This document shows, one piece after another, positions 1 through 64,000 of a DNA stretch of 64,000 nucleotides. The stretch lies in contig QPGO01000010.1 in assembly GCA_008632985.1 (NCBI GenBank), positions 310,001 to 374,000 of the forward strand. Reading direction: 5' to 3'. Under the pieces are notes generated by a model. The model was not told the origin of the DNA. It saw nothing but the letters and a program-made list of their open reading frames with translations, and searched no databases. The stretch is from Psammoneis japonica (taxonomy: Eukaryota). A program made the translations under genes and the position numbers. Positions within the stretch are counted from its first letter, which is position 1, and the number at the start of each line of letters is the position of its first letter.

Positions 1-321
1 CAGTTCGTCATCATCGTCTAAGGTTGGCAATTCGGAGTGTGGCATTGTTGTCGTCATGGTTATGCAAAATCACTTCTCGCCTTTCCCCGTCGGAGAAAGG
101 CCATTGCTCATTGGGTGTGAGCAGTGAGCAGTATTTGGCAAGCAGAATTCGGATCGAACGATCGATGGCTCACAAATTCCGGAGGGGCAATTATCGATGG
201 GACCCGTTTATTGCATTACCGAAGGCATATATAAAAATTTGATTATCATTCTTGTTCGGCATATATAAATTTAAATATAGTGCTGAACATAATTTATAAA
301 CGTCACATTTGGCTTGTGTCC

Positions 322-344
322 GTCAAAAGGCACTTGTGCTTCAA
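322..344 (+). repeat. 23-bp direct repeat, copy 1 (copy 2 at 15944-15966), bracketing block A
   Basis: gtcaaaaggcacttgtgcttcaa versus gtcaaaaggcgcttgtgcttcga: 21/23 identical, and both differences are CA vs CG. Confidence 0.7.
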
Positions 345-2299
345 CGCTTCGTTGCCGACATGCCGGTACGGTACATGCATGCTTCATGAAAAAAAAAAAA
401 ACAAGAAACAGCCATTCAGTGCAAGTGAAGCGTGCAATTGCATTGATGTTGACGTGTGTGTGTGTGTGATTTATTTCTGTTGTTGCAGTGAAAAGTGTGC
501 AAAATGCTGCTGTGAGTTGAGCATCGTCCCACGCTCGACTCATCAAAGCTCTGCCTGGCAAGGAGGTGTGGAGAGTGGAGGCACACACAGGCAGAAAGCA
601 GAAGCTGATCCAGATTCAATCACAAACAAGAAAATCACAAGCGCAAAAAGCATCAATGCACCACAGGACAATTGATGCTTGTCCAACAAAAAGCGGAGAA
701 GACCCAAATGTGTGGGAGCGAGGCAGCTCGCTGTGAGCAGCCCCCCCCCCCCCCCCCCCCCTTGGAAACATCACTTGCACAAGATGGTGCGTTGAACGAC
801 ATGCGCAATTTGCAGCAGATTGTGCCCCATTGTTGGCAAAACATCAGGTGCTCTTTGGCCCTTGTTGTGACAAAGCATGGGCTGCAGAGATGCCAGCAAG
901 AACATCCTGCTGTTGCTGAGAGCAGGCACACTGGCATGACTGCATGTCAGCTGCAAGTGAGCCTCGTGCATGTCAAAAACATCAAGCACTCAACTGCCCC
1001 CCAAATCATGCCCAGTGAGCAAACACTTTTGCTGCACAACATTGTGCGCTGTGAATGCAGCACCTGCACAAAGCTCTCTTTGTTTGTGAATGAAAATTCC
1101 TGGCGTGTGCACCCGAAGTGAGCCCACACAACTCATGTGACAAAACACTGTGCAGCAAAGTGTGAGCAGCAAAATCTTGGTCTCAGCCTCTGCCTTTGCC
1201 ATTTTTTGCAACCAAAGCTTCTGCTCAGCTTTGTGTGCCCCTGGGCATTTGGCTTTTTAAGACACACTGCCTTGCACAGCACCAATGGAGCAGCAATGGC
1301 AACTGGGCCTCTGCAATCAAACTTGCAGGCATGATGGAATCTGGCAAACAAATGAGCCATGCAGCTGTCTGCCTGAGAGCCACTGCCCTGCAAAATGCAC
1401 TCATGCACTGACAGCACTCCAAGCCAGCACCACCCAAAATGTTGCTTCTCTTAGAAACATTGCAGCAAGTGCAATTTGCACAAAATTGTCATTTTTTGTT
1501 CTCAACAACAGCTGCAAGTTGTGCATCAAAAGAGCAAAACACACAATGATGAAAGTGGGGCTCCTTTCTTTACAAAGTGAGGGGCAAGTGACACACTTTT
1601 TGAAGAGAAGAAGCACAAAAGCATGATGGCTGCCTGGCTGATGAATCATGTGCTTCTCTGTTTCTTTCATGTTCCCAACAAGCAGCTGCAACAAGGTTGT
1701 TGATGAAAACCAAACAGAGATGGGGGTGGACATGGCCCCAGCCAGGGCACCATGTTTCAAGCTGTGTGGTGGGCAGGGAAGGTGGGAAAAAGGGAAGAAC
1801 TTGGGGGCAACATTTCAAAAAAGGGGGGAAGTCATGTTTCATCTGGTGCAAGATGAAGGTCTTGGTTCCTTGGCACAAGCATGCTGGAGCATTGCACCAT
1901 TGAAATGCTGGCTGATGCAACATGCTCTTGCACTTGTTGCAGCAGGAGCACCCCCACTCCCTGGTGCATCCCAACAAAGGTTTTCCACATTTTTTCTGGG
2001 CTCATCCCATGCACACTCATTCATTTTCTTCTGCAGCGCCCTTTGGGTCAAGGGATCTAGAGCCATTGCCAGCTGGGTGGCTCTGATTTTGGGGCAACAC
2101 AAGACACAAACAAGAAGTTGCGGGTTGGCATTTTCCCTTGCCACAAGAAGTGCAAATTAATTGAAAGGCACACAGATCTTCTGTCCATCTGTCCTTTTGA
2201 CAAACATGATCTCGATCAATGCAAACCCCAAACAGCTGATCAGTCTCTGTTGGATCCTTCAAAAGGCCCAATGTTGCTGTTGTGACTCACCCATTTGGG

Positions 2300-2950
2300 T
2301 GATGATGTGACATTGGTTGCACCACAGGCTCAAAACTGAAGAAATTGAGCATCACACACAAAGTTGATGCTGCCACATTTGCCAAAAATGAAACAACTGA
2401 CAACAATGTGCGGTCTTGCTTTCCCATCACAATGTTGTTGTCCAAGTCCACTCTGAAAGCTGCCTTCACCATCTGGGCTCTGCTGGAAGCTTTGCCCAGA
2501 TTGCTCAGGCAAAGCAATGCAATTGCAGCCAGCTCTTTTTGACAGATCACAATCAGCTGCCATTTGTGACATGAACATGCCAAATGGATTCTCCAAGCCA
2601 AAGCACCTTGACCTGAAACATGGCATCCACCCCACCACATGCTCTCCCAGCCTGGCAAAGGTGCGCTCAACTGCTGGAAGTGCTGCTTCATTGCTTGTTG
2701 CAGTGCTGCAATCACTGTTGGAGCTTTTGGCAGATCCACTGCACTGAGGATGGCCAAACAACAGAGACTTGTCAGAGTGACACCAGAGCTCTTGAAACAA
2801 CACCAGATGCTTCCAAAGGACAAAGGACACAAATGGAAATGCCATGAATTTCCCACACTTGCTGCAAGACAAAGGCAACCTTGCCAACCATGTGGTGCTT
2901 GCAACATCACTCAATTGATCCAGCTTGAGACCACCCCAGGGCTCCTGGTG
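2300..2950 (-). mobile_element. Possible highly decayed reverse-transcriptase remnant (Gypsy/DIRS-like)
   Basis: Across frames the fragments AVDLPKA, RCFGLENPFGMF and RVDLDNNIVMG occur in the order expected for the RT motifs DLxxAY, MPFGLxNAPxxF and YLDDIIV. Weak similarity, judged by eye only. Confidence 0.3.
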
Positions 2951-4238
2951 CCTTTTGTGTTGACAATGCTCTGTCATTGTTGGCTGTTCAACAATGACAG
3001 AGTTTGATTTGTTTGTTTCAATCCATTCCAGTTGCACAAGGAAACCAACAAAAGGGGAAAAAAGGGATTCTGGATGTTCGACAATGTTGCACTTTGGGGA
3101 TTCAGAGGGTGCGCAACATGCTGCTTGATTGCAAGTGCAACCAAATGCAAAAGAAGCAAGCATTGGGCAGTTTCTGTGCACATGAGACTCTTGAATTGTG
3201 CTCATGCAGGTGTCGGGATTCTGGCTCCTCATGTGTGGATCCATTTCAAGTCAACCACAATGCAAAATGGAGTTCAAGCACTTTCATTCTCTGCCTCCAC
3301 AACTGCAAACATGGAGGTGCAATGACACTGCCAGAAGAGCTGTCTGGGAGAGAGAAAGTTCCAGCCAAGTGGCGCCACATTGTGGCTGGCTGCTGCTTTC
3401 CCCCCATTTTTGTCCACACCTGGGAGATGAGGTTCAGAGCATTCCAAAGCTTCTCCTGCAAGGCACAGTGTTGCCGCAGCATGAGTTCCAGCAACTTGTT
3501 TCCAGCCTTCAAAGGAAGTGTCTGGCATTTGTGCCATGACTGACAGAAACAAAAATGAGGCTTGAATTGACCAATGCTTGAATTGGTTCCTAAAATGAGG
3601 TGAGGTCAGCTTGCTGCTCTCCAGATGTCAGCATTGCAGCTTTTCCTTGTTGGTTCACAAATCCGTTGCTGACATTTGCTCGTGCCCTGTTGAGCGGCAA
3701 TTGTTTTTTTTGTTCTTGAAACAAATGCCTGCAATGGTTGGCTTTGCCTCGACGATCAGCGAGGGGGGCAAGGGAATTGTTCAACAACTGTCAAGTGAAC
3801 AACGAGCTCATGAAAACAGGGGACACACTTGAACACTTGTCAATGAGTTTGCAAACTTTGTCATTGCTGCTGGTTCAATCAAACACTCAACAAAAATGCA
3901 CCCATGTCATCTGTTCCCTTGTTGAGGCTGGTGGGTGCCACTCAAAAACATGATTTGTCACCTTGTCTTTTGACAAACCCACGCAACAAGTCGCACCACT
4001 CAGAACAGCATCTGAAAGCAGATGGACAGTTTGTGGTTGCTGCTCTCCAGATGCAATCCAAAAAAGCCACGTGATGAACAAAAAAGTGAAAAGTGCCCAG
4101 AGTTGCAGGAAGTTGTTTTGAGCCAACAGAGCATGCAGTTGATGCACTCAGAAAGAAGTCAATGACTCCAAGATCAGCTCTTCTCCCAGACTTGCAAAAT
4201 CAGCACAGTGGAAGCCAAGGATTGTCAGCGCAAATCCA

Positions 4239-4460
4239 TTTTCTTGCATGAGAGGTGTTCTCAAAACCAGCAGCTCTCCAATCTAAAACAAAGAGTTCAG
4301 TGCAAGCAATGCCTGCAATCTCAATTGGGCTGCAAAAAACTCTGACACTGGCTTCTCAATCTGCTCAGGGGCATCAGCCAGAAGATGCAAATCTGATCAA
4401 CTTTGTCATGGATCACATTCTTCAAACAAAAGTCTTGACAGTGCAGCTCCGAGTGACTCT
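4239..4460 (+). repeat. TpA/CpG-mutated copy of a sequence also present unmutated at about 42562-42750
   Basis: Shared blocks: ttttcttgca(TG/TA)agagg(TG/TA)tt, cag(CA/TA)gctctYcaatctaaaacaa, and aagatgcaaatctgatcaactttgtcat. Confidence 0.85.
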
Positions 4461-6266
4461 GGGGCCCTGGCAAACTGCGCACATTGTTTTTTGGGAAAAC
4501 AGGCGTTGTGCAGCTGATGCAGTCATGCAAGTGAGAGGCAGTTGTCGTGTGCAAGTTTCTCCATCTGAGTGCACAAAATTCAAACAGATCATGGCACCAC
4601 AATCAGCAGTGTGTTGGCAGGGTTTGTTGTTGTCTCATCAGCTTGATTTTGACAGTCTCTGCAGGTGGCAGGTTGGCACGCTGTCAGGATGAGTGGGGTC
4701 CCACCAAATTGGGGTCCCTCAATGTCTGCAGAGGGACAGACCTGCACCATCCTCCCACTTGGGTTGTCCGGAGCTGATCTGGGATGAGGGAATGTGGGAA
4801 TGTGGTCCCCCCTGAGGCAACAATGGGTTGTCCAAACCACTGTGATGCTCATTCTCATGTTGACACAGCTGCATGCTTCCAAATGTGGTTTTTGTCACTT
4901 GTCTGACAGTTTTGACACCATCTTGCAAAGCATTGCCTTGGCTTCTTTGCCAAGTGGTCTGTTGCATGACACAATGAAGGGAGCAAAATGATGTCATTGC
5001 TCAAGACAGGGCTTGAGGTGCTCGTGCTTTTTCTCACATTTGTGGTCTGCTGGGACCTGGAGTTGCTTGGAATTCCCAAGATGCAACCAGAAGGGTTGAC
5101 AAGAGGTTTGTTGCATGCACGGCTACAGGAAGGTTTGCAAGCCTTGCCAGTTGGGTCACCCAGGTTGTCATGCCCTTCATCATGTCATGAGACAACTCTG
5201 GGCCTCCCTTCTTGCACTGAAGGGTGTGCTTGTTTGACAGCTCTGGCCTTGAGGTTGGGCAGACTGGTCCAGAGGATCGTTTCAAGGGTCTCACAGCATG
5301 CTTTGACTTTTTGTTTGGCTGTTTCTTGTTTTGCTTTGCACACGGTGTGCTTGTGGACTGCAGAAGAGAGCTGGGGGTGGCCACAGAGTGAGTTGATCAA
5401 GCGGGTGCATGTGAGAGTGCCCACTTTGCAGTCATGAGCTGCAAACTCTGTTGGATGAGGGATGGACAATCCAAAAAATTGATTTGGAGGGCAGATGGGG
5501 CCAGTCTTGGGTTGCAGTCAGCCAAGGTCTCATGGATTGGCACTGGCAGAAAGTTGTGCTGCACCATGTGCTCTGCTTCTGCAAACAATTCGCTGCAGTC
5601 CTTGACTGCATGCTGAGTGCACTGCCACTTGGGTGTTGCAGAGACTTCTGCAGACTGGCACAGGCAGTCTGAGGGTGGTGAACCACAATCTTGGCAAGTC
5701 CTTGGATGACCGATGTCCATGACTTGGCTTTTTCCATCAGCCAATGGTTGCATGCATTCGTCTCACCAACAAAGCCTCTGAGGCAGAAACTGCCAGAGAC
5801 TTGACAGTGAAGCCAAGGTCTCCAAAGTGTGCTCCAGCATTTTCCAGGTTGCACTCTGGGACTGCCAGGATGTTCTTGGAGTTGTCAGCAGGGCAGCATC
5901 CATGCTTGGGCCCTGGGCTTGGAGAGTCAAGAAAAAACCTGCAGGATGTTAAATTTTCGCACTGCTGCAGAGTCATCAGCAGCGTGCTGAGGGTTGAATG
6001 TGTCATTGAAGCATTTGTTCAACTCCCAGTCCAGTGGAAGAAGTCCCACCAGCCCATGTGCTGCCACACCAAGCAGGTCACCCTGCATGATGCCTTCTTT
6101 GCTGAACAAAATGAAGGCAATTCTGATGTTCCCGCAGATGAGCAAGATGCTCCAGTGCTCACAGCTGTTGAAGGTGAACCTTCTTGTTGCACTGCATGGT
6201 CAAAGGTGTCTGGTGTTGCATGATGCTGAGATCCTGTTCTCTTCATTCAACCCACTGGAGGTGACA

Positions 6267-6743
6267 TGCAATGTGCAGCTGCCAATGAGAGCCAACGCAT
6301 CACGGCGATGTGTTGCAGCCTTGAAATTCACAAAGGGCGTGACAAAAACAACCTTTTGTCTGCATGCATGCTGCACTGTGAATTCACAGCGGAGTGGTTC
6401 ATCGCAACCATCAGGCAGGAGGCCAGGGGTTCGAAACCCTGAGTGGGAGTTGTCTGCAGCAACGTTGATCACTGTCGAACGCGCAAAACTCTGTGCAGTT
6501 CTGTGTGTTTCTTCGTGCGCACCCACACTGTTCCGCCAAAACCGTTCAGTGTCAGCACACATTGGCAAAGAGCCGCATGGATGCGTGACACATGGGGAGG
6601 AGTGCAACACACAGCTGCTGACAAGAGTCAATGCATCACGGCGACGTGTTGCAGCCTTTGAATGTGTCACAGCGACGTGTTGCAGCCTTCAAATGTCACA
6701 AAGGGCGTGACAAAAACAACCTTTTGTCCGCATGCACACTGCA
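6267..6743 (+). mobile_element. TRIM-like miniature LTR retroelement (477 bp) inserted in the CRE-type RT
   Basis: Direct repeats 6267-6375 and 6603-6743 (the second has an internal duplication of about 31 bp), each bounded by TG...CA. Purine tract GGGGAGGAG at 6594-6602 abuts the second repeat. 4-bp TSD GACA at 6263-6266 and 6744-6747. Removing the insert restores the RT frame (LFVVTSSGLNEEN). Confidence 0.8.
6387..6438 (+). promoter_or_regulatory. tRNA-type RNA polymerase III internal promoter (A-box and B-box) inside the TRIM
   Basis: CAGCGGAGTGG (6387-6397) matches the A-box TRGCNNAGYGG apart from T>C in a TpA. GGTTCGAAACC (6428-6438) matches the B-box and lies within a CAGGG/CCCTG stem. 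Spacing is tRNA-like. Confidence 0.55.
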
Positions 6744-8354
6744 GACAACAAAAAGAGACCCCCCGCAGTCATTTTTGAATTTGTGTTGCTGCCAGAGCAT
6801 GCTCATTGCATGGACAGCACCTTCCATGCCAGTGCATGACTGGTCTGTCCCACAAGCTTCTTTGGCCTCTGCTCCTGCAACTGGGAGAATGGCTTTGGTG
6901 GTGGCTTGTTGCCATGCCCCCCCCCCCCCCCCCCCCCCCGACTGGGCACGCACTCAGATTTTTGTCCAGTGCAATGAGCTGCTTTGCCATGATTGCACGG
7001 CAGGCAGCCCACAGGGGTGACTCATTTGCCAGCCAATTTGTGAATGCACGCAACACTTCTCTGAGCAATCTGCTGGCCTTTCCATGATGGAGAAGCCACT
7101 CTGATGCTGTGTCAGCATCAGATCTGCCAAGTTCTGTGCTCCCAGATGGTCTTCGCATGAGATGGTCTTGACAGCACCATCTCGGTGGCAAGGATGTCTT
7201 GAAGTTCCGGTGGCTCACCAAACTTGTGAAAATGGTTTTCATCCAGAATTCTCAGGTTTGGATGTTTCTGCTGAAGTGCCTCAAACGCTGTGTCATTGGT
7301 TTTTTCATTGATGTCATCCAGTGCAAGAATTTCACCTTTTTTGCATTCAGAAATGCAGCCAGCCACTCCTCTTGGGTTCCTTTGAGCGCCATTCTGTTGA
7401 ATGGCTTGGCAAGCTGCTCAGGTGTCTCTTCTCTTTAAATGGTCTTCAGGTTTGCTTCAAGTTGCTGCTCTGGTGACTGGACCAGCATTTTGTGCTCACT
7501 TGCACCCCAATTGTCCATGCACATGCTGAGCAAAGTTTCAATGTCCTTGGCTCCTTCTGCACTGCAATCCTGCTGCAAAACAGCCATTTGGTGCACTGCA
7601 AACCTTTCCAAGTTCCACTTCCACATTGTGATTCCATGCAGCAGCTCTGCCAATGTTGCAATGAATCATTTTCCAACTGAGCCCTTTGGTGCATCACATC
7701 ATTGCATGGGTGGGGCGCTGGCCGGCACCAGTGCTCTTGCCATGCGTTGTCATTCAACATTCCACCACCCAGCTCAATGCCATCACTGCGATGATGTGTC
7801 TTGCCATGTGTCTCATGTGTGGTGTGCTCTGCTTCTGAATTGAAGTTGTTGGGTGTGGCGTTGGTGTTGTCAATTGACAGAACAACAGCCCCTTCCAAGA
7901 AGCCTTCTCTGTCCTCCAACTGTGCACTCCCCCCTGTGGCAGCATCAACCTCCTCACCATCTTTGCCCTCGCCAATGTCTGTCTCTTGATTGTTGGGTGC
8001 AATGTTCTCTTTGTTGGCTTTGGTGTCAGCCTTGTCTTTGTCTTGTTTGTCAGTGGCACCAGGGGTGTCATTGACAAATTGACAAATTTTTGGTTGAAGT
8101 GGACTGGATTCTGGGGAGGTCAGAAGTTTCTGCAGCTTCTTGTCCAAATTTCTCTCTGTCATGCTTGAGCCACAAGTTGGGAGTCCTTCCTTGTTCATGC
8201 ATTTGCAGAAGCAAACACAGGAGGCACATGGTTGATCATGTTTGCAGCATGATGAACAGCTGTGTGTTTGGCAGGTTGATCCCAAGGTGCCATTGCAGCA
8301 CGTCTTCCCACCAAATCTCTTTGCTTGTTCTTCCTCATTGGTGTGAAGGGCAAG

Positions 8355-8700
8355 TGTTTGAGTCTCCACTCTTGAAGCCACCTCCTGTGCCCTTCACACA
8401 CTCCCACCTTTGAAGAACATGCTTCTTGAGATTGTGCCCATCCTTGATGTCTCTCAAGACCTGCAGACCTCTGTTGGTGCCCACGTGTTTGAGGACAACC
8501 AAGGGGCTCACCATCTGGCTGCCAACCACTGCATCACAAATCACACCAAGAATTTTCTTGTCAAGTGGCATTGGCTCTGGTCTCACTGTGACAAGTTTGA
8601 CATGTTCAAGGTGGAATCAGCTGATCAACTCACTGATTTTCTGACAAAGCCTTTGACCAGAGAACTCTCCGAGAACAACAGATTGAAGGTTTGGGGTTGG
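8355..8700 (+). mobile_element. Ty1/copia RNase H fragment (decayed)
   Basis: VFEDNQGAHHLAANHCITNHTKNFLVKWHWLW...VESADQLTDFLTKPL...GW matches the copia RNase H C-terminus (EDNxxA, RTKH, QLADxxTKPL). A purine tract GAGACAGAGAGGG lies downstream at about 8842-8854. Confidence 0.75.
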
Positions 8701-9507
8701 CAGATTTGTGCTGGAGTGGCATTCCCTCATTTGTCACATGTTGTGGCTTGGTCAAAGTGCAGGAGCTTTGCTCTGAACTTGTGCCAATTGTGCAAGCTTT
8801 CTTGTTTGCAGCTTCTTTGTTGGTTGCTGGAATCTGTGAATGAGACAGAGAGGGTCGTGGGTCATCTGTCCACGGCCCAAATTCCCGTGTGTCTGTTCTT
8901 CCATCAACGGAATTCTCGTTGAAATTCTTTTCATGCCACGTCAACACAGAAACTCAAGTCCATTGCTTTGAGGATCACAGGCATTTCATGGATGTTGGGC
9001 CAACCACAGATTGGTTCAGCAGCACTTGGATGATTGTTGAGAATGTGGTCAGCCCCGAAACTTGCACTGGTCTCTGGCACAAGTGTGCGGGTGACCACTG
9101 AAGTTGTGCACTCCGCAGATTCAGTTTTGTGCAGCTTCCAATCTGGTCACCAGTGGTTTTGTGAAAGACTTTTGACTGGACTCTTGTCACCACTTCTCAG
9201 TGGGTGCTGTCCACTTGTGCTCTGTCTGAGGCATTGGCTTGCCGCGTTCTTCACACTGGCAATTGGTGAATTTCATGCTTAAAGTGCAGTTGGCTGTGCT
9301 GCACATCATGAAAAAGACAAGCATCAAAGGCTTCACCAAACAAATGGTGCTGTTGCAAACTCTCAATTGTGCATGCAACGCCTTTTGGTGATGGCATTTC
9401 CATGATCTAAAGTGGCTGTTTGCTGGTGACCACTTCTGCTGTTGGTTTTTTCTGAACTGCAATGCATGACCAACCAAAAGGTGACACTGCTGTGTTCCTG
9501 CTGCCAG

Positions 9508-10557
9508 TCACATCACCGCCACCAGTGCAACATTTTGCCACATTTGTTTGTGTGATGAAAATGTTGTTGTTGCACTGCAAAGGGTTCTGACACACCCATT
9601 TGTTTGAAGCAGCCAATTCAGAGAGCCTGTTTTCTTCATCCTTCTTGACCCGTTTGGCCCCTTTCCTTCTTTTCTTCTTTGTTGCACGTCTCTCTCTCTC
9701 TCTCTCCCATTTTGCTTTGTCCATTCTTGTTGTTCATTTGAGGGTTCTTGTCTCTTGAATGCATCTGAAGCTGTGTCATCCTCCCCCATTGGACTTGCTT
9801 CCACTTGCGCTGCAATCTTGTTGGCATCTGGAGAAGTGCCTTCCTTCTCTTTTTGACCTGCTGCCACTGTTGGATCCACTTTCCTTGCAATCTTGAACAT
9901 GCTGTGTGTTGCATTCTGTTGATGGAATGACATCCAAAAGACATCCTGTTTTGCACCTTCATCCCAGCAATTCAGCAACTCCCAATCCCTTTCATCAAGC
10001 TTGACACAGTGAAGACAAGGCTGAGTGTCCATCAGGATGCCATTCTCTGCAAAACATGCCACTGCATGTTTGACTTTGACACCATCTTTGTCCAAAAAAT
10101 CCATGATTGCAAGACACATTCCATCTTCTTTCAGAAGCAAAGCCAGTTTACTTTGGTGTTCGTGGGGGCCAAGCCTTTGCACAAAAAATCCTTCACTCTC
10201 AAAAAACCAAGTGAAGTTCTTGGGCAACACCCGTTTGCATCTCAGAGCCAATTTGTTTTGGATCACCATTTTAGAAATGTGCAGTTTCTCTCTCTCCTTT
10301 TTGTTGGGGGAGCCATGCATTTGAGAACATGAATGCAGTGTCCAGAGTGCAACATCCCACCGGCACGTGAAGTTTGTTGCAGCAAAATCCATCTTCTTTA
10401 GCCTCGGCTGGGGACAAAATTCTGGCACCCACAACTGCATTGTTTCTTTGTTCCCATGTTCCTTTCTCAACTGTTTGGCAGTTTTGTTGACAGGACAATG
10501 AGCAACCAGCTCAGTCCCTGGTGGCAAAATCAGATGGACCCCCCAAGCGCACGCCAC
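9508..10557 (-). pseudogene. Remnant of a coding sequence of unknown function inside TE block A
   Basis: 349-codon open frame with globular-looking segments (TNFTCRWDVALW; KHAVACFAENGILMDTQP) and a charged tail. It has no Tyr. ORF length is weak evidence here because TAA/TAG stops are depleted. Confidence 0.35.
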
Positions 10558-10976
10558 TCAAGTTGCCAATTGCAGCTGCTTTGGCATCCGCAGTTGCAGC
10601 ATGTGACACTCCTTTGATGGCAGAGCAGCCCACAATGCAAGCTCCGTGGTCGCCCACTGTCATGGAGCTCGGGGGTGCATTGACTTCTTCTTCCTCTTTT
10701 TCTTCATCAGAGTCACAAAGAAGCTGCTGCCACCCATTGTTGCCAGAAGATTCATTGTCCATGTTTGTGTTCTGAAACTGAGATGAAACTGATTTGAAGC
10801 AGATTGTGTCAACAACAACCATGATCATGCAAGAAAACAACAAAGAGAGTCATTCTCTCACACCTGTGGCTCAATTGCGTTTTCTTGCGGGACTTTCTCC
10901 ATGCAAGGAGGCCATTTCATTGGATTTGTTTGCAGCTTGCAACAATCCAGAGGCAACACTGCACACTTGTGTCACT

Positions 10977-12166
10977 GAGTCGACAGTGTTGTCAGATTGC
11001 TTGCAGCCAGAACTGCCATCCTCTTGTTCCACAGTTTTGTCTGACACAGTGCATGGAGGAAAGATGGTGACAGCATTGAAGCATCCAAATGATGATGAGC
11101 CAAAACATTTTGGTCCACAAGGCTTTGTCCAGTTTCGGTGGACTCCACCAGAGCAGAGCCTGACCTTCTCCAAGAGGGAATGTCAGTTTCAGGACTTCGA
11201 TGGCATTGGTGGCCGGCACTCCTTCTGGCAAAAGAACATTTGATTGACAACAAAATGAAATCAATGAGAGTGAGTTTTGCGTCAAGACAAAATTTGAAAA
11301 TGCAAGATGCGAGTGATCCAACCCATTGACTCGCCTGGAACATTGGAGGCAGCATCTCCAAACAAACCGCTCTCTTCAGGAGTTTCACTTGCAGCTGACA
11401 TTGAACGTTCACTGGCTGCCAAGGTGTTTTCATTGGTGACAGGTTTTGTTTTTGCGGAAGGATTGCCCAAGGCAATTCAAGGTGAAGCGTGGCCAACTGC
11501 AGAGTCGTTCGTGGTCCCAGCAACAGCTCCCATTTCCTGTGGCAGTTCTGCTTCCCCGGTCTTGTCATCGGGCTTGTCCAAGGCAATGACAGGCAAAGTT
11601 GTCCCAACTGCAGAGTGACCATGGCTTGGACAGTGCTCTCCTTCTCCTTGCATGCAAGAGCACTCAAGAAGCCGTTGCCATCTGCAGAGTCGACAGCATT
11701 GTCGGAAGGCTTGCACCAACCGGAGCTGCCATCTTCTTGTTCCACTGTTTTGTGTGACAGTGCATGGAGGAAAGACCACGACAGTGGCGAAGCATCCAAA
11801 TGATGACAAGTTGAAACATTTTGGTCTGCAAGGCTTTGTCCAGTTTTGGCAGACTCCACTGGAGCAGAACCTTCACCAAGAGGGACAGACTCTTGGGCTT
11901 TCTTGGGATCGATGGCATTGGTGGTGACCGACACTCCTTCTGGTGAAAGGACAGCTGATTTTTAAAAAATGAAATCAATGAGAACAAGTTTTGTGTCAAT
12001 GACAAACAAAATGCAAACAAATCAAGCCAACAACTTGCTTGGAACATTTGCGACAGCATTCACTGACAAGCCACTTTTTCCGGAAGTCATGTTTGCAGCT
12101 AACATGGAACATGTGATGGCGGCCAAGGTGTTTTCATTGGCGGCAGACTTCGTTTTTGTGGAAGGA
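10977..12166. repeat. Direct duplication of about 480 bp (10977-11463 and 11687-12166)
   Basis: Both copies start gagtcgacag and share gtgcatggaggaaaga, gaagcatccaaatgatga, caaggctttgtccagttt, aaaatgaaatcaatgaga and gccaaggtgttttcattgg. Confidence 0.85.
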
Positions 12167-15100
12167 CCACTCGGTTTGGAGCTGGATGTGTCAAGGCCAG
12201 CACACCCTGTTGCAGCAGTGCGTGTTTTAGCAAGTGATGTGCTGTTTGCTTTGCCGCGGCTGGCAGACCTGACTCCTCTGTTGGGCGGTGCTTTGAGCAC
12301 AATGCAGCTGGCTTTGTTCGGCTCTGCCTCTTGGTTTTCCTTTTTGCTTGTCTTGCAATCAATCAGGTGGGATCAAGTGGCCAATGCATTTTCTTCTTTG
12401 ATGGGGTGGCTCCAGAGGAAAATGTCTTCATCCAAGTTGAATGATTGCTGGAGCAAGCGCGGTGGAGGATTTGATGATTCGCGCCATTGACAAGGACTGG
12501 ACGGCCTCCGTTGCCCACTTCTTCTTGAATCCAGCTTGGCTGGTCACACGCTGCCTCACAACAGCAGGCGCATCCAACACAGTGGCACTCCAAGCTTTTG
12601 TGCTAGATGCCAATCCGTTTGCATCTGCAGCTTGCTTTGCACGATTCCGTTGCATTGCCCAAAGTTGGCTTGTGAGCAGATGTTGGTTTCATGTCATTGA
12701 CAAAATGATGCCAGGCAGAAGGTGCCTTTGCATTTCTAAATTAAAAGCAAGAGATGAAGTCAAAGAAAAGAGACTGGTGAATGGTCGTGACAGTGCCAGC
12801 AACAAAAGTGAAGAGCAAGTTGCTTGCCTTGCTTTCGTTTTTGCATTTCACTGGTGGGCCCTTGAAATGGAGCACAGTCATTGCAAACTCAAGTTGTGGT
12901 CAGAGCTCTGGCATCTTCTTCTGACAATCCAATTGTCCTTCTAACCCACAAGGGCAGTGGAAGTGTCTCTTCACCAAACTCAGGCCCCAATCTGCTTTCA
13001 ACATTCGTCCATGTTAGAAATTCTTTGCATTGAATGGATTTAGGGTGGAGCGGCTTTGAAGATCGTTTTGAGTCTGTTGAGTGCTGCTTCGGGGCTTTCG
13101 CTTCATCAGATAATTTCCGTCACTTAGACCACTTCCAATCATTGTCTCGTTTTCCTCTCCTCCTTTTAGACATGTGCAAAGCAAGAGTTTGTCTCTCCCA
13201 GAGAGGATTTGCTGATGGCAAGTCTTCATCCAATGACAATGGTGCCGTGAATTTTACCATGTTCAATCCAAACCATCCCCATCAGTTTCACAAGAGGTTG
13301 AGAAGAAAACAAAGCTTGCACATGAGAGGGAGACTTGATGAAGAGCAGTGCAAATGAACACAACAGTGATGCAAAGCAATTCTTGCCTGTTTTGCCAAGA
13401 AGGATGGCCAACGGCAACGTTTCAAACTGAAAACAGGGTGTTTTGACAAAGAGCTTCTCGCAATGTTGTCACAAGCTGCAAAGCAACGAACAAGATGTGA
13501 GATGAGGGACAATGATGCAAGACACAAAGACAACAAGAAGGGGAGGTGAAAGAGCAACACTCACCAACTGCATGCAAGTCAACAATGAGCAACAACAACG
13601 AACGTTTTTATGAGTTTGATTGTGCACTTTGAACTTGTGGGCTTGTGACGGGTTGTGATGGGCTGGGTCGTGGCTCCTTGCATGCACAAGTGCACAAAAT
13701 GTTTGGAGTTGGCCAACAAACCTTGTGGTGCTGCATTTGTCGCACCTGCCTTGCCGGCACATCTTTTTCTCTTTTTTCTCTTTTTGCTTTTCCCTTCTCT
13801 CGCCCCCCTCCAACAAACTCCCAAAATCTGGAAGACCACTCTGACATTTGAGGCAGCGCTTGTGTGTCAGCAACCATTCATTTCAGCGACAATCTTGGTG
13901 GCTGGCAACTTGTTGCTGCTGTTTGCTGCAGCCTCAGCACACGACCGTGCTGCTTGTTGTCAGAGACAGACACCAGAGAAACAGGCTGTGGGTGTGAGTG
14001 CAAAGTCTGTGCTCCCCCCCTTGAAGACTTTTCAGCATGTCAGCTTTCACTTTGTCAAGAATGGCAGTTTGCTGCTGACAAAACCACTGCAAAAGTGTTG
14101 CTTCTCCTTTCCCTTTTTGGTCTACAATGCACTCCATGGAAAACAACCAATGATGATGATGTGAAGTGTCTTTTTGTCACAATGAAGGAATCCTTCAATG
14201 ATGACCATGAAATGTGTCCACACTTGCAGAATCCACAGCACGACTGCTGCATGTTTTTGTGCAAAAAAAAACTGTTTTTGTCTTCTTGCTGTTTGTGTGC
14301 AAAAATGGACTCCAGCGGACTGTCGTCTGACCAGGCACACTGCTGCAAATGTGTTGGTCTAAAATGTGCCTGATCAGATGACAGTCAAGCCCATTTCTCA
14401 CCCAAAACAAAATTCACAGCAGTGAAAGAAAGACAGAAATGGCTTGGTGTTTGTTTCTCAGCACTGGACCATGCATGTTCTGTGCAATGGGTCAGCAGCA
14501 TGAAAGATTGTGCCGCTGAGTCTGAAGATCCTGGCACGCAGATCAACTCATCTTTTGGCACAGGTCTGCAAGGTCCAAGCTCTGAACACCATGAAGAACA
14601 AAGACATCATTTTGCAACTCAATTGCTTGCTGTCACACAAGCTCTCCAAGCTCCTTGCTGCCAGTGTTGCTGGGGCCAAATGAGCTTTGTGCCTTTGTTT
14701 GGTCTCACAGGAACTTGGTTTTTGTTGACAGCAACCCCGCTCCTCTGCTCACTGACAACTCTTTGGCTGTCAAAAGGATCAACACCATCAGCCCCCTGCT
14801 GATGGCTGCACTGCATTTATGCTCGCCACTTTGCTGTGCACCAAGGCTGGCATGAGAGACTGGAAAAAGTTGAAAGTTCTTGCACTCATGACACCATGTT
14901 CTCTTTTGCCCCACAGCGCAGCTGCAGCTTGTTGACTGTGTGATGCAGCACATGGCCGTGCTGTGTGCTTTGTCATGAGACAGTGCGTGAAACCAAACAA
15001 TGCAACGGATTGGAGAGACGAACCATCGGACAACGGATTTGGAGCCAGCTCGTCAAGGAGCTCATTCCAAATCCATGCTGTGATGGTTTGTCACAGTTGT

Positions 15101-15943
15101 CCTTGCTTGTGTCTGCACGTTGCACAGAAGGAAACTGAATTTGCCATTTTTGGACACGCCCCCCCACTGACATTGTTGCCAAGGTGGTTCTCCGGGTGGG
15201 TGCTTCATGCTTGCCATGCTCTCGACAGTTGATGGGGTGCTGTGGCCAACTCTTTTGGTTGGTGCCCACTTTGGTTCTTTCACTTGTTGTTGGAGACCCT
15301 TGCAGACACCAATTTGTCCTTTGTCTGTCTTCCTCTTTCCTTTTCCTGTTGGGCATTTTTTTCCAAGAAACCAGGGCTCTGCCAGATTGCTCATCAGGGG
15401 AGTCGAGAGTGGCGGCTGTCTGGTTGTTGGGTGTTGTGTTGGGTGTGTTGGACACACACAACCAGATGGACAGACCCAGCACATGCAGACAGCACATGCC
15501 TCCCCTCACTTTTCCTTCATCACCAGCAGTGCCGCACTTGTTGTTGTCGATGCTGCTGTCCCAGCATTTTTTGTTGGGCTGCCCAGACATCTGGTCATGT
15601 CCTGGCACATCTCTGTTTTCCACTTAACTCTGCCACACTGCTGTCTGCTTTTCATCATCATCTTGCCAAAAGGTGGTCAGAGGCTTTTGGTGTCTTTTTG
15701 GGCAGCTCAGCACGTTTCTCTCATCAGCAAGGGGGGGGGCTGTTGTTGGCTCTGCGGTTTTGTGGCACACAAGCTGCCAGCTGCGAATGGTCTTTCTCTT
15801 TTCACCACTTCATTGGCTCACCACAGGAAAAAGCTGACAACATGGGGCAGATGATCACTCGCTTTTCACTTTTGCACAGAAATGCTGGTGTTGTGGACTG
15901 CATGCACTCACATTGACGGGAAGGCAGGCTCTGCAATTCGCCA

Positions 15944-15966
15944 GTCAAAAGGCGCTTGTGCTTCGA
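15944..15966 (+). repeat. 23-bp direct repeat, copy 2 (copy 1 at 322-344)
   Basis: gtcaaaaggcgcttgtgcttcga; it lies where TpA frequency returns to normal. Confidence 0.7.
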
Positions 15967-17634
15967 AATTTCAAAAGAACAGAATAAGAAGACAGCATCT
16001 TGCTACCGGTACAGTAGATAGAGAGAGTAGACTCTTAGCTTAGCAGCAGGTAGCTACCGTACGCAGATGATAAAAAGACAGCTGCACAGGCAACACAGTC
16101 ACAGGCTCAGATGTAGATTCGATAGAAAGGCACCCCTCTTCTCGAGAGGATGAAGCTCATACATCCTGTAGCACAGGGAGCAACAGGATATCCTCATTGA
16201 ACATCAATAAATTGCATAACTTGATCGAATGAGGCAAGTGATAAAGTCACTAAGAGAAAGCTATCTGCTAGTACAGTACAACCCGTTCACCCTCACAGCC
16301 ATTTTCGTCCCTGCAATTTAACTCTTTCCTATATTTCCATGCAATATGTATCGTAGTACCGCAATGACGTATCTGCCTTCCTGCTCATCCTTTAACGCGG
16401 CTTGGAACAAGCTTTCCTTCCGTTGTCATATCTAACTGAAACCAGCACTTGTACCTACGCAATTTTGCCGCATGCGCCTTCTACGTCAACTATTCAAACG
16501 TGCAAAACATGTAACCAGCGGTATGCCTCAAAAGGACAAACTAATGCTTTCCCTGCTTCTGCTTGAGCCATTCCTCGTGGTCGATGCCGAGTCCTTCCTC
16601 GAGATTCTCCATGCGCCTAGGAATGCGACTCGTGACCCTCTTTACGAGGGTGTCTTGAGGTTCTTTCCCCCACGTCTGAATGAGCATATTTCTTTTGCGT
16701 GGATCAACCTGACACCAAGAAGAAGATTAAGTAACAAAAGACTACAGTTAGTCTTCATCGATACAGTTTATTTGAAGCGATGCTCTCCATCAATGCTAGG
16801 TGATGAACAACTGCAAGTCATAGCACAGTAGAGGAACTCACCTGCACATCCTTGTAAGTTGTCACGGCATGAAGTCCCATACCACACATGAACGTCAAGC
16901 TGAAACATGAACGGAGAGAGAGAGAGTTGGAACCGATGAGGACGCCCATTCACGGAAGATGACGACAACCAAGTTCGTCACAAAACCTACCCTGCACCGA
17001 GGATTGCAATCAACGGGTACACTGATGGATCTTGCAGAAAACCTGAAAAAGCAAACAATGAGAATGTCGTTTCGTGCGCAGGAAAGCATTTAGTTCAGAA
17101 CAAGGGATAACAGAAGCGTCATGAAGAGAGAAGCCTGATGGAAGATCAAAATATGACCAACCATGAAGATCCGCCGCCGTTCTTACCTTCTCGAAAGGTA
17201 TTCGCGCTATCCATACGAAGCCCAAACGGATGTTTTGGCCCTATCCGATCTGCTGCTTTGGTGGCGAATCGACGTCCGACAACGCGGTTTCGGAGGAGGG
17301 TAGATGTCAACATGGCGGGGACGAGCTGAAAAGATATTTTGTGACACCTTTCTCACATCACAGAAGAGCGATGTCAAAAGTTCAAGGCGCGGGAACAAAG
17401 ATACGAATTTGGCTACGCAAGTTACGTGTAAGTAGGAAGACGTAGAAATGTACTGAGCCTGTTGGAGGGAAGTTTTGGACGTAAAGATGCAATGAAAACC
17501 CAAAAGCAAGTTTCTTCTGAGCTCACGCGCCGGGATGTGACGGACGAAACAGTACGCAAGACTGTACAAAGTACAAAGCGAAGAAGAGAGCGAGCACAGA
17601 GAGAGTACAACCAACAACGGATGCGGCCGCAACT

Positions 17635-18447
17635 ATGACGCGACGGACGATGAGCTCTAACATTGCCTTCGGGACAACACTATTGGCGTGTATCTTCGGT
17701 CAGGCTTTTTCTTACATCCCATCTAGTTGCCAGCGATGCACTGGAATATCCACCCGTCTTTGTGGATGGCTCGACGCCTTCCTTCCTCCGGCATATGATG
17801 AAGGAGCAGATGCCGAGCGTCGCCAGCAGTACCCAGAACAATACCCAGCAACATACGAATCGTCGAGCGTTCTCATTAAATCTGACGGCTCAGAAGCGAA
17901 GCTGGTGCGCCCCTTGCTGAAGCAAACTCAACTGGAAAGCCGTCCTATGCAAGTGGCTTTTGATGCCAACAAGAATGGGTGGTCCGCTGGCGCTTTCCAC
18001 AAAAGAGTCGATGGAAAGGGGGCTGCCGTTGTTTTGGCCGAGAGTGAGAGTGGTGAAATAGTGGGCGGTTACAACCCCAAAGGATGGTCCAGTTGCGGTG
18101 GAGCTCGCCCTTCGGTTGCTGCATTTTTGTTTTATACGGACAGCCAAGACAACTTTCAGAAGCTTCAAAAAGTTGGTGGCGGTGGTTTGGCTTGTGCACG
18201 AGATGATCCAGAGTTTGGTATTTGCCTGGGAGCTGATGGACTTGTCATTGGATTGCAAGCTGGCCCGAAGCAAAAGCTGGCGTCTTCTAAACTCGGACCA
18301 TATTTTGAGCGCGGACCAGAGGACTTGTCTAGTTTATTCCAGAGTGGTGCAGCAAGACTTAGAAGTCTCAAAGTACTTGTAGGTGTCTATGCAAAAGGAG
18401 AAGAGATTCCATACAATGGTGCCGTCTTGGACATGACGTCTGGTTAA
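17635..18447 (+). CDS. TLDc-domain (oxidation-resistance family) protein, probably plastid-targeted, intronless
   Basis: 270-aa ORF with FDANKNGWSAGAFHKRVDGKGAAVVLAES...VGGYNPKGW...AFLF, typical of TLDc, and a hydrophobic N-terminal signal-like segment. Confidence 0.85.
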   Translation: MTRRTMSSNIAFGTTLLACIFGQAFSYIPSSCQRCTGISTRLCGWLDAFLPPAYDEGADAERRQQYPEQYPATYESSSVLIKSDGSEAKLVRPLLKQTQLESRPMQVAFDANKNGWSAGAFHKRVDGKGAAVVLAESESGEIVGGYNPKGWSSCGGARPSVAAFLFYTDSQDNFQKLQKVGGGGLACARDDPEFGICLGADGLVIGLQAGPKQKLASSKLGPYFERGPEDLSSLFQSGAARLRSLKVLVGVYAKGEEIPYNGAVLDMTSG

Positions 18448-19027
18448 TGCCTGAAACCCATCATTTCTCCGTTTGTTCCTAACCTTGTATCGATGCCAGG
18501 AATTTTTGGCTCATCGTTCGGTTGGTTCTACTAGTCTCTCGTGGATACCTTTGTCATCGCAAGAATTGTGTCACTCAACACCTCTTCTTCATCGGTAGTC
18601 AAACTACTTAGTATTTGACCCATGCCAGGGTACGTATGAATATAATTAGGAGCAGCCAGTGAGAGAATAGGACGCCAATACAATAGTAACCTCGCCGTTA
18701 TTCTTTTTGAAATGCAAGTCTTTAGAAAGAGGTCCTTTCCATCAAGGCACCTATTGTAGGTAGAGTAGGGTCCTCTCTACCCAGAGTGGGAATTATCCGG
18801 AAACCAAACGCTGCTTCGGATTCGTGACTGTAGACACGTGACCAATCCGCTTTGCTTAGATGCAGACGTGAATAAATTTCAATGATGTGAACACCTCAGT
18901 GCTCACAAAATGAGCAGCTGCGCTTCAACAAAGAAGAACAGGGACGGAACGACAACCGGGCAGTTCCGACCGTAGCATTGTTTCGAAAGTTATCGTCAAG
19001 AGCCAGGCATTCTACAAAGAAACAGTC

Positions 19028-20172
19028 ATGAAGCGTCCGATTGTTTCAACTTCGTCAGCTTTTCTCGTTGGTCTGTTGGCGGGATCAAGCTCCGGTTTTG
19101 CTCCGTGTTCTCTTCACTACAGGAGCCGCATTGCTGTTACTACAAGTACGTCGGCACGAAACTTGAATAATTTCTTCAATTTCAACCAAGAAAAGGAAGA
19201 AGAGAAAGTAAAAGAAGAGGAGGAAGAGACTTTCGAAGATGCTGCATACGACGAGTCCGATCCAGTCGAGAAGATATTCAGCTTCTTCTTTGGGAAACGA
19301 GAGGAAGCTCCAATGGGAATGTGTAAGTTGCGATCAAGGGTTTTCGTTGTCTCCGCTGTTTCCTTTCTCAAAGTCTTAAACTGTTGACCACATAACTCTG
19401 TTAACAGCTCGTTTTGGTCCCGATCGATTCCCCGAGCAATATCCCGCGACAACAACAGAGTGGGCGGATCCTGTCGCCTCGGATGATGCGGAAATGGCAA
19501 AACTGCGCCCGCTTCTAAAGAACACCAACCTGGAAACCCGTGGTTTGAAGCTGACATATGATGCTAATCGCATGGGTTGGAATGCGGTGGCCTTTCACAA
19601 AGCTGTAGATAAAAAGGGTGGGGCCATCGTCATGGCCAAATCTCGTTCCGGGCTTGTGTTTGGCGGCTACAACCCAAAGGGTTGGGTTGGTTATGGCGAA
19701 GCAAGAGGAAGCATTGCAGCCTTTCTGTACGTGTTTAATAAGGATGGTACTGCAACAAAGCTGAGAAAAGTCGGTGGAGCGGGGTTAGCGCAAATGGATA
19801 TGCCAGAGGTAAGAATGAACGCTGCATGTTGCATTTGTCTCGAGGTGTAGTAGAGTGCTTATTCAAGAAGCGAGGAATTATCGGCTGTTCACATCTTCTG
19901 AACTCATGATGTGTTACCTCGTCTACTGTTTCCAAAAGGCTGGTCCGTCATTTGGTGCTGACTCTCTAGTCATTCCCTTGAGTAAGGGCGATCCGAAACT
20001 CGCGCGTAGCAAGTTGGGCTCTTATTATGAAAGATTTGAGGACGGGACCCAGTCGTTGTTTGGTAAGGGCACGTCGTCTGTTCAGTTGTCAGAGCTCAAA
20101 GTCTACCATGGTGTGTACGAAGAAGGCGAATATATTCCCTTCACAGATGCGGAACCTTTTGCCTTGTATTAG
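19028..20172 (+). CDS. Second TLDc-domain protein; exons 19028-19322, 19408-19808, 19939-20172
   Basis: YDANRMGWNAVAFHKAVDKKGGAIV...FGGYNPKGW. Shares PEQYPAT and SKLGxY with the upstream paralog. GT-AG introns keep the frame. Signal peptide ends in SSG-F (ASAFAP-like plastid motif). Confidence 0.85.
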
Positions 20173-20478
20173 CGTTGGCACTGAAGTGTAAGCTAAGCTG
20201 TAAGAATGATAGAGAAATACAAAGAACAGCATGCGCGTATTGCTAAAGCAGCAGATGCTCTAGATATGAAAAAAAAACGCATTGCTAAAGCAGCAGATGC
20301 TCGTAGAGTCGTCTTAATTATAATTTGGCACTCTTAACATAAACTGGCAGGGAGACAATCATGTTGCGTAAGGACGAAGTGCGCCAGCGCAGCCATCCAT
20401 CCAATACGTTTTCCTACGAGCTAGAACTCCTTTATAAAAATCGGTACACAATCATCTCTCTTCCAAAAAAAGCAGCTA

Positions 20479-21155
20479 TTACAGTTCCATGACTTCTTCG
20501 TCTGGTTTCGCTTCTTTTTGGTGTGCAGCCTCCAACGCCTCTCGGGCTCCTTCAAGTTGTTCCGTCAGCTCTGGCGAATCACTCTTTGGTTCATTGTCTT
20601 CGAAAAGTTCCTTGGGTGGTGGGATACCACCGCTATCATTGGTTGTAAATTGTGACGTGGAAGATGATGGTATTGTAACTGCTTTTGGAGGAACCGACCG
20701 AACATACATGATAAACATGACAACTGAAACAACTATGCCGCCGAGAATCAGTGGTAAAATCTTGAAACAAAACTGAAAATCGGAGAAACATCAAAAGCAG
20801 CAACACCGTCAGTCAACAGAGTGAGAATAGCCATCAAAACGGCTTCAGTACAATTTGTTTTCGACCCAGAGTGCCCCCAAATCATCATTGTCAAGAAAGA
20901 TTCGCTTGTTGGCATCAGAAAATCAGTTTCAAACTGCGATTCCCTTCCTATAGTGGAATTCCTGCGTACACGACCTACCACAAGGAATCCTGAAAACAAT
21001 TCCTCGCGGTCACGCGCATATCTTTCTCAACGTACCTCTCTGGCCTCTTGTTCCGCTTGCAATCGAGCACGTTTCTCCTCTTTTGTTTCTTTCTTATATT
21101 TGCTAGTCTGACCACCGGTGGTGACAGTCGTTTTGTTTGTTTTGGATTTCGCCAT
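20479..21155 (-). CDS. Small single-pass membrane/coiled-coil protein (SMCO4/DUF4519-like); exons 21155-21036 and 20772-20479
   Basis: The spliced product KKETKEEKRARLQAEQEARE|FCFKILPLILGGIVVSVVMFIMYVRSVPP has a basic coiled segment followed by one TM helix. GT-AG intron in phase 0. Confidence 0.65.
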
Positions 21156-21501
21156 TGCAACGAACGATAATAACACACACAACGACCGAATCGAGAGTCC
21201 ATGACAACGCCTGGGTGCGCACGGACGGGCTCGAACGGTCACGATCCATATCATACGTAGGATTCTACGTGAGAGCTACTAGGGAGGAGACACTTGTGAC
21301 ATCATCCTGACATCATGGGGCGAGCTCCCGTGATTTTTTGTGATTTGCGACCGAAAAAATGAGCGAGGAGGGGGTGAGTTATTGTGAGGGTTATGTGACA
21401 AAAGTCGATGCGACTTGAATCTTACCCATCACCCATCATCCTACAGTATTGCGACAGTGAAACTGATAAACAACCTATATTTTATTGCTAGTGTAAGCTC
21501 T

Positions 21502-22863
21502 ATGGAAAGAATGGCTCGTGAAATACTCCTCTTTCATGTGCTTCTACTTTTCCGGTGTGTTGTGGATGGTTTCATCATGCCTCCACTTCATCACGTTGCC
21601 TGGCGGTCAAGAGGATGGATCGCCTCTAGCAAGCTAGAAATGAAAATGTTTACGACGACACCGCCTCGTACTGGAGTTGAATTACCATTGCTGGATGTAA
21701 TTGATTCAGAAGAATACGTCAACAAAACAGTGATACCCTTACCTTCGTCCCACTTGCCGGATGAGTTGTCGACGCCCTTTGTGTATGGCATGCAGTTTGA
21801 TCGTCCCATTTACAAACTGCTCATGGAAAAGGCAATCGAGGGTGAAGAGAAACTATATGGGCACGTTGCCTACAAGCCTGACCCCGATTCACTTGTTGGG
21901 GCGATTGGATGTGCTGCCCAAGTGCTGATTCAAGCTCCGACAGAACAATTACCAGACAAGGCAAAGAGCGCAACCATTGATCCAAATGACGATGAGTCGG
22001 TCACGATTGTTTCTCAAGGATCTTTTCGATTTGTTGTCAAGGAGATAATAAAGACGTTTCCTTTTCCTCTGGCGATTGTGGATGAGCTCGTGGATGGTCC
22101 AATAACGGCATCCAAACCTGACGACGAAAACGAGGATACGGATGAGGAGGAGGAAGACGCCGACGAGGATTCTGATGAAGAGGACGAGGATGATGATGAG
22201 GAAGACGATTACTATGCAGATTTAGACCCGTCAGACTTGTCCAAACAAACAATTATGGGTCTCAAGACCTTGGTCAAGCAGCAGCTCGAGTCCACATCCA
22301 ACTTGTCACCATTGGAGAAAGCTATTCTACAGGACTCTGGCGCAGGGACTGCAGATTACACGGAAGAAATGGCCGCTGTCCTTGATGTGTTTGTTGCATC
22401 ACTTATAGACATTTGTCCAACACCCATTGAACGATACTTCACGCTTGGCATGATGGCTGGTGAGATTGCCAACTTATCCAATGAGCTTCGTACAGAAATG
22501 CTCGTTTCCACAGACGGGGTTGCGCGGCTACGGCTTGTCTTGAAGCAAGTACAAGAACGTGTAGCCATGGCTCAAGCACGAAAGCTGTCTGAAGACATTA
22601 CCAAGGAAGCAGAAGTTGACGAAGCTGAGTTAAAGGTTGGAACACCACAGCTCCCACCATGGGCCAAGCAAATACGAAAAGGAACAAGGATTGAGTACTT
22701 TTGGAACGAAGAGTATGGCTGGTGCGGCGGTGTCGTTGTCGAAGACCCAGTGCAGATACTGGATGAACTAGTCATAACAGTCACGTTTGATGACGGCGAG
22801 ACACATAAGCTACCCTTTCACGGAGACGAAAAAGTTCGCTGGCGTCCAGGACAAGCGTCATAA
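21502..22863 (+). CDS. Lon N-terminal (substrate-binding/PUA-like) domain protein with an acidic insert and a C-terminal Tudor-like domain, probably plastid-targeted
   Basis: Long ORF; GAIGCAAQVL...VSQGSFRFVVKEIIKTFPFPLAIVDEL resembles Lon-N. C-terminal GTRIEYFWNEEYGWCGGVV...VTFDDGE is Tudor-like. Signal-like N-terminus ends in DG-F. Confidence 0.65.
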   Translation: MERMAREILLFHVLLLFRCVVDGFIMPPLHHVAWRSRGWIASSKLEMKMFTTTPPRTGVELPLLDVIDSEEYVNKTVIPLPSSHLPDELSTPFVYGMQFDRPIYKLLMEKAIEGEEKLYGHVAYKPDPDSLVGAIGCAAQVLIQAPTEQLPDKAKSATIDPNDDESVTIVSQGSFRFVVKEIIKTFPFPLAIVDELVDGPITASKPDDENEDTDEEEEDADEDSDEEDEDDDEEDDYYADLDPSDLSKQTIMGLKTLVKQQLESTSNLSPLEKAILQDSGAGTADYTEEMAAVLDVFVASLIDICPTPIERYFTLGMMAGEIANLSNELRTEMLVSTDGVARLRLVLKQVQERVAMAQARKLSEDITKEAEVDEAELKVGTPQLPPWAKQIRKGTRIEYFWNEEYGWCGGVVVEDPVQILDELVITVTFDDGETHKLPFHGDEKVRWRPGQAS

Positions 22864-23454
22864 CATGAAACATGCTAAACAGATTCGAAAATCGAACGAA
22901 GTCTAACAAAAAGAAATGCTACAGCTACAGCATGAGAAATGGCGTAAAGCCGTAACAAGACTTGACCCACTAGCGGTTGACATACTTCATGCCCACGCTT
23001 ACCGGTAAGGTGCTAGTACAAGTTTGCTATTCAACATTTCTATTTCATACGAGAGAAAAAAGGCTGCAATTCACTCGTCTACCACGATTTCTCGTGTGCT
23101 TCCAATGCCTTTCACTTCACCGTGCCATACATTCACCCCTTGCTTGCCGAGGGAAGCTCATTTTTCTTGCAAGTCCATCTCTTCCTTTCGTTTCGATGGC
23201 GTCCTCCACAAGGCGCGTAGTCCTTTAAAATGCCAAAGAGAAACGATTGAGGTGCGACAACTTGCAAGGGTACCGCTACGAGAAGAGGCGGAACTAGATA
23301 CTTTAGCGAGGAAAGACCCACAAGCGGTCAATGCATTCAGTCCACGTGCAACATATAGTTTGCTATTCGATACGTAGTTCTATTCAATACTACTAGCAGA
23401 TACTAAAGGAAAATACTGAGAAAGATTTCCGGTGCCATGCTCATGATGATTCAT

Positions 23455-24483
23455 TCACCCCCTAAAATCAACTCCACTTTTCTCATTACTCCAATGCGTC
23501 CCATTCAACATGACGTCTACGGTGATCTTGGTTGCATGTTTGCAATTCTCCAAAGGATTCTCCTTGGATAGCACTTTGTATTTCAAATCCGCCAATCCAT
23601 TCGTTTTCCACGTTTTCTCGTGCTCTTCCAACGCCTCCCACTTTACCATGCACTTCCACTCCTTGTTTTGCCGAAGAAAGTTCAATTTTTCCTGCAAATC
23701 CATCTCTTCCAAGTCTACAAGTGTCCCAGAAGTAGGAGAATCCCACTTGATTCTATTGATCTCACATCGTTTCTGCATTTCATCGTCTTCGCCACCCCAA
23801 CCCCAAAACGTGTTGGGATAGCCATTGATGCGTTTGTAATCCGAAATTGAAAAGCTAACAACTCCACCAAAGTACTTTGGGTTATTGGAGTATCGATCCC
23901 AAACCCGAGCGATATGCAAAGGACGGGTAGGAAATTGAGCATACCACCGACCCAAGTCCTCTTGCGGCAACAAGTCCACATCATGAAAGATGAAAACATC
24001 GTGTGGGACAGCGAGGCCCTGTTGTTGTCGTGCCAAACGATAGCCAATGTTGAGCAACTTTCCGCGATTGAACTTCCGTTCATCGTTCGATTGTTCTATA
24101 ATGTAAATATGATACTCCGATATGGCTCCCTTGCTCTTGAGATTCCCCAAAAAGTTGTTCATATGGGGAATAAACTGCTTCAGGTGCTTGGCACGATTCT
24201 GAGCCGCATGAAGATCCCGATAAGGAACAATAATAGCAACACTGCTCTTACCAGCCATTTCTTGCTTTTGTTTCTTTTTCGCAGACTCCATTTGCTGTTG
24301 TTGTTCAGAATTACGTTCGGCACGACGCTTGGCCACTTGCGGATCAGCCGCTTCAGATGCGGTTGGAAAATGCCACTGCGTGTGCTTGGTTTCGTTGTGA
24401 AAATAGTAATGACGTTTCTGTGAATTCGAATACCCACGTGACCATCCTGGTGGGAGCTTTTCTTGAGACGATGGCGGCGACAT
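23455..24483 (-). CDS. Glycosyltransferase family 7 (beta-1,4-galactosyltransferase-like) with an N-terminal WW domain
   Basis: GT7 motifs AIIVPYRD, FNRGKLLNIG, FHDVDLLP, YFGGV and NGYPNTFWGWGGEDDE. WW domain LPPGWSRGYS...YYFHNETKHTQWHFP. Confidence 0.9.
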   Translation of the reverse strand: MSPPSSQEKLPPGWSRGYSNSQKRHYYFHNETKHTQWHFPTASEAADPQVAKRRAERNSEQQQQMESAKKKQKQEMAGKSSVAIIVPYRDLHAAQNRAKHLKQFIPHMNNFLGNLKSKGAISEYHIYIIEQSNDERKFNRGKLLNIGYRLARQQQGLAVPHDVFIFHDVDLLPQEDLGRWYAQFPTRPLHIARVWDRYSNNPKYFGGVVSFSISDYKRINGYPNTFWGWGGEDDEMQKRCEINRIKWDSPTSGTLVDLEEMDLQEKLNFLRQNKEWKCMVKWEALEEHEKTWKTNGLADLKYKVLSKENPLENCKHATKITVDVMLNGTHWSNEKSGVDFRG

Positions 24484-24884
24484 GGTGAGAGCAACAAGAA
24501 GAGTAACAATAGCAACGATGTAAAATGGTGTTCAGTGTTGTGGAGCTGTTGAGCGTGGGGAAAACTGTGTGCAGCGAAAGATACCGTGGGAATCTGGAAT
24601 TCGCTCCTCACCGCCATGATGCGTCTACCGGTAGTTTTCGACAAAGCAGCGCGAACAAACGAATCCAGAATGCAATGTCTCCAACTTACTTGATGGTCAA
24701 ATGTCACAGAGCAAAGTAGAGAGCTGGAAAGCCTAATATCGCTTCTCTAGAGAGAGAAGACGAGGACAAAGCAAGCCAGTTTTAACGTGAAGAAACTATC
24801 TATCGGTAAACTAAACAACTAAACCGATTGTTTTTCGTCACGAGACGGAAAGCATAGCCTAGTGTCTAGCCAAGCCAAGAGGTT

Positions 24885-25507
24885 CTATTTCTTGTGTGCG
24901 TTCAAAATGGCAAACTCTTCGTCCCTGTCACGAATCTTTTCCAAGTCTTCTTGCAGTTCTGCTTTGAAGGGTTCGAGCTTCATATCAGGAGCGTAATCCA
25001 TGAGGGATTTGCGTTTAAAGCTCAAGTCAACCGCACGTCGAATGCGACGATCGCGACCAGTAATAACATCGGCATGAGCCAGTTCCATGGCTTCCTGGAC
25101 GTCCTTGCTTTCCTCCATGAGCAAATCTTCATACCTTAAACCTGTGATGAGATTTCAGAACACACAAAAACTGCTGGGTTAGCGCATCTAACATGCGACC
25201 CAGACTTCCAAAAAAGGCTTATTTACACGAAAAGAGTTCACACGTGCTTAAGCATGTACCAGTGTAGCGTTTGTTTCGCTTGACAACATGACAACGCCGT
25301 CATGCCGTATCGGCACTTTTCTGCGTCTCGACAAATCCACGATACGTTGACGTCCGTATGTTTTCTACACAACACACCGCAAAACGCCTCGTGCATTCTG
25401 GATACTATTTTTCACGTACCACTTTGTGCCAGATGCCATGAAAGAGTCTTACGATACATATTGGCAGCAGTTCCCATAGCCTTATCGGCCAACATTCGAA
25501 GCGCCAT
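24885..25507 (-). CDS. QCR7: Cytochrome b-c1 complex subunit 7; exons 25507-25420 and 25141-24885
   Basis: Spliced product MALRMLADKAMGTAANMYRKTLSWHLAQS-G-LRYEDLLMEESKDVQEAM...RDRRIRRAVDLSFKRKSL contains the GLxYDD and RxxRxxRAxDL signatures. Confidence 0.85.
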
Positions 25508-25679
25508 GGTGATGAAGCAGCGACGGTCGCAAACAAACAAACAACACGCGAGAATGGGCGATGACGAACGGTGCCCGACGTTTCTCGTATAGAAATCACG
25601 TACTTTTTACATACTCAGATTTTCAGTACAATCCAAGGTGTACCGCGAAGGGGAGGGTTTGTCGGCTGATGTACAGGCC

Positions 25680-27800
25680 GTGGTCGTGCTGCTCTGCTCT
25701 GTCTGCTGGCACCACAGGGCCCCAGGTGAGAGCGGAGTTTGGCTGCATTGCTTGCTTGTCCACTCTACAGCACTGTCACAGAGTCCTCCAGCAGCACCAG
25801 CAAGGAGGCAGGTGACACCGGCCACCCAGAAAGAAAACACCAGCTTGGGCAAAGCCGTGCACCACGAGTCGTCGAGCATTCGGGGGTCAGCAAGGCACCT
25901 CATTTCTCAAGCCAAGAGAAAGATGTCACTTGCAGACATTGGTGGAGACTGTCTTCTGAAGACATTTAGATGAAGTTGCAAGCTTGAAGCACAGCCACAT
26001 GCATGGCTCCTCTTCTTGCCCTGCTGGTGGCTAAGAGGTGCTGGGGCTCCAGTGTGCCCCAGCTTGGCGGGTGGGATTTTGTGCCGCTGGACTCTGGCGT
26101 TGAATTTTTTTGATTTTTTTGTGTCATTTTGTGTCATTTTGCAGTGCAGCTGTTGGGTGATCCATGCAACAATGACCAACAAGTGATTCTTAGAAGTCTG
26201 CACACACAACATGCACTTAAAAATTTTGAGAGAGAAGAGAGGAGACATTGTTGTGCTGCACAAATTTGCTCATTTGTTTGTGCGCTGATGAACACAAACA
26301 ATGCACCCCGAATTTGCAAGCAGCAGAGAGCTTGTCCACAAAATTGTTCCACATGACCCCGTGTGTCACAAGGAGCACCACCTGTGGGGAGCAGGGGAGG
26401 AGAGAGCAGCCACACCAGAGCTGCTGGCTGGCAAGTCTGGCTGGAGTTAGCAGCTCCTTTGCAGCGTGTCAAATCACTGCCATTTTTGTTGTGGCGTGGA
26501 TTTGTGCTAGAGCAACAAAAAAAATTGACAGCCCAACACTGTCAAAGCTGTGCACACACAGCAGGAGTGGCCTCGACACACACCACCAAAGTGAGCGCCA
26601 AAACAGAAATGTGCAACGAAGCCAGCACATGATCATCTGTCAAGCAAAATCCAGCAGGAGGGAGCAGCAGGTGGCTTGCAGACACCCTTGCCCAATGCAC
26701 AGCAATTCTCACCCAGGCCGCACTCCTGAGTGCAGCACAAAGTTCAAGGAAAGCCTCCTCAAGCAAGCTTTGTGCCTTTGGGAGAACTCATGAGTTTCTG
26801 CGTTAAAGTGAGATCATTTTGGCCAGTCCTGGGAAACTTTGCAGTTTGCACACCAACAGCAAAAGGCAGTGAGCTTCTCTTTGTTGTGAGCATGAAATCA
26901 TCTTGGGGGCATTGGGGAGGGCTCAGAAGAAAGCAAAAACATGGCTCAAGTTTTTGCCACAAATTTTGGTGCCTTTTGCCCACTTTCAAGGCTCTTCTAT
27001 GAGCAAACCCAGTGCAGGGCTAAACTCCAACCAATGGAGCTTGAGGAAAGCAATGTGAGAGTGTGCACCCTTTGCCTTGCAAGTGCCAATGTTGGACTCA
27101 ACAAGTTGAAAAGTTGTCAGTGTGCTGTTCCTCCACAGCTGTGTGGGCGCCAAGCAACTCACATTGAAGCTGGGAGTCTGTGCTGCAGCTCATGACATGA
27201 CAAATGGCACCACATGTGAGAGTTGTGACCCCTTCAAATCAACTTCACAACTCACCTTCAACTTCACCTCAGTCAGAGTGCCATTGTTTTCTTTTTTCAT
27301 CCAGTTTTTTGCTCCTTGAGAGTTTTGACAAGGCTTTTGGCAGCTTCATGTGCAGCTTTCTTGGCATCACAACCACACAGATGCTGGCTTTGTTCCACCA
27401 CTTGACATTGTGCTCATTTAGTTTGTGAAACATTGTCTTGGCAGATGTCACAAAGATGCTGCTTGTGTGGGGGCATCAGCAGGCAGGTTCTTTCAGCAAA
27501 TCAGAGCAGCTGCAGCTGAGATGCTTTTGCAACTTGTCACAGAGCTGGTCTTCCACAAGCAACTTTTTCCTTCCTAAAAAGCTCAAGTTGTTCTTGGTTG
27601 TCTCCACCCTTCAACCATGATTGTGATGCCCTTGCAGTTGGCGGCTTCAACAAACAATGCTCCTCAGCATTCACCGTCTTCTTCAGAAGCACTCAGTGCA
27701 GCTGTGTGTCCAACTGCACTTGCTCTTCCTCAGCTGGAGGAGAGCTCTAAAAGTCAAATGAAGCCAACCCTTTTTGGTGGGCTTTTGTTGCCATCAGCAA
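25680..27800. other. TpA- and CpG-depleted block B (unclassified decayed TE)
   Basis: Same composition as block A, sitting between two normal genes. Most residual TpA are in TTAG/CTAA/TTAA/CTAG. No domain or terminal repeat recognised. Confidence 0.8.
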
Positions 27801-28272
27801 CGGGCTACTACAGTGGGCCCTGCAGCTGCCAGCAGCTGACAACTGGCCAAGAGAGCACTCAAGCAATTTTGTCGGGATGGTTCTTCGTGCACAGCAAACA
27901 GAAGGACACGCTGCTTGTCGTTCGACAGTTGCTGGTATTTTCGAGGTCATATTGAACATCTTTAGAGACTAGCTGCGCATAATATTTCTAGCTGAGAGTG
28001 GAGATTCGGTCACGTTGCGTGATTGTCCGCTCTACGTTAGGGCAAACAGGCTAGAAAGTTTTTGCGTTGCGACGGTTTTTCGTTCGTGCATCGCGCGGCT
28101 ACAAGACATAAATTGGTGTCATACAGTTCAACTGTCTTTTGCTCTTTGGTTTTCAAGAGGTCTTACACCGCATTTCAATCAACACATTTTTTTATTGAAA
28201 AGCAACAACAAAGTGAACCCGTCAACATTAATGTAATGGTAGTATGAAAACCCTCACTCTCTACAGTTGCAT

Positions 28273-29436
28273 TCAGCTCGCACTCTTTTCTATGTCTGGA
28301 CCTCCAGAAGCCAATGATGCATTCACTTGATCTTGAATGCCTCCAGCGGCGGTGTCTTGATCCTCTTGACCAACATCGCCTTGACCACTATGATGATGAA
28401 GCCGATCTTTCACGTGAGATGCAAAGTGACCGTGTTTTCGAATATGTGATTTTCGATGCTCCCGTTCAATCTCTGCCACAATGGTAGCTGAGTCGTCTTT
28501 GATTTTCCGGATGGATTCTGTATCAGGAATCTCAATGTTGTTTTCTTTGAGAATTTCCTCCAATTCTTCCGTGTAGGCCAACAAGTCTTGATACTTTTCG
28601 TGAGACACCTCTACGACAACCTCGACAATCCCATGCCCAATCCGCACAAAGCGCCACAGACGCGCAATAATCAAAAGCCCAAAGACGGTCTGTAACGTCT
28701 CTTCGCTCAAGGTCTTAAGCAAGATTTCAAACACCAAACTGACCGTAACCACCACATAGTCCAGTGCGTAAAAGAATTGAAGAAAGAAGATTTTCGGCGT
28801 CAATGCAGCCATTGTAATGTTGAGCTCGATAAAGAAGATGGATAAAATGACAATGGTACAGATAAACAAGGCATTCTCTGCCGTATGCACATTATGCCAC
28901 TTGTGCGGATCACAGCCAGCTTCGTTGTCATAGTTTGGTTCCGCGTTCATATCGGAACAAATGTCATCATGCCCCGTACTCGCGAGCCATCGGTGTTGTT
29001 CATCATTCTCCGCATGATTGGATTCTACTGGACAGCATGAAACGGCATCACGCTGTATCGTACGACAGGAAGGATACGCTGCCAACAAGAAGAGTTCTGT
29101 AAACAAAATGATCACATCCAAAAGCAACAGCAACAGCAGCGTTCTCTGTACTTTTTTGGTATGCAAAAAGGCCAACACCTTGTACCGCCACGAGTCCTTT
29201 CCGTGTACTTCATCGACGTGTTCTTGTGCACCAACGTTGGTGGGAATATTCCAATTCGCTCCTCGGGTTGACAAGCGTCCCTGCAGGGATGGGCGGGGCG
29301 GCATGGATATTGTTGTCGTTGTTGGAATGGGAGCGCTCTGAGTCCGACGGCCCAACAATACACTCCTGCCATTCAGATTGTCACTGCTTTTCTGTTCTGG
29401 CGGGAGTTCTTCATCAAGCTCGGCTATTTTAGACAT
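28273..29436 (-). CDS. HVCN1: Voltage-gated proton channel (Hv1 family)
   Basis: Four TM segments, an S1 Asp (LLLLDVII), the S4 signature RLWRFVR (RxWRxxR), no pore domain, and a coiled/His-rich C-terminus. Confidence 0.85.
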   Translation of the reverse strand: MSKIAELDEELPPEQKSSDNLNGRSVLLGRRTQSAPIPTTTTISMPPRPSLQGRLSTRGANWNIPTNVGAQEHVDEVHGKDSWRYKVLAFLHTKKVQRTLLLLLLLDVIILFTELFLLAAYPSCRTIQRDAVSCCPVESNHAENDEQHRWLASTGHDDICSDMNAEPNYDNEAGCDPHKWHNVHTAENALFICTIVILSIFFIELNITMAALTPKIFFLQFFYALDYVVVTVSLVFEILLKTLSEETLQTVFGLLIIARLWRFVRIGHGIVEVVVEVSHEKYQDLLAYTEELEEILKENNIEIPDTESIRKIKDDSATIVAEIEREHRKSHIRKHGHFASHVKDRLHHHSGQGDVGQEDQDTAAGGIQDQVNASLASGGPDIEKSAS

Positions 29437-29917
29437 GGCTCAGCAAAGAATACTCGCGATTTGCGCGTGAATAACAATTCTTTGAGTTCGGATCTGCTCG
29501 TTTCTCAATCAATTTGAACTTCTCTCTAGAGCATAGCCGTTCGTGTATCTGTATTGGAGTCAGCTATTACTTTCGGTTGCTTTCAATGGATCTTTTGACT
29601 GCGACACCCGCTACAAAATACTCCTAAAAGGTAAGAATGAAACGGCACGTTCCATCATTGTGTTCGACGAATTTTCTGCAGGGTCAGAATTCCCGGTGCC
29701 GGTACGGCAGACAGCAAGACGTTGGATGGAAGTCCTCCCGTCTGTCCATCAGCCCGTCTGAGACTTTGCACTTCATCATCCATCATCATCTTCTGCCCGC
29801 ACACAATGATGACGGCGAGAGTTATTGTTGCTGTAGAGAAAGACCAGTGGCAGCATTAGCTACAGCGTTGTTTGAATTTTCTCGTTTATCATCCCATAAG
29901 TCAATACTTGACCGACA

Positions 29918-32900
29918 ATGTCAGCACCTCCCGTTCTGGATATACAAGTGTTGGAACTCGTCACGGCGCTTTCCGATGCCAACAACCACGATTTACATGT
30001 GCAGGCTATTCGTGCTCGAGATGCCGCATTTTCCGCATCTGTCGAGTCCTATGGGAATCTCTGTGTACAATTGGCTCTCTTGATGCAACACTGTGACAAT
30101 CCTACGCAAATGGTGGAATATCTGAAGCAAAAAGATCCGTCTGAATTAACGTCGTGGCAAAACCAAGTCGGAGCGAGTGGGTGGGAACAGCTGGTGAACG
30201 GAGACGGTCAAGCGTGGACTGTAGTTGGACAATTGGCGGGGCTTATATTGAAACGGGCGCTGCTCAATCCGCCACCGCTGGCAGATCAACAACACCGCAT
30301 ACTGCACTTGGTGGCGCCGTTTTCAGATCAAGTCAAGGATTTCCTTTTGAATTCGGGCTTGGCGTGTCGGTCTGTCGAATTGAGGAGTGTTGTAACATCC
30401 ATCATTGCCACTACAGCAGTCTCGCACAACTCTGTACAACCGACAATGGCAATAGAACAGTGGCCCCAACTCATGCCTACGTTGTTACAAAATTTGCAAC
30501 AAAATCAGGATGCAAACAAAGTGGACGCGTCTCTGGAAACGATTCGGAAAATGATGGAGGATGGGCCTTCGGAAATACCTACTCCTCAATTGGATGAGTT
30601 GGTGCCGGTCCTTATGCACTTTTTTCAATCGCCAGAGGAAAAACACAAGGTCTCGGTTCTTGAAGCCATGGTGTCGTGTATGGATGAAGGAATCATGCCC
30701 AATGCGTTGATTGCCAATTTTGACTCGTATCTCGGCCAGCTTTCCGCCTTGGCGTCTGATCCTTCGCAGCAGGTGCGAAAATGGGTGTGTCGGTCCATTG
30801 TTACATTGTACGTATAGATATGTTTCTGTGATTTGCTGCTGTATGGATATGAATTGCATCGTCTCATCGCCTTGCCATACTCTTTTCAACTTGACAGATT
30901 GGTCTTGAGAACAGAATACATTGAACCCCACATGGACGCCATTGGACAATTCTTCTTGACAAGCACTGCGGGTGTGGCGCAAGAGCAAGTGGCACTCGAG
31001 GCTTGTGAGTTTTGGCTGACCTTTACCACTCTTGAAGACGATGGCCTTACCCCCGCCATGATTACTGTCGTGCAAAATTTGTTGCCGCAGCTCGTCCCGA
31101 CTCTACTTCGCGGCATGGTGTATTCGGCTAGTCAACAAGAAGATTTGATGTTTCAGAATGAATTAGAAGCGAGTACCAAGCAACGACAAGAAGTCAACAA
31201 GCCAGTATTCCACAAGACGAAAAACAAGCACGGCAATGAAGAGCCCGACTCGGATGAAGATGACAGCGATATTGAATTTGATGACGACGACAATGAGTGG
31301 TCGTTAAGGAAATGCTGTGCGGCCAGTTTGGATTCACTTTCAACCATGTATGGGCCAGACTCGATACTCCCGGCTTTTTTACCAGCACTCAAAGAGGGAC
31401 TCAGCCATTCGGACGTTTGGGTTCAAGAAGCATCGGTTCTCGCGCTAGGTGCCATTGCGGATGGTTGTCGAATGGAAATGTACCCTCACATGGGACAGTT
31501 ATATCCGTATTTGCTGCAAATATTGGCTGGGCAAGACTCTGCTAGTCAGAACTCTGCAGAGAAGACTGCTGATACGTTACCCCAACTCAAAATCATTGCT
31601 GCATGGACGCTTGGCCGGTATGCCTCTTGGGCTGTCCTTCAAGTTCAATCCGGACAACAAGGGCATTTGCTGGCTACCATGACGGAAGTACTCATGGCTC
31701 GACTTGACGATCCGAATCGCAAGGTTCAAAGCGCATCGTGCTCGGCGTTTGGAGTCTTGGTTGAGTCGGCGGGTGATTTACTTGTGCCTTACTTGGAACC
31801 CATCTATCAACACTTGGTGGCTGCCATGAATAAATCTCAAGGCAAGTTGCTGCTTGTTATCTTTGATACTATTGGCGTCATGGCGGACTTTGTCGGGCCG
31901 GCCATTGGCGAAGGCAATCTACCAGCAATTTATATTCCGCCCTTGCTTCGGTTGTGGAATGACATCGCAACCAATTTTGGTCCGTCCGATCGGACCATGT
32001 TGCCACTCATGGAGAGCCTTGCCAGTATTTCCTTGGTTTGCGGTGTAAACTTCCAGCCGTACGCACTGGAAACCTTTGAAATGTGCATGTCCATCATTGA
32101 AACCATGACACACGAAGGAACCTTTATTTTCGATGATGAAGAAGCGGATCCAATTGTGTGCGCGAGCGACTTGTTGGACGGTATGGTGGAGGGCCTACAG
32201 ACCAACTTTGCGACGCTCGTTTCGAGCAGTACCCGATGCGGACCACAATTTAGCAGTATCTTGCACACTCTCGCTAGCCATCAAGTGCCCAATGTTCGCA
32301 TGAGCGCCTTTGCTCTCGTTGGAGATTTGGCCGTACAATGTCCTTCCGTGCTCGAACCAGCTCTTCCGTTGGTACTCAAGGAGGCTGTCGAATGTTTGGA
32401 CACCATGCACCCTGGTGTTTGCAACAACGCGGTATGGGCAGTTGGAGAGATCTGCGTCCGATGCGTCAATAATCCTAAACCAATGGAACCCTTTGCACCA
32501 GCACTTCTTCAGAAAATGATTGGGCTTCTCATGGGTAACGCATCAGGTATCAGTGGCTATTCGACTTCGGTGGGAGTTACAGAGAACACTGCGGCCGCCA
32601 TGGGGCGGCTCTCGAAAGTGAATCCGAATTTTGTAGCGGCCGACTTGCCGCGGTTCTTGGTGGGATGGTGAGTACTAATTACCACTGGTCTAGACGCTTG
32701 GCAGAAGGTTGCTCTCTTTTTCGTTATTTTTACAAACCGGATTTCTTCTTTATTTTCTTGTCCGTTTTCAGGTGTGATGGTATTGCAAAAATCTCCGATC
32801 CCAAGGAACGTCACGACGGCTTTGAAGGATTCCTATTAGCATTGCACGCAAACCCTCAAGCGATTCAGACCGCGTCTGCAGACATTGTAGGCACAGTAAC

Positions 32901-33141
32901 ATCCATTTTGTTTGCCATTGTTTCTTGGCACGTACCTCCGGATGGCAACGATCATCATGTCCATGTAAGCCAGTACAATTTTCGGCCATTTCCTGCCCAC
33001 GAAGCGGAACTGCAGCAGTCCTTGGGGAAGCTCCTCCATGAAATCAAGAACTCGCTGAGTGGCCAAGACGCTTGGGATACAATCTATCAGCAAATGCCTG
33101 TCAATGTGAGACGGCTCCTTCAAGAAACATATCAATTGTGA
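29918..33141 (+). CDS. TNPO1: Transportin-1 (importin beta-2/karyopherin); exons 29918-30807, 30898-32667, 32772-33141
   Basis: HEAT repeats; VALEACEFW; acidic loop followed by EWSLRKCCAASLDSLS; EASVLALGAIADGC; VCNNAVWAVGEI; ENTAAAMGRL. Two GT-AG introns preserve the frame. Confidence 0.9.
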
Positions 33142-33269
33142 GTACTAGTATGGATCGTCGCGCCAAGATATTGTAGATGGTACGGCTAAAGTTATGTAAG
33201 AGTATTTTACGGGAATTATTCTCTAACAGAATACTTTAGATATTCAGAGAGCTACATTTTGTTTTGCTT

Positions 33270-34966
33270 TTATTCCTCTTGGTCTGAACTCTCAATGGGT
33301 TCAAGGCCGCTATGCGTCGAATTGCCTAAGCTATTAGTTTCTTGGTTTGGTATCTCATCGGTGCCATCAACTGGTGCGAAGAACTCAGAAGTACTGGCAA
33401 TGGCATCGCTTGGCCTCGACGACCGCTGCTTTTTGCGTTTTCGTGGTTTGGAATTCATGGTGTCAATACTCGATATCGAACCCGCATGTTGTGGCGACAA
33501 AGAGTCATAGTGCGGCAGCGGCTTGTCGGCTATACTTTTGATTGAGGTATTGTGCTCTGCAGTTCTTGGCATAACATCAACGTCGTGAAACATATTCAAA
33601 TCAACTAGAATCTTGTCATTCTCAATGTGAAGGCATGGTCGAAATCCTGCATCGGAATGCCATACGATATCTTCAATGCGATACGATTGCAAAGCCTGAA
33701 AGGTCCCGGACACTTTTGTGTAGCGACAGCGAATACAAGAGGTTGAGAATTTCTGTGCAATGCAACACACTTAGTCGTTTGACTGCACTTACTCAGTGGA
33801 TCGATGGCTTCAAACACACAAATTACTTCCGACACATTGTCCTCAAAATATTTGCGCAAGACCTTGACATCCCGAATCGGTTCTAGTTCTCGCTTCATTT
33901 CTTCGCAGTCTTTGTCCTTCAATTCCAAATGAGTTCCCTTAGGCGGATATTCGTCTTTTTCTTCGACAATTTTCTGAAAATTGACATGTTTCATCCAGCG
34001 CTCGTAGGTTCCGTATGATTCACCACACACTGGGCATATCACCTCCTCTCTGCTTGCAGTCGGCGAGTCTGACTGACGCAGCATGAGTCCTGATTGCAAC
34101 ACAGGTGGTAGGCTCGTGTCATGGGGATGGAGCAGACTGTAAAGGTCGATATGGTGAGAAACTACCGTTGGCCAACTGCAAAAGAGCATTGCACCAAGTT
34201 CATCGTCAGGTTGCAAAATTCGAAGAGGTCTAGGAACGGGACGGTCCTTCAAAACAACATACAACCGAACATGTGCTTCCACCACAGGGTGTTCCGCATC
34301 AGCGTCGTAAATCCGAACTTGGAACCTCACTTGTTCTGACTCGGGATGATATGATACAACTGCTTTCGACGAATAGACGACCTGATTCCCTCGAGCATCG
34401 CATTTGGAAATCCCAGAATACAGAAAAGCGAAAAGAAATGCATTGAACAGCATACTCCAGACCATCTGGAAGTAAATGACGACCTGCAAACCTGGGCAGT
34501 TCTCGAAAAAGGCATTGGTGCCGCTCGGTAATCCGTATCCTACGGTGGTACAAGTTTCAAGAGAAAAGGCGAACGAGGCGCCAAACTCAATGGGATCGCC
34601 TGCCGCTCCCAGTCCACACTCCAATTGAGGATCTCGATGATCGACGGCTTCGTAAATAAGAGCGAAAAATATAAGCATCAGAGTCCAAATGATGAGAAGA
34701 CCAAGCATTGATTGATAAATAGGTAGACGCAATAGTACGTGGAACATATCATGGCGAAGGAGTCTAAATATCTGCCAACCAAGGTTGTGTTTCACAGAGA
34801 TCCGGTTTTGGGACTGCTTGAACGGCAGAGTTCGGGGAACTAGTCGTGGTAGATCTGGTATCTTTGCTTCCTCAAGTGTTACCACATGGTGATCAGGTGG
34901 AGGCGGTGCCAAATCCATGAATGCACCCGAGGAGTCATTCCTCTGAGTCGGTTCCGTCATCGTCAT
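33270..34966 (-). CDS. Inward-rectifier potassium channel (Kir family); exons 34966-33793 and 33712-33270
   Basis: FAFSLETCTTVGYG selectivity filter, two TM helices, and cytoplasmic-domain motifs YSSKAVV, VSHHIDLYSLLH and SGTFQALQSY...IVW. The intron (gtaagt...aag) joins DPLM-SGTF. Confidence 0.85.
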
Positions 34967-35923
34967 TGTGTTCTCGTTGCGTTGTGTGCGGGTTGTCGTT
35001 TTTTTGAAAACTTTGCTCTGACGTCAGCTGAAGACCCACGCACAGACGGATGGACGGATAGATGCATGCAGAAAGAGCGGTCCGTCCGTCTGTCGGTCTC
35101 TCGGTGATCGATTGATTGCCCGGCTCTCTCTACTTCTAGCTCTAGCTCTCTCTAGAGAGTAGAGAGAGAGTAGAGTACTCTACTGTACTAGCTCTAGAGC
35201 TAGAGTTTGCAAAACATAGTCGGATGCAATGCGATGTGCGATGTGGCCTTGATCCAAACCCTTGGTTTCGAGTGAACGCACCTAAAACTAAAACTTTGTT
35301 GAAACTTTGGTGGGATCATGAGCTTGGATTCAGAAGATACTTGGCTACTGTTTCTCTCTACTTCTCTCTCTCTCTCTCTCGAACGAACGATCAAACTCTC
35401 TCTAGGGAGATAGAATTCGTAGACCGCAGCTCACAAGCTAGTGAATAAGCTTCTTTCTGTGCAGGAAGTGAGCTTGCCATCAGAAGATGCTAGACTACTC
35501 TTTCTCTATACTGCTCTCTCTCACTCTCTAGGAAGAGAGAATTCGTAGACCGCAGCTCGATTCTTACTGTACTGTAGTAGCTACGGTACGGTAGAGAGTA
35601 GCATAGTCTCTCTCTAGCAGCGGGCAGGGAGTCGACGCAAATAGTAGACTAGGGACACTCTAGAGCAAATTCTTACAGTTTTTTAATGTCAATAGCTGAT
35701 GTGTTTCGATTCCTAAAGTGAATGTTAGACATGACGAAGCCTAGAGTAGACTTTTCGTTTTAACTACACGTGTCATGCCTTTTAAAGTTCGTGTACATGG
35801 TAAAAAGTGTGAGAATCATGGGGTGTATGTTAACCAGTGCGCGCTCATGATTTCACAGACTTGGGGACGCACACGTCTCAGGTCGGCAGCAAAGTTTGCC
35901 AACGTGAGCGTGCGCATCGCGTG

Positions 35924-36847
35924 CTAGGGTTGAATGACGGCACCAACACAAATCGGAGACACAGTCTCGCGTTGTTCATCCATCTTTGGATCGTCTTGTA
36001 CTGGTGTTTGCTCGGGTGAAGTAGTCCCAGCATAACCGCCTTGAGTATATAGTTCTTGAAGTCTCATTCGGCACTCCTCCACTTCAGGGTCGTTCGGATT
36101 GAGTCCGAGACGAACTTGGAGTTGCTGGAAAAAGTCGTACAGTGCCGGAAAGGTCATACCTGCTTGAAGAGTCTCCATAGCATTGAGTAATGCAGCCAAG
36201 GCAATGTTGGATGCCTTCTTCGGCGCAAAAAAGTAGTCGCAAACCGAGAGCTCAGTAAGAAATCTTGCGAGCTCTAGGATATCGTGCCTGACGTGCGGCG
36301 GACAGGACGCCGGCGGCATGAGGTGTAAAAGGTGGCGCGCCATGCAAAATGGCGTTGGTGGGTGTACACGCCACGATAGCGCTCGAAGAATAGCCATCTC
36401 CATAGCCGCCATCTGCTCCACCATGAAGTATCCCCTTGATAAGTCAATCATTGAAGCCATAGAGAGCGTCCCCGGTTCGTAAAGCTTTATTGCGAGGTAG
36501 AGCGTAGTCATTGCGGCGAGCTGAAACAGCTTCTTATCGACCGGCATGGTCGATAAGTACCTGTCCAGAAAAGACATGGAAATGGCCACGACTTCCCGGG
36601 AGAAGTCGAAATGGTCCACAACCTGATAAGACCACTCACAGATCTTCTCTCTCCACAACTCATTGATTCCTGAGGAGGACGTGGACGAGGTGCTCGAGGA
36701 CGCTGAAGATGAGAGGCTCGTCACGACGGGTGGCGGTGCCTCTCTGGCGAGCTGCTCTTGCACCTCCGGTGAAAGGTAGTCTGCGCATTCATAGTGTTCC
36801 CTCTCCTGACGGAGCAATACTTGGAGGCGTTCAGTTAGGTCAACCAT
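35924..36847 (-). CDS. Diatom-specific cyclin (dsCYC family)
   Basis: WREKICEWSYQVVDHFDFSREVVAISMSFLDRYL...FQLAAMTTLYLAIK...LSWRVHPPTP...ARFLTELSVCDYFF. First ATG at 36847. Confidence 0.9.
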   Translation of the reverse strand: MVDLTERLQVLLRQEREHYECADYLSPEVQEQLAREAPPPVVTSLSSSASSSTSSTSSSGINELWREKICEWSYQVVDHFDFSREVVAISMSFLDRYLSTMPVDKKLFQLAAMTTLYLAIKLYEPGTLSMASMIDLSRGYFMVEQMAAMEMAILRALSWRVHPPTPFCMARHLLHLMPPASCPPHVRHDILELARFLTELSVCDYFFAPKKASNIALAALLNAMETLQAGMTFPALYDFFQQLQVRLGLNPNDPEVEECRMRLQELYTQGGYAGTTSPEQTPVQDDPKMDEQRETVSPICVGAVIQP

Positions 36848-37280
36848 TGCATCTCCCACTCCGCAAAGTACCTTCAGATCTTGTTGACTTGCAAGAAGTG
36901 CGACCCTCGGGCAAAGAGGTTCAGCACTCGCTTTCGTTATCTGTCACGTCGGTCCTCACAAACGGCACTTTTGTCACGCCGTACCGGGTTTTCGTCTGTA
37001 CTTTTCTACGGGTTCCGTTTTGTTTGAAGATCTCGGAATAGATTTCGGCCAATCAAACTCAACCACAGAAAGCCTGCCGCTCCTCTAATTGCCGCGAAGA
37101 CACCGCAGCCACAAAATCACTGATACTGATTCACGTAAAATCTAACATATTGAATGTACCAGTTCCGCAAAACCAAACTGTATCAATACCTGAATCTTTC
37201 AATATTGAAATTTAAATCTGGCTTACGTGTGTGTGACCAGTAGGCAATCCTACTGGGCCTACTGGGACCTTTCTCCAAAA

Positions 37281-37291
37281 TGGCGCGAAAA
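37281..37291 (-). promoter_or_regulatory. Candidate E2F site upstream of the cyclin
   Basis: The reverse complement is TTTTCGCGCCA, matching the E2F consensus TTTSSCGC, about 430 bp upstream of the ATG. Motif match only. Confidence 0.35.
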
Positions 37292-38900
37292 AGAGCGTTG
37301 GGCCCGGCCAGCCCGCTGAGAAACTTCTGCAAATCGGAGCATAAAATGTCTCACATACAAGTTAGCGATATTTCACGTGGAAATGACATAGTTCGAACAG
37401 CCTAAGGTTCGCATTTTCGATACTAGTTTGATACACGAGTAAACCAGATTTTAAATGGGATGCGGGATAATTCGATTAACACTTCAAACGGCCAAAAAGA
37501 CTGACTGACGTTTTGAGTTCGAGCATGCGCTGACACAATGACGCACTTGTCGTAAATGACGCCCAGCAATTTTAAACAAACTTGTGCCTCGAGATTGTCC
37601 TATTTAATGTCAAACGTACGTTTCCAATTTTCTTTAATTAAACAAATATCAGGTTGACAGCATTGTGAAGTCAACGTCATCCACTATCATCCGAATAGGC
37701 AGCATCTAAAGGCAACTTTTTCTGACATAAGGTGTTTTGTTTAAATCGTTTCCGAATGTCGCTCAAAAAACATTGTCGTTTCGGAGGATTCTACTAATAG
37801 CCCCTGTCATAGTCATAGATCATTCTCTGTGACCTTGCACATGATGTACAAGATGTCGTTTGTTCTTCATTGACGTCAGCATATGTTCTTCCGATTTCAC
37901 GGCAAATGCTGCGAAATGATTGAGCGCAAAAAAATCCAGGTGCAACACAACATCTGCTCGATCTGACGCGCTATTTCCAACCTTGAAGTTGCTGCAGATT
38001 GGATTCCAAAACAGATAGTGGTGCCCGTTTGGGCGCGATGACGTGTTTAGTGCGCGCCACGCACCTTCTGTTTTCTTGACCTTTGTCAATCCCGTTTTTG
38101 AGCGACACCGACAACCACTGCCGCTCTACTCTACCTAGTACTAGAGAGCTAGCAGCTAGTTTTTTGTCGCCTTACACACGATTGAAGAAACAAGAGAATA
38201 GAAATCATCTGGGGAAAGCAAACTATCTGTTTTCCGCTAGAATGGATTGCTTTTCTTTCACCTGGCAAAGGGCGGTCTGCAGCCTGCAGCACTCAGTGAA
38301 CAGAAGTTAGTCCAACTGGCTCTTCAATTCTTCTGATCTCTTGCTGCACCGGTACTGGCAATGTTGTGTTTGAGCTGGAACGTGTCTACTAGAGTGCACT
38401 GCTTTTTGAAACAACATGGACAGAAGAAGAAGTGCTTTGGCAGCGAATGAGAATGAATTGATCCGATCGAACTGCGATCGGCACACGGAGTGAGTAAAGG
38501 TGACGAGATTCCGAATTCCACGGTTTCAGACGAGCGCAGCGCCACCAGCTGCGTCCCCGCCCCTCGTCTCAGGCACAATAAAAGCTCCAACATGCATCGA
38601 GATGTTGTGTTGTCTACAATGATATAACGTTATGAGAGTATTGCATCGCTCGTGACGATTTGGATAGCATATTATGGTACTGTATTTGAATTTTTAGATG
38701 CATTTTCCCGCGCCGGCACAATTCAAAATTTCGAAAAAAATCGCCCGACATCGAGGGTTTCGGAGCGCGGTTCAAGTTTTTCAGCAATGCCACATCCACC
38801 ATACGTACGCTCGATACACTCGACACTGAACTCCGTTCCTGTCCTTGTTTGCCTCCCTGTTTGAATTGGTATCGACTCGCCGCTTTGTACGTACTACACG

Positions 38901-39644
38901 ATGGTTCGTTACTCGTTTGATGGAGATTTTGATTCTAGTCCGGAGTCGTCAGATGCTTCCACGCACGTCGCTGTTGACCATGATGGAACGCCGCCAGCCC
39001 TCATGACCGACTTTGATGCTGTCGCTCCCAGCAATGGGTCTGCTGTAACCGGCGATGCATCGACGAACACGCACCAAGACGCGGTTCGACGCGCCGTGGC
39101 GGAATTCCACCGCAAACTTGCCGAGAGCGATGCTGCAAACGATGCCGCCAACAATCGCAAGAAGCAGGAGGACCGCCAGAAGCTTCTTGACGAACTCAAC
39201 CAGGTTCTCATCAACACGCTCTGTATGGACGACAAGAACAGTAGCGCCGTTTTCGCCGAAGCTACTGGAGAACTCGACCACCAGACCGTGGACCGCACGC
39301 TCGTGTGGAGCTTCATGTCGGACATTTGCGAGGAATTAGGCGTGAACAGCAACGACGACATTGACAGCATGCCAGAGGAGAACCTCAAACACCTAGTTAG
39401 CGCTTGTACCAAGAAGCGCTTGTGGGACAACGACGTTTGTCCCGAGTTTTTCAAGCCGCGCGCTGTCAGCAACATGCGAATGCTTGTCGCCCAAACGCCG
39501 ACCGAGCTGAAGAGGCACTTTCTCAAATTGCTCTTTTTTGGTGTGAGTATGACGTGTACCGTATCTCAGTCATGCGCATCGTACTGCTTGTACCTTGGCT
39601 CTTCTCTAACAATCGTTTCTTTGCTTTCAACAGGACTCGGATGA
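38901..39644 (+). CDS. Hypothetical protein (3' structure uncertain; probable intron near 39541)
   Basis: 247-aa ORF with coding-like codon use and a helical character. An E2F-like TTTCCCGCGCC lies at 38704-38714 upstream. No family recognised. Confidence 0.5.
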   Translation: MVRYSFDGDFDSSPESSDASTHVAVDHDGTPPALMTDFDAVAPSNGSAVTGDASTNTHQDAVRRAVAEFHRKLAESDAANDAANNRKKQEDRQKLLDELNQVLINTLCMDDKNSSAVFAEATGELDHQTVDRTLVWSFMSDICEELGVNSNDDIDSMPEENLKHLVSACTKKRLWDNDVCPEFFKPRAVSNMRMLVAQTPTELKRHFLKLLFFGVSMTCTVSQSCASYCLYLGSSLTIVSLLSTGLG

Positions 39645-40506
39645 GTTGTTGAAATATGCGGCGCTTTTGGACCACCTCGAGGACGCCGGAATCCTCTTGT
39701 GGACCGGCCAAAGGCCAGATACTGTTGTTCAATTGAACGAATGGTTCGATACGTACAAGGACAACGTAAGTGAGCTTTATCAAGCCAAAAAGAACAAGCA
39801 CTTGAAGAAATAGTTCCTTGACCGCCGCCCGCTTGTCGTGGAAGAAAAACGTTGGGGGTCTATATTCTGGTGTCATGGAATCGGAAATGGAGTATCAGAT
39901 ATGCAGGCGATGGCTGTCTGCGTTGTCAGAGATTCCCAGTGGCACACAGCATGGAGTTAGTTCCGGGGCTACTTTGTGTTTACAGTAGTCCATAGATCTA
40001 CGAAGTAGTATCAAACGCTCATGCCACTTTCTTCTCTTGCAAAGAAGAAAATTTCGTGTTGACATGTCATAACTCTTGTACGTATCATTACCTCTGCCAT
40101 TCTGCAACGCCTCTCTAGAGAGTAGACTAGAGAGAGTACTGTAGGCTAGCTAGAGGGCCTCTTTGTCCTCGTGTCTTCTCTTACTTCACGGCAAGCAGAC
40201 AAACGCCAACTCGCACTTCCCGCGCGCGCCGCCGCCGCTTTATCCATTTACTCCCACCTTGTTTTTCATCGCCCATGTCCCATGTTCCATCACTCATCAA
40301 TCACCGCCAATCCCACAGCCCCAGCCAGCACAATAAGCCGCTCTGTTCACTTCTCTGAGCGGTGGTGCTGAGAGCATCCTATCCTGAGACCCAAAAGCTG
40401 AGAAGCAGAGATTGACTTTGTCGTAGTTAGTAGTTACTGTGCTTGTTGTGAATTGTGAGAAGCGAACATTCAACATCGCGTCGCGTTGCGAACTTCAGTA
40501 CGAACC

Positions 40507-41223
40507 ATGGCTTCGATGAAGGACATGACGCATTATGAAGCTCTCGAGATTGATACAGATGCTGATTTAGTGACAATTAAAAAAGCCTACCGTCGACTCG
40601 CGTTGCAGCACCATCCCGACCGCAACAACGGTAGCTTGGAATCCACTGAAAGGTTCAAGCGTATAAGCGAAGCATACGAAGTTCTTTCTGATCCGATTCA
40701 ACGTCGTCGGTATGATGCAAGTCTTGCAAGTGGTGGAACCGCGGTGTCATCGACAGTGAATCAATCTGCACCTTTCACTAGAGTAGATCCGTTTGAGAGG
40801 TTCAATGATTTGTTTCGAAATGATCCATTCTTTCATCAAGCGTTTGATGGCATGGATGATGAGTTTGCTCGTCGCTTTCAAGAGTCCCCGGGTGAATCCA
40901 CAGAGAGATCAAGTTCTAAAATGGGTTGGATCCCTTGGTTGCTACAAAGGTGTGGGATTGACTTCCAAATGACTACCTACACTAGTACGCCTCGAGGTGT
41001 TACAGCAACGTCCTATACGTCTAGTAGGCCATCCGCCTCCGCTCGTGGGCCCACTTACACAAACAAGCAAACACGGACTCTGGTTGACAGCCAAGGGCGC
41101 CAAGTTACAGTTCGTTCAATGGAGCGAAACGGGAATAAGCTGGAGGAACGATATATCAATAACCAACTGGTTGAGCGGCGAGTCAATGGTGTGGTGGAGA
41201 ACATCAGAATACAATCGTCGTGA
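40507..41223 (+). CDS. J-domain (DnaJ/Hsp40) co-chaperone
   Basis: HYEALEI...IKKAYRRLALQHHPDRN...FKRISEAYEVLSDP..RRRYD, followed by a G/F-like DPFERFNDLF region. Confidence 0.9.
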   Translation: MASMKDMTHYEALEIDTDADLVTIKKAYRRLALQHHPDRNNGSLESTERFKRISEAYEVLSDPIQRRRYDASLASGGTAVSSTVNQSAPFTRVDPFERFNDLFRNDPFFHQAFDGMDDEFARRFQESPGESTERSSSKMGWIPWLLQRCGIDFQMTTYTSTPRGVTATSYTSSRPSASARGPTYTNKQTRTLVDSQGRQVTVRSMERNGNKLEERYINNQLVERRVNGVVENIRIQSS

Positions 41224-41429
41224 CGGATAATAATGACCCGCCAAGCAAACGAGTAACCCTGAGTAGGAAATATATAGCTCAGTTGTAGCAGAGCGAAACA
41301 AGAAGGGGGTGTTGGCGTTTCATTGTCTGTTGTAGTCTCGAGCTTCTCGACGTTGACCTGGGATTTGTATTTGAGTGCGCTGCCGCATCCAGACAACGAG
41401 TATTTTGCGCCTTTCAACATATATTCAAT

Positions 41430-42083
41430 ACCTGGTATGGTAATTACTGTACTGTACTTCTGGCCGTGGAAAGACCCGTCCTAGCCGGAACTTGTCGAGA
41501 GCCTACCAGATCCTTGCTCAGCTTACTCCAGCAAGCTCTCATTTTCTGCATCAGCCGAGGAGGCCTGAGGTGGATGCGGCTTTTCGACTCGGGGGTTGCT
41601 GATGCTGCTTCTGGCGTAAAATCAAACGTGTAGTTGCAAATCGCGGTAACCACTTGTGCGCTCGCAATAATAATCATATCGTGTAGTGGTGGTGAGCGGA
41701 CCGCCGAGCCAGAAATGATCCACCATAGAGCTGAAAATGATTGAAGCCGTGTGGCCAATGCCTTGAGTATCGAATCACCGTGTTTAATAGACAGAGCCAC
41801 CAAGAGCCCACCCGCTGCGCCCAAGATGGCCAAGATCCATGTCACCAAGGTCCAACCGCCACCATACTAACCCAAAACCCATTCTCTCCACCACCCTCGT
41901 GAAACATGATCGAGAGATAAACTGGAAAGCTCCACAAGGCTCATTGAAAATTCCGTTACAATAATCCAATTGTTCGCCACTGGCTTCTATCAGCTTTTCA
42001 AAATCAATTGATGCAAATCCGCTCAGCGTGACTTCGACTAGCACTGCCACTGTGCCCAGCATTTGATTGTTGCCGTCCAATGG
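41430..42083 (-). pseudogene. Partial, frameshifted duplicate of the 3' half of the nucleotide-sugar transporter at 61724-62929
   Basis: Colinear with 61680-62300 (EVTLSGFASI, LGAAGGLLVALSIKHGDSILKALAT), with stops and indels and no 5' half. Confidence 0.85.
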
Positions 42084-42089
42084 TCATTG

Positions 42090-44965
42090 GAGCATCGTCC
42101 TAACACATGGCTCTTTCTTCTTGATCAATCCAAAATGACCCTGACCCTTTCGATATCCTCCAGAGCCAAGACACCCATGGTAACGCCTTGAGCCGCAGCA
42201 ATGATATGCGTCACTGTTACTGGTTCTCTCTCTTTTTTTTCTGGTCCGAGTTCTTCGTAATTTCGTGGATACCGAAACCGAAGTGAGTGCCGGAGTGCTA
42301 ATAGAATGGTGTGGCAAGTCGGTGACTTAGAGGAAGAAGGCTCTTGTAGGGGTGGACCTCAATAAAACCCCGACAAAAAGTCGGAAGGCAGAGAAACATG
42401 GACTCGCGCAGCCTTTCACGGGTGTTTTTGACGGTTACCGTGAAGTGTGTTTGCCAGGCTCGTCTTGCCTCATATTGGCTGCACTTTGCATTTTTCTCTG
42501 GATAATCATTGCTCAAAGCGACTTTGAATGTGACATGGCGAAGGTACGGTATGTTCCAATGTTTTCTTGCATAAGAGGTATTGCCACAATCAGTAGCTCT
42601 TCAATCTAAAACAACGAGTCCAGTGCGAGCAATGCCGGGAATCTCAATTGGACGATTGTCTTCTCAAGCAAAAAGATGCAAATCTGATCAACTTTGTCAT
42701 CTATCACCGGCTTCGAACGAAAATCTTGACGGTTTATCTCCAAGTTACTTTTGCAAAACGCGGCTCTCATGGTGTTTTTCAAAATCTCCATAGAGAAATC
42801 AAGTCGAGTCGTCCCGTCATGCTGAATGCGGGATCATCTCCGTATTTCCGCGTACACATGAAAGCCGCACCGTCCACGGCTCGCTTGACAATTCATACGG
42901 ACTGGTACAGCAACAGATAATTCCAACACGTCCTCCACAGGTTGTTGTTGCAGCGCCAGATCCAGTATGGTTTTTGTCATCGTTGCTGTACCGTCACCGG
43001 TAGTAAACTTCCCATTTCGTGGAGGGACGTACAAGACAAGGCAAACAATAGTGGAGCCTGCTGATCCACGAAAATGTCACTGTCACGCTCCAAGAAGGGA
43101 TAGGTAAACGGAGTCCTTGACGTAGGATACGGGTGGCTGTGAAAGAGCAGATTATGGAAAAAGGTGGACATGGTGGCAGGCAAGAGCGGAACACTCTCCT
43201 CGACCCACTCGCCAAATACTGACTGTCCCTTACGATTCCAAATCCAACAACTCTCCCGTCAGCTCCTCCACCACTTTTCCATCGACGGTGCTTCCCAATA
43301 AAGCCTCTTGATAAGAGGCCCCAGCGCGTGTCGGTCGGAATCGATTCTTGCAGAAAACAATCCAATCCTTCACGAGTTCTCTACTGAAATCCGGCGTCAC
43401 CAAGACATGCGACGCTACAGCAAAACGAGAACACAGATTGACCAAGATTTGATCAAAAGAACCATCCAGTATGGCATTTTCCCTTTTCAAGTCTAATGAC
43501 TTGACGATTCATGTAGCTTAGTCCCTCAATACTCTCGCGGCATGAAAGACAATCATGCCGTCAAATTCACATGTGTGAGCCTTGAAATAGATTGACCAGC
43601 ATCTAACGACACTGCTCATCCTTGTACGAATTGAGTACACGCTTGACAAAGGGATGACTCATCTTTTGCATACACCCCCTTTACTTGTTTGAATTGCAAT
43701 ATCATGCTTGTATTGGACCTTGAGGACATTTGCCGTTTTGCCCACTCGTTGGCTATTATTATTTGGCGTGGAACCTTTCATCATTGCATAGTTGACCAGT
43801 AATTTTAACAGCTGGGTTGTCACTCCCACAAACTAGTCACATTTGTCCAAAGGTATCAGCTCCGAGTAGTTTGAGCATTTCAAAGGAATCGAGTTGAATG
43901 GAGTATTCCGGTTTGGTGGGTGCCTCGTCCACAATGACCCTTTCAATGTCCTCAAGAATCAAGACACCCGTGATAACGTCTTGAGCCGCAGCAATGTTAT
44001 GCGTCGCTGTTGTTCTCCTTTTTTCATAATTTCTGGCACGAGTTCTTCGTTCTTCGTGTCTAAACATGGTGTTTGGTCCGAAAATCTTGGTCGTTATTCC
44101 ACCTAAATTCGTGGATGCCAAAACTGTTCCCGAAATGGCAATGTAGATCGTTGCCAAGTGGACGCAAAAGCAAAAGCACTTTTTTCTCCATGTACTCTGG
44201 AAAACAAGTAACAACAGACCGCGATATCCCTCCTGCTCACAGCTCCAACTTGTCATAAGCTCAGTCATTTTTTTCTGAGCGTACGCTTTTGTTAAACTTG
44301 GCAAGGACCTTTGTTTGTGGGCGAATCCTTCTTGCGAAACAAAGATCGGATCTTGTGCCATCTTCATAAACCGACAAGTGCTCTTTTGCGAAGAAGTCCC
44401 GGCCTCTACAAAAATTTTGTGTTCCGACACATTTTCTCGATACGAGACAGCCACACGAGCCTCGAGATCCTTCAAACCTGCAGCCACTCCATATGAGAGT
44501 TGGTCTAGTACTACTTTGGGCAGCATAACCTGCGACTGGCTGCTTGAAATCATGTTGTATAGGTCTCAAACACCATTTGTTGGTAGGCGGGTCATCTATT
44601 TTCCTTTGCGAGTGTCTATCTGGTTGAATCTTCCATTGATTTTGTTGACATACGGTCTTCCTATGGACAAGTATTCAGACTCCATTCGGTCTCCCAAATC
44701 CACGTACAGTGACAGAGAGGAAAACGGCTCTTGTAGGGGTGAACCGCAATAAAAGGCCAGTGAATTCGGGAAGACAGCGAAACATGGCGAATGGATGGAA
44801 TTGGAATATGTTTGACTCGTGCAGCCTTCAACGAGTGATTTTGACGGTTACCGTGAAGCTTGATGTATACTTGCGGAATCGTCTTGCCTCGTGTTGGCTG
44901 TTTCTCGCTCTGGATAATCACTGCTCAAAGCGACTTTCAATCTGCCATGGCGCTACAGTACGGTA
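42090..44965 (-). repeat. Two decayed paralogous segments: 42090-42550 is an internally deleted copy of about 43930-44965
   Basis: Shared: ttgagccgcagcaatg, ggctcttgtaggggtg, ttttgacggttaccgtgaag and ctctggataatcaYtgctcaaagcgactt. The longer copy holds ORF 43837-44553 of unknown family. Confidence 0.7.
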
Positions 44966-45207
44966 GGTTTTGCGTGACACGGCGGCGGCGGCGGCGGCAG
45001 TTTTTGCGTTTTGGACGGCTACCGTAAAGCGTACGTAGGAATTAGTAATAATTTAGAAAGTACCAAGTTCCTACGAATTTCTACATACGAAATCATGGTA
45101 TTAATTCTACAAGAATACACAATAATGATAGTGATTGAAAAATTTAGCAACGGTCATGACTCAACCAAAGTCTCTCCAAGCTTTTTCTTTCGCGCTGTTT
45201 TCGATCA

Positions 45208-45493
45208 CAACTCGTCGTTTGCGGCACGATGTGTTTGTTGTTCGCCAAGCCGGAATGCAGCGATACCCAAGGATGGCTCGCCCTTCCTCTGGTTCTAATT
45301 GCTTTCTCTTGTTTGGTGTTCCACAACATGTTTTGCTTGCGCGAAGTGTTGTCTCTCTTTTCAACTCGTCGTCTCGCACGATGTGTTGTTGTTTGCCAAG
45401 CCGGAATGCCGCAATCGCCAAAGGATGGCTCGCCCTTCCTCTGGATTGAGACCTTGCATTTGTTTGGCATTCCACAACTCATTTTGCTTGATG
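45208..45493. repeat. Diverged tandem duplication, period about 154 bp
   Basis: caactcgtcgt...gccaagccggaatgc...aaggatggctcgcccttcctctgg...ttccacaac occurs at 45208 and 45362. Confidence 0.8.
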
Positions 45494-48400
45494 GCGTGTT
45501 GTCTCAAATGGTAGCGTAGGTGTTGCCAGTTAAGTCCAGAGGTCGGGGCAAATCGAATGCGTCTCTCCGGCCTTGAGTCCATGTCACTCTCGTGTCTTTG
45601 AGCGTAGGAAGTTGCCTGTTCGCTTGACCCAGTCAGGTCACGGCTGTTGAAACAGACAGCAGCGTTCATCTGCGAAGCAGCAAAAGCTCGCCGAGCAGAT
45701 CATACCATTGACGGAACACAGGTTTGGGGTTCTGTCGCATCAGTGACATGATGCGGTAAGTCTTTACTCGTAGGGAGTGTTGATTTAGAACGCGGTCGAC
45801 TCGCAAGTTTTCTTGTTGTCTCCGTAGTACGTCCCCCCTTTTTCTTTTCTTGGGGTGATATTTTCACTCTGAAGATACGAAAAAGCTTGAGCGCCATCTT
45901 TTGATGGCGCTCTTGAGGCAACGTTACCCTACGCGACCGATTTCAATAGATGCTTTTGATATTGGCGTGTTTCAAATATTTGAAACACGCTTTGAAACTA
46001 TTCCAATAGATGTAGAAAGACTAAAAGTACAAGATAGCAATCTATATTTGCGTGTAAGTTATTCCGTACGTACGTCAATGGACTACGATGACGGTCGTAG
46101 CGCTTGCAATGTTGTTGCATACTTTGATGCCGTTGTTTCTGTTTATGTAGCTACCACATCGCTCTCTTTCTTTTAGATGTCATCTCTTCAGCATCCTTCA
46201 TTTCTTTGGGTCCACGCTGGGCTATTCGTTACCGCATGTCCCAAGGCTTGTCGTTGATACCTGTTATAAGCTGGTTATGCTGCCGCTGATCGCCTGCACA
46301 TTATACAGATATTATGGATTCATCGTACCCTAACCTACAACGATACAAGATATAATGCAAATGTCCAAAGGTGCTTTGAGGTGCTGACTATTCAAAAGAT
46401 TAACCCAAGAGGCTCTGGGATAAGGTTGTTACATACCTGGAACTGAGGATAGGGCTACTCTTCCCCCCTTTCCCCATCCTTGTAATGAGCGTTCGCATCG
46501 TTACTAGTTTTCGGCTAATGTCGGATGGATTCCAATTGTCAAAGTCTGTCTTTGGTCGCTCCCACCTTGACAGCTGCTACAACACCTTGCATTACTTCTA
46601 TGGCTGAATCTTTTGCCAAATGAAATCCGACCACCTTGACAGTCGCTGTCTGAAAGATGATTTTTAAAATGGTGTACGTTTCTGACTTTGGACAGGAGTT
46701 CAGAGTGCATCATTGGTCAAAATTTACTCTTGTAGATTGCTACGTCTTTGAACTTCTCCACCGCGTTCTCTTCTGTATACCCGACAGTTGCAAGCTTTGG
46801 ATTCGTGAACACTGTAGATGCAACAACAGGTCGATGTTACCTCCGAAAAGTGCATCGGCAAGTCGATGATCCTCCATCGAGGCGACAGGCGTGCAAACCA
46901 TTTTCTAGGATGAATGATCATGACTGAAACCGTACAAAGTTGTGAGGTGATTCCGTACTGAGGATACGTGTAGAAGCCATCCAAAGTCAAAGTGATCTGA
47001 CGAAGCCTCCAGCGAAGGTCGTTCAAAACTCAACGACTACCAACCCATGGTGCACCGGTACGTGTAGTGGCCTGCCCATGACAACCCATCACAAACCCTT
47101 TCCCTCTTTTTCTTCATCGCCATTCGATTCTGGTAGCCAGCCCACAACATCTTCCTTAGTTCTCCCTTACTGGAGTGCTATTCCTGACGTCTGCATGCTT
47201 TAAGTACGTGTCTTCGCCTATCGAGTCAGCGATGCAAGGAACCGTCACTCACACCCTTCAAGACACCCATCGGCATGATTCACTCTTTGGGATGGAGCTA
47301 GACTCTTTATTTTATACTTGAGTCATGTCTTGTTATTGCTTTAATCTGAGATTGGATTGATGTGCAGCTTGTCATATTTCTCTACTAGAAATGGATAATA
47401 AGATAGTGAGTAGTCCAAAGAATCAAGACCAAGTAGAGAAGCCAGGGGCGTCAATGCGAACAGACAATAAAGGCATGAAGTATGAACTCACGTGGCTATT
47501 CCTGACAATGGCAGAATCCGAGGACACTGGGGACACGTTGATATCAACGGGGTGTACCTGTAGCTGAGCAAGGTCCACTATACATTCCTTTATCCTGGGC
47601 GGTACTACACGAATGTTCTGATGGAACAGTTGATAGTCCCAGGTTGGCCTCCACGACTCCTCGAATCTACCCGTCTTCATCTTCCGCCGCACCACTCACT
47701 CCTACAGCTCAAAGGATTTACCACCCAACTTTAAAAGAAATTCACCGGGAAAAGGCGCCATGTTACTAGCAGATACTGCAGCCAATGTAGTTATATGACA
47801 AAACTTTGCAGACGCCTCGTAGGCTGCATACCAATATCGAAAGGCTCGAAACGGATACTTGTTGACAATGCACGACAACGTCTTGGCCATGGCAAAATGA
47901 AGCAGTCCAACTGGACTGCGTCCCTCTCTTTGATACGAGCGATGAACCAGAAGCATCCATCGCGATTAATGCGACAGGATTGAAACCATTTCGCTTGCAG
48001 CAGGAAATTACAATGTTGGCAATCGAGTCGGCCTGACTGAAACATAAAAAGGGCCCGTACTGAATGTCCGTGTAGCTGGGAGCCTTGGACGATGTTATCG
48101 TCAAGGAGATAATGGGACTTGTCGTCATTGAAAGGTTTTCTAAGTAGCTCGACAAGGTGAGACGAGAGTGACGATTCGTTAGTGAGCGTACAGTGAGTTG
48201 CAAGAAGCCCAAGCGCCGCAGCAGGAGCACTTATGAAACTCGTAATTCTCATTCTTTTGTCAACGTATGGTACCAAATGACTATTCCTTCAGTGTGGATG
48301 CTGTGGAATGTTCTCGGTGAACCTTGTTGAATGCGAGCTGCGTTAGAGGATAAGTTGCAGACTTCTCTGCGTAGAGGAATGGCCAGTTTGAAGCGAAACG

Positions 48401-48799
48401 AAGTATAGATACCGACCGTATATTTCTAAAGAGAGCGTGAGAGAGAAGGTTTCGCGAGAAGCGGCTCTTGGTGCCTGATCTGAATCGCCTCTAATCCTCT
48501 GGCGGCAGCGCCATGGGTATTGTGACACGCGCCACTGCTATTTATTGTTGCATCATGCGTATGTTGTGTTTTCGTGATACAAGAGACGCGCCGCTTTCAT
48601 GTCTCGAATAATTTCAGCCTTGACCTCAGGAACAAAGCGTGGAAAGGTAAGTTTCGAGTCCTCATGGTCCATCACTGGATTCAATTTGCAAACAAACAAA
48701 CAAACAAACAAAAACATTCTCGGGAGTCTTGATATCTACGGTATAAAACGAAACACAGTGCAGCTGAAAGAAAAATAAGCAGAACCACCGCACAAGTCA

Positions 48800-49624
48800 A
48801 TCATACTCACCGGCATATGGCAAGTCCCCCAACACTTCCAAAACGACAGCAGGCGATCTGTCTTCTCGTTAATGAGTCTGTTCTTCCTGTTGTCTAGCTC
48901 TTTCGTGAGTAGAATCTTACTACTCCTCTCTGTCCACTTCATTTGCTTGAATGCGGTGCTCTACGACTTCTTCAGGAGGACGATAATGTGTTCAGGAGGC
49001 GCCGTCACTGTATCATCTTCCATAGCAACACCACGACGTTTAAGCAAGTCTTCCATTCTGCAAGGATCATCAAATGCATCATGAATCACAAAGGTACGCA
49101 CAACACGTATATCCGCAAGCGGTCGTCCATCGGCATCGCAATATGCCGCTTGAATCTCGTCTAGAACACCGTCTTCATCGTCCGTCACGATTATTCCCAA
49201 CGACAAGAATTGTCATTGCTGTTGTTCGGTATTGATGGGCGGTGCGACCAAGAGTCCATCCAGTGCTTGCAAAGACCCCTGTTCCAACGTAACTGTACTT
49301 TGATCCAATGGTATCCGGTATCACATTCATTGCAGTCGCCACGACCCGTCCTCGCTGTAGCAATTCCTCCTTGCTCAAGAAGCATCGTTTTGTTTTCAAA
49401 AAACCTTTTTGACTCTCTTCGGTACTCGCATTGTTTTTTGAAGCGTCGGTCAGTCCATATCATAGAATCGCCGGCGACAAAATGTTGTAAATCAGCGTGT
49501 TGGAGTAGTGGACCTAGCGAGCCTTGGCTAATTTCAGAGCATTATTCCGAGCGAGCGATGGACTCTCCTCGACATACAAGTCAATCACGACATCTCCAAT
49601 TGCAGTTTCCAACAACAACGACAT
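48800..49624 (-). pseudogene. PPIL4: Decayed PPIL4/CYP59-like cyclophilin (peptidyl-prolyl isomerase)
   Basis: MSLLLETAIGDVVIDLYVEE...LKLAK and DADGRPLADIRVVRTFVIHDAFDDP match the PPIL4 N-terminal domain. Broken by stops and frameshifts; no RRM seen. Confidence 0.75.
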
Positions 49625-52262
49625 GCTTTTGCGGCAATGCTGTAAGCAGCAGTTGTTTTGTTTGTTGACGTGGTGCGATGATTTGTGATTGTGTTCATTT
49701 CCATCTTCATTCACATCATTCGCTATTCTGGAATTCAGTGTTCAGCGTCTTGCGGTCTGTCGTCGACATGATGTTTTGGACTATTTATTTCAGTGCTGAT
49801 CACCTGCATGTTGTGCCATGGATTCGTCGTCGTCGTGTTTGCTTGTTGTTGGGGAGTTACAAGTGTTCTGCCAAACTGACGGAGTAACAGAAGAATGTCC
49901 ACGACAAGCCACATGGGGTTTAATTGAGCCATCTCAGTGCTAAAGTGGCCAGCTGCAATGCTCTCTGGCAGAGAGAAACAGAAGATTCGCAATTCTTGAG
50001 TTTGTCTTTCTGACGGCACCAAGCTCTGTCCACCCACCTTTTGAGGTGAAGAATCACCTGGCTGGATGAAAATGATGTTGAACACCTTCTTCAGCTGAGC
50101 AACAAGTCTCCTGTCAGAGTTCTTGGGCTTGTCTTGAAGTTGGCCTTGAGCACGTGGGTTGGCGCACCAGTCAGGATCAAGAAGCAGACGAAGCTGTGAT
50201 GGTGGCAAGGCAAGCCCAGTGGAAAACCGCAATGGGATTTTCTTCACTGGCCACAGATGATTCCTTGTGAGTGGCCTCTTGCTCCCAGTCATTGCTCTCC
50301 ATGGAGGTTGCTTTTCCAACATGCAGTCCTCCCAAGGCTGGGATGCAGCACAGCAGAGCACAAATCCACACACAGTGTTGGGAGACAACAAAAATCACTG
50401 CAGAAAAACATTTGCCTGCCTTCAACAAAAAGCTGTCTTGGAGGGTGCATCTTGTCTAAAAGGACGAGAGAAACACAGCTGCAAATGAGGCTGTTGCACA
50501 TTGTTTGCAATCAAATTGCACAGAATTGACATGACAAAAGTGCCAAGAAGTCTTGACTCATCAGAGGAATGGTGCAAAAGAGCTGTCATCTTAGTCAATG
50601 ATGGCTTGGATTGCAATCATCCACATGGAAAAAACAGTTGATGTGGTTTAGAACATGTGACGACTGCTGTGGAGGTTTGCTGTTTTGGGAACTCAAAGAA
50701 AATTTGGTGAGAACATCTTGGGCACAAAATTGCATGGAGGATGAAATGCACACAGCCATTGGAGATGAGAGCAACAAGAAGAATCACCATGAAATGTTGA
50801 AGGCACAACAGAGCACCCCCCCTCCAACACCTGTGGCATCTCAGTCATGGCACAACTGCCTGACAAATGTTCCAAACAAGTGTCCCAGGAGGTCAGCACA
50901 ACACCAAACTCCAGTGTGGGGCAGTCCTGTGGGGTGCAGAAAAGCAAATGCAGCCAAAACAGCTGGACCAGCACAACTGACAATGAGCTCAACATGCAGG
51001 AGTGACTGTCAACAGCTTGCCATTCCTGGTGTTCTAGCCATGACCTTTTCTCCAGTCCATTTCCAATGACCTTGATGCCAAACACTCCCTTGATTTTTTT
51101 GGGATGATTGCAGTGAGAGTTGACCCTCATTCTCTGCTTGGTGGTCATGGCATTGGCAAGCCTCAGATTTTAGCAACAAGCAGACCTTCCAGGGCACAAT
51201 GCATGGCATTGTTGCCCTCCCACTGCCAGCAGCTCATTGAAAAAGGACAAGCACCATCTGCTGCAGTCGTGCAGATGTCTTAGAATGAAAACAGTGCAAG
51301 TTAGAGAGTTGCCAACAAGAAAGGCAAGCAGAGCCATTGAGCAGCTGAGGCAGTGCAGAGCTGGTTTCTCTTGAGTTCTTTGACTGTTCAGGGCACTCCC
51401 GTGCTTTGTGACAAACACATTTCAACTTGTGGGATTGTCTTTTGCCATCAACATGATTGTCTCTCACTGTCACAACAACTGCCACAAAGTGTGGAATGCA
51501 CCATTTTTGATTGGCTTGAGGTCACTTCTTGTTGATCTGTCAACTCAAGCAAACAGCTGCAAACAAGCACCACTGTGCTTCATCCAAAACAGATGTGTGC
51601 AAGCTTGAGCTCAGTTGCTGCACCGATGAAAATGCTGAGCTCATCCTGGAAGGTTGCACTCATGGAAAATCAATGATCTTCAGGCTGTTGCAAAGTTTGC
51701 CGGCAATGCAACCTGCCAAACAAGTTCACCACAGCACCAACAAGAGTGGAGTCAAATCCACTTGCTGGAAGTGATGGGCTGTCATTGTGCAGAAAAGTCC
51801 AATGAAGGGACTGTGCAAGAAACTGCCAATTGCACAAATTGTCTTCAGCAGCAGGAATGTGAAAACAAGATCCAAAGAAACAGATGAGAGGAGACATGGA
51901 AGAAGAAAAAGCCCGCAGTGCCAGAGTGCATGAAAAGCTTTCTGGAAAAAGTGCCCAAAAGTTTTTCTGACCTGGACAAGAATGAGACCATGACAAGTCT
52001 CTGGCACCCTCCTCCCCGAGAAGAAGATGCACTTGAGGTGGTTTCTCAAGACAATGCAAAAGTCTGCTTTGCTCACAAGGAATCATGGTCACAGTCATGA
52101 GAGAGTGGCTGTGTTGATGGCTGTGACAAACCTCAAAGTGTTTGTCCTTGTTTGTTTCCAAGTGGCTGAAGATTTTGCTCATGTGCACACTCACTTTAGA
52201 AGTCAATCATTTGTCCATTTGGGGAGAGCCAATGCTGGCATGTGGTTTGTTGAAGTTTGCGG

Positions 52263-52538
52263 TGATAGAAATTGAAGGCAAATGGCAAGAATTCAAACAA
52301 CAACTCCTCACTGCTGTCTAAACAGCAGATGAGTCTCCGCTCAGAGACCGTCACAGGAGCCGAAAGACATGCAAGTCGGCACAATTGGGCTGCTGTTGTC
52401 ATTCTTGTGAGCCTTGTGGCTCGAAAGCAAACTACATCGCGCGTGAACGCGCGGAACTAAAGCACACAAAACTGTGCGCGGCAAACTAAACAGCGCGCGA
52501 TGCTTCGCGCGCATCCAAATCCTGTTCAAATCCTGTCA
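52263..52538 (-). repeat. 3' LTR of the copia element
   Basis: tgatagaaattgaagg...tcaaatcctgtca; aligns without gaps to 58921-59196. Confidence 0.95.
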
Positions 52539-52539
52539 C

Positions 52540-55500
52540 TCCCCAGTTTGCTTGAGGAGCCACAGAAACAGATTCGACTTCGGATGGAATGAAGTTCCAG
52601 AACATGAGGGGTCGGAGAAGGTCCCAGATTTGGGAGTGACCCCAATGCTTGCTGAGAATGTCAGCAGGGTTGCGGGAGCCTTCAATGAAGTGGAGCTCAA
52701 GGCAACCAGAGGCAATTGCCTCACGCACACGGTGGAACGACAGTGCGGTGTGTCGCTTGTGTAACTTGGAGTGCGGGATGGTGGCACTGTCTACAACCGA
52801 CTTGTTGTCACCGAACATGCAACTGACATTGCGGATCGGGACGCCAAGGTGGCGCAGGGTGATGCGCAGGTCGACAATCTGCTCAACACAATTCCTTGCG
52901 GCAACAAATTCAGATCCGCAGGTTGCAGTCTCCACGGTGGCTTGTTTCTTGGAGAACCAATCAGCCGGGAATTTGTTGAGGAAGTGGAGCATTCCCATGA
53001 CAGAGCGTCCGGTGAGCATGCAATGGTGCAAGTTTGCATCGACGTGGTGGGTGGCAGTGACAAACTTGCCAAGGGGCGGTGGAGCGTCCTTCGGGATCAT
53101 CTCTTCTGCTTCACCACACACGGAATGCATCCATTCGCAGGCCGGAGCAGGGAGATCCGAATGGTCGGGCTCTTCCGTGCGAACGCGGAGAGCACCGTGT
53201 CGCATCTTGGAGAGGCACCCACAGACGCGTTTGGCACGATCCAAGTGGCCTTGACGGGGCGCAGCTCGGAAGCTAGAGAGTGACATGACGGCCGTGGTGA
53301 TGTCAATTCGACCAAGGGACACTGCCCATTGGAGTGAACCAACAAGAGACTGGAACTTGTGAATGCCATCGGGTCCCAGCAGTTCGGAAGTGTCCAGTTC
53401 GGGGTGGTCACCCTTCTCTAGAGGTGACAGGGCGTTGGTGGTGGGTTTCTCCCCAAACAGTCGGGCGCAGCTGTCGACCATGCGCTCGATGTACTTGCGC
53501 GGAGACAGGCACAAGGTTCCGTCGGGGTCCCGGGAAAAGTCGCAACCCAGATGGAACTCAATGGGTCCCGCACCCTTGAGCTTGAACTTGCACTTTTCCG
53601 TGAGAGTGTCGACGAAAGATTGAGGGTCCTTCATGGCAATGGCGAGGTCATCCACATAAACGGCAATGTGTTCATAGTGGTCGCCGTTCCTGCGCATCCA
53701 AATGTCGGGTTCGGCGTGGCAGGGGAAGAAGCCTTCAGCTCGCAGGCAGTCGGCGAAGCGCTCGTGCCAGCGGAGACCGGAGCTGCGGAGTCCATACAGT
53801 GCCTTGTGGATGACAAGGATGTGTCCTTCGAGTTTGCCAAATTCGGGTCCAGCCACAATGTAAAGCTTCTCCTTGGTGGTGGCTTCAAGGCAGGCATTGC
53901 CAATGTCGGTGGCCCATGTCTCCAGCTCGTTGAGTTCGGCCAGGAAAATCATCAGCCGAAGGCCACGAAGGGAGACCACTCCGGAGTGGACACTGTCGAC
54001 AGGTGCGTCCGTGAGGTGCCCGTCGGCTGCGAGTCGTGCCTTGTGGCGACCGTCGTGTTTCACGTCGCACACCAGGTGCACTCGGATCTTCTTGTGTCCC
54101 GCAGGAGGAGTGGAAGACTTGAAGGGCCCGCAGTCATGGAAGACTTCGTATTCATCGAGTTGGTCCATCTCGAGATTAGTTGCGTCTCCCCACTTGCGGT
54201 TGCCGTTGCGTTCGTCCAGTGACATGGCGTGTTTGTAGTTCCGGGGAACTTCGCATCCGCACTTGCAGCGAGGTGCAGTGCGGAAGGAGCGAAGCTTGGC
54301 TTGGTTGGCCATGCGAAATAGCTTCTTTTGGCGCCTCGCGATGGTGCGGAACCGCTTCCATCCATCCGTGTCGAGGAGTCCGTTCTCTCGTGCATAGATG
54401 GCACAGGTGACGGGGTCGTCCTTGGCGATGATGGCAAGAGGCTCGGACGTGATCTCCCCACTTTCCCATTCAAGCATGATGTTGTAGCTTGAGCCTTTCC
54501 AGGTTGGGTCGTGAGGCTTCAGAGGGCCTTCGTGTGACACGATGCGTCGAAATTTCCAAACAGTGGTGTCTTCGTCTTCTTGCTCAATGTGATTCATGAT
54601 GTCATTGTGGGCAAGGACTTCCTCGTATTCGTCATTGTTGACAGAGCAGACGAACTTAGTGAGCTCGGGATTGCCGTTCACTTTCCATTCGTGGTCTTCG
54701 ACGGCCTTGACGATGCGAGCTCTGTGGCGTTGTCCGTCCTCTTGTGGCTGCATGAGGAAGGTACGTCCAATGATGTCTTGCGGATCGAAAACTGGCATCT
54801 TGGGTGTCCTGATCTCCCCATCAGGAGAATCGACGGGGTTGTCGTCATGGCGAGATTTGATGATGGGTTCAGGTGGCTCCCCATCAGGAGGATCAAGACG
54901 CAGGTTTCGAACGGCAGGATCGGGGGTGGCGGAGCGAACGTTGGACCGGCAGAGGATCTTCTGAGTCTCGTCAGATAGAATCTTGAAGGTCATCTGGTGG
55001 CCGACGTGCTCAGCAATGCCAACGAAGCGTCCACGCAACTCACGAGATTCGGACGGCCAATCGGAGTCATCGAGGTGGAAGTACACTGGTTCCCACCAGT
55101 GAAAGCGAAGCAATGGGCTGATGTCCGGGGTGGATCCAGTGAGAGTCTTGAGGGGCGTGCGCCAGTGGAGACGTGGGGACGCTGCATGGTTGAGTGTGAA
55201 GCACACGCACATGAGCGCCAGCAGCCATGTGTGGGCGGGCGAACCAAAACGGTCCATGACAGTGTTCGCCATGCGCTTCACAGTCTGGTGTTGACACTCG
55301 GCAAAGTTTTGGTGTTGCTGGTGAGGCTCACTTTGCCAGCTGGAGATGAAGAGGGCGCGTAGGATCCCGAGCACTTTGTTGCTGATCTCAACTTGAGCAC
55401 GGTCGCTAATGAGTTTGGATGGGGCACCACGTTCACGGATCTGATCCTCGAGTGTGTTGACAAACTCTTTGTCCGTCTCAGTGCCGCAGACGTCAGTGAC

Positions 55501-56330
55501 GGTAGACTCGGTGCCAACAAACAGTTGGGCGCTGGTGCAACCAGAGTCGACGGCCGGGGTGTCGGCACAAACGGTGTCAGTGGCGATGGGCTCGTTGCGA
55601 CGGTGCACATTAAGGGCGGGGTTGGGTGATTTGAAGGCCTTGCGAAGGTGTGCACCGGCGGGCATGCGGGTGTACTGCGTGGTGCAGTCAAAAGTACGAC
55701 GGACCGCATTGGCAGGTGGGAAGCCAAAGCAAGGCCGAAGAGACTCGAAGGGGGGGTCCTTGGGCTGTGCAGTGCGCTCCGGAGGTGGAACGTCATCGCC
55801 CTTGGGGTCAATCGCACGCAGATGACACTCGTGGAACACGTCGTCGTTCGGAATGAGGTGATCATCGAGGGCGGACGCGTGATCGGCAGACAAGGAAGCG
55901 GACAAGATGGTCTCGTTGACAACGACACGGTGACGGCAGTTGCCGCATTCGTCAAACAGGTTGGCAGTGGGATCGTCCTGTGGGTCAGAGATCGCGTCGC
56001 ACCACTGGTCATCGTCAGTGACAGAGTGATCGAGGACGGAAGGGTCCCATGTGTCATCACCGGTGAGGATGACGTGGGGCAGGGTGTCCCATTCGGCGTC
56101 AGTGTGGGGTCGCATGGCAACACAAGGCAGGCCAGCCTTGATGTCAATGGGGATGACATGGCCATCAGGAGTGGCGGTGCGTTGCAAGCCGTTGGGCACC
56201 TTGACAGAGCGATCGTTGACATCCTGTTTGTGCCATTTGAGCTGGCCGCAGGAATGGATGGCAGACGTCGTCGCCAGCAATGCCGCCGTTGGCCCCACGA
56301 TCGACTAGAGCGCCAGTGCGTGTGGAGCGA
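52540..56330 (-). pseudogene. pol: Copia pol (protease, integrase, RT, RNase H), inactivated mainly by missense changes
   Basis: LVDRGANGG (PR); IATDTV, LISDRAQVE and SEPHQQHQNFAE (IN); KARLAADGH, DIGNACL, KALYGLRSS and YVDD (RT); GSEFVAAR, MFGDNKSVV and NPADILSK (RH). Frameshift near 56300; 1270-codon open frame with only about 12 Tyr. Confidence 0.9.
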
Positions 56331-56599
56331 TGAGCAGAGGCAGAGCAAATGACATTGTGGTTGTCAACGCGGCGGCAAGTGCGGCCGTCAAGTTCTGTGT
56401 CATCTGCAGAAGCTGGCGGGGTAGAGGAAGCGGCGGATGGCCCCGGTCGACTGGCATTGGGGGCTTGGTTAGGAGACAACAGACGTTGCAGATCACCGGG
56501 TGGCAGTGGCTTGCGCTTGGTGAGGTGCGCCAGGACAGGATTGTCCGAAATGGCGCCCACATGTGCAGCGGAGTCACCACAGTCAGCAGGAGTCGTGTT

Positions 56600-57997
56600 G
56601 GACAAGTTGACATCACCGTCACTCCCAAGGTGTTGGTCGTGAAGGTTGGCCGTAACAGACTCATGGCAGTTGCTGGCTCACGGGTTGCAGGGAGGCGGAC
56701 GAGAGTGCTCAAGGATGATCGCCTTGGAGGAATCGGGCAACGAATCCCAGAGCCGTTGGTGGTCGGGAGGGAGACGTCTCCATTGGACACCGGCGAGGCT
56801 GGGACCACGGGTGCAGGCAGCATTGGCTTGAAGGACGTCAACGTCGCTGTCAATGTCGCAGAACACATGGTCGGACGGTTCCTCGGAGTGGACGTCGTGT
56901 GTGCATGTGGCGCGTCGGGGAGCTCGAGGTGTCGTCTTGGGTTGAAACGTGCTGTCGCACTGAGCTGCCGCGGAGAGGAGCAAGCCACAGCATTGATCGT
57001 ATGTGAGGCTCTTGCCACTCTGCGTGCGATGCTGATCAGCTTGGTTCTTGACAGCACGGAGTTCCTCGACAGGGTGCACGGCATTCTCGAGCATGATGCG
57101 CTTCTGTCCTTCAGAGAAGTGGTCGCTGGCGGGGATGAGTGCCTCGTGCTTGCGCAACTGATCTTGCCAATGAAGGATGAACCCGTGGGTCGGACCTTTC
57201 CAAGTGCCATCACCAAGACGTGCGGTGGTGAGGTGCGTGAGCAGGGTGGAGGACTCGACAGATGCATGGGTGGAGGCAAGCGCGCATTCAGACAAGGAGC
57301 GGCAGACGGTCTGTGCGTCAGAGGACCCCACATTTTCGCGAATGAGAGCCTTGCCCTTGTCGGTGAGAAGGATGCGTTCGAAGACGGCGAACATGCACTT
57401 TTGCTGTTCAGCAAAGAGCAGTTTGTCTTCGGGGCTGGTCGGTTTGTACGACGAGTCTAGAATGCACTCGACGTCTTGGGCACGGGCTTGTGCCACAAGT
57501 GAGGTGTGCCAAGTGTGCCACTGCTTGTCGGATTTGAGAGCCGTGAAAGCGGTGGGATCACGCTTGATGCCTCGCTTGAAGTCTCGCACCGGGTCGCGTG
57601 CCTTGGTCGGGTTGGTGACATGTGGAGGTGCAAGGGGTGAGCTGCCGATGGACAGAGAGGACATGCAGTGCGGGCTGAGGCGGCAGGCAAGGAACTCGTC
57701 ATGCACGAACAAAGAGGAGTCGTTGGCAACGTCAAGACCTTTGTGTGCTTTGACAATGTACAGGCCAACCAGTGCTGCTAACATGTTCTTATAACCACGG
57801 GGCAAAGGGATTACATTGGTGCCGTTGTCGCACTCAAGCGAGTCGATTTGGGACGGTGTGAACGTGAATGGTTCCTGATGCGAGTCCGTGCCGTCTTGGG
57901 CCAAAGCCAAACGAAGAGGACTCCCAGCACCTTGGGCAAGCACGGTTCCAACAACGTGCTCGAAACCATCGGTTTGTTGCTGACGAGTGAGAACCAT
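56600..57997 (-). pseudogene. gag: Copia gag
   Basis: MVLTRQQQ...DFKRGIKRDPTAFTALKSDKQWHTW...AQARAQDVECILD...MLENAVHPVEELRAVK, typical of CoDi gag. Frameshifted into the PR region near 56680. Confidence 0.85.
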
Positions 57998-58906
57998 GGT
58001 GGACAAAAGTGGTGTCAGGACAATCAACTCTGGTTGGGAAGCGAAGGTAGACTCGAAACTTGGGTGAGAATAGACTTGACTTGAAATCTTGAACTGTCTT
58101 AAAATCAGAAGTTGCCGGGCTTTGTCATCCCGTTCGTTGTCAAGTGCCAAACTTCCCACCCGGTCCGCAGAGTTGTGCCGGCACGTCCGAACCCGCAGCT
58201 GGTGGCGTTTTGGGTTGCTTGCGAGCGGAGTGGCGGGTTGTAAACCCCTGCAGGTAAGCTGACCAGAGGTGGACAAGACCCCCGAACCGTTCTTGTTTTA
58301 CATCGGTTGGATTTCCCGATCAGGCTGGCCAGTTGACGCAGGCGTCAGGCGCTGTGGACGAACGAACAAACGCGGGAAAGCACCCTCGCCCCAACGCAGG
58401 CTGCAATCACGGCTGCTTGCTCTCACAGTCGTCCTCGTGGACCTGGTGGAACTGCAGAGCACCAGCAGTCCGGGGCAGATCAGGTGCAATGGACTCGGTG
58501 TGCTTGTAGAGTGGCAGCAAAACCGCAGTCCGAAGAGTGGGTGCAGGTTCTTGGCCGTGAAGATGTGTGTGTGTGTGTGTGTCTTCAGCGACGAAGATCC
58601 TTGAACATGCAGGGTTCTTGACTGTTGACCAATGAACAGGCATGTCAAGGGATGAGGATCAAGGACAGACTTGGATGTGACCGTTGAATGTATGTCTTCA
58701 GCGATCAAAGGCAGCACAATCAAACCAGACATCCAGCGGTGAGGAGACTTGACGGTGACGTTAACTTCCTGCCGATGCCCTGGTGTTGGATGCGCGCAGA
58801 CTTGCCGATGTATGTAGAACATGTGCGGAGGTCCACGTAGAATTGAAACAGCGTCGTTGGTAAATCAACGACGACGATGGCGGTTGCTCAATGGGTTGAC
58901 AATGAG

Positions 58907-58920
58907 CAAGACTGTTAATC
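58907..58920 (-). other. Putative primer-binding site complementary to the anticodon arm of tRNA-Asn(GUU)
   Basis: The plus strand CAAGACTGTTAATC directly abuts the 5' LTR and reads as stem-CT-GTT-AA-TC. There is no canonical TGG PBS. Confidence 0.55.
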
Positions 58921-59196
58921 TGACAGAAATTGAAGGCAAATGGCAAGAATTCAAACAATGACTCCTTGCTGCTGTCTAAATGGCAGATGAGTCTCCGCTC
59001 AGAGACCGTTGCAGGAGCCGAAAGACGTGTAAGTCGGTATAATCGGGCTACTGTCATTATTCTTGTGAGCCTTGTGGCTCGAAAGCAAACTACATCGCGC
59101 GTGAACGCGCGGAACTAAAGCACACAAAACTGTGCGCGGTAAACTAAACAGCGCGCGATGCTTCGCGCGCATCCAAATCCTGTTCAAATCCTGTCA
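58921..59196 (-). repeat. 5' LTR of the copia element
   Basis: tgacagaaattgaagg...tcaaatcctgtca; 19 substitutions versus the 3' LTR by manual alignment. Confidence 0.95.
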
Positions 59197-61723
59197 TGCG
59201 GCCAGAGCCAACTCCTGTTGTTCTTGTGCATCATTTGCTGATTGGTTGCCTTTCCAGTCTTGATCCCCCACACACATGTCCAAGAGAACCATTTTGCTTG
59301 AAGTCTGCACACCAACCAGCCTCAGACCAACTGTCCAGAGATGGCATCCATGAGCACTCAAGGTGGTGACGGCAACCCTGGCAACAGCTGCAGGTTGTGG
59401 TGCAGCGCTGCTGACACCAGCCCACAACACATGGCTGGACACCAAGAGCAACAGCAATCAATCAAAACAGGGTTGTCATCGTGATGACACACCCAACACA
59501 GCCCAGAAAATTTCACAAAAAGAGAGAGAAGAGCAGCAGCTGCAAGGGTGCTGAGAAGCAACTCTTGTCATCACAGGACATGACAAGAAATCTTGCCAAT
59601 GTGACTCACATTGAAAGCCACTGGTCCTTTCAAAGAGAACAGACACAACATTTCCCTGCTCCTCTTTCTTCTTCTTCTCCTCCTCCAAGAAAGTCACCTC
59701 ATGTCCCCTGTGCTTTTGCTCATTTTTTGGGATGTCTCAAGTGTGCTTGCCTTTCCCTGTGTTTTTGGTTCTTTCCAGGGCAGCATCTCAACCATTGTGC
59801 AAAAGCTTGGGACCATCCTTGTGCTTTTGGCATGTTCACAATGGCTCTTTTGAAATGACTTGCTCAAAGCTGTCATGACCTCAGTCATCTGTGAGAACCC
59901 CATGTGCTGCAGATTCAAATCATTTCAACCAGCAACATCTCTTGCAACAAGGTTTTTTTGGCTTGCTGCAGTTGCTGGCACAAGATGTTGTGTTTTCAGG
60001 TTCCCACAAGATGTTCTTGGCTGCACCCACAATGTGCTCACCAGCTCCATGCACAAGCCATCTGGCTCAGGTTTGACATTGCCACACTGGGGACAGAGAT
60101 GCATTTTTTTCTCCCTGGTCATTCTCAGGTCTTGTTGTGGCGACCTTTGCTCCCTCTGAAAGAGCATGGGTGGTCTGTTTGGAGGTGCTCTTTGTCTTTG
60201 GTTTGTCTGTGTGCTTCCTGTCTGGGATTTTGCAGAATGACGCTGTGTCCTGTGACTTGGTGGCAGTCACAATGAGGGCCATTCTTTTTGCCTTGCTGTG
60301 TTTCTCATCTGTCTCACTGGCCATCCTCTTGGCATGTCCATGGCTGCCTCTCTGTCAAGCACAACACAGTGCATGTTGTGCTTTGTGTGGTGGCCACAGA
60401 CTTGAAGATGGATGAAGACAACATGGTTGTGCTGACTTGCTGTTGATGCCACAATCCTCCCGCATTTTTCATTTTGCCATCCAAATCAATCACAGCTGCT
60501 GACTCATCAATGGGCTCTTCTGCACTGTGGCTGATGGTGTGTTTCTTGACACAGCACTGGCCAGGTTTTTGAGCCAAGCCACCATTGCTGTCTTCATTTC
60601 TGCATGATTGGCAGCTTGTCTTGCCTTTGTTGTGGCTTGTTCTGCCACATTCATTGGATGGCCAGTTGGACAACTGTGTCTTGCTGGTGACTCTGGAAAT
60701 GCAGCAAGGCAAGCACATTGTTGGATTCCTCCAACTGCATTTTTTGTGTCTTTGTTGTCAATGTCTCCATCACAACTCTTGCTGCTTCTCATCACTTTCT
60801 GGTGCTCTGGCTGGTCACAAGCTCTGCATGTCATCTCTTGTGTTTTGCTGCATTTTTCTTTGTGACTGCCACACAATGTCTTCCAACATGGCATGTGTGC
60901 TGATGTTGCTGGGCAGGCCATGCAACATTTTTTTCATCCAGTTCGTTCTGCAGTTGATGCTGGTTTTGAATTTTTGTTCTGTGCTGTCTCCTGTGGCATG
61001 TGGGCACCTTGGGTGGCACTGCAATTGCCAAAAGCAGTGTCTTTTTTTTTCAGAAGTGCCTCCAAGCTTGGGGCACGTGAAGCAGTTGGAGGACATTTGA
61101 CACCCCGACTTGTCTGTTTTGATGTGACAGAGTCTGTGTTGCAGCAGGCTCACATTGAATTTCTTGTTCCTCTGCCAGTTCTTGCAGGAGTTGCTGAACT
61201 GGAATTTTGTTGTTTGACATTCCTCAGCTGCATTGTCACCCAACATTGACATCAAAGCATTTGCAGTTGACTTGGTCTAACATGTGCATCAACACAGCCA
61301 CCAAGTTCCGATCACTGCTTTTTGCTCTTTGTTGTTGACAACCATGGTTCATCATCAACATCATTGCATTCATCATGGCTGTCATCACTTTTTCAAGATG
61401 CAACAACTGTCACGACGCCTTTGGCAGTGATGGAAGACTTGCGGCAATTCCACCCCAAAAATAATGCAGACTACAGTGGAAACGGGACGATCTAACGACA
61501 CTTCCAGGTTCTAGGACAGCGTAATGCATGCACTCTAGAGAGACAGTGAGATCTCCGTCTTTCTATGCTAGCAATCTGTCTATCTCGCATGGAGCGTACT
61601 CCCTGAATGAAACCCACCTCAAGGAGAATTTTGCGCCATTCCATATCTCTAGTTTTTCCTCTTAACAATAATACCGGTAATAACATGGTAACTACTGTAC
61701 TTATGGCCGTGCAAAGAACCGTC

Positions 61724-62929
61724 CTAGCCGGAACTTGTGGAGTGCCTACTAGATCCTTGCTCAGCTAACTCAAGCAAGCTCTCCTTTTCTTCTTCTGCTG
61801 AGGAGGCCTGAGGTGTATGCGGCTTTTCGACCGGCGGGGTTGCTGCTTTTGGTGTAGAATCAAACGTGTAGTTGCAAATTGCTATAACCACTTGTGTGCC
61901 AGCAATAATCATAGTGGGGGTGAGCGGACCGCCTACCAGAAATGATCCAACAAAGAGCTGAAAATGATTGAACCCGTTGTGGCCAATGCCTTGAGTATCG
62001 AATCACCGTGTTTAATAGATAGAGCCACCAGGAGCCCACCCGCTGCGCCCAAGATGGCCAAGATCCATGTCACCAAGGTCCAACCGCCACCATACCCATT
62101 CTCTCCACCACCCTCGTGAAACATGAAGGAGAGGTAAACTGGAAAGCTCCACAAGGCCAACTGAAATTTCGTTCCCATATATCCAATTGTTCGCCACTGG
62201 CTTTTATCACCTTTTCAAAGTAAATTGACGCAAACCCGCTCAGCGTCACTTCGACTAGCACTGCCACTGTGCCCAGTATTTGATTGTTTCCGTCCACGGA
62301 CATCGGAGCCCCGTCCTTCCAGATGGGCTCAGAAAATAGCAAGACGCCCAGCATTAGAGCTACAAGAGCACGCCATTGAGTTGTGGTGTAGTGACGCCGC
62401 AATATTAGAGTGGAAAAGGTGGCAGTCGTCAAGATTTTGCATTGCGCAAAAATAGTAAACATTCCAGCACCAATGTTTCGCAACGAAATGTAGCTGAGAA
62501 TGTTCATGAGTCCGTACAGAATTGCCAAAACAAACATCTTTTGAGACTTCTGAGCTAAATAGTTGAGTCGACTCCATATTGAATCGCCTTGCGGTAGATT
62601 CCCCGAAATCATCCATGCGGCATACACCATTTTCATTGCTTCACCCATCAAAAGTACCTCGTGCTGGTCGAGCAGACGGGAATAAGTGTCAGCAGACATC
62701 ACATTCGTGCGGTATTTATTGACTCGACCGCCTAGAAAATAACAACAGCGCTTACCTTGGAATAGTCCTCTTTCAGAATCCCCTGACTGTACCGTCTCAG
62801 TACGGTGAACATTGAGTTTTGCAAACAGAGAATCATCAGCACCACGAGTTTGGTGCTGTTGAGACATGATGATAGCCCTCGACGATTCTTTCCATTCACA
62901 TCATCAGGTGTCGAAGGCGTTGCTGCCAT
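61724..62929 (-). pseudogene. Nucleotide-sugar transporter (SLC35A/UDP-galactose or CMP-sialic acid type) with two 1-nt deletions; exons 62929-62756 and 62663-61724
   Basis: LCLQNS...RRYS, LMGEAMK, QCKILTTATFS, LSGFASIYFEKVIK, IWERN and GGLLVA..IKHGDSILK. The frame breaks near 62165 and 61935, so this is either a pseudogene or an assembly error. Confidence 0.75.
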
Positions 62930-64000
62930 TGTACCACTCTTAATTTATGAAGATAATCTGATTGCTTTTCTTCTCCCACTAGGCTGCCAATATCATGTAC
63001 AAATACGGAAAGAATTGAACACGGAGCTTTGAGCTGAAAATGGAGATAATGACCCGCAGCGCAGCGCCTCGTCTGCTTGTCCGTGACGGACTTATTCTTT
63101 TATTGCGACTGTGCAATACAAAATTCCAAACTCTCGAATAAGCTATTCCATTCACCAATACGAAAATCAATTACAGTTTAATATCCGTGTCTGTTCACAG
63201 GTGCCAGGTGCAGCTCTGATGATTGCTCGTCTTACCGCAAGGGCGAATAAGATCTTAAAGTGTCCCAATGTGCATGGTGAAGAATCAGCTCCCGCACACC
63301 AGCCCTACTGTACGCCTTTGACAACATCATCATCATGGACCCGATACGCGCAAGGCCTCGGCAACAAGAACCACACGGGAGGCTGTGAATTATGAACATT
63401 CATGATTGAATGTATTATATAGACTTCATGAATTATATATGAGATCGAATACTTCTATTATAATGAAACCCGAACCGCGATCTTGCCGCGACCACAAACC
63501 CGAACAAGAACAAAAGGTCGCGAAAACGAGGGAAACGGGAAACGACTCCGAGACGAAAACAACACGCAACTCGAACCCATCTATGCAATTTTCTGTTCAC
63601 AATCGAAAAGACATTCCTCCGCGCCTCCACTTCTCACGGATAGAAACATTTTGACAAAGAAGTCATGCCACGGCCAAAGTCTAAAGCAAAAGGCAAGGAG
63701 GCCCAAATCGCTTCGCTTGTAGAGCTTTTGATGAACGAGCCTTCTCTGAACAATGAGATCCCCGTCAAGCGTGACAAGAACAGTCAACCTTGGTGTCACA
63801 TGGAGCTTTTCGCTCGTACTCTTGAAAATGGTCGTGACTTGGTCCACACGTGCTTTGTGATTTTGGACGGAGTTGAAAGACCAGCAAAGGGGGAAACCCT
63901 CAAAATACCGCGAAGGCCTACAAGACGAGTTGCTGAAATGTCTCCTGGTTTTGCACATGGTAGTTCAGCGTCAGACAAAGTGGCGGAATAAGAGTAGGTT

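Follow-up and report, generated by a model that had tools for sequence, protein, structure and literature searches.

Three sharply bounded blocks within the window, which is the whole 64-kb stretch of diatom DNA analysed here, have lost nearly all of their TpA dinucleotides, a depletion confirmed by the counts given below. We consider it probable (roughly 0.8) that the blocks record a TpA-targeted, post-integration hypermutation by the host, of the same kind as the process at work in Bigelowiella natans. TpA-targeted hypermutation is new for diatoms, and its kind has been reported once before, in an unrelated alga.

Table 1. Coordinates of the blocks, the nested retrotransposon and the duplicates in the window.
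Feature	Position	Strand	Remarks
Block 1	473..15984	no strand	15.5 kb; 33 TA, O/E 0.032; CpG O/E 0.25
Block 1 fragment with TA-normal paralogue	4239..4458	+	paralogue at 42562-42749, outside the blocks
Old tandem duplication, block 1	10977..12166	no strand	copies 10977-11462 and 11687-12166
Block 2	25767..27935	no strand	2.2 kb, intergenic; TA O/E 0.10; CG O/E 0.21
Control duplicate, TA-normal	41450..42110	no strand	86% identical to 61693-62326; nucleotide-sugar transporter fragment
Control short tandem repeat	45208..45505	no strand	high summed read-contig depth; TpA and CpG normal
Block 3, left older part	49942..52262	no strand	TA O/E 0.05; CG O/E 0.12; interrupted by copia
Target-site duplication TGCGG, left copy	52258..52262	no strand
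Copia 3' LTR (LTR-A)	52263..52538	-	TG...CA termini
Copia pol ORF	52486..56304	-	1272 aa, integrase-RT-RNase H part; RVT_2 E 5e-26
Copia gag/protease part	56265..57997	-	frame differs from pol ORF
Copia 5' LTR (LTR-B)	58921..59196	-	TG...CA termini
Target-site duplication TGCGG, right copy	59197..59201	no strand	intact on both sides
Block 3, right older part	59197..61461	no strand	1 TA in 2265 nt (O/E 0.007); CG O/E 0.11

Extent and composition of the TpA-poor blocks

The three sharply bounded blocks described by the initial annotation were recovered with boundaries shifted by about 10-135 nt and with observed/expected (O/E) TpA ratios of 0.007-0.20, compared with 0.60 outside. Relative to the numbers expected from base composition, TA occurred 33 times instead of 1021 in block 1, 14 times instead of 138 in block 2, and 8 times instead of 161 and once instead of 149 times in the left and right older parts of block 3, respectively; the nested copia element contained 67 TA (329 expected, O/E 0.20), and the remaining window 1479 (2447 expected). 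Per-kb counts, TA positions and per-block totals were mutually consistent on this depletion. Two local counts were reproduced as well: no TA was found between 59146 and 61277, where 59197-61277 had been called TA-free, and the single TA claimed for 4286-5949 lies at 5124. The block limits are abrupt, on a scale of tens of bases; at the right edge of block 1 the final in-block TA is located at 15625, and from 15985 onwards a TA occurs about every 10 nt.

Beyond what the initial annotation had emphasised, CpG was also depleted in the old parts of the blocks (O/E 0.11-0.25), yet not in the copia element (0.92), and TG and CA showed enrichment (O/E 1.6-2.1). In the mass balance of the blocks, a TA plus CG deficit of 81.0 per kb stands against a TG plus CA excess of 75.5 per kb.

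The origin of the DNA was recognisable for copia alone, the remaining 22 kb of the blocks being without identity by Pfam, HMM and protein searches. None of the 137 ORFs of the non-copia block parts had a credible Pfam match, including the 100 ORFs of block 1, with two sub-threshold matches as the best (E ~0.004-0.005), and the 10 ORFs of block 2, which had no Pfam match; for a 349-aa ORF of block 1 (9511-10557, minus strand) no real homologue was found, with one match (E 1.7e-4) among 1.84 billion proteins. From the list of elements proposed earlier, one copia was recognised; the CRE-type LINE, the TRIM and the second copia, of which the family HMM found none in the window, were not confirmed by Pfam or the family HMM.

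Tyrosine loss in a young copia element

The element at 52263-59196 is a Ty1/copia LTR retrotransposon and a recently landed, young insertion. Its LTRs are 276-nt direct repeats with a 5-nt TGCGG duplication on each side, the family HMM aligns to it collinearly (positions 1-598, then 645-1881), and its polyprotein gave 59-66% identity in tblastn. A single in-frame TGA (56678-56680) lies in the gag/protease part, along with a single frameshift near 56265-56300.

The direction of change is from TA to TG/CA, as seen in the replacement of tyrosine by histidine or cysteine. Among 32 conserved-Tyr columns of pol, 10 have become His and 10 Cys, 9 are kept, 2 are Phe and 1 is Trp, the codons changed to His or Cys being divided evenly between CAY and TGY (10 each). 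Tyrosine makes up 0.9% of the window's copia protein compared with 3.3-4% in 120 of 120 homologues, and 34 of the 68 Tyr of the reference P0013 are Cys or His in the window's copia (median 4%; the set of 81 sequences comprised 80 related loci and the window's copia). Over 640 conserved columns, 72 differences were counted, 32 of which are explained by one TA/CG to TG/CA step, 27 being TA-type.

The TpA loss is not a trait of the copia family, since the 80 related loci have TA O/E ratios of 0.33-1.15 (median 0.74) compared with 0.20 in the window's copia. The initial annotation had named equally TpA-free intact copies as a refuting condition; in the relatives examined TpA and Tyr were normal. 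Nor is the loss a by-product of CpG decay, since CpG-poor relatives (L004, L005, L062 and L045; CG O/E 0.20-0.25) keep TA at 0.49-0.58, and the window's copia combines a CG O/E of 0.92 with a TA O/E of 0.20.

Hypermutation after integration

A newly integrated element starts out with identical LTRs, both made from a single template. LTR-A and LTR-B differ at 19 of 276 positions, all of the TA/CG versus TG/CA class (7 TA-versus-TG/CA sites, 5 CA-versus-TG doublets and 2 CG sites), and in the whole pair no mismatch (0/19) falls outside these classes and no A:T>G:C change outside TpA, a type of change that the initial annotation had proposed to look for. All 19 mismatches are transitions, with purine/pyrimidine identity at 100% over 277 nt, and of the 14 variable sites 2 are CpG-type and 12 TA-derived. 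Since the LTRs differ solely by TA/CG versus TG/CA, the change occurred in the DNA after integration: the hypermutation acted in place, on chromosomal DNA. Together with the Tyr to His/Cys replacements, the pair bears out the claim that TA was turned into TG/CA on both strands.

By comparing the numbers of one-sided sites and doublets, we estimate that about 65-74% of the susceptible TAs of each LTR were mutated, in agreement with the loss over the whole element (20 of 32 Tyr; 67 TA versus 363 expected). CpG decay was far slower, with 2 of 21 LTR sites changed, each in one copy (2/42 site-copies). By hand calculation, TA changed ~200-fold or more faster than ordinary substitution, an indirect lower bound inferred from this single LTR pair and not from mutation-accumulation lines.

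Sequence context and strand pattern

ATA/TAT is lost first and YTAR is mostly spared (TTAA and TTAG/CTAA, CTAG less so), a rule that rests on two independent comparisons. In the old blocks, 45 of the 56 surviving TAs lie in YTAR (158.7 expected, 28% kept), compared with 11 survivors for 785.8 expected in all other contexts (1.4%); in copia, ATAT was found 0 times (28 expected) and CTAA/TTAG 11 times (29.5 expected). The process works on both strands. No strand-coordinated tracts were found along the copia ORF, where the 16 TG and 11 CA events are arranged in 15 runs, against 14 expected (hand count), and none were seen in the old tandem duplicates of block 1; a strand bias was present in the LTR pair only (LTR-A, 10 CA to 1 TG; LTR-B, 5 TG to 1 CA).

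Comparison with Bigelowiella natans

The initial annotation knew of no described pathway of this type, a statement contradicted by a 2026 preprint, which measured hypermutation restricted to TpA and to A/T>G/C in integrated NCLDV and virophage DNA of B. natans (Mettrop et al., bioRxiv 10.64898/2026.01.13.699255). According to that preprint, A>G or T>C changes accounted for 230 of the 231 new mutations found in two viral insertions, the AT-to-GC mutations being reported on TpA from Illumina reads of mutation-accumulation lines; RT and DDE domains were enriched among TpA-depleted CDS, the rate was ~1000-fold over background per generation in a process active in some lines only, and ADAT2 was proposed as the enzyme (bioRxiv 10.64898/2026.01.13.699255). 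As far as the preprint describes it, the B. natans process shares with the one seen here the TA>TG/CA change as the only type, its occurrence on both strands, a rate orders of magnitude over background and the confinement to delimited regions, which are of non-host origin in B. natans, a point shown here for copia only. The host is a diatom (stramenopile) here and a chlorarachniophyte (Rhizaria) there, the demonstrable target an LTR retrotransposon here and viral insertions in the preprint, and depletion is near saturation here (O/E 0.007-0.10) compared with the 0.45 reported for the B. natans NCLDV region. CpG decays in parallel here, whereas the term "CpG" is absent from the preprint's main text, and the preference for ATA/TAT over YTAR has no flanking-context counterpart in its Results/Discussion.

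Proposed mechanism

We propose that a host process acts on chromosomal DNA after integration, in sharply delimited inserted or non-genic stretches, and converts the A:T pairs of 5'-TA-3' to G:C, leaving TG or CA depending on the strand struck. TA conversion exceeds ordinary substitution at least ~200-fold by our estimate and proceeds almost to completion; where it strikes coding sequence, Tyr codons are lost (TAY to CAY or TGY), which destroys the element's proteins. In the same stretches CpG decays much more slowly (5mC to T), with TG/CA as the shared sink of both. The process is probably enzymatic and defensive.

For the chemical step alone, we tentatively assign, at a little under even odds, the conversion of adenine to hypoxanthine through a TadA/ADAT2-like deaminase recruited to marked DNA. 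An anticodon-loop-like substrate of TadA/ADAT has a pyrimidine at position -2 relative to the target A, which is no obvious fit with the sparing of YTAR, and the absence of strand tracts argues against a processive single-strand deaminase, which would be expected to leave them. As stated in the initial annotation, no candidate enzyme was found within the 64-kb window, and the signature is therefore not tied to any deaminase.

A chemistry acting on thymine is, in our view, unlikely. Here a TET/JBP-type dioxygenase would mark the T of TpA in mobile DNA as 5-hydroxymethyluracil (5hmU), perhaps 5-formyluracil (5fU), and the oxidised base would sometimes pair with G (T>C), so that the struck strand would change by TA>CA and the opposite one by TA>TG; mutation would then be incidental to a mark whose role is silencing. 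The sequence outcome would be the same as that of adenine deamination, so all sequence results fit equally, and the absence of strand tracts along the ORF would suit a site-by-site mark. We know of no 5hmU in diatoms, however, and a loss of 97% of TAs would require assuming a sufficiently strong mutagenic effect of 5hmU/5fU. The dinoflagellate mark, as reported, is likewise thymine-directed and enriched in repeats and transposons of another microalgal lineage, prefers, according to earlier work cited in that source, to replace T in TA and TC, and upon inhibition leaves marked transposons activated, but it is an epigenetic mark and not a reported mutational signature (PMC11572971). The B. natans authors, in the text of the preprint, favour deamination, without deciding evidence (bioRxiv 10.64898/2026.01.13.699255).

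Duplicated sequences

It is improbable that duplication itself triggers the mutation, in the manner of fungal RIP. RIP changes C to T mainly at CpA, creates TpA and needs duplication and a premeiotic stage. The TpA-targeted process resembles ascomycete RIP as a dinucleotide-specific transition hypermutation of chromosomal mobile DNA that destroys coding capacity and leaves sharply bounded, compositionally odd blocks, but it runs in the opposite direction, destroying TpA and creating CpA/TpG; RIP proper was rejected because its TpA excess is replaced by TpA O/E ratios of 0.007-0.20 and CpA/TpG ratios of 1.3-2.1. The window's copia belongs to a highly repeated family (summed contig depth 67,000-145,000 versus ~55-70 nearby, which is not a copy number), as such a trigger would require. 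Nevertheless, the duplicate pair 41450-42110/61693-62326 (~660 nt, 86% identity) is not hypermutated, the stretch at 44.7-46.0 kb, with its short repeat and a summed depth of up to 7,864, keeps a TA O/E of ~0.57, and the main B. natans target is described as single-copy (bioRxiv 10.64898/2026.01.13.699255).

CpG decay and general mutational bias

Still less probable is a slow stripping of TpA in heterochromatin with no dedicated system, through a general bias in repair or replication or through GC-biased gene conversion. The old blocks are CpG-decayed, hence old and probably heterochromatic, and within the blocks the density of allelic or read-versus-assembly differences is ~7 times that of the flanks, both of which would suit such a bias. 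However, the young copia has lost ~80% of its TAs, with 2 CpG changes among 21 CpG sites as the sole other substitutions in the LTRs, a general bias from AT to GC would also alter A or T in other dinucleotides, the blocks have edges that are sharp on a scale of tens of bases, and CpG-decayed relatives elsewhere retain TpA. The old blocks do resemble products of 5mC CpG decay, with CpG depleted and TG/CA enriched in the same stretches; 5mC decay cannot remove TpA, and it was rejected as the cause since the loss is not CpG-restricted and, as in copia, TpA goes first.

Read-level evidence

We see very little chance that the TpA-free sequence is a sequencing or assembly artefact, in which modified transposon bases would be miscalled and the true DNA would retain TA. 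In favour of it, the pattern occurs solely in regions where modified DNA is to be expected. Contigs (X1) were built from the reads of one public run with exact 31-letter words (single-copy word depth 52-70); all four runs trace to a single sample, probably the assembly's own, with library type unrecorded, so that the read test is not independent. Within the blocks these contigs, 430-1620 letters long, match the assembly save for a few doublets: those over 48993-50615, 50691-51229 and 51369-51796 have 3, 6 and 2 other letters, respectively, and others span 59197-60189 and 60268-61044 of block 3. The listed differences are CA>TG doublets (50354/5, 50809/10 and 51181/2), and none restores a TA. 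Because the contigs reproduce the TpA-free sequence, a base-calling artefact, for which the initial annotation had proposed a read check, is unlikely. The marks 5mC, 6mA and 5hmU are faithfully copied by polymerases, and strand-specific miscalls would presumably give two versions per TA, about every 25 nt, and shatter the contigs. The B. natans process was, moreover, measured on Illumina data according to the preprint (bioRxiv 10.64898/2026.01.13.699255).

Changes outside copia

That RNA or cDNA was edited first (ADAR-like A>I on dsRNA, or a deaminase on cDNA) and then integrated is scarcely tenable, since 12 TA-derived sites have different states in the two LTRs (5 as CA-versus-TG doublets), the 65-74% mutated after integration already match the whole-element loss, and the same changes are present in a non-copia fragment and a tandem duplication of block 1. 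ADAR-type enzymes do favour a 5' U, and animals are known to harbour retroelement copies that had been edited before they integrated. Animal ADAR/APOBEC editing likewise inactivates retroelements by deaminase-driven clustered transitions; it acts on RNA or cDNA and leaves LTRs identical, whereas here they have diverged, and APOBEC changes are C>T/G>A as opposed to A>G/T>C. Compared by eye with its TA-normal paralogue, the block 1 fragment carries TG/CA at 8 of 8 sites at which one copy has TA/CG and the other TG/CA. In the tandem duplication, divergence between the copies consists chiefly of transitions, including 12 CA-versus-TG doublets, and the purine/pyrimidine-coded segments are 100% identical at nucleotide identities of 0.77-0.88.

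Three sharply bounded blocks of the window are nearly free of TpA

The whole window was surveyed for TpA by a 1-kb scan, a list of every TA position and totals per block, which bore out the three nearly TpA-free blocks described in the initial annotation (see table; the parts of the blocks outside the copia retrotransposon nested in block 3 are referred to as old). The longest TA-free run measured 2133 nt (59145 to 61278), and the block edges were abrupt, with TA back every 10-30 nt past 15985, past 61462 and, leftwards, past 49941, a sharpness that favours a mechanism recognising the inserted DNA over one acting through a spreading domain. CpG was also depleted in the blocks (observed/expected, O/E, 0.11-0.25), with the exception of the copia (0.92). 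Compared with the flanks, the blocks had a deficit of 81.0 TA plus CG per kb, close to their surplus of 75.5 TG plus CA per kb. Over their final 100-400 nt the blocks had kept CpG, while the loss of TpA extended to the very edge, and the spatial limits of TpA loss and CpG loss therefore differ. Block 1 is bordered on its left (window 385-470) by 13 consecutive A (~386-398) and a (TG)n tract (~455-468), which may represent the end of an element, though no element was identified there.

Features of the window and their TA counts (O/E, observed/expected from base composition)
Feature	Coordinates	TA observed	TA expected	TpA O/E	Remark
Block 1	473-15984	33	1021	0.032	
Block 2	25767-27935	14	138	0.10	
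Block 3, left older part	49942-52262	8	161	0.05	
Copia	52263-59196	67	329	0.20	minus strand
LTR-A of copia	52263-52538				
LTR-B of copia	58921-59196				
Block 3, right older part	59197-61461	1	149	0.007	
Remainder of window		1479	2447	0.60	
CpG-retaining block edges	525-804, 15713-15964, 25819-25881, 27873-27923, 61309-61442				TpA already gone
349-aa ORF	9511-10557				minus strand
Transportin-like ORF	30833-32671				
660-nt duplicate	41450-42110 and 61693-62326				86% identical
TA-normal paralogue of block 1 fragment	42562-42749				
High-depth stretch	44668-46001			about 0.57	CpG normal
Short tandem repeat	45208-45355 and 45362-45505				inside high-depth stretch
Nucleotide-sugar transporter gene	62070-62867				minus strand

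A Ty1/copia retrotransposon is the one identifiable element

Only one mobile element could be identified in the blocks, a Ty1/copia LTR retrotransposon inserted into an older TpA-free stretch. Its LTRs (276 nt, TG..CA termini) are accompanied by a 5-nt target-site duplication (TGCGG), and it contains an RVT_2 domain (E 5e-26) and is collinear with full-length copia polyproteins, its coding defects being one in-frame TGA and one frameshift. A LINE, a second copia and a TRIM, which had also been proposed, were not recovered: Pfam gave no credible match for the 11 long ORFs of the blocks or for their 137 ORFs with lengths of 81 aa or more (two sub-threshold, E about 0.004-0.005), phmmer with the 349-aa ORF against 1.84 billion proteins returned one match (E 1.7e-4) and no real homologue, neither tblastn with three copia polyproteins nor a family HMM run against six-frame translations found a second copia, and a purine/pyrimidine-coded self-comparison found no other LTR pair and no inverted repeats. 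About 22 kb of the blocks outside the copia thus has no origin recognisable by Pfam, phmmer, tblastn or the family HMM; any such similarity may have been erased by the near-complete loss of TA and CG. The blocks are flanked by ordinary eukaryotic genes, and the best matches of a transportin-like ORF were diatom sequences with 50-62% identity (labelled Asterionellopsis-type transcriptome, Seminavis, Cylindrotheca, Thalassiosira, Nitzschia, Cyclotella and Pseudo-nitzschia), so the genome was correctly called diatom-like.

TA was the ancestral state in the copia

The 1272-aa copia ORF was aligned with 22 homologues of ~60-67% identity, giving 640 columns conserved at ≥80%, among them 32 tyrosine columns. 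At these 32 positions the window copia has 10 His (CAY), 10 Cys (TGY), 2 Phe, 1 Trp and only 9 Tyr. Among its 72 differences at conserved columns, 32 were reachable by one step (27 by TA>TG/CA and 5 by CG>TG/CA). Its tyrosine content was 0.9%, compared with 3.3-4% in each of 120 database homologues, and 34 of the 68 Tyr positions of one full-length reference were Cys or His, against a median of 4% among 81 sequences (80 related metagenome loci and the window's copia). The 80 related loci had TA O/E values of 0.33-1.15 (median 0.74), and together with the tyrosine loss this indicates that the family as a whole is not TpA-poor and that TA is the ancestral state. Both a family-specific composition and selection against UpA in RNA were therefore rejected, as relatives are normal and conserved tyrosines have been destroyed.

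In the mutated Tyr codons (52486-56304, minus strand), a small sample in which the pattern was spotted after the fact, all those preceded by A had become CAY (3/3) and all those preceded by G had become TGY (4/4), with a mixture after C or T (6 TG, 7 CA). The related locus with the lowest TA O/E (0.33; L038, positions 1-2561 of a metagenome contig) had Cys or His at 9 of 30 reference Tyr positions, and its surviving TAs were not enriched in YTAR (TTAA, TTAG/CTAA, CTAG; 9/46, compared with 18% in other loci). The process may have acted there too, more weakly and in a different organism; L038 is not counted as a second case.

The copia was mutated after its integration

The two LTRs of one retrotransposon are identical at integration. 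LTR-A and LTR-B differed at 19 of 276 positions, comprising 7 TA-vs-TG/CA sites, 5 CA-vs-TG doublets and 2 CpG sites with no other mismatch, and in purine/pyrimidine coding the pair was 100% identical over 277 nt. A CA-vs-TG doublet would be the expected product of two independent events on opposite strands at one ancestral TA. These differences exclude editing before integration of the ADAR/APOBEC type. Comparing the numbers of one-sided sites and doublets, a hand calculation put the share of susceptible TAs mutated in each LTR after integration at ~65-74%. As the element as a whole has lost an equal fraction (20/32 Tyr; 67 TA vs 363 expected from relatives), the copia was probably intact on arrival. 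The TpA rate was ~200-fold or more above background, a hand calculation based on there being no other substitution in 276 nt. Only 2 of the 21 CpG sites in the LTRs had changed. The direction of change was biased in LTR-A to CA (10 CA : 1 TG) and in LTR-B to TG (5 TG : 1 CA), both small samples.

Older duplicates carried corresponding marks: a tandem duplication within block 1 showed 12 CA/TG doublets, and a by-eye comparison of a 220-nt fragment of block 1 with its TA-normal paralogue showed that at all 8 sites differing in this way the fragment has TG or CA and the paralogue TA or CG. No such TA/CG to TG/CA marks were seen in the duplicates compared outside the blocks.

TpA loss depends on the flanking bases

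YTAR holds 45 of the 56 TAs that survive in the old blocks, and relative to a flank-based expectation 28% of YTAR sites survived, compared with 1.4% in all other contexts. In the copia, where survival was measured against 79 related loci, it was lowest for ATAT (0 of 28.0 expected), followed by ATAC, ATAA and ATAG (0.12-0.15), then GTAC, CTAC, GTAA, CTAG and TTAA (0.21-0.25), and was highest for CTAA/TTAG (0.37). Two independent comparisons, the old blocks and the copia, thus gave the same order of contexts. Both strands were mutated about equally along the copia ORF (16 TG and 11 CA events), with no signal of strand-coordinated tracts (15 runs vs 14 expected, hand count). Runs tests of the order of TG and CA gave z values of -2.1 to +2.2 in the blocks and comparable values in the flanks, and neither strand tracts nor strand bias were seen in the old block duplicates.

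The direction of change at tyrosine codons, the timing given by the LTRs and the specificity for TpA together uphold the central proposal of the initial annotation: the observation is real and represents post-integration, TpA-specific A:T>G:C hypermutation of inserted DNA.

Sequencing reads argue against a base-calling artefact

Reads were available from one public sample comprising four runs (X1-X4), which is probably that of the assembly itself and for which the library type is not on record. In X1, contigs of 430-1620 letters, each with 2-20 differing letters, spanned the old parts of block 3; their word depth (52-70) is the usual one for single-copy sequence in that run. The differences listed for X1 there were CA>TG doublets at 50354/5, 50809/10 and 51181/2, and TA was restored at none. 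Strand-specific miscalls of modified bases would leave two conflicting versions at each TA, which would make such contigs impossible. Differences between contigs and assembly had a roughly sevenfold higher density in the blocks (42 in about 4360 letters) than in the flanks (4 in 3070), which fits ongoing turnover or allelic divergence that passes through TA and CG as unstable intermediates; with TG/CA as the common end point of both, polymorphism arising later in such regions would take the form of CA-vs-TG doublets.

The copia family is highly repeated (summed contig depth 67,000-145,000, not to be read as a copy number), and its variable places were mostly transitions (598, vs 278 with transversions). 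The small-share runs X3 and X4 contained the copia only, the old blocks not being represented. X2 contigs skipped ~50-100 nt at 46332/46435, 48403/48454 and 62663/62756, resembling splicing, so that X2 is probably an RNA run and the skipped places introns; its cover of the blocks was next to none, which is no evidence on expression or silencing.

Neither simple repetition nor CpG decay appears to account for the loss of TpA

CpG decay as the cause was rejected since CpG-decayed relatives keep TpA and the copia lost TA before CG. Four related copia loci (L004, L005, L045 and L062) are useful controls because, with a CpG O/E of 0.20-0.25 and a TA O/E of 0.49-0.58, they show that CpG decay alone spares TpA. 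Simple repetition is an unlikely trigger because a 660-nt duplicate at 86% identity and a high-depth stretch keep normal TpA.

The duplicate covers the 3' part of a nucleotide-sugar transporter gene, of which the copy at 41.4-42.1 kb is broken into short ORFs and the intact gene begins only ~230 nt past the right edge of block 3. The high-depth stretch reached a summed contig depth of 1,849-7,864, compared with about 55-70 nearby, and is a repeated sequence spared by hypermutation.

Relation to known systems and implications

To our knowledge, fungal RIP and animal APOBEC/ADAR are the only well-established cases in which targeted hypermutation serves to defend against mobile DNA. Fungal RIP is a functional analogue whose direction is opposite to the change in the window. 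A search of one literature library found no report from a diatom, only fungal RIP papers and a preprint on the chlorarachniophyte Bigelowiella natans (Mettrop et al., bioRxiv 10.64898/2026.01.13.699255), which is so far the one report, from 2026, of a TpA-specific A:T>G:C process. According to its main text, Illumina sequencing of mutation-accumulation lines showed 231 new mutations within two viral integrations, 230 of them A>G or T>C and, as the authors report, falling on TpA, at rates ~1000-fold over background and in some lines only; TpA-poor, CpA- plus TpG-rich windows were clustered, TpA-poor CDS were enriched in reverse transcriptase and DDE domains, and an ADAT2-like deaminase was proposed, untested there. 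That text does not contain the words diatom, stramenopile or CpG. The initial annotation knew of no described pathway; as presented in the preprint, B. natans provides a precedent, and the process in the window belongs to this very recently described kind. The diatom window has the same TpA signature and differs from what that text describes in being nearer saturation, in affecting a retrotransposon, and in having a flanking-base rule and parallel CpG decay.

Chemistry through a thymine-directed mark of the 5hmU type, instead of adenine deamination, is a serious alternative: in dinoflagellates 5hmU is reported to be a silencing mark on transposons with a preference for TA and TC (PMC11572971).

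We give a probability of roughly 0.5 to the following reading, taken with all its parts: diatoms would defend themselves by a dedicated DNA-editing system, able to recognise mobile DNA soon after integration and to delimit it to the base pair, which erases TpA, and with it every tyrosine codon, before any ordinary substitution; the system would be shared with Rhizaria, and so either be a genome defence of great age in the SAR clade or have arisen more than once; and the order of contexts, ATA/TAT first and YTAR spared, would be the candidate fingerprint of a DNA adenine deaminase or thymine oxygenase.

A near-saturated signature acquired after integration by a diatom retrotransposon means that the process is not peculiar to one alga or to viral insertions. 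It also extends the question to diatoms, some of which are genetically tractable, and the context rule is a constraint that any candidate enzyme must reproduce. Since such regions lose all protein similarity, as in the 137 ORFs without a credible Pfam match, transposon content and age will be underestimated in such genomes, and dating by LTR divergence will be wrong unless TA and CG sites are masked.

Follow-up and report, generated by a model that had tools for sequence, protein, structure and literature searches.

Position-dependent erosion of TA dinucleotides in transposon and duplicated host DNA of the diatom Psammoneis japonica

In the genome of the diatom Psammoneis japonica, TA dinucleotides are converted to TG or CA in a position-dependent manner: the same sequence has lost nearly all of them at one location and keeps most of them at another. 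The window analyzed here is a stretch of 64,000 nucleotides (assembly GCA_008632985.1, contig QPGO01000010.1, positions 310,001 to 374,000), and coordinates without a prefix refer to it. Its profile contains sharply bounded blocks in which TA and CG both collapse and TG and CA rise; TA o/e is 0.00-0.10 per kb over 1-16 kb, against 0.45-0.84 in gene-rich DNA. The first of these, TA- and CG-poor block A (500..16000), retains 34 TA in 700-16000. Further eroded blocks lie at 26000-28000 and 59200-61300. The shared sequence is a clean natural control, and it documents a variant of a process barely known before, from Bigelowiella natans.

The initial annotation had paired 4239-4460, inside block A, with 42562-42750, outside it. 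Self-BLAST recovers the match (4239-4458 against 42562-42749, E 2e-28; 70.5% identity over 220 columns, 82% at ungapped columns), and the differences it listed are present in the sequence: three TA sites of the outside copy read TG, TG and CA inside, four CG sites all read CA, and a TCTAAAA motif is kept in both. These seven changes are real, but the list had omitted the sites of the same alignment that do not fit. Among all 7 TA of the outside copy, the inside copy (4239..4460) keeps 1, has TG or CA at 4 and GA at 2; among the 7 CG it keeps none, with CA at 4 and something else at 3. Its sole remaining TA, at 4284, is the one in TCTAAAA, a YTAR context. The 220-bp pair by itself offers few sites, and the statistics below come from a 1.8-kb extension of it.

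A genome-wide search for further copies, proposed in the annotation as a check, found a third one (G000:C89:22150-22341). Each of the three listed TA sites is TA there too, and CG stands in gtgCGag and ttCGaa; its alignment ends short of the last two listed CG sites. Comparison with it shows three of the non-fitting outside sites to be private changes of the 42.6-kb copy. The inside copy is closer to C89 than the 42.6-kb copy (8 versus 3 informative columns other than TA and CG), and two segments absent from the 42.6-kb copy only are present in both the inside copy and C89. Since TA and CG are common to the two unchanged copies, and the inside copy is the nearer to C89, the TA/CG state is ancestral. 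The polarity that had been claimed without a protein consensus is thus supported, and the contrary outcome, further copies with TG/CA as the ancestral state, did not occur in the C89 copy.

The match to C89 runs over 2648-4423 and, collinearly, over pieces of 42.5-51.2 kb. On C89 it is low-copy DNA just past a fragmented RabGAP-TBC gene, and the shared segment is host-derived low-copy DNA. The block copy (2648..4423, common to C89:22152-23895, which is uneroded) keeps 1/72 TA over 1641 columns, 67 having become TG or CA, and 8/73 CG, 53 having become TG or CA. Changes from TG or CA to TA number 0/235, and we rejected the reverse polarity, a RIP-like gain of TA outside the block, on this count. 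The uneroded pieces in 42562..46295, collinear with C89:18.0-22.3 kb, give the 42.5-46.4 kb copy, which keeps 42/66 TA and 65/83 CG; the difference in retention from the block copy is significant for both dinucleotides (Fisher p 4e-17 for TA, 3e-18 for CG). A second part of the C89-collinear sequence (49832..51224) is eroded again, in a block beside a copia element, with 2/26 TA and 6/39 CG kept. The uneroded copies lie ~6-7 kb from the nearest large block. CG loss in 2648-4423 relative to C89 is context-biased (TCG 0.64; ACG, CCG and GCG 0.17-0.35).

Mutation might instead be uniform across the genome, the outside copies being intact as young or selected sequences. Some observations lean that way: kinase-gene copies discussed below have open frames, the C89 segment adjoins the TBC-domain gene fragment, and a contig of run X2 (41880-43058) crosses the TA/CG-intact outside copy (42562..42750) with 0 differences. 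Run X2 comes from the same sample; though its listing reads 'DNA?', it has contigs spliced at GT..AG introns and is apparently RNA. The spanning contig is a weak hint that the outside copy is transcribed. The X2 contigs give no cover over block A or 49.9-51.8 kb, which we do not count as evidence. Yet the two outside copies (42.6 kb and C89) differ by 9-19% substitutions plus indels in aligned pieces, with changes in both directions and with TA and CG kept; being well diverged from each other, they are not intact through youth. Selection, for its part, cannot explain 1/72 against 42/66, or the on/off patches within one transposon family described below. We regard uniform mutation as very unlikely.

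Other same-sequence comparisons repeat the contrast. An eroded copy of a duplicated host region lies in block A (9242..14582, minus strand). Part of a protein-kinase-domain gene falls within the region (PF00069 in the C15 copy), and this eroded copy keeps 11/127 TA relative to C15 and 11/108 relative to C83, against 85/144 between C15 and C83, both uneroded. A multi-copy repeat (45362..46173) is uneroded both in the window and on C89 (26/31 TA shared) and eroded at four other loci (TA kept: C83 3/32, C108 0/31, C269 3/22, C353 0/20). An 836-bp repeat keeps 35/35 TA in three copies that are 99.6-99.9% identical, and a 95.7%-identical copy keeps 7/35 TA but 35/38 CG. Within ~1.33-kb tandem arrays on C151 (L134, L137; G000:C151:129470-132970), neighbors keep 30, 7 and 26 of 35 TA over 836 bp; this repeat also occurs in arrays on C134 and C89.

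These copies bear on a pairing mechanism like that of RIP, in which repeats would be recognized by mutual homology and mutated, the mutations leaking into flanks. Every high-copy transposon family examined does include eroded copies, and TA loss fades over ~1 kb from an LTR (below), much as RIP leaks into flanks. Repetition is nevertheless insufficient for erosion, given the near-identical 836-bp copies that keep every TA and the unequal tandem neighbors on C151; the inside copy has a linked partner at 42.6 kb that is spared, the kinase duplicates on C15 and C83 are uneroded despite being multi-copy, and the target dinucleotide and the direction of change are unlike those of RIP. This explanation is accordingly unlikely.

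The remainder of block A consists partly of repeats. The shared segment abuts a repeat-family relic (4511..8374), which we tentatively take from a motif to be a non-LTR retrotransposon. The relic has 7 other fetched copies, all nearly TA-free, with CG kept to varying degree; four frames of a better-preserved copy gave no Pfam match. Within it lies a high-copy insert of ~480 bp (6267..6743) that has lost TA and largely kept CG. This element has short internal direct repeats, and its summed depth in the public read run X1 is 46,900, against ~55 for single-copy DNA. Pfam searches of 35 window ORFs found no family inside block A. A search with 300-2650 gave 39 short matches outside the window, of which 38 hit a ~115-bp repeat (~574-688), and among the 40 of 90 candidates scored it found no source for the left part of the block.

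The relative timing of the losses can be read from a Ty1/copia-type LTR retrotransposon in the window (52263..59196, minus strand; RVT_2; LTRs 52263-52538 and 58921-59196; TGCGG on both sides). We compared this copy with 15 others (16 scored of 772 candidates) for both the clock and the context model; the rates are approximate, since the copies have ancestry in common and a site was counted as TA if at least 3 copies have TA there. Among them 983/2362 TA states have changed (0.21 per A), against 47/10235 for AA to AG and 51/15481 for GA to GG (0.003-0.005). C-to-T change at CG amounts to 304/16059 (0.019), against 12/14270 at CC. TA loss is thus ~10x faster than CG loss and ~50x faster than A-to-G change in AA or GA, and other changes at TA are few (23/2385, ~1%). 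TA is lost first and CG later, and the very different rates make it likely that two processes are at work.

The two LTRs of one element are identical at insertion. Over the 4402 columns of 16 LTR pairs, both members retain TA at 72 sites and one of them has changed at 87, and TG stands opposite CA at 41; CG is kept at 310 sites and changed at 21, and every other substitution together amounts to 16. LTRs that were identical now differ at TA, so the changes arose in chromosomal DNA after insertion. We rejected A-to-I editing of transposon RNA followed by reverse transcription on these data. The process is centered on retroelements, as such editing would have it; the LTR pairs with their 41 TG-opposite-CA sites refute it, and there is no strand bias and DNA other than retroelements is also hit. 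Together with a sequencing or assembly artefact, considered below, it is the least credible of the explanations weighed here.

The same counts speak to error-prone repair, in which patches made by a polymerase-eta-like enzyme and begun at methyl-CpG mismatches would produce A-to-G changes. Polymerase eta favors WA motifs, and TA and CG are lost in the same old blocks. But change from AA to AG stays at background, changes at TA other than the transition stay at ~1%, TA is lost where CG is untouched, and strand coordination is weak. We rejected polymerase-eta patches on the AA and transversion counts, and hold such repair to be highly improbable.

Erosion is also switched on and off within the copia family. 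In a 725-bp patch just inside the 5' LTR (58000..58725), 14-29 of 34 TA are changed in 8 of the 16 copies and 4-8 of 34 in the other 8. At 25 of the 33 multiply hit sites both TG and CA occur among the copies, so the changes are independent. The patch may be a record of promoter state.

A local sequence code modulates the loss. In a competing-rate model, the base following the A changes the rate 3.2x for C (2.3-5.5), 2.3x for T (1.5-4.6) and 1.05x for G, each relative to a following A; CA is not a comparable target of A-to-G change here. Both strands are hit equally (strand ratio 0.92, 0.76-1.13). Strand coordination at ≤20 bp is 0.579 against 0.524 (p 0.026), with p 0.11-0.18 at the other three distances (50-300 bp); a processive single-strand deaminase would leave strand-coordinated runs, and such runs are at most weak here. 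A preference for a following C or T without strand bias makes YTAR slow on both strands. In old blocks retention is 0.33 at CTAA/TTAG and 0.38 at TTAA, and at most 0.075 in other contexts; YTAR accounts for 25 of the 34 TA surviving in block A, against 215/1289 in normal DNA. The slowness of YTAR on both strands accounts for the TCTAAAA kept in both copies of the shared segment.

The flanks of copia elements suggest where erosion starts. Copies L036, which has the fewest TA (50), and L043 are eroded though their flanks are largely normal. An element thus needs no old block around it, and a transposon can likely seed its own domain. Spreading could be followed at one testable locus, where an LTR lies adjacent on C424 and no such LTR is present in the fetched stretch of its partner on C21. 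Relative to C21, C424 has lost 17/18 TA within 500 bp of the LTR, 7/9 to 800 bp, 4/14 to 1.3 kb, 4/26 to 2 kb and 6/63 beyond, and 6/141 CG overall; TA loss here fades over ~1 kb from the LTR. A few hundred bases beyond, the C21 partner has an old eroded block of its own, and the flank of that block is intact. Some LTR flanks, such as the one upstream of L043 and that of L113, show no loss. A second spreading locus was tried at the C342 flank, but that flank is itself another repeat, of 820 bp. In a pooled gradient, the first 400 bp contain 6.1 TA against 15.3 expected and 14.1 CG against 21.5; only 10 of 50 flanks entered it, 40 having failed the filter 'normal at 1.0-1.4 kb', and the pool is confounded by insertion into older relics, so we do not take it as proof of spreading.

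The annotation had further suggested that targeting depends on chromosomal domain rather than on the sequence itself. Its first half is supported as regards position, since position dependence now extends to several more same-sequence pairs, and we infer from position that chromosomal domain may be the determinant. Its second half needs amendment: flanking bases matter, and transposons are eroded amid normal DNA.

Read contigs from X1, possibly the run from which the assembly was built, reproduce both copies of the shared segment (2847-4405 with 4 differences, 42313-43058 with 0), as well as block A, TA-free, at single-copy depth. In seven block contigs X1 and the assembly disagree at 40 of 10,341 bases, and in six normal contigs at 4 of 7,275. 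Many of the listed differences (35 inspected in context) are CG-to-TG/CA or TG-versus-CA swaps, which fits extra polymorphism in the blocks. Double swaps of CA and TG between the assembly and X1 occur in old blocks at 50354, 50809, 51181, 1844 and 6224; these may be alleles that went through a short-lived TA or CG. The many 1-bp indels between the assembly and X1 are what an artefact might leave, but X1, even as a possible source of the assembly, gives the TA-free sequence at single-copy depth, and we rejected an assembly artefact.

The reading we prefer, with confidence somewhat short of even, is that the block copy, lying among transposon relics, was converted because silenced chromatin spreads from transposons and guides a predicted TpA adenine deaminase. 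Repressive chromatin seeded on transposons would spread over neighboring DNA and would guide the predicted enzyme there. This would be a TadA/ADAT2-type deaminase that turns A to inosine, acting distributively over many cell divisions, with inosine copied as G. CG loss would be ordinary deamination of 5-methylcytosine in the same domains. Transposons would be wrecked as a result, and duplicated host DNA would be a bystander. The parts are not equally secure: deamination of 5-methylcytosine very probably underlies the CG loss, repressive chromatin seeded by transposons is quite probably the guide, and for distributive A-to-inosine deamination by a TadA/ADAT2-type enzyme as the cause of TA loss the chances are about even. 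A deaminase of this type is favored since clean transitions combined with a preference for TAC/TAT are reminiscent of the TadA family; the strict 5' T and the absence of strand runs do not fully match it. An evolved TadA-family editor is reported to favor CAT, CAC, TAC and TAT (bioRxiv 10.1101/2025.05.14.653640), and in Phaeodactylum tricornutum that has lost DNMT5a, CG methylation is reported to be depleted and young transposons to be released from repression (PMC9998398).

Deaminase genes in the genome include an ADAT2-like, a TadA-like and two A_deamin genes, sub-family labels that we assign presumptively from motifs. These look like ordinary housekeeping types, whose presence is expected in any eukaryote and is no evidence. 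The two A_deamin (ADAT1/ADAR-type) genes are separate (L175 on C40, L177 on C79), and at L076 (G000:C79:87006-90176) a deaminase domain lies in one frame with a 2OG-Fe(II) oxygenase (DIOX_N) domain. In the frames inspected, genome searches for deaminases and methyltransferases yielded no stand-out candidate, such as a fusion to a chromatin reader. Two cytosine-methyltransferase gene copies, L086 (G000:C301:34166-37723) and L087 (C297:3633-7190), lie in TA-eroded DNA with CG largely kept, and a third, L095, has lost both TA and CG; possibly these are duplicated or element-borne methyltransferases that were recently silenced.

The main rival, possible though improbable in our judgment, shares the position dependence and has TA change through a mark on the DNA: 6mA at TpA that is later deaminated, a T oxidized or alkylated so that it pairs with G, or something made off-pathway by a RID-related DNMT4. 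Change from TA to CA is the exact reverse of the CA-to-TA change of RIP, and PF00145 is matched 27 times in the genome. Changes with neither a strand bias nor long strand-coordinated runs are consistent with a mark on duplex DNA, and seen from the T strand, the preference for TAY is equally one for RTA. We know of no enzyme, though, that gives T-to-C change at TpA through a DNA mark, and the ranking TAC > TAT >> TAR resembles the preferences of the TadA family. Diatom DNMT4 enzymes may group with RID (PMC9998398).

To return to the deaminase we prefer, we may tentatively picture a natural genomic adenine base editor: a TadA/ADAT-family enzyme that would erase TA(C/T) on duplex DNA of newly silenced transposons and spread ~1 kb into host DNA, an anti-transposon mutator shared by stramenopiles and Rhizaria and an A-to-G mirror of fungal RIP. 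Relatives of the copia element in metagenome contigs have TA o/e of 0.60-0.94 at 36/37 loci (many redundant), so the erosion signature does not travel with the element. One relative, on a metagenome contig of 2759 bp (L141, 66% amino-acid identity), has TA o/e of 0.31; 44 of the 76 TA of L140 are TG or CA in L141, and 6/36 the reverse. L141 may come from a second organism with the process.

In the literature found, targeted A-to-G mutation of an organism's own genome is described in one alga, unrelated to diatoms; a search with few subscription papers within reach found no report of TA erosion in a diatom. With the same-sequence pairs, the effect of position can be told apart from those of repetition and age; the flanking-base code and the spreading distance are constraints on any candidate enzyme or chromatin model, and the question of target choice and enzyme becomes testable. 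Duplicated host genes landing near transposons would be disabled by the process, and repeat dating as well as analyses of codon usage and selection in this genome would be distorted. A natural duplex-DNA adenine deaminase, if true, would interest genome editors.

Several known systems invite comparison. RIP of ascomycetes acts through RID/DIM-2 and turns C to T at CpA, creating TA; it is triggered by homology, hits both partners, and depends on a RID-type methyltransferase and on the sexual cycle. Here, as in RIP, dinucleotide-specific transitions wreck repeats on both strands and spill over into neighboring DNA. Unlike in RIP, TA is destroyed, with no C-to-T change at CpA among the 235 TG/CA sites above, and near-identical copies are spared or hit by position rather than by homology; the linked 42.6-kb partner, too, is spared. 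Decay of methyl-CpG would account for the excess of CG to TG/CA in repeats (53/73 in the block copy; 304/16059 against 12/14270 at CC in copia), whereas TA loss, faster and preceding CG loss, is left unexplained by it. DNMT5-type CG methylation of diatom transposons, as described by Hoguin et al. (PMC9998398), would explain CG to TG/CA and is a plausible domain mark; the words 'deamination' and 'dinucleotide' do not occur in the main text of that paper. TadA-family adenine base editors (bioRxiv 10.1101/2025.05.14.653640) likewise make A-to-G changes in DNA and prefer a 3' pyrimidine (TAC, TAT), but they are engineered enzymes whose substrate is single-stranded DNA in an R-loop, and they take CA as well, whereas a 5' T is essentially required here.

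The closest system is TpA hypermutation in Bigelowiella natans, where integrated NCLDV and virophage DNA is hit (Mettrop et al., bioRxiv 10.64898/2026.01.13.699255). According to the preprint, A-to-G change at TpA only was measured directly there, arising de novo at ~1000x background and active in some lines only; ADAT2 is proposed as the enzyme. In both organisms A-to-G/T-to-C change is confined to TpA, giving TG or CA, and bounded regions of foreign or repeat DNA are hit, with host duplicates in the blocks also hit here. The preprint text further describes one mutated region as transcriptionally silent, reports clusters of windows poor in TpA and rich in CpA plus TpG, and finds transposon domains enriched among TpA-poor genes. 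By the same text the differences are that (i) the host there is a chlorarachniophyte and here a diatom, a stramenopile; (ii) the targets here are transposons and duplicated host DNA, with no virus seen; (iii) depletion is deeper, with o/e near 0.02 against 0.45 for the B. natans NCLDV region; (iv) CG is also lost here; and (v) the rate was measured there and is deduced here, the LTR pairs giving relative amounts only. The words 'diatom', 'CpG', 'trinucleotide' and 'context' do not occur in the text of the preprint that was searched, and what P. japonica adds to it is the flanking-base code (TAY favored, YTAR spared), the same-sequence position controls and the LTR gradient.

Follow-up and report, generated by a model that had tools for sequence, protein, structure and literature searches.

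TpA dinucleotides are lost from repeat DNA of the diatom Psammoneis japonica in a flank-dependent manner

The window analysed here is a 64,000-nucleotide stretch of the Psammoneis japonica genome (assembly GCA_008632985.1, contig QPGO01000010.1, positions 310,001 to 374,000 of the forward strand), and all coordinates are those of the window. It contains a transportin exon with at least 120 database matches; those listed under an organism name belong to diatoms, apart from one labelled Alexandrium, and the highest identity is 61%. Positions 49890..52262 make up the left half of an old block depleted in both TpA and CpG (HMM limits 49943–52260). Its DNA is decayed and multi-copy: the genome yields 43 matches, which apart from the stretch itself are ~67–83% identical. 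It includes on the minus strand a decayed fragment similar to an eIF5B/IF-2 gene in its C-terminal domain (50071..50452; tblastn E 1e-17); an intact relative has the Pfam matches PF14578, PF00009 and PF11987. The block adjoins a young 6.9-kb Ty1/copia retrotransposon of family A (52263..59196, minus strand) with RVT_2 in ORF 52486–56304 and two 276-nt LTRs, the 3′ LTR at 52263..52538 and the 5′ LTR at 58921..59196 (both minus strand), that are 93% identical. This element is flanked by the target-site duplication TGCGG (plus strand; left copy 52258..52262, right copy 59197–59201), and since copies of TGCGG stand on both sides of it, the depleted DNA is a single block split in two. The right half (59197..61412) includes a decayed copy of an unannotated 602-aa ORF. 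The element itself has lost part of its TpA and has nearly intact CpG; comparison of its LTRs shows six TpA lost from the 3′ LTR and one from the 5′ LTR, and at five more sites one LTR has CA where the other has TG.

Two further depleted blocks of the window (375..15936 and 25688..27871) have YTAR flanks at 25 of 34 and 11 of 15 TpA, respectively. The observed/expected ratios of the old blocks are 0.05 for TpA, 0.27 for CpG, 1.78 for CpA and 1.76 for TpG, and TpA density is 2.7–3.3 per kb in depleted blocks versus 36–43 per kb in non-depleted DNA. Transposons and decayed gene copies are the mutated targets seen here; integrated viruses are not among them, and genes are spared.

The left half of the split block contains exactly the ten TpA listed in the original prediction, and all ten are YTAR, as it had claimed: one TTAA (49921), two CTAA (49941 and 50457), six TTAG (50592, 50649, 51171, 51281, 51302 and 52197) and one CTAG (51035). 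In non-depleted DNA of the window 17.3% of TpA are YTAR, which puts the chance of ten out of ten at 0.173^10 = 2e-8; inside the stretch, 24.4% of the TA, CA and TG steps carry YTAR-type flanks (0.244^10 = 8e-7). The nearest non-YTAR TpA lie just beyond the stretch, at 49885 and 52265, and its limits were set post hoc, so that the weight rests on independent replications. In all depleted blocks of the window taken together, YTAR accounts for 45 of 58 TpA. In 20 more 10-kb stretches, selected because they adjoin the window or surround depleted matches already known, 162 of the 258 TpA in 79,201 depleted bases were YTAR (expected 24.6%; p = 2e-38); in the non-depleted DNA of the same stretches the figure was 633 of 3509. 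The existence of a context-dependent TpA mutator is supported.

The other particulars of the prediction also hold. The TpA at 61278 (TCTAAC) is the sole one in 59170–61412 and is CTAA (TA in its single covering relative), CTAA makes up three of the four TpA retained in both LTRs, and of the seven changes present in one LTR only, six are consistent with A>G in TAY and one, TTAT>TCAT, is not. The CTAC>CCAC changes noted as departures from the rule occur in the element family as well, where CA outcomes number 12 versus 38 TG outcomes.

Per-context rates, proposed with the prediction as its check, were obtained by aligning six Copia families (16, 14, 10, 12, 5 and 4 copies, 61 in total) and tallying each TpA site. 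In family A, TA, CA and TG are all present among the 16 copies at 136 of 206 TpA-bearing sites. Sister copies with 11–13 neutral differences differ at 58–77 TpA sites, and LTR pairs likewise differ mostly at TpA; because LTR pairs and near-identical sister copies behave in this way, the hits fall after insertion and are largely independent. TpA loss is therefore a post-insertion process that goes in both directions, to TpG and to CpA, at one and the same site and acts on either strand. In the 14 copies of family B, 86 TpA were lost from the 5′ LTRs versus 3 from the 3′ LTRs; family A is less lopsided (28 versus 59).

RNA editing by an ADAR-like enzyme, or reverse-transcription errors, would have to act before insertion. 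The genome encodes two genes of the ADAT1/ADAR fold (PF02137), the second of which has relatives across centric and pennate diatoms, and ADAR prefers a 5′ U (as cited in Mettrop et al., bioRxiv 10.64898/2026.01.13.699255). Nevertheless, the two strands are hit about equally, the decayed eIF5B-like fragment shows the same pattern, and the LTRs of one insertion differ. An RNA-stage origin is refuted by the LTR pairs, and we regard it as scarcely credible.

In all six families YTAR was the slowest, that is, best-retained, class (retention 0.71, 0.83, 0.65, 0.70, 0.82 and 0.70; other classes 0.31–0.80), although in family B the retention of RTAR (0.80) was close to that of YTAR (0.83) until local exposure was modelled. 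Family C, which is heterogeneous with neutral divergence of up to 0.34, was left out of the strand-resolved rate models; its retention by class follows the same trend as in the other families. Among the LTR pairs of family A, 45 of 48 CTAA cases are untouched on both sides. Eight family B copies have an unmutated 3′ LTR that gives the starting state of the 5′ LTR, and in these 5′ LTRs retention was 25/42 for YTAR, 0/19 for RTAY, 5/24 for RTAR and 9/22 for YTAY. The direction of change in the family B pairs was CA at 15 and TG at 4 RTAR sites, and TG at 11 and CA at 2 YTAY sites; three contexts were never mutated (TTTAGA 8/8, CTTAGA 5/5 and TTTACA 8/8). Shared ancestry was considered as a source of the class differences and rejected: the TpA-site differences lie off the neutral-site tree, and the LTR pairs give the same rule.

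A strand-resolved rate model with local exposure (720 sites, 8859 site-by-copy cells) gives A>G rates relative to A at each flanking position. At +1 they are 3.28 for C, 3.33 for T and 1.14 for G (95% bootstrap about 3.0–4.2 for C and 2.9–4.6 for T); at +2, 2.11 for C, 1.82 for G and 1.96 for T, A in this position thus being ~0.5x; at −2, 0.53 for C, 0.50 for G and 0.42 for T, A being ~2x; and at −3, 0.62, 0.81 and 0.39 for C, G and T. An adjacent CpG protects (TACG 0.66x, CGTA 0.26x; 111 sites). The gain in log-likelihood was 415 for 3′-only, 261 for 5′-only and 397 for strand-symmetric models with nine parameters each, and 674 for the 18-parameter model with both flanks. The outer flanks matter as much as the base 3′ of the mutated A, and the preference is graded rather than a strict motif. 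The best site is A-A-T-[A]-C/T-not A and the worst is T-Y-T-A-R-A, which is slow on both strands. The only strongly directional context is TAC (odds 2.9), TAT being weakly so (1.3); TAC is thus the strand-specific part of the rule, and the parts common to both strands are fast ATA/TAT and slow T-N-T-A and T-A-N-A. Of the proposal that 5′-TAY is the preferred substrate, the 3′ base stood, as the largest single term (~3.3x), whereas the outer flanks, the CpG effect and the both-strand terms were absent from it. YTAR dominates the residue because neither strand presents an A followed by a pyrimidine. We found no added effect on the rates of hairpin loops, far-flank AT content, A-tracts or CpG number within 15 bases, and hairpin stems had no effect on TpA loss (1.05x). 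The structure of TpA is reported to vary with hexanucleotide context (PMC6511876), which would fit a shape read-out.

The rates measured in young copies predict which TpA persist in old blocks: for 306 residual TpA among 22,148 steps (99 kb of old blocks) the AUC is 0.84, compared with 0.43 for the same prediction in a genic control. In the slowest tenth of contexts 160 of 2240 steps are still TA, versus 0 of 2231 in the fastest tenth. YTAR steps with both outer bases (TYTARA) are TA at 64 of 490 (0.73 of the genic level), those with one outer T/A at 111 of 2246 (0.33) and those without outer T/A at 32 of 2782 (0.08), and non-YTAR steps without outer T/A at 21 of 9560 (0.01).

The ten TpA had been taken for survivors, which is correct for part of them. 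Seven are covered by non-depleted relatives, albeit only ~70% identical ones. Among the pair 49921 (TTTAAT) and 49941 (GCTAAA) (49921..49942), the relatives are mixed at the former and at the latter are TA in five of the eight that cover it and TG in three; 51302 (GTTAGA) and 52197 (TTTAGA) (51302..52198) are TA in the covering relatives too. These three TA sites, 49941, 51302 and 52197, agree with survival, and the last two are true survivors. At 51035 and 51171 the relatives are mostly CG and at 51281 they are TG (51035..51282), and judging by this alignment these three are probably new TpA that persist in slow contexts. The remaining three (50457..50650), namely 50457 (TCTAAA), 50592 (CTTAGT) and 50649 (TTTAGA), are covered by no non-depleted relative; 50457 and 50649 belong to the slowest 1.1% of contexts and 50592 to the 34th percentile. 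The slowest 17% of contexts hold nine of the ten sites. Relative to these ~70% identical sequences, TpA persists at 3 of 11 YTAR sites and 1 of 64 sites of other classes (p 0.009), and the direction of change was as TAY predicts at 21 sites and against it at 6. The one non-YTAR site kept sits beyond the edge of the block.

New TpA bear on the alternative that there is no flank preference at all and that YTAR was regenerated by C>T, was commoner in the ancestor or reflects TTAA transposon footprints or stop codons. Regeneration accords with the three of seven testable sites that align to CG or TG in intact relatives, and a decay model with regain fits slightly better and assigns 18% of the residue to regain. 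However, when retention is counted for each ancestral site the classes differ in six of six families, the family A pairs leave CTAA untouched on both sides, and a steady state fits much worse than exponential decay (−lnL 1439 versus 1351). An ancestral excess is contradicted by unmutated DNA, in which YTAR is under-represented (17–18% of TpA), and footprints by the finding that TTAA is one site in ten. Regeneration as the sole cause is already refuted, the whole alternative being highly improbable, and remains a minor contribution: about one-fifth of the residue would be new TpA arising from ordinary C>T changes and persisting mostly in slow contexts.

Within one copy, hits cluster over 300–1000 bases. 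In family B the loss enters from the 5′ end and reaches up to a front whose position varies among copies. Neighbouring hits show no strand coordination, 17 of 18 distance bins in three families matching the permutation null (|z| up to 1.8). The one exceptional bin has z = 2.3. Of 949 TpA in the mutated zones of family B, 774 were lost, compared with changes at 33 of 7804 other adenines, a ~200-fold selectivity. Comparison of mutated with unmutated parts of this family shows CpG C>T to be six times higher (56/2553 versus 19/5513), transversions not to be raised (5/17709 versus 19/42719) and CpH C>T not to be raised. Non-TA A>G with a 3′ C is elevated as well (21/2000 versus 7/4629; p 1e-6), an off-target NAC signal that is clear in family B only, families A and D having almost no unmutated part for comparison. 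A preference for CA among these off-target changes was rejected: there is no 5′ rule in family B, where AA, CA and GA are all up ~3–4x, and the signal is the 3′ C. TpA loss thus occurs in patchy domains, without strand coordination and with extra CpG>TpG in the same domains, and the data need a mutator that acts on DNA, is distributive and TpA-selective, makes transitions and works in patchy, CpG-losing domains.

Several known processes resemble this in part. In RIP of ascomycetes, dinucleotide-specific transitions wreck repeats and spare genes, and TpA is made from CpA. RIP and the process seen here are both dinucleotide-specific and act on repeats, although in opposite directions (TpA o/e 0.05 and CpA 1.78 here), and RIP hits both repeat partners via homology, whereas here the identical LTRs of one element are treated very differently (86 versus 3 in family B), which argues against pure homology pairing. 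RIP also depends on a methyltransferase of the RID/DNMT4 type. RIP was rejected, given that TpA is lost and not gained, CpH C>T is not raised and repeat partners are unequally hit. Processive APOBEC-like deamination of single-stranded tracts was rejected, too, as neighbouring mutations share a strand about as often as under permutation in 17 of 18 bins.

Error-prone resynthesis by a polymerase-eta-like enzyme, in the course of repair of the T:G mismatches that arise by methyl-CpG deamination, could mutate nearby WA. The hotspots of polymerase eta are indeed WA, and in somatic hypermutation it makes A:T transitions with TA among the hotspots (PMC7884765); furthermore, CpG loss and TpA loss share domains here. 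On the other hand, AA is almost untouched, ~140-fold below TA (AA>AG 12/1947 versus TpA 774/949), unlike what AA hotspots would lead one to expect; CpG events are far fewer than TpA events; adjacent hits are not strand-linked; and the number of CpG within 15 bases is without effect while an adjacent CpG protects. This WA-type reading is largely refuted and appears very unlikely.

In the best explanation that we can offer, TpA in repeat domains changes to TpG or CpA after insertion, site by site and with either strand as target, and some six neighbouring bases determine the rate. The likely cause is a putative DNA adenine deaminase acting in CpG-methylated silent chromatin; taken as a whole, the explanation has in our view an even chance of being correct. 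The lesion would be conversion of A to hypoxanthine, to be copied as G at the next replication, a step on which our confidence is evenly divided. The domains may correspond to 5mCpG-marked chromatin of the DNMT5 type, their CpG loss being what 5mC-marked DNA would show, and diatom transposable elements are reported to be CG-methylated by DNMT5 (PMC9998398). Because some terms of the flank rule apply equally to the two strands, the substrate would be duplex or only briefly opened DNA. Two observations favour adenine deamination: a eukaryotic ADAT2 is able to deaminate A in DNA, and the activity of TadA-derived editors is highest at TAY (PMC10879117). Here TAY exceeds TAR 3.3x, and a 3′ pyrimidine also favours non-TA adenines (NAC, family B). 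TadA7.10 and TadA8e, however, are described as mutating A after any base (PMC10085711), whereas the process observed here is ~200-fold TpA-selective, with both-strand terms and no strand-coordinated runs. The ADAT2/3 of amphioxus is a natural eukaryotic tRNA deaminase able to deaminate A in DNA, which is similar to our reading; its reported preferences are for TCG and GAA motifs, hairpin loops and C>U (PMC10354150), in contrast to the lack of a hairpin effect and of raised CpH C>T in our data. There is neither a hairpin effect nor strand-coordinated clustering; a distributive enzyme that acts on brief openings of DNA may still be at work.

A>G and T>C are one base-pair change, and therefore the attacked base is not readable from sequence. 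Thymine might accordingly be the target, if T in 5′-R-T-A (best in G-T-A and A-T-A) were modified or excised in silent chromatin, for instance by oxidation to a G-pairing form, with C as the fixed outcome. The data are formally the same, A followed by C being T after G on the opposite strand, and the both-strand part of the flank rule would suit an enzyme that flips a base out of the duplex. Against this, the Tet/JBP profile (PF12851) had no match in the genome, a weak argument since a control profile also matched nowhere, and the process is free of accompanying transversions. An abasic-site route would tend to yield transversions. We consider a thymine target unlikely. More doubtful still is a two-step process in which TpA adenines would first receive a mark, e.g. 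N6-methylation of the palindromic TA on its two strands, before the marked base is deaminated or miscopied; the flank rule would then be that of the marking enzyme. Marking would explain the near-absolute dinucleotide selectivity (~200-fold), the duplex-wide flank terms and the interference from an adjacent CpG, and it would leave the same changes in the sequence as direct deamination. The N6-methyladenine known from unicellular eukaryotes is found at ApT in active genes, which counts against it.

Profile searches of the genome for the preferred candidate, an adenine deaminase, returned nine matches to PF00383, five to PF14437 and zero to PF18785. By sequence, the PF00383/PF14437 set comprises dCMP deaminase, TadA-like, ADAT2-like, guanine-deaminase-like and RibD proteins and looks housekeeping, and the four family searches (PF00383, PF14437, PF18785 and PF02137) revealed no unusual deaminase in the genome. 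C5 methylases (PF00145) gave 27 matches.

One published case of repeat-directed mutation of A:T pairs was found, TpA-restricted A:T>G:C hypermutation of integrated NCLDV and virophage DNA in Bigelowiella natans, for which the preprint proposes an adenine deaminase (ADAT2), unproven (Mettrop et al., bioRxiv 10.64898/2026.01.13.699255); the diatom is the second lineage. B. natans and P. japonica have in common, as far as the text of the preprint goes, TpA>TpG and TpA>CpA on both strands of silent or foreign DNA and clusters poor in TpA and rich in CpA/TpG, and the near-exclusive A:T>G:C change at TpA, both outcomes and the sparing of genes are all seen here. The two differ in the host (a rhizarian alga versus a diatom), in the targets described (integrated viral DNA versus Copia elements and decayed gene copies), in the extent of erasure (TpA o/e 0.45 in the B. 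natans NCLDV region versus a nearly complete 0.05) and in the linkage of CpG loss to TpA loss, which is seen here and for which we noted no counterpart in B. natans. No flank analysis was found in the main text of the preprint, from which the words 'diatom', 'stramenopile', 'flanking', 'context' and 'trinucleotide' are absent; its mutation table is in its supplements. A literature search on TpA hypermutation, with subscription journals mostly outside its scope, found no diatom case, and among 80 related Copia loci from metagenomes, a weak comparison given hosts not identified and assemblies that may merge copies, none had a 600-base window with TpA o/e < 0.15 (lowest 0.22). What the present data themselves tested comprises the strand-resolved six-base matrix, its forecast of surviving sites, strand coordination and hairpin effects (both absent), the off-target signal at NAC, 5′-LTR polarity and regained sites.

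With a second lineage, near-complete erasure and a rate matrix, the question of the enzyme becomes testable. A candidate must yield ~200-fold TpA selectivity with TAC/TAT ~3x TAA/TAG, and must also show T-N-T-A-N-A and adjacent-CpG protection and no strand-linked runs. Comparison of the matrix with the B. natans mutation list could show whether the two systems are one. It is a tentative and rather improbable suggestion that diatoms, perhaps the whole SAR group, possess an undescribed defence enzyme that turns A directly into G in double-stranded CpG-methylated DNA, senses six bases around TpA, extends as a chromatin domain starting at the 5′ end of a retrotransposon and is the same system as in B. 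natans; if true, the flank rate matrix would identify the enzyme in vitro. A natural A-to-G editor of duplex DNA would be of interest to genome engineering. In annotation, silenced diatom DNA can be recognised and dated by its TpA loss, a signal that standard RIP indices read backwards. In B. natans the mutation rate is reported to be raised ~1000-fold per generation, and hypermutation to be confined to certain lines (Mettrop et al., bioRxiv 10.64898/2026.01.13.699255); the patchy domains that differ between copies in P. japonica are compatible with this.

The loss of TpA steps is polar in the 14 copies of the Copia family B (L085–L098), starting in the 5' LTR and extending inward as far as a front whose position varies from copy to copy. 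Along one copy, L093, the losses in seven successive bins were 30/33, 42/44, 44/44, 35/36, 14/39, 0/53 and 5/41. In another, L098, the interior is mutated and both LTRs are unmutated. Ten copies have lost two or more TpA from the 5' LTR; around these, the upstream flanks contain 59 TpA in 4000 bases versus 118 TpA in 3860 bases downstream (totals summed by hand, with approximate LTR ends), a difference hinting that TpA loss spreads from family B copies into host DNA. In contrast to family B, all 16 family A copies (window 52263–59196 on the minus strand, and L031–L045) already have TpA-poor flanks: their 5' flanks carry 0–2 TpA in 186–400 bases, and a single 3' flank has 14. Such flanks could result either from outward spread or from insertion biased towards silent DNA.

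Within the window, the segment at 4239–4458 is a TpA-depleted copy of non-depleted DNA at 42562–42749; its CTAA site has been retained and its ATAA, GTAT, GTAG and TTAC sites have been altered. The window segments at 41450–42110 and 61693–62326 are paralogous (86% identical) and overlap a nucleotide-sugar transporter ORF, and TpA depletion is absent from both, so that duplication by itself does not trigger TpA loss. When read in frame, the fast-changing TAY class comprises both tyrosine codons and the slow TAR class both TA stop codons, so that the flank bias strips tyrosines sooner than stops.

The window segment 49886–51221 is a fragment of the same DNA as the locus of the intact eIF5B gene (L158, 3469–6373). 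This DNA is found genome-wide as many ∼ 70%-identical fragments (43 matches), part of them TpA-depleted and part not, possibly representing a gene piece moved by a mobile element.

Besides the ADAT1-like gene on contig C40, there is a second predicted deaminase gene of the ADAT1/ADAR fold at L252, 1114–2408 (G000, contig C79, 344558–345390), whose sole annotation is PF02137 and whose relatives are found among centric and pennate diatoms. C5 DNA methylases gave 27 matches over 13 contigs (L146–L157 and further places), several of them containing stops; our impression is that this number exceeds what would be expected of a diatom housekeeping set. At L080 (313–1785, minus strand), a zinc-deaminase domain and a 2OG-Fe(II) oxygenase form a single fusion, probably with a metabolic role.

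Follow-up and report, generated by a model that had tools for sequence, protein, structure and literature searches.

A targeted A:T-to-G:C mutational process has previously been reported in only one preprint, on the unrelated alga Bigelowiella natans, and our literature search found no report of TpA hypermutation for diatoms. As that preprint describes it, the changes in B. natans are almost exclusively A to G or T to C, all at TpA, and arise de novo in mutation-accumulation lines; hypermutation occupies discrete foreign regions (integrated viral DNA) while mutation of host DNA is normal, and TpA-poor coding sequences are enriched in reverse-transcriptase and DDE domains (10.64898/2026.01.13.699255). 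The process has been read there as a defence against invading DNA, possibly by an ADAT2-like DNA adenine deaminase (Mettrop et al., 2026). Fungal RIP changes C to T (CpA to TpA), with more TA, a higher AT content and new stop codons as the outcome. Animal APOBEC and ADAR enzymes edit reverse-transcription intermediates or RNA before integration, leaving the two LTRs of an element alike, and their products are G to A/C to T changes, or A to G on one strand. In diatoms, transposable elements are reported to be methylated by DNMT5a (PMC9998398). The LTR pairs of the CoDi elements, the Ty1/copia elements of diatoms, are given as 94-100% identical in Maumus et al. 2009 (PMC2806351), the main text of which does not contain the words 'RIP', 'hypermutation' or 'deamination'.

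The locus described here, within a 64-kb window (the whole stretch of DNA that was analysed), is occupied by a CoDi-like Ty1/copia LTR retrotransposon, which shares with the CoDi elements as described an RVT_2 domain, TG...CA LTR ends, a 5-bp target duplication and a diatom host (PMC2806351). The target site duplication, read from the sequence as TGCGG, is intact on both sides of the element (52258-52262 and 59197-59201), so that the element represents one insertion. A minus-strand Pfam match to the copia-type reverse transcriptase RVT_2 (53470-54105, residues 732-943 of the pol frame, E 5e-26) and a polypurine-tract-like run directly upstream of the 3' LTR (52539-52551, minus strand ...AAACTGGGGGAG) place the element on the minus strand, making 58921-59196 the 5' LTR and 52263-52538 the 3' LTR, each of 276 bp. 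Between them, all on the minus strand, lie a 923-bp leader from the 5' LTR to the polyprotein start (57998-58920), in which a 174-aa open frame (58298-58822) has no Pfam match, an N-terminal, gag-like polyprotein part with its ATG at 57997 (56264-57997) and, in a different frame, the pol part, a 1270-aa open frame (52486-56298). This copy is defective: a stop codon interrupts it, and a deletion shifts the frame. The sole in-frame stop, a TGA at 56678-56680 where 13 of 23 relatives have Arg, is consistent with a CGA to TGA change, that is, CpG to TpG. The deletion maps to 56264-56283, where relatives have about 48 extra residues, and contigs from other genomic copies continue unlike the window at 56261-56265.

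Alignment of the two LTRs gives 276 columns with no gaps and 19 mismatches, all of them transitions and all held by 14 YpR dinucleotide sites, just as the sequence-only reading had claimed when it described 19 substitutions at 14 dinucleotide sites with no indel or transversion. Our site count also agrees with the classes that it gave: TA stands against CA/TG at seven sites (columns 4, 110, 118, 120, 129, 138 and 220), CA against TG, as doublets, at five (39, 47, 61, 90 and 135) and CG against CA/TG at two (106 and 124), and its example of GGCACAAT versus GGTATAAT is correct. There are no non-YpR changes, and the LTRs are 100% identical when coded as purines and pyrimidines. YpR steps cover 52% of LTR bases, and the probability that 14 of 14 sites fall in them by chance is ~1e-4. 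For 19 of 19 differences to be transitions the probability is 3e-5 to 5e-4, depending on whether the share of transitions is taken from other duplicates in the window (144 transitions to 106 transversions) or assumed to be 2/3. Columns 1-138 hold 18 of the 19 differences together with almost all LTR TA steps; by hand count, 12 of 13 TA sites are changed in this half versus 1 of 4 in the other, and 19 CpG are intact in both copies of the CG-rich half. With ancestral states at the 14 sites inferred from coding sites of the same element and from rates, the 3' LTR would have taken 11 TA hits, with CA and TG at the two CG sites, and the 5' LTR six TA hits plus zero to two ambiguous CG-site states.

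The window as a whole falls into two compartments, gene regions with normal dinucleotides and four TA/CG-depleted blocks, with borders sharp to about 100 bp. In the blocks TA and CG are almost entirely lost, and CA/TG reaches up to twice expectation. Per kb, normal DNA, element and blocks have 42.4, 9.7 and 2.6 TA, 53.7, 71.5 and 12.5 CG, and 146.6, 170.2 and 222.4 CA+TG; in the blocks the gain of CA+TG (75.8) is roughly equal to the loss of TA plus CG (81.0). As ratios of observed to expected (rho), the element has 0.18 for TA, 0.88 for CG and 1.40 for CA/TG at 57% GC, and the blocks have 0.00-0.10 for TA. What TA survives at the locus is mostly YTAR. Among relatives' loci (n = 37) rho TA is 0.74 +/- 0.15 with a minimum of 0.49, and of 817 1-kb windows taken from 79 loci of relatives, none is below 0.25. 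The element, which lies within one of the blocks, is at an intermediate stage, with TA mostly gone and CG present. To its left the block (50000-52262, border near 50000) has 0-1 TA and 0-3 CG per 100 bp; to its right (59197-61400, border near 61400) the kilobase 60001-61000 has rho values of 0.00 for TA, 0.07 for CG and 2.00 for CA/TG. A 2.2-kb TA- and CG-poor block lies between two host genes (25700-27890), and a 15.5-kb TA- and CG-free block (500-15999, with a sharp right border at 15999/16000) has open frames without Tyr and without a family match. Within the latter, 4237-4460 (plus strand) has a paralogue outside the blocks, at 42560-42751 in the normal compartment; the segment in the block reads CA/TG at four sites that are TA and four that are CG in the normal-compartment copy, the reverse being found at one site (8 vs 1). 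The stop codons TAA and TAG occur at 1.3 and 1.0 per kb in the blocks versus 8.2 and 9.7 in normal DNA. The scrubbed blocks contain no protein recognisable as viral or TE-derived, so that targeting of foreign DNA is seen for the copia family only.

Coding sites polarise the change. Across the whole polyprotein, 16 of 25 conserved Tyr codons (TAY) are now Cys (TGY) or His (CAY), and the two strands are hit about equally (10 Tyr-to-Cys vs 6 Tyr-to-His). All six conserved Tyr of the N-terminal part are among them. In pol, 442 columns are conserved in 23 or all of the 24 relatives; the window copy deviates at 31 of them, comprising 12 of 19 conserved Tyr (6 Cys, 4 His, 2 Phe) versus 19 of 423 non-Tyr columns (Fisher p 5e-11); T372A and V757A are likewise TA to TG/CA. 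The pol frame accordingly contains 0.9% Tyr, 3.0% Cys and 5.0% His, versus 4.07, 1.17 and 3.65% in the 24 relatives. Four pol deviations are of the CpG to TpG/CpA type (E21K, R335C, R336Q and T1101M), and H861 is a CpG change from the family's CGC. Changes in the RIP direction, His/Cys to Tyr or Gln/Trp to stop, are absent from the 54 conserved pol columns for these residues (His 0/20, Cys 0/6, Gln 0/13, Trp 0/15). Private Tyr-to-Cys/His changes are absent from all 24 relatives, and the host transportin has kept 5 of 5 conserved Tyr. The direction proposed in the sequence-only reading, from TA to CA/TG and opposite to that of RIP, is thus the one that the coding sites show; the process acts chiefly on TA, and more slowly on CG.

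The same process is seen across the copia family, beyond the window copy. The family is of very high copy number: its read depth sums to 6e4-1e5 and that of the flank contig is ~52, a ratio equivalent, in order of magnitude, to a thousand copies. In independent reads of the organism, assembled into k-mer contigs from which rare variants drop out, the 40 best-supported variant places comprise 38 transitions and 2 transversions; 32 lie in YpR and 8 do not, and three LTR positions are among the variants listed. At Tyr875, Tyr835 and Tyr688 the window has TAY, and Cys or His makes up 99%, 71% and 52% of family depth; at His564 it is the window that has changed, Tyr being retained in 83%. The 99% of Cys at Tyr875 looks inherited, or the mark of an extremely hot site, rather than the result of independent hits, and the family may have lost some of its TA before individual copies inserted. 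Codons 1150, 1046 and 771 read His (CAY) in the window, Cys (TGY) in other copies and Tyr in relatives, and at codon 774 the window has GTG, other copies GCA and 24 of 24 relatives Val. All four testable CA/TG doublets between the window and other copies therefore trace to TA, the relatives fixing the ancestral state, which supports the earlier suggestion that CA versus TG arises from an ancestral TA or CG hit on opposite strands. At all nine doublets listed, A at the second base is no less frequent than C at the first, so that TA rather than CG is the third haplotype. The window's letter is absent from all read-set contigs at 53137, 56556, 57147-8 and 58724. Relative to the family majority the window changes in both directions, polarised only at sites with an outgroup.

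We consider it likely that this copia insertion underwent TpA-to-CpA/TpG hypermutation in place, in an already targeted block, accompanied by slower CpG decay. What the data show directly is the spectrum and direction of change, the in-place timing for the LTR pair, the arrangement in blocks and the difference from host genes and relatives. The element would have inserted once into a diatom stretch already under local DNA-level hypermutation that rewrites TpA to CpA or TpG, i.e. A:T to G:C, on either strand. Slower decay of CpG to TpG/CpA, as expected from deamination of 5-methylcytosine, would proceed alongside and lead to the same end state of CA/TG. Each LTR would have been hit independently after insertion, one hit giving TA versus CA/TG and hits to both LTRs on opposite strands giving CA versus TG; the two CG-class sites would represent CpG decay in one LTR. 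The TpA process would also have turned most polyprotein Tyr codons into Cys or His, and the long open frame would have survived because no stop codon can arise by A-to-G or T-to-C change.

Cytosine deamination of a RIP-like or other kind, in which ancestral CA/TG and CG became TA by C to T on either strand, would produce the observed confinement to YpR transitions in a high-copy family, and diatoms are reported to carry DNMT4 enzymes related to fungal RID (PMC9998398). The window also has TA where most copies have CA/TG at four listed places, at three of which 23-24 of 24 relatives have retained a Tyr codon, so that TA is ancestral there. With no RIP-direction changes at the conserved columns, TA depleted in a GC-rich element and blocks that end TA-free, this direction is already contradicted, and we give the explanation practically no credence. 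The locus does resemble RIP in being affected chromosomally, after integration, by transitions only, on both strands and in a dinucleotide context, and in the disabling of repeated or foreign DNA that leaves compositionally aberrant blocks; unlike in RIP, TpA is destroyed, GC is kept or raised, and TAA/TAG stops disappear. Decay of CpG alone would require all 14 LTR sites to have once been CG, with TA the product of double deamination. Diatom TEs are described as CpG-methylated (PMC9998398), and CG to TG/CA decay on either strand accounts for the two LTR CG sites, the TGA stop, four to five missense changes (H861 included) and the scarcity of CG in the old blocks. TA lies outside its reach, and CpG decay is clearly slower here (rho CG 0.88 vs TA 0.18): at most two CpG were lost in one LTR versus the 19 intact in both, five double losses are unexpected at the observed rate (hand estimate ~0.05), Tyr codons contain no CG, and the third haplotype at the doublets is TA. 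As a sole cause it is extremely improbable.

Editing before integration, whether ADAR-like A-to-I change in RNA or deamination of reverse-transcription intermediates later fixed by retrotransposition, we judge very improbable. The prevalence of Cys at Tyr875 suggests that some changes were copied, and the TA context and the clustering of transitions in a retroelement recall adenosine deaminases, which favour a 5' U/T (5'-U preference: 10.64898/2026.01.13.699255). Unlike the products of APOBEC or ADAR, the changes here fall on both strands and extend to blocks without a retroelement signature, which are scrubbed with sharp borders and of CpG as well. Moreover, both LTRs are copied from one template during reverse transcription, and those of this one insertion differ, which supports the earlier claim that the changes arose after insertion, in place and on both strands. 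It is unlikely that the LTR differences were imported, by ectopic gene conversion or by assembly or polishing that mixed copies or miscalled modified bases. The family's depth, the concentration of 18 of the 19 differences in one LTR half, a read-set flank contig that differs from the window by three substitutions and one single-base insertion in 204 bp, and the presence of 0.64 of the window's words in the read set would fit such an origin. A converted tract should, however, bring the family's non-YpR variation (8/40), of which the LTRs have none (0/19); the clustering tracks the positions of TA steps, and the TSD is intact. Basecalling noise cannot explain kilobases free of TA and CG, the conversion of Tyr codons to Cys/His or the recurrence of this variation in the read set. 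Lastly, the same in-place TpA process could start from the thymine, through a modification (e.g. TET/JBP-type oxidation) that yields 5-hydroxymethyl- or 5-formyl-uracil in silenced DNA and mispairs with G. Whichever strand it struck, a T-to-C change at TpA would leave an identical pattern, and this route pairs naturally with 5-methylcytosine decay, both bases being 5-substituted pyrimidines in palindromic YpR that are co-lost in blocks. In dinoflagellates, 5-hydroxymethyluracil prefers TpA. Sequence does not separate T-first from A-first chemistry; among the literature matches listed, all of them on dinoflagellates, there was no evidence of such a base in diatoms, and we regard this route as possible but doubtful.

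For the in-place TpA hypermutation that we favour, the agent would be an enzyme acting on DNA in silenced chromatin, with a TadA/ADAT2-type adenine deaminase, as proposed for B. natans, the foremost candidate. As in that chlorarachniophyte, TpA goes to TpG or CpA by strand, the effect is regional, and long-term TpA loss is matched by a gain of CpA+TpG. The host here is a diatom, a stramenopile, and B. natans a rhizarian; in place of the single-copy giant-virus and virophage inserts described there, the target is a high-copy LTR retrotransposon whose LTR pair serves as an internal clock. TpA depletion is also deeper, with rho TA of 0.00-0.10 in blocks and 0.18 in the element versus the 0.45 given for the B. 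natans NCLDV region, and unlike there it is coupled to CpG loss, leaving TA- and CG-free blocks with sharp borders (10.64898/2026.01.13.699255). Rates in B. natans were measured de novo, whereas the diatom pattern comes from sequence comparison. The TA process alone leaves one feature of the element unexplained, its high pol CG: the coding strand, which is C-rich, has 73.7 CG per kb versus a mean of 47.4 +/- 21.4 in relatives.

The sequence-only reading had further described a young element, mutated rapidly. Youth is only loosely bounded, with background divergence below ~1.5% at 95% (a hand estimate from 0 changes in ~200 non-target bases). Its warning about LTR-based ages holds as well: since the LTR changes are confined to YpR, a naive date would be inflated, and LTR dating is invalid for this element.

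The two 276-bp direct repeats that bound the copia element, 52263-52538 and 58921-59196, form a gap-free alignment with 19 mismatches. These are all transitions and fall at 14 pyrimidine-purine (YpR) sites: seven are TA against CA/TG, five are CA against TG doublets and two are CG against CA/TG. This is exactly the count and split given by the sequence-only reading, which had reported no indel or transversion. Twelve of the 14 sites involve only TA, CA and TG, and written in purine/pyrimidine letters the pair is 100% identical. With 52% of the LTR bases lying within a YpR step, the chance that 14 of 14 independent sites would fall there is p ~1e-4; that all 19 are transitions has p 3e-5 to 5e-4, the null being either the 144:106 transition:transversion ratio of the window's other duplicates or a transition share of 2/3. 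The target-site duplication TGCGG stands at both ends of the element, which marks the two LTRs as parts of a single insertion. Since one template supplies both LTRs of an insertion, the hits must have been made on the chromosome. The intact duplication and the differing LTRs thus support the earlier proposal that the changes arose in place after insertion. Its warning about dating is also borne out: all of the 6.9% LTR divergence lies at target steps, so an LTR-based age is inflated here, and LTR-divergence dating is invalid in this genome and any resembling it. Beyond these two, the 64-kb window holds no further copy of the LTR sequence, and a degenerate LTR pattern had no match among viral contigs or metagenome contigs.

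The orientation of the element follows from its long minus-strand frames together with a minus-strand purine run, ending in GGGGAG, that directly adjoins 52539, which make 58921-59196 the 5' LTR. On the assumption that all twelve variable sites without CG stood as TA when the element inserted, 11 hits fell in the 3' LTR and six in the 5' LTR, or ~0.5 hits per TA per LTR (17 hits, 16 sites, two LTRs; hand calculation). By the same kind of hand calculation, CpG losses number at most 2 among ~42 CpG-copies, and 0 of ~200 non-target bases have changed. Such rates predict ~4 double hits for TA sites and ~0.05 for CpG sites, so the five doublets are far better explained by an ancestral TA. The steps that both LTRs still share include only 4 TA, versus 19 CpG. 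Eighteen of the 19 differences sit in one half of the LTR because the former TA steps stood there; the other half is CG-rich and TA-poor. Within the LTRs, neither strand coordination of the hits (6 runs, P = 0.058) nor the ratio of T-A-Y to T-A-R hits (10 versus 6, hand count) is significant.

The direction of change was read from coding sites, with 24 metagenome relatives (pol alignment A2) as outgroup and columns in which at least 23 of the 24 agree taken as conserved (n=442). The window copy deviates at 31 of these 442 columns, and the deviations are concentrated on tyrosine: 12 of 19 Tyr columns have changed (6 to Cys, 4 to His, 2 to Phe) versus 19 of 423 columns of other residues (Fisher p 5e-11). 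In the N-terminal part all six conserved Tyr are replaced, four by Cys and two by His. T372A and V757A are likewise TA to TG/CA changes, giving 18 such polarised changes (16 at Tyr, plus these two) versus 0 in reverse at the 54 columns of conserved His (0/20), Cys (0/6), Gln (0/13) and Trp (0/15). That these residues are untouched indicates that no CA/TG step became TA or CG. Both strands were hit, with 10 Tyr-to-Cys and 6 Tyr-to-His changes. T-to-C changes outside TpA number only two at conserved columns (I41T and F1202L), and CpG to TpG/CpA accounts for four in pol (E21K, R335C, R336Q and T1101M). Overall the CpG-decay component is minor, comprising two LTR sites, a TGA stop and 4-5 missense changes.

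Composition tells the same story. In the same columns the window copy has 0.9% Tyr, 3.0% Cys and 5.0% His, and the relatives have 4.07% (minimum 3.58), 1.17% (maximum 1.49) and 3.65% (maximum 4.26); none of the 24 relatives carries a private Tyr-to-Cys or Tyr-to-His change. The symmetrised observed/expected ratio (rho) of TA is 0.18 in the element versus 0.74 +/- 0.15 (minimum 0.49) in 37 relatives' loci, and across 79 relatives' loci 0 of 817 1-kb windows fall below a rho TA of 0.25. The element has a rho CA/TG of 1.40 and a GC content of 57%, and its coding strand is C- and CG-rich relative to the relatives. The Tyr losses, the untouched His, Cys, Gln and Trp and the low TA together set the direction as TpA to CpA/TpG. 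The host transportin in the window has kept five of five conserved Tyr.

Sequencing reads extend this picture to other copies of the family. One public sample contains the stretch, in four runs, from which k-mer contigs at 80% likeness gave 14039 pieces; the sequencing-run search listed no RNA run that contains it. The summed depth of the family is 6e4-1e5 versus ~52 for a unique flank contig, which indicates that the copia family has very high copy number. Variant places in run X1 comprise 381 transitions versus ~50 transversions among the listed counts. Of the 40 best-supported variant places (there are 392 further), three lie in an LTR, 38 are transitions and 32 fall in YpR, nine adjacent TG/CA doublets among them. 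Three codons (1150, 1046 and 771) that are Tyr in 22-24 of the 24 relatives read CAY (His) in the window and TGY (Cys) in other copies; codon 774, Val in all relatives, is GTG in the window and GCA in other copies. All four testable doublets thus trace to a TA hit on opposite strands, one of the two origins (TA or CG) that had been proposed for the CA/TG doublets of the LTRs. In none of the nine listed doublets is A rarer at the second base than C at the first, and the third haplotype is therefore TA, not CG. The CpG process is visible at codon 861 (family CGC, window CAC).

At codon 564 the window has His and 83% of family depth keeps Tyr; at Tyr875, Tyr835 and Tyr688 the window keeps TAY and Cys or His holds 99%, 71% and 52% of family depth. 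The 99% at Tyr875 (window 53675) is Cys, as TGT, at a residue that is Tyr in the window copy and in 24 of 24 relatives; either edited copies kept multiplying or the site is extremely hot. Beside the element, a read-set contig over the unique right flank (59197-59400) departs from the window over 204 bp by 3 substitutions and one inserted base, and another contig has an extra TTT after 52209. These mismatches reflect either allelic difference or small assembly errors.

The copy itself is a defective member of a well-represented lineage. It has the Ty1/copia hallmarks of TG...CA LTR ends, a 5-bp target-site duplication and a polypurine tract adjoining the 3' LTR, and its 1270-aa frame contains a copia-type RVT_2 domain (PF07727, E 5e-26, 92.2 bits, cut-off 31.6). 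No integrase family was found in Pfam at E 0.001; the ~730 residues upstream of RVT_2 align with the relatives. A metagenome search yielded 1961 related proteins at E <= 0.001 from 8000 scored candidates; among the 120 listed the best has 74% identity, and many consist of one uninterrupted frame of ~1850-1940 residues in a contig of ~7 kb. The element protein had no match among viral contigs. Compared with six relatives, the window copy reads in two frames. The N-terminal part of the polyprotein runs on the minus strand from 57997 down to 56264, is interrupted by an in-frame TGA at 56678-56680 (Arg in 13 of 23 relatives) and ends at a frame change with ~48 missing residues (56264-56283). Contigs of other genomic copies diverge from the window at 56261-56265. 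The stop and the frame-changing deletion make this copy defective. The leader between the 5' LTR and the start codon is unusually long (57998-58920, 923 bp) and contains a 174-aa open frame (58298-58822) that matches nothing in Pfam; after the 5' LTR there is no obvious primer-binding site of the tRNA type.

The element is not the only TA-poor DNA here. A 1-kb profile divides the 64-kb window into two compartments with borders sharp within ~100 bp. Normal gene-bearing DNA (16001-26000, 28001-50000 and 61001-64000) has a rho TA of 0.45-0.84 and a rho CG of 0.50-1.17. By their dinucleotide profile four blocks stand apart (~500-15999, 25700-27890, 50000-52262 and 59197-61400), with a rho TA of 0.00-0.11 (0.19 in 27001-28000), a rho CG of 0.05-0.43 and a rho CA/TG of 1.59-2.00. 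Per kb, normal DNA, element and blocks have 42.4, 9.7 and 2.6 TA, 53.7, 71.5 and 12.5 CG, and 146.6, 170.2 and 222.4 CA+TG; the block gain in CA+TG (75.8) is close to the combined loss of TA and CG (81.0), and GC content is hardly altered. The element lies inside one block at an intermediate stage, its TA mostly lost and its CG remaining, which identifies TA loss as the faster process. Within the large block, a 220-bp piece is a paralogue of a normal-DNA segment, and at its YpR differences the block has CA/TG where normal DNA has TA (4) or CG (4), with one reverse case.

No relative of the element was found in the blocks, and their sole Pfam match at E 0.1 was a sub-threshold hit to DDHD. The block frame 7449-8393 had no homologue, and the frame 9511-10557 one weak match (E 1.7e-4 over 41 residues). 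A search in purine/pyrimidine space revealed no further homology, and within the window the blocks are not repeats of each other. The reconstructed empty site of the element is crossed only by a 103-codon stop-free stretch. The target is of foreign origin in the case of the copia element; the four blocks are without a Pfam match or convincing homologue. TAA and TAG occur at 1.3 and 1.0 per kb in the blocks versus 8.2 and 9.7 in normal DNA, and their near-absence accounts for the long Tyr-free open frames found there. Long open frames are therefore no sign of intactness in such DNA, and homology-based transposon annotation will miss scrubbed copies. Dinucleotide maps, in which TA and CG are absent and CA/TG doubled, can be used for charting silenced DNA.

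YTAR makes up 45 of the 58 surviving TA steps in the blocks versus 247 of 1458 in normal DNA (p 1e-22), and 19 of 67 in the element (p 0.02). The surviving YTAR are CTAA/TTAG, TTAA and CTAG; ATAT, ATAC and GTAC are absent from the blocks, and three of the four TA steps kept by both LTRs are CTAA. This bias among survivors suggests, as a lead only, that T-A-pyrimidine is hit in preference to T-A-R.

We consider it likely that both the element and the host block have undergone, in place, a locally targeted hypermutation of DNA from TpA to CpA/TpG, together with slower CpG decay. The agent would be an enzyme, either an adenine deaminase or a thymine modifier. RIP-like C-to-T mutation, against which the sequence-only reading had to be checked, is contradicted by the coding sites, where the direction is the opposite, and by the depletion of TA. 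Decay of CpG steps does contribute, as the codons and LTR sites noted for it attest, but as the sole process it is contradicted by the CpGs that stand intact in both LTRs. Editing before integration cannot make the two LTRs of one insertion differ, nor can it scrub blocks that are not retroelements. It is improbable that the LTR states come instead from the family's many copies, through gene conversion or through mixing in the assembly: k-mer contigs cannot confirm rare variants, which leaves some room for this account, but such exchange should import non-YpR differences too, and the LTR pair has none.

Other duplicated sequence provides a background for the spectrum at the LTRs. The window's other duplicates have an ordinary spectrum overall (106 transversions, 77 transitions in YpR and 67 other transitions). 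They include 13 CA/TG doublets, ten of which lie in one tandem duplication of ~710 bp inside the large block (10972-11470 versus 11682-12174, 75% identity). Among the relatives, 20 of 79 metagenome loci have a terminal or long direct repeat. Nine of these are identical overlaps of 103-127 bp, which carry no information on the spectrum, and we left out L016 and L038 (tandem copies of 4.7-6.7 kb) and L023 (a 70% internal repeat). The repeat of L001 (1-537 versus 7493-8029) overlaps the pol match and so is not an LTR; its 20 differences (17 are C/T when read along the coding strand) resemble synonymous variation, as if two copies had been joined. The remaining seven (L022, L033, L039, L042, L053, L060 and L071) have 34 transitions, 20 of them in YpR, and 24 transversions, an ordinary mixed spectrum with a CpG component, although these contigs are possibly chimeric and make a weak control. 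Three relatives' loci (L003, L022 and L005) have a rho CG of 0.22-0.24 and a moderately low rho TA of 0.49-0.52, the profile that methylation decay alone, with no TpA scrubbing, would leave.

The closest likeness is to a process described in the chlorarachniophyte Bigelowiella natans. In the account of its mutation-accumulation lines, 231 of 302 new substitutions struck two integrated regions of viral origin, with a single exception as A to G or T to C changes, every one of which lay on TpA; the rate there was ~1000-fold that elsewhere in the genome, and in some lines only; TpA-poor coding sequences were enriched in reverse-transcriptase and DDE domains, and an ADAT2-like DNA adenine deaminase was proposed as the agent (10.64898/2026.01.13.699255). 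Here, too, nearly all changes are A to G or T to C, with the addition of a minor CpG component; they are restricted to TpA, yield TpG or CpA according to strand, keep within the 64-kb window to sharply bordered regions, and leave both element and blocks depleted in TpA and enriched in CpA+TpG. The nuclear TpA frequency reported for B. natans, 6.0%, is higher than the 4.2% of the window's normal compartment (10.64898/2026.01.13.699255). Fungal RIP, in contrast, changes C to T, mainly CpA to TpA, and raises TpA and AT. As for its trigger, duplication, the copia family is high copy, the blocks are not mutual repeats and 87%-identical duplicates in normal DNA are ordinary. The CG to TG/CA changes and CpG depletion typical of 5mC-type decay appear as a minor component. 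CpG methylation of diatom transposable elements is attributed to DNMT5a, and a RID-related DNMT4 is described as of unknown function (Hoguin et al. 2023, PMC9998398). For CoDi elements, the description of LTR pairs in Maumus et al. (2009, PMC2806351) gives identities of 94-100% and no spectrum. Our literature searches turned up no report of TpA-directed hypermutation in diatoms; of the papers found, the B. natans preprint alone describes the signature.

If our reading holds, a type of hypermutation that one preprint alone, from 2026 and on a single alga, has described gains a second lineage here, and its first example in a retrotransposon that carries an internal clock. The process would then also operate in diatoms, which belong to another supergroup lineage and rank among the major ocean phytoplankton, and would act on retrotransposons, in which the two LTRs of one insertion are a built-in control for chromosomal action. 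A:T-to-G:C editing as a general eukaryotic genome defence would become directly testable. More tentatively, and with somewhat less than even confidence, we suggest that diatoms may have a chromatin- or small-RNA-guided DNA-editing defence in which adenine is deaminated (or thymine modified) at TpA on both strands of silenced DNA and which, with CpG decay, would turn invaders into TA- and CG-free, CA/TG-saturated DNA with sharp borders. If true, this defence would mirror fungal RIP in function, its occurrence in one stramenopile and one rhizarian would point to an old and widespread eukaryotic system, and a natural double-strand-DNA adenine editor with a T-A-Y preference would be indicated.

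The host genes of the window look intron-poor. Two HEAT-repeat frames, 29918-30817 and 30932-32671, are probably one transportin gene split by an intron of ~114 bp. Its best named homologues are all from diatoms (Seminavis, Cylindrotheca, Nitzschia, Pseudo-nitzschia, Ditylum, Chaetoceros, Cyclotella and Thalassiosira), with identity <=61%, which makes the host a diatom that has no near sequenced relative in the collection searched. Two pairs of segmental duplicates in normal DNA lie around a nucleotide-sugar transporter gene (62070-62867): 41450-42113 and 61693-62330, which are 87% identical and have an ordinary spectrum (35 transversions, 22 transitions), and 42142-42558 and 43935-44972, whose spectrum is likewise ordinary.

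Follow-up and report, generated by a model that had tools for sequence, protein, structure and literature searches.

The window, 64,000 nucleotides of a contig from the diatom Psammoneis japonica (QPGO01000010.1, positions 310,001 to 374,000), contains at 52263-59196 a Ty1/copia-type LTR retrotransposon, with its parts on the minus strand, bounded by 276-nt LTRs and a 5-bp target duplication. The 5' LTR (58921..59196, minus strand; 10 TA, 21 CG) and the 3' LTR (52263..52538, minus strand; 5 TA, 19 CG) were aligned as direct repeats of TG...CA form, with 93% identity, and the duplication, CCGCA in the orientation of the element, is unbroken beside them (upstream copy, 59197..59201; downstream copy, 52258..52262; both minus strand). 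gag and the start of the protease (56264..57997, minus strand, frame -1) were located by tblastn, colinear with homologue residues 1-587, and pol occupies a minus-strand frame of 1270 codons without a stop (52486..56298), as an earlier note on this DNA had described it. A Pfam match to the RVT_2 reverse-transcriptase domain was obtained at pol residues 732-943 (53470..54105, minus strand; E = 5e-26; 92 bits, cutoff 31.6), with YVDD retained at residue 881. About 730 conserved residues, colinear with the homologues, precede this domain; no integrase model of Pfam matched the window protein or the intact homologue P0001. The homologues have a single gag-pol frame of about 1850 aa, and two lesions break that frame here: an in-frame TGA (56678..56680, minus strand, context CCG TGA GCC, in gag frame -1), which may have originated from CGA by CpG -> TpG, and a protease-region deletion with a shift from frame -1 to frame -2 (56261..56283, minus strand), at which about 47 homologue residues are missing. 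Contigs of other copies differ in the letters on either side of the deletion point (56261-56265). The family is represented by 13,034 contigs in sequencing run X1, and the locus is probably a single dead member of a Ty1/copia-type family that is very abundant in a diatom nuclear genome. The transportin gene likewise identifies the host as a diatom.

Residue retention in pol was scored at conserved columns, taken as those where 80% or more of 60 homologues share a residue. Tyr was kept at 10 of 31 such columns, the remainder holding Cys (10), His (9) or Phe (2), and the earlier note's claim that Tyr is singled out was upheld by the retention of Phe (22 of 24), of Trp (18 of 19) and of the pooled non-Tyr residues (546 of 594). 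Fisher's test gave p = 7.5e-15 for Tyr against this pool and 3e-8 against Phe plus Trp. The nine motifs quoted in that note were all found, and the 60-homologue consensus shows Tyr in the places occupied by His or Cys in the window, with the consensus forms DIGNAYL, GYKKIRVHLVFDVK, DSVYSGVV, APKYKYGFEV, RIYGYLSK, ETATYGSEF, LRYLGVP, SYMFGDN and KHWGYSQ. Since the homologues carry Tyr at the affected columns, His and Cys are not native there and the direction of change is TA -> CA/TG, as had been proposed. Tyr makes up 0.94% of the window protein and 3.85 ± 0.30% of 120 homologues (range 2.9-4.5%, minimum 2.86%), and Cys 3.0% against 0.92% (maximum 1.34%). Among the pol positions with Tyr in the majority of homologues, 29 are His or Cys in the window, and the two predicted outcomes are near equal, with 16 Cys and 13 His; in gag, the 19 Tyr columns of the homologue P0002 are matched in the window by Cys at seven, His at five and Tyr at two.

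These replacements follow from the Tyr codons, TAY, which are converted to CAY (His) or TGY (Cys). Among the 69 mismatches at conserved pol columns, 25 are single TA -> CA/TG changes and seven are CG -> TG/CA changes, and the rest comprise four other transitions, 16 transversions and 17 multi-step differences. Changes were also seen, as predicted, at codons that span or contain TA, namely three Thr -> Ala, each preceded by a codon ending in T, one Lys -> Glu after T, one GTA -> GCA (Val -> Ala) and one ATA -> ATG. By the genetic code, TA -> CA/TG creates no new stop (TGA arises in this way only from TAA) and removes TAA and TAG in all frames, so pol has stayed open while being ruined; the proposal of inactivation by missense rather than nonsense therefore stands for pol but fails for gag-pol as a whole, which carries the in-frame TGA and the frame-shifting deletion. 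The process was incomplete, with central survivors, as the note had said: 12 Tyr remain in pol, at residues 209-936 and including that of YVDD, and conserved Tyr was kept at 11 of 23 columns in the centre of pol and at 0 of 17 in its ends (Fisher p = 0.0008). Some of the mutation could thus have taken place under selection for a working reverse transcriptase, before this copy inserted.

A native composition, in which the family avoids TpA and His and Cys are functional replacements, is scarcely credible. Many RNAs avoid UpA, and among 71 metagenome relatives two contigs have moderately low TpA observed/expected ratios (o/e) without loss of Tyr (L060, 0.24; L068, 0.29), but the median TpA o/e of these relatives is 0.69, which together with the 2.9-4.5% Tyr of the 120 homologues indicates that the pattern is not native to the family. 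Some replaced pol columns are Tyr in 57-60 of the 60 homologues, a stop and a deletion disrupt this copy as well, the LTRs of this one insertion differ at TA sites, and in one metagenome contig, L070, the Tyr of YVDD itself is lost. L070 has a TpA o/e of 0.01 and CVDD in place of the family's YVDD, and its residues at the 37 positions where P0001 has Tyr are 14 His, nine Phe, eight Cys, one Tyr and five others; judged by its sequence, it is an independent second case of Tyr -> His/Cys loss, in an unrelated metagenome assembly. The extreme TpA pattern was found in this one of the 71 relatives, many of which combine normal TpA with a CpG o/e in the range 0.07-0.25.

The two LTRs of one element are identical at insertion. 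Here they differ at 14 dinucleotide sites, every one a TA/CA/TG/CG exchange (seven TA versus TG or CA, five CA versus TG, two CG versus CA or TG), and nothing else is substituted along the 276 nt; the change must therefore have arisen in DNA after integration, on both strands. Each of the five CA-versus-TG sites is one ancestral site struck in both copies, on different strands. The estimated hits per LTR copy amount to about 64% of TA and 4.8% of CG, or a rate per site about 20 times higher for TpA, and the TpA change is much faster than ordinary mutation. The 16 Cys and 13 His in pol, together with no excess of CA or TG runs, indicate that both strands were struck and that sites were independent; a runs test of CA/TG order for strand-coordinated tracts gave z from -2.6 to +2.4 in the affected blocks, with no consistent clustering; the values for two background stretches were -1.5 and +0.2. 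Biased gene conversion among copies was rejected by reasoning, since it would homogenise outcomes and bring in other types of difference, whereas the LTRs differ only at TA/CA/TG/CG sites and with opposite outcomes.

Editing before integration, by an ADAR-like enzyme on RNA or an APOBEC-style deaminase on cDNA and fixed by retrotransposition, would suit a family with very many diverged copies, and ADAR/TadA-type adenosine deaminases prefer a 5' U or T neighbour. Such edits, however, would enter both LTRs, yet these differ at 12 sites derived from TA, and at five of those the two copies show opposite outcomes; editing of one strand would also give one direction rather than 16 Cys and 13 His, strand-coordinated runs are absent, and in the single-copy old flanks of the element, too, the assembly and a read contig disagree as CA versus TG. 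We regard this explanation as highly improbable. APOBEC3-type editing likewise hypermutates LTR retroelements and leaves fossil copies in genomes (parts of PMC4866542); it acts as C -> U on minus-strand cDNA before integration and leaves G -> A on one strand and identical LTRs, whereas the changes in the present element are A:T -> G:C, on both strands and after integration.

TpA o/e is 0.16 in pol, 0.18 over 52000-59000 and about 0.55-0.6 where the window bears genes; in affected DNA generally it is 0.04-0.20, with CpA/TpG o/e of 1.38-1.78. The young element has lost about two thirds of its TpA with CpG nearly intact (o/e 0.90), and in older blocks of the window TA is almost absent and most CG is lost (CpG o/e 0.22). 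These unstranded blocks lie at 473..15984 (TpA o/e 0.00-0.03, CpG o/e 0.11-0.46, sharp borders), at 25767..27747 (TpA o/e 0.09, CpG o/e 0.18) and on either side of the element, at 49950..52257 to the left, with single-copy read depth, and at 59202..61461 to the right, and the element is inserted into what was one older TA- and CG-poor block. Over 59146-61461, the first 51 bases of which belong to the 5' LTR, TA o/e is 0.01 and CG o/e 0.15 (1 TA, 20 CG). Block borders are sharp, within 150 nt, and the adjoining genes have a TpA o/e of about 0.6. Of the 68 frames in the old blocks that run from stop to stop and reach 110 aa, none had a Pfam match at E < 0.001, and six weak matches in old-block frames (0.0047-0.043) were all far below cutoffs. 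In old-block repeat pairs, only 27-31% of differences were of TA/CA/TG/CG type, compared with 17% in a control pair, which makes the tie of the old blocks to the same process less clean.

Transposon-directed point hypermutation is familiar from RIP in fungi and APOBEC in animals, both of which act on cytosine. Like RIP in ascomycete fungi, the pattern described here is a fast point hypermutation of repeats or transposons, on both strands and with sharp borders, that inactivates in place, and its restriction to a high-copy family with neighbouring single-copy genes untouched is RIP-like. RIP changes C -> T mostly at CpA, which creates TpA and stops and lowers G+C (parts of PMC2621366 and PMC7882544). 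Here, unlike in RIP, TpA is destroyed and CpA/TpG created by A:T -> G:C changes, no stops are made and G+C rises, so that the RIP signature of TpA excess and CpA/TpG deficit appears in affected DNA with the opposite sign. Decay of methylated CpG in silenced transposons, by deamination of 5-methylcytosine, shares the palindromic pyrimidine-purine step and the TpG/CpA products, and is also present in the old blocks, but it leaves TpA alone, whereas the young element keeps CpG and loses TpA, and in the LTRs the loss extends well beyond CpG (about 64% of TpA and 4.8% of CpG hit).

The same features bear on a passive by-product, in which a symmetric epigenetic base mark at transposon TpA, such as N6-modified adenine or an oxidised or hypermodified thymine, is miscoded or misrepaired and no dedicated mutator is involved. 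5-Methylcytosine at CpG is the model for a mark that miscodes at a raised rate. A symmetric mark predicts a palindromic target struck equally on both strands, as was found; the same blocks show decay of CpG, classically the methylated palindrome, and their sharp borders resemble those of silenced elements. The speed gap nevertheless resembles enzymatic hypermutation more than slow decay, with LTR TpA lost about 20 times faster per site than CpG and the 2 x 276 nt free of any further substitution. We know of no TpA-specific mark in diatoms, a full-text literature search found none, and the passive explanation is considered unlikely.

All runs found to contain the locus, none of them listed as RNA, derive from a single sample in a single study, possibly the source of the assembly, so that their agreement is not independent support within the organism. 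Variation among other copies in this sample comprised 334 variable places, 297 of them transitions; of the 40 places displayed, 27 are TA/CA/TG/CG exchanges, five of which are adjacent TG-to-CA doubles within the element, and 13 are differences of other kinds. Pol residue 1046 is CAT (His) here and TGT (Cys) in 60% of the depth of other copies, and in the single-copy old flanks a read contig departs from the assembly by a CA-versus-TG exchange. A sequencing or assembly artefact, in which miscalling of modified transposon bases makes genuine TA (and CG) appear as CA/TG, has a precedent in the systematic miscalls at methylated motifs of some long-read base callers, and the library type of X1-X4, which may underlie the assembly, is off record. 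It is nonetheless very unlikely, as the TA-poor flanks are present in exact-word contigs from X1 with an even depth of 50-80, the unrelated metagenome assembly with L070 has the same signature, and miscalls at a palindrome should yield some TA <-> CG exchange, while both dinucleotides are nearly absent from the old blocks.

The explanation favoured here, to which, together with the identification of the locus as a dead copy, a probability of about 0.7 is assigned, is a transposon-restricted TpA -> CpA/TpG hypermutation after integration. In outline, about two thirds of the TpA of this copy would have been changed to CpA or TpG in chromosomal DNA after insertion, by A:T -> G:C transitions equally likely on either strand and independent between sites, with almost no other change meanwhile. 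The process would be limited to discrete inserted blocks with sharp borders, sparing neighbouring genes, and over time TpA would sink to a floor of resistant CTAA/TTAG and TTAA, with CpG lost more slowly. As far as the spectrum of changes alone can tell, a candidate agent would be a mutator directed to transposons or heterochromatin. It could be an enzyme that deaminates the adenine of TpA in DNA to inosine, which is then read as G, or a modification of the palindromic TpA step that is specific to transposons and strongly mutagenic. ADAR, TadA/ADAT and engineered adenine base editors make the same base change, A -> I read as G; the natural substrates of ADAR and TadA/ADAT, unlike the DNA considered here, are RNA, and to our knowledge no natural enzyme of ADAR/TadA type mutates chromosomal DNA.

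That some diatoms have a genome-defence mutator of a novel kind, rewriting TpA in the double-stranded chromosomal DNA of integrated transposons, is suggested tentatively, at slightly less than even odds; within this reading, adenine deamination on either strand is the most likely chemistry. Such a mutator would spare CTAA/TTAG and TTAA and would achieve a 'silent' inactivation that ruins Tyr codons, TATA-like motifs and two of the three stop codons while G+C is not lowered, and a natural enzyme targeting adenine in DNA would then await discovery in such genomes. No description of TpA-directed hypermutation was found by full-text literature searches, subscription journals lying outside their scope, or by term look-ups in parts of PMC2806351 (Maumus et al. 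2009, on CoDi clades) and of bioRxiv 10.1101/2025.10.24.684338. A TpA-specific, transposon-directed DNA process would, if true, be a third and chemically different route of transposon hypermutation and the first genome defence of its kind in stramenopile algae, would account for long genome stretches without TA and CG, and would provide a simple dinucleotide index with which to date and detect silenced diatom elements. Stretches lacking TA and CG have misleading long open frames in all six frames and will be mishandled by repeat finders and gene callers. The pattern points to an enzyme or base modification acting on A:T pairs in DNA, which would be of direct interest for base-editing technology and algal epigenetics.

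The context of surviving TA shows weak trends in the young element (CTAA 2.2x; ATAT 0 of 67), and a clear context effect only in the old blocks. A half-site model, in which A is struck only in TAY, fits six of seven single LTR events and fails in pol, where Tyr codons after a pyrimidine gave seven Cys and seven His. In the LTR alignment, a run of four CA in the 5' LTR faces four TG in the 3' LTR, too short a run to count.

The Ty1/copia-type LTR retrotransposon (52263–59196, 6934 nt, minus strand) was delimited by its paired LTRs (58921–59196 and 52263–52538, minus strand, 276 nt each, TG...CA, found by repeat comparison), and by a 5-bp target duplication, CCGCA, flanking both ends. The pol frame (52486–56298, minus strand, 1270 codons, stop-free) contains a Pfam RVT_2 domain (E = 5e-26), and gag (57997–56264, frame −1) was placed against the single gag-pol frame of homologues. 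Among 1463 homologues, the top 120 show 54–67% identity, most have 1800–1950 aa with gag-pol as one frame, and nearly all are metagenomic.

Pol was aligned with 60 homologues, and columns with the same residue in ≥80% were treated as conserved. Tyr was kept in 10 of 31 such columns (otherwise Cys 10, His 9, Phe 2), compared with 546 of 594 for non-Tyr residues (75–100% for each residue type), including 22 of 24 for Phe and 18 of 19 for Trp (Fisher p = 7.5e-15 against all other residues, 3e-8 against Phe and Trp). The systematic replacement of Tyr by His or Cys claimed in an earlier note, from the sequence alone, is thus borne out, with Tyr more often replaced than Phe or Trp, and with Tyr in the homologue consensus of all nine motifs quoted there. 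Columns with Tyr in more than half of the homologues read Cys 16, His 13, and Tyr 11 in the window, and against the 120 homologues the window protein has 0.94% Tyr rather than 3.85 ± 0.30% (minimum 2.86%), and 3.0% Cys rather than 0.92% (maximum 1.34%).

At codon level, 25 of the 69 mismatches at conserved pol columns were single-step TA to CA/TG changes, 19 of them at Tyr. The remaining six were Thr to Ala (three), Lys to Glu, GTA to GCA, and ATA to ATG (one each), so that the changes anticipated at codons spanning or containing TA, such as GTA to GCA, were recovered; all three Thr to Ala changes and the Lys to Glu change stand after T (for Thr, a T-ending codon). Other mismatches were CG to TG/CA (7), other transitions (4), transversions (16), and multi-step changes (17). 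Outside the region covered by the earlier note, the window's gag retains Tyr in 2 of the 19 Tyr columns of P0002, a homologue protein, with Cys in 7 and His in 5. Together, the Tyr columns, codon steps and gag losses give the direction as TA to CA/TG, as had been proposed. Conserved Tyr survive solely in central pol (residues 209–936 of 52486–56298; 11 of 23 there and none of the 17 towards the ends, p = 0.0008), and TA retention is uneven along the element (in 630-nt bins TA makes up 0.9–13% of TA+CA+TG, chi-square p = 0.0075). Central survival may reflect regional differences, or part of the mutation may have occurred in a lineage still under selection for a working RT.

Under the genetic code, TA to CA/TG yields TGA only out of TAA, creates no new stop, and erases TAA and TAG in all frames, in agreement with the earlier argument that pol stays open; hence also the many frames of >100 codons on both strands here. 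Inactivation by missense rather than nonsense holds for pol and fails for gag, which has a TGA within its reading frame (56678–56680, minus strand) and, near 56264–56283, a loss of ~47 protease-region residues relative to homologue gag-pol, with a jump to frame −2. This copy is therefore inactivated by missense changes plus the in-frame TGA and the frame-shifting protease deletion. Across 56261–56265 the sequence differs in contigs from other copies, consistent with a deletion present in this copy alone or in only some of the copies.

Both LTRs of one insertion are identical at the outset. The present pair differs at 19 nucleotides, forming 14 dinucleotide sites: seven where TA stands opposite TG or CA, five with CA versus TG, where each copy was mutated at the same ancestral site on opposite strands, and two with CG versus CA or TG. 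The 276-nt alignment contains no substitutions of other kinds, and the chance of all 14 events falling in such dinucleotides, considering transitions only, is ~1e-4. With 4 TA and 19 CG undamaged in both LTRs, and after correction for invisible same-outcome double hits (arithmetic on the LTR alignment), ~21 ancestral TA were estimated, ~64% of them hit per LTR copy, compared with 4.8% of CG. The rate of TA change is far above background substitution, and CpG decay was rejected as the identity of the process, which is TpA-specific and faster. Since the LTRs of one insertion differ by TA, CA and TG, mutation acted on chromosomal DNA after integration, on both strands, ruling out RNA or cDNA editing as the main cause. 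APOBEC/ADAR-type editing, which affects one strand before integration, is excluded by the same two-strand, post-integration pattern.

The element sits inside one of several older stretches identified from per-kilobase dinucleotide ratios, in which TA and CG are nearly gone (473–15984, 25767–27747, and the flanks of the element at about 49950–52257 and 59202–61461). Individually, these blocks have TA observed/expected (o/e) ratios of 0.00–0.09 and CG o/e of 0.04–0.46, with CA/TG at ~1.8× expectation, normal G+C, and sharp edges (transition inside 150 nt). TA and CG o/e were 0.04 and 0.22 in the pooled blocks (22.4 kb), 0.20 and 0.90 in the young element, and 0.61 and 0.97 in the gene-bearing background. 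Long spurious ORFs occur in all frames of the blocks, and a Pfam search of 68 of them gave no match. One repeat piece has 7 TA and 8 CG in normal DNA (42562–42749) and 1 TA and 1 CG in an old block (4239–4458), the latter copy departing from the former mostly by TA to TG/CA and CG to CA. A tandem pair within an old block showed 13 CA-versus-TG doubles (control pair, 1); in these old repeat pairs, only 27–31% of all events were of TA/CA/TG/CG type. Repeated segments that lack the TA/CG loss were also seen, normal in composition and 86% identical, with transversions frequent among their differences (41450–42110 and 61693–62326; 42142–42555 versus 43935–44969); repetition alone may therefore be insufficient for targeting, or the segments may belong to gene families.

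Genes between the blocks (17521–49000) are ordinary nuclear genes. A transportin (29912–32671) was identified by database search; for its fragment 30818–32671 the best named relatives are diatoms at ≤62% identity (Cylindrotheca, Thalassiosira, Nitzschia, Cyclotella, Discostella, and an MMETSP entry 'Asteri...'), and one transcriptome entry is labelled Alexandrium. The host is accordingly taken to be a diatom, one that lacks near sequenced kin in the database searched. Putative potassium-channel-like (33605–35023), cyclin-like (35924–36943), and DnaJ-like (40459–41223) ORFs were named by reading the translation.

For the 61 TA surviving in the pooled old blocks, CTAA/TTAG accounted for 31 (7.1× background share) and TTAA for 11 (5.1×), with no ATAT, ATAC/GTAT or GTAC among them; of the four TA that neither LTR has lost, three are TTAG. 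Survival is thus non-random, the process has a context rule, and CTAA/TTAG and TTAA look like the resistant context. The change is post-integration, in DNA, TpA-specific, strand-symmetric, block-restricted, faster than CpG decay, and resisted by CTAA/TTAA contexts. CA and TG form no runs along the blocks, indicating that sites were hit independently. Such a pattern would suit a transposon- or heterochromatin-directed agent. Deamination of adenine to inosine would produce this base change (A:T to G:C at a T-A step), and TadA/ADAT and ADAR enzymes prefer U or T on the 5′ side; the main alternative to deamination is that the palindromic TpA step carries a mutagenic modification. The process is rated as transposon-directed point hypermutation. 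It is like RIP in logic, but RIP makes TpA and stop codons, whereas the present process destroys both. A full-text literature search, its scope mostly outside subscription journals, found no account of such a process, and the underlying chemistry has a fair chance of being categorically new.

At 71 metagenome loci encoding relatives, the median TA o/e of the matched pol DNA is 0.69. One contig, L070 (1–2766), encodes a distinct copia element that shares 62% protein identity; over 2586 nt its TA o/e is 0.01 and its CG o/e 0.47. Of the 37 Tyr columns of the homologue P0001, it keeps Tyr in one and has His in 14, Phe in 9, Cys in 8, and other residues in 5; CVDD replaces YVDD, and the frame is broken by just two stops. 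L070 is a second case of this signature, independent of the first. No 800-nt window below 0.15 TA o/e was found in the other loci, save one in L033 (0.14). TA depletion is accordingly neither native to the element's family nor confined to this assembly. Many relatives lose CpG alone (CG o/e 0.07–0.25 with TA o/e 0.47–0.66; L034, L030, L033, L039, L017, L007, L058, L065), which resembles the ordinary decay of methylated DNA, here in different hosts.

Other copies were sought in X1–X4, the sole public sequencing runs with the locus (one sample, one study, possibly the assembly's source). Within 50500–60499, summed contig depth was 52–80 in the flanks and 38,000–260,000 in element bins, a sum that is not a copy number. 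X1 yielded 13,034 contigs on the element, ranging in likeness from <90% to >99%, and 297 of 334 variable places were transitions, with A>G, G>A, C>T and T>C about even. Among the 40 differences listed (299 more were recorded), 27 were TA/CA/TG/CG exchanges, 9 other transitions, and 4 transversions, and at least five adjacent TG-to-CA doubles lay in the element. Residue 1046 is CAT (His) in this copy and TGT (Cys) in 60% of other copies' depth, so that a single Tyr codon has had two independent outcomes. A read contig from the single-copy old flank shows TG against CA in the assembly at 50809–10 and 51181–2, and read/assembly differences across 50691–51398 are possibly allelic divergence of a mutated block. 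Within that interval, 51200–51398 is covered by two contigs (depth 37 and 43), one with 11 differences from the assembly.
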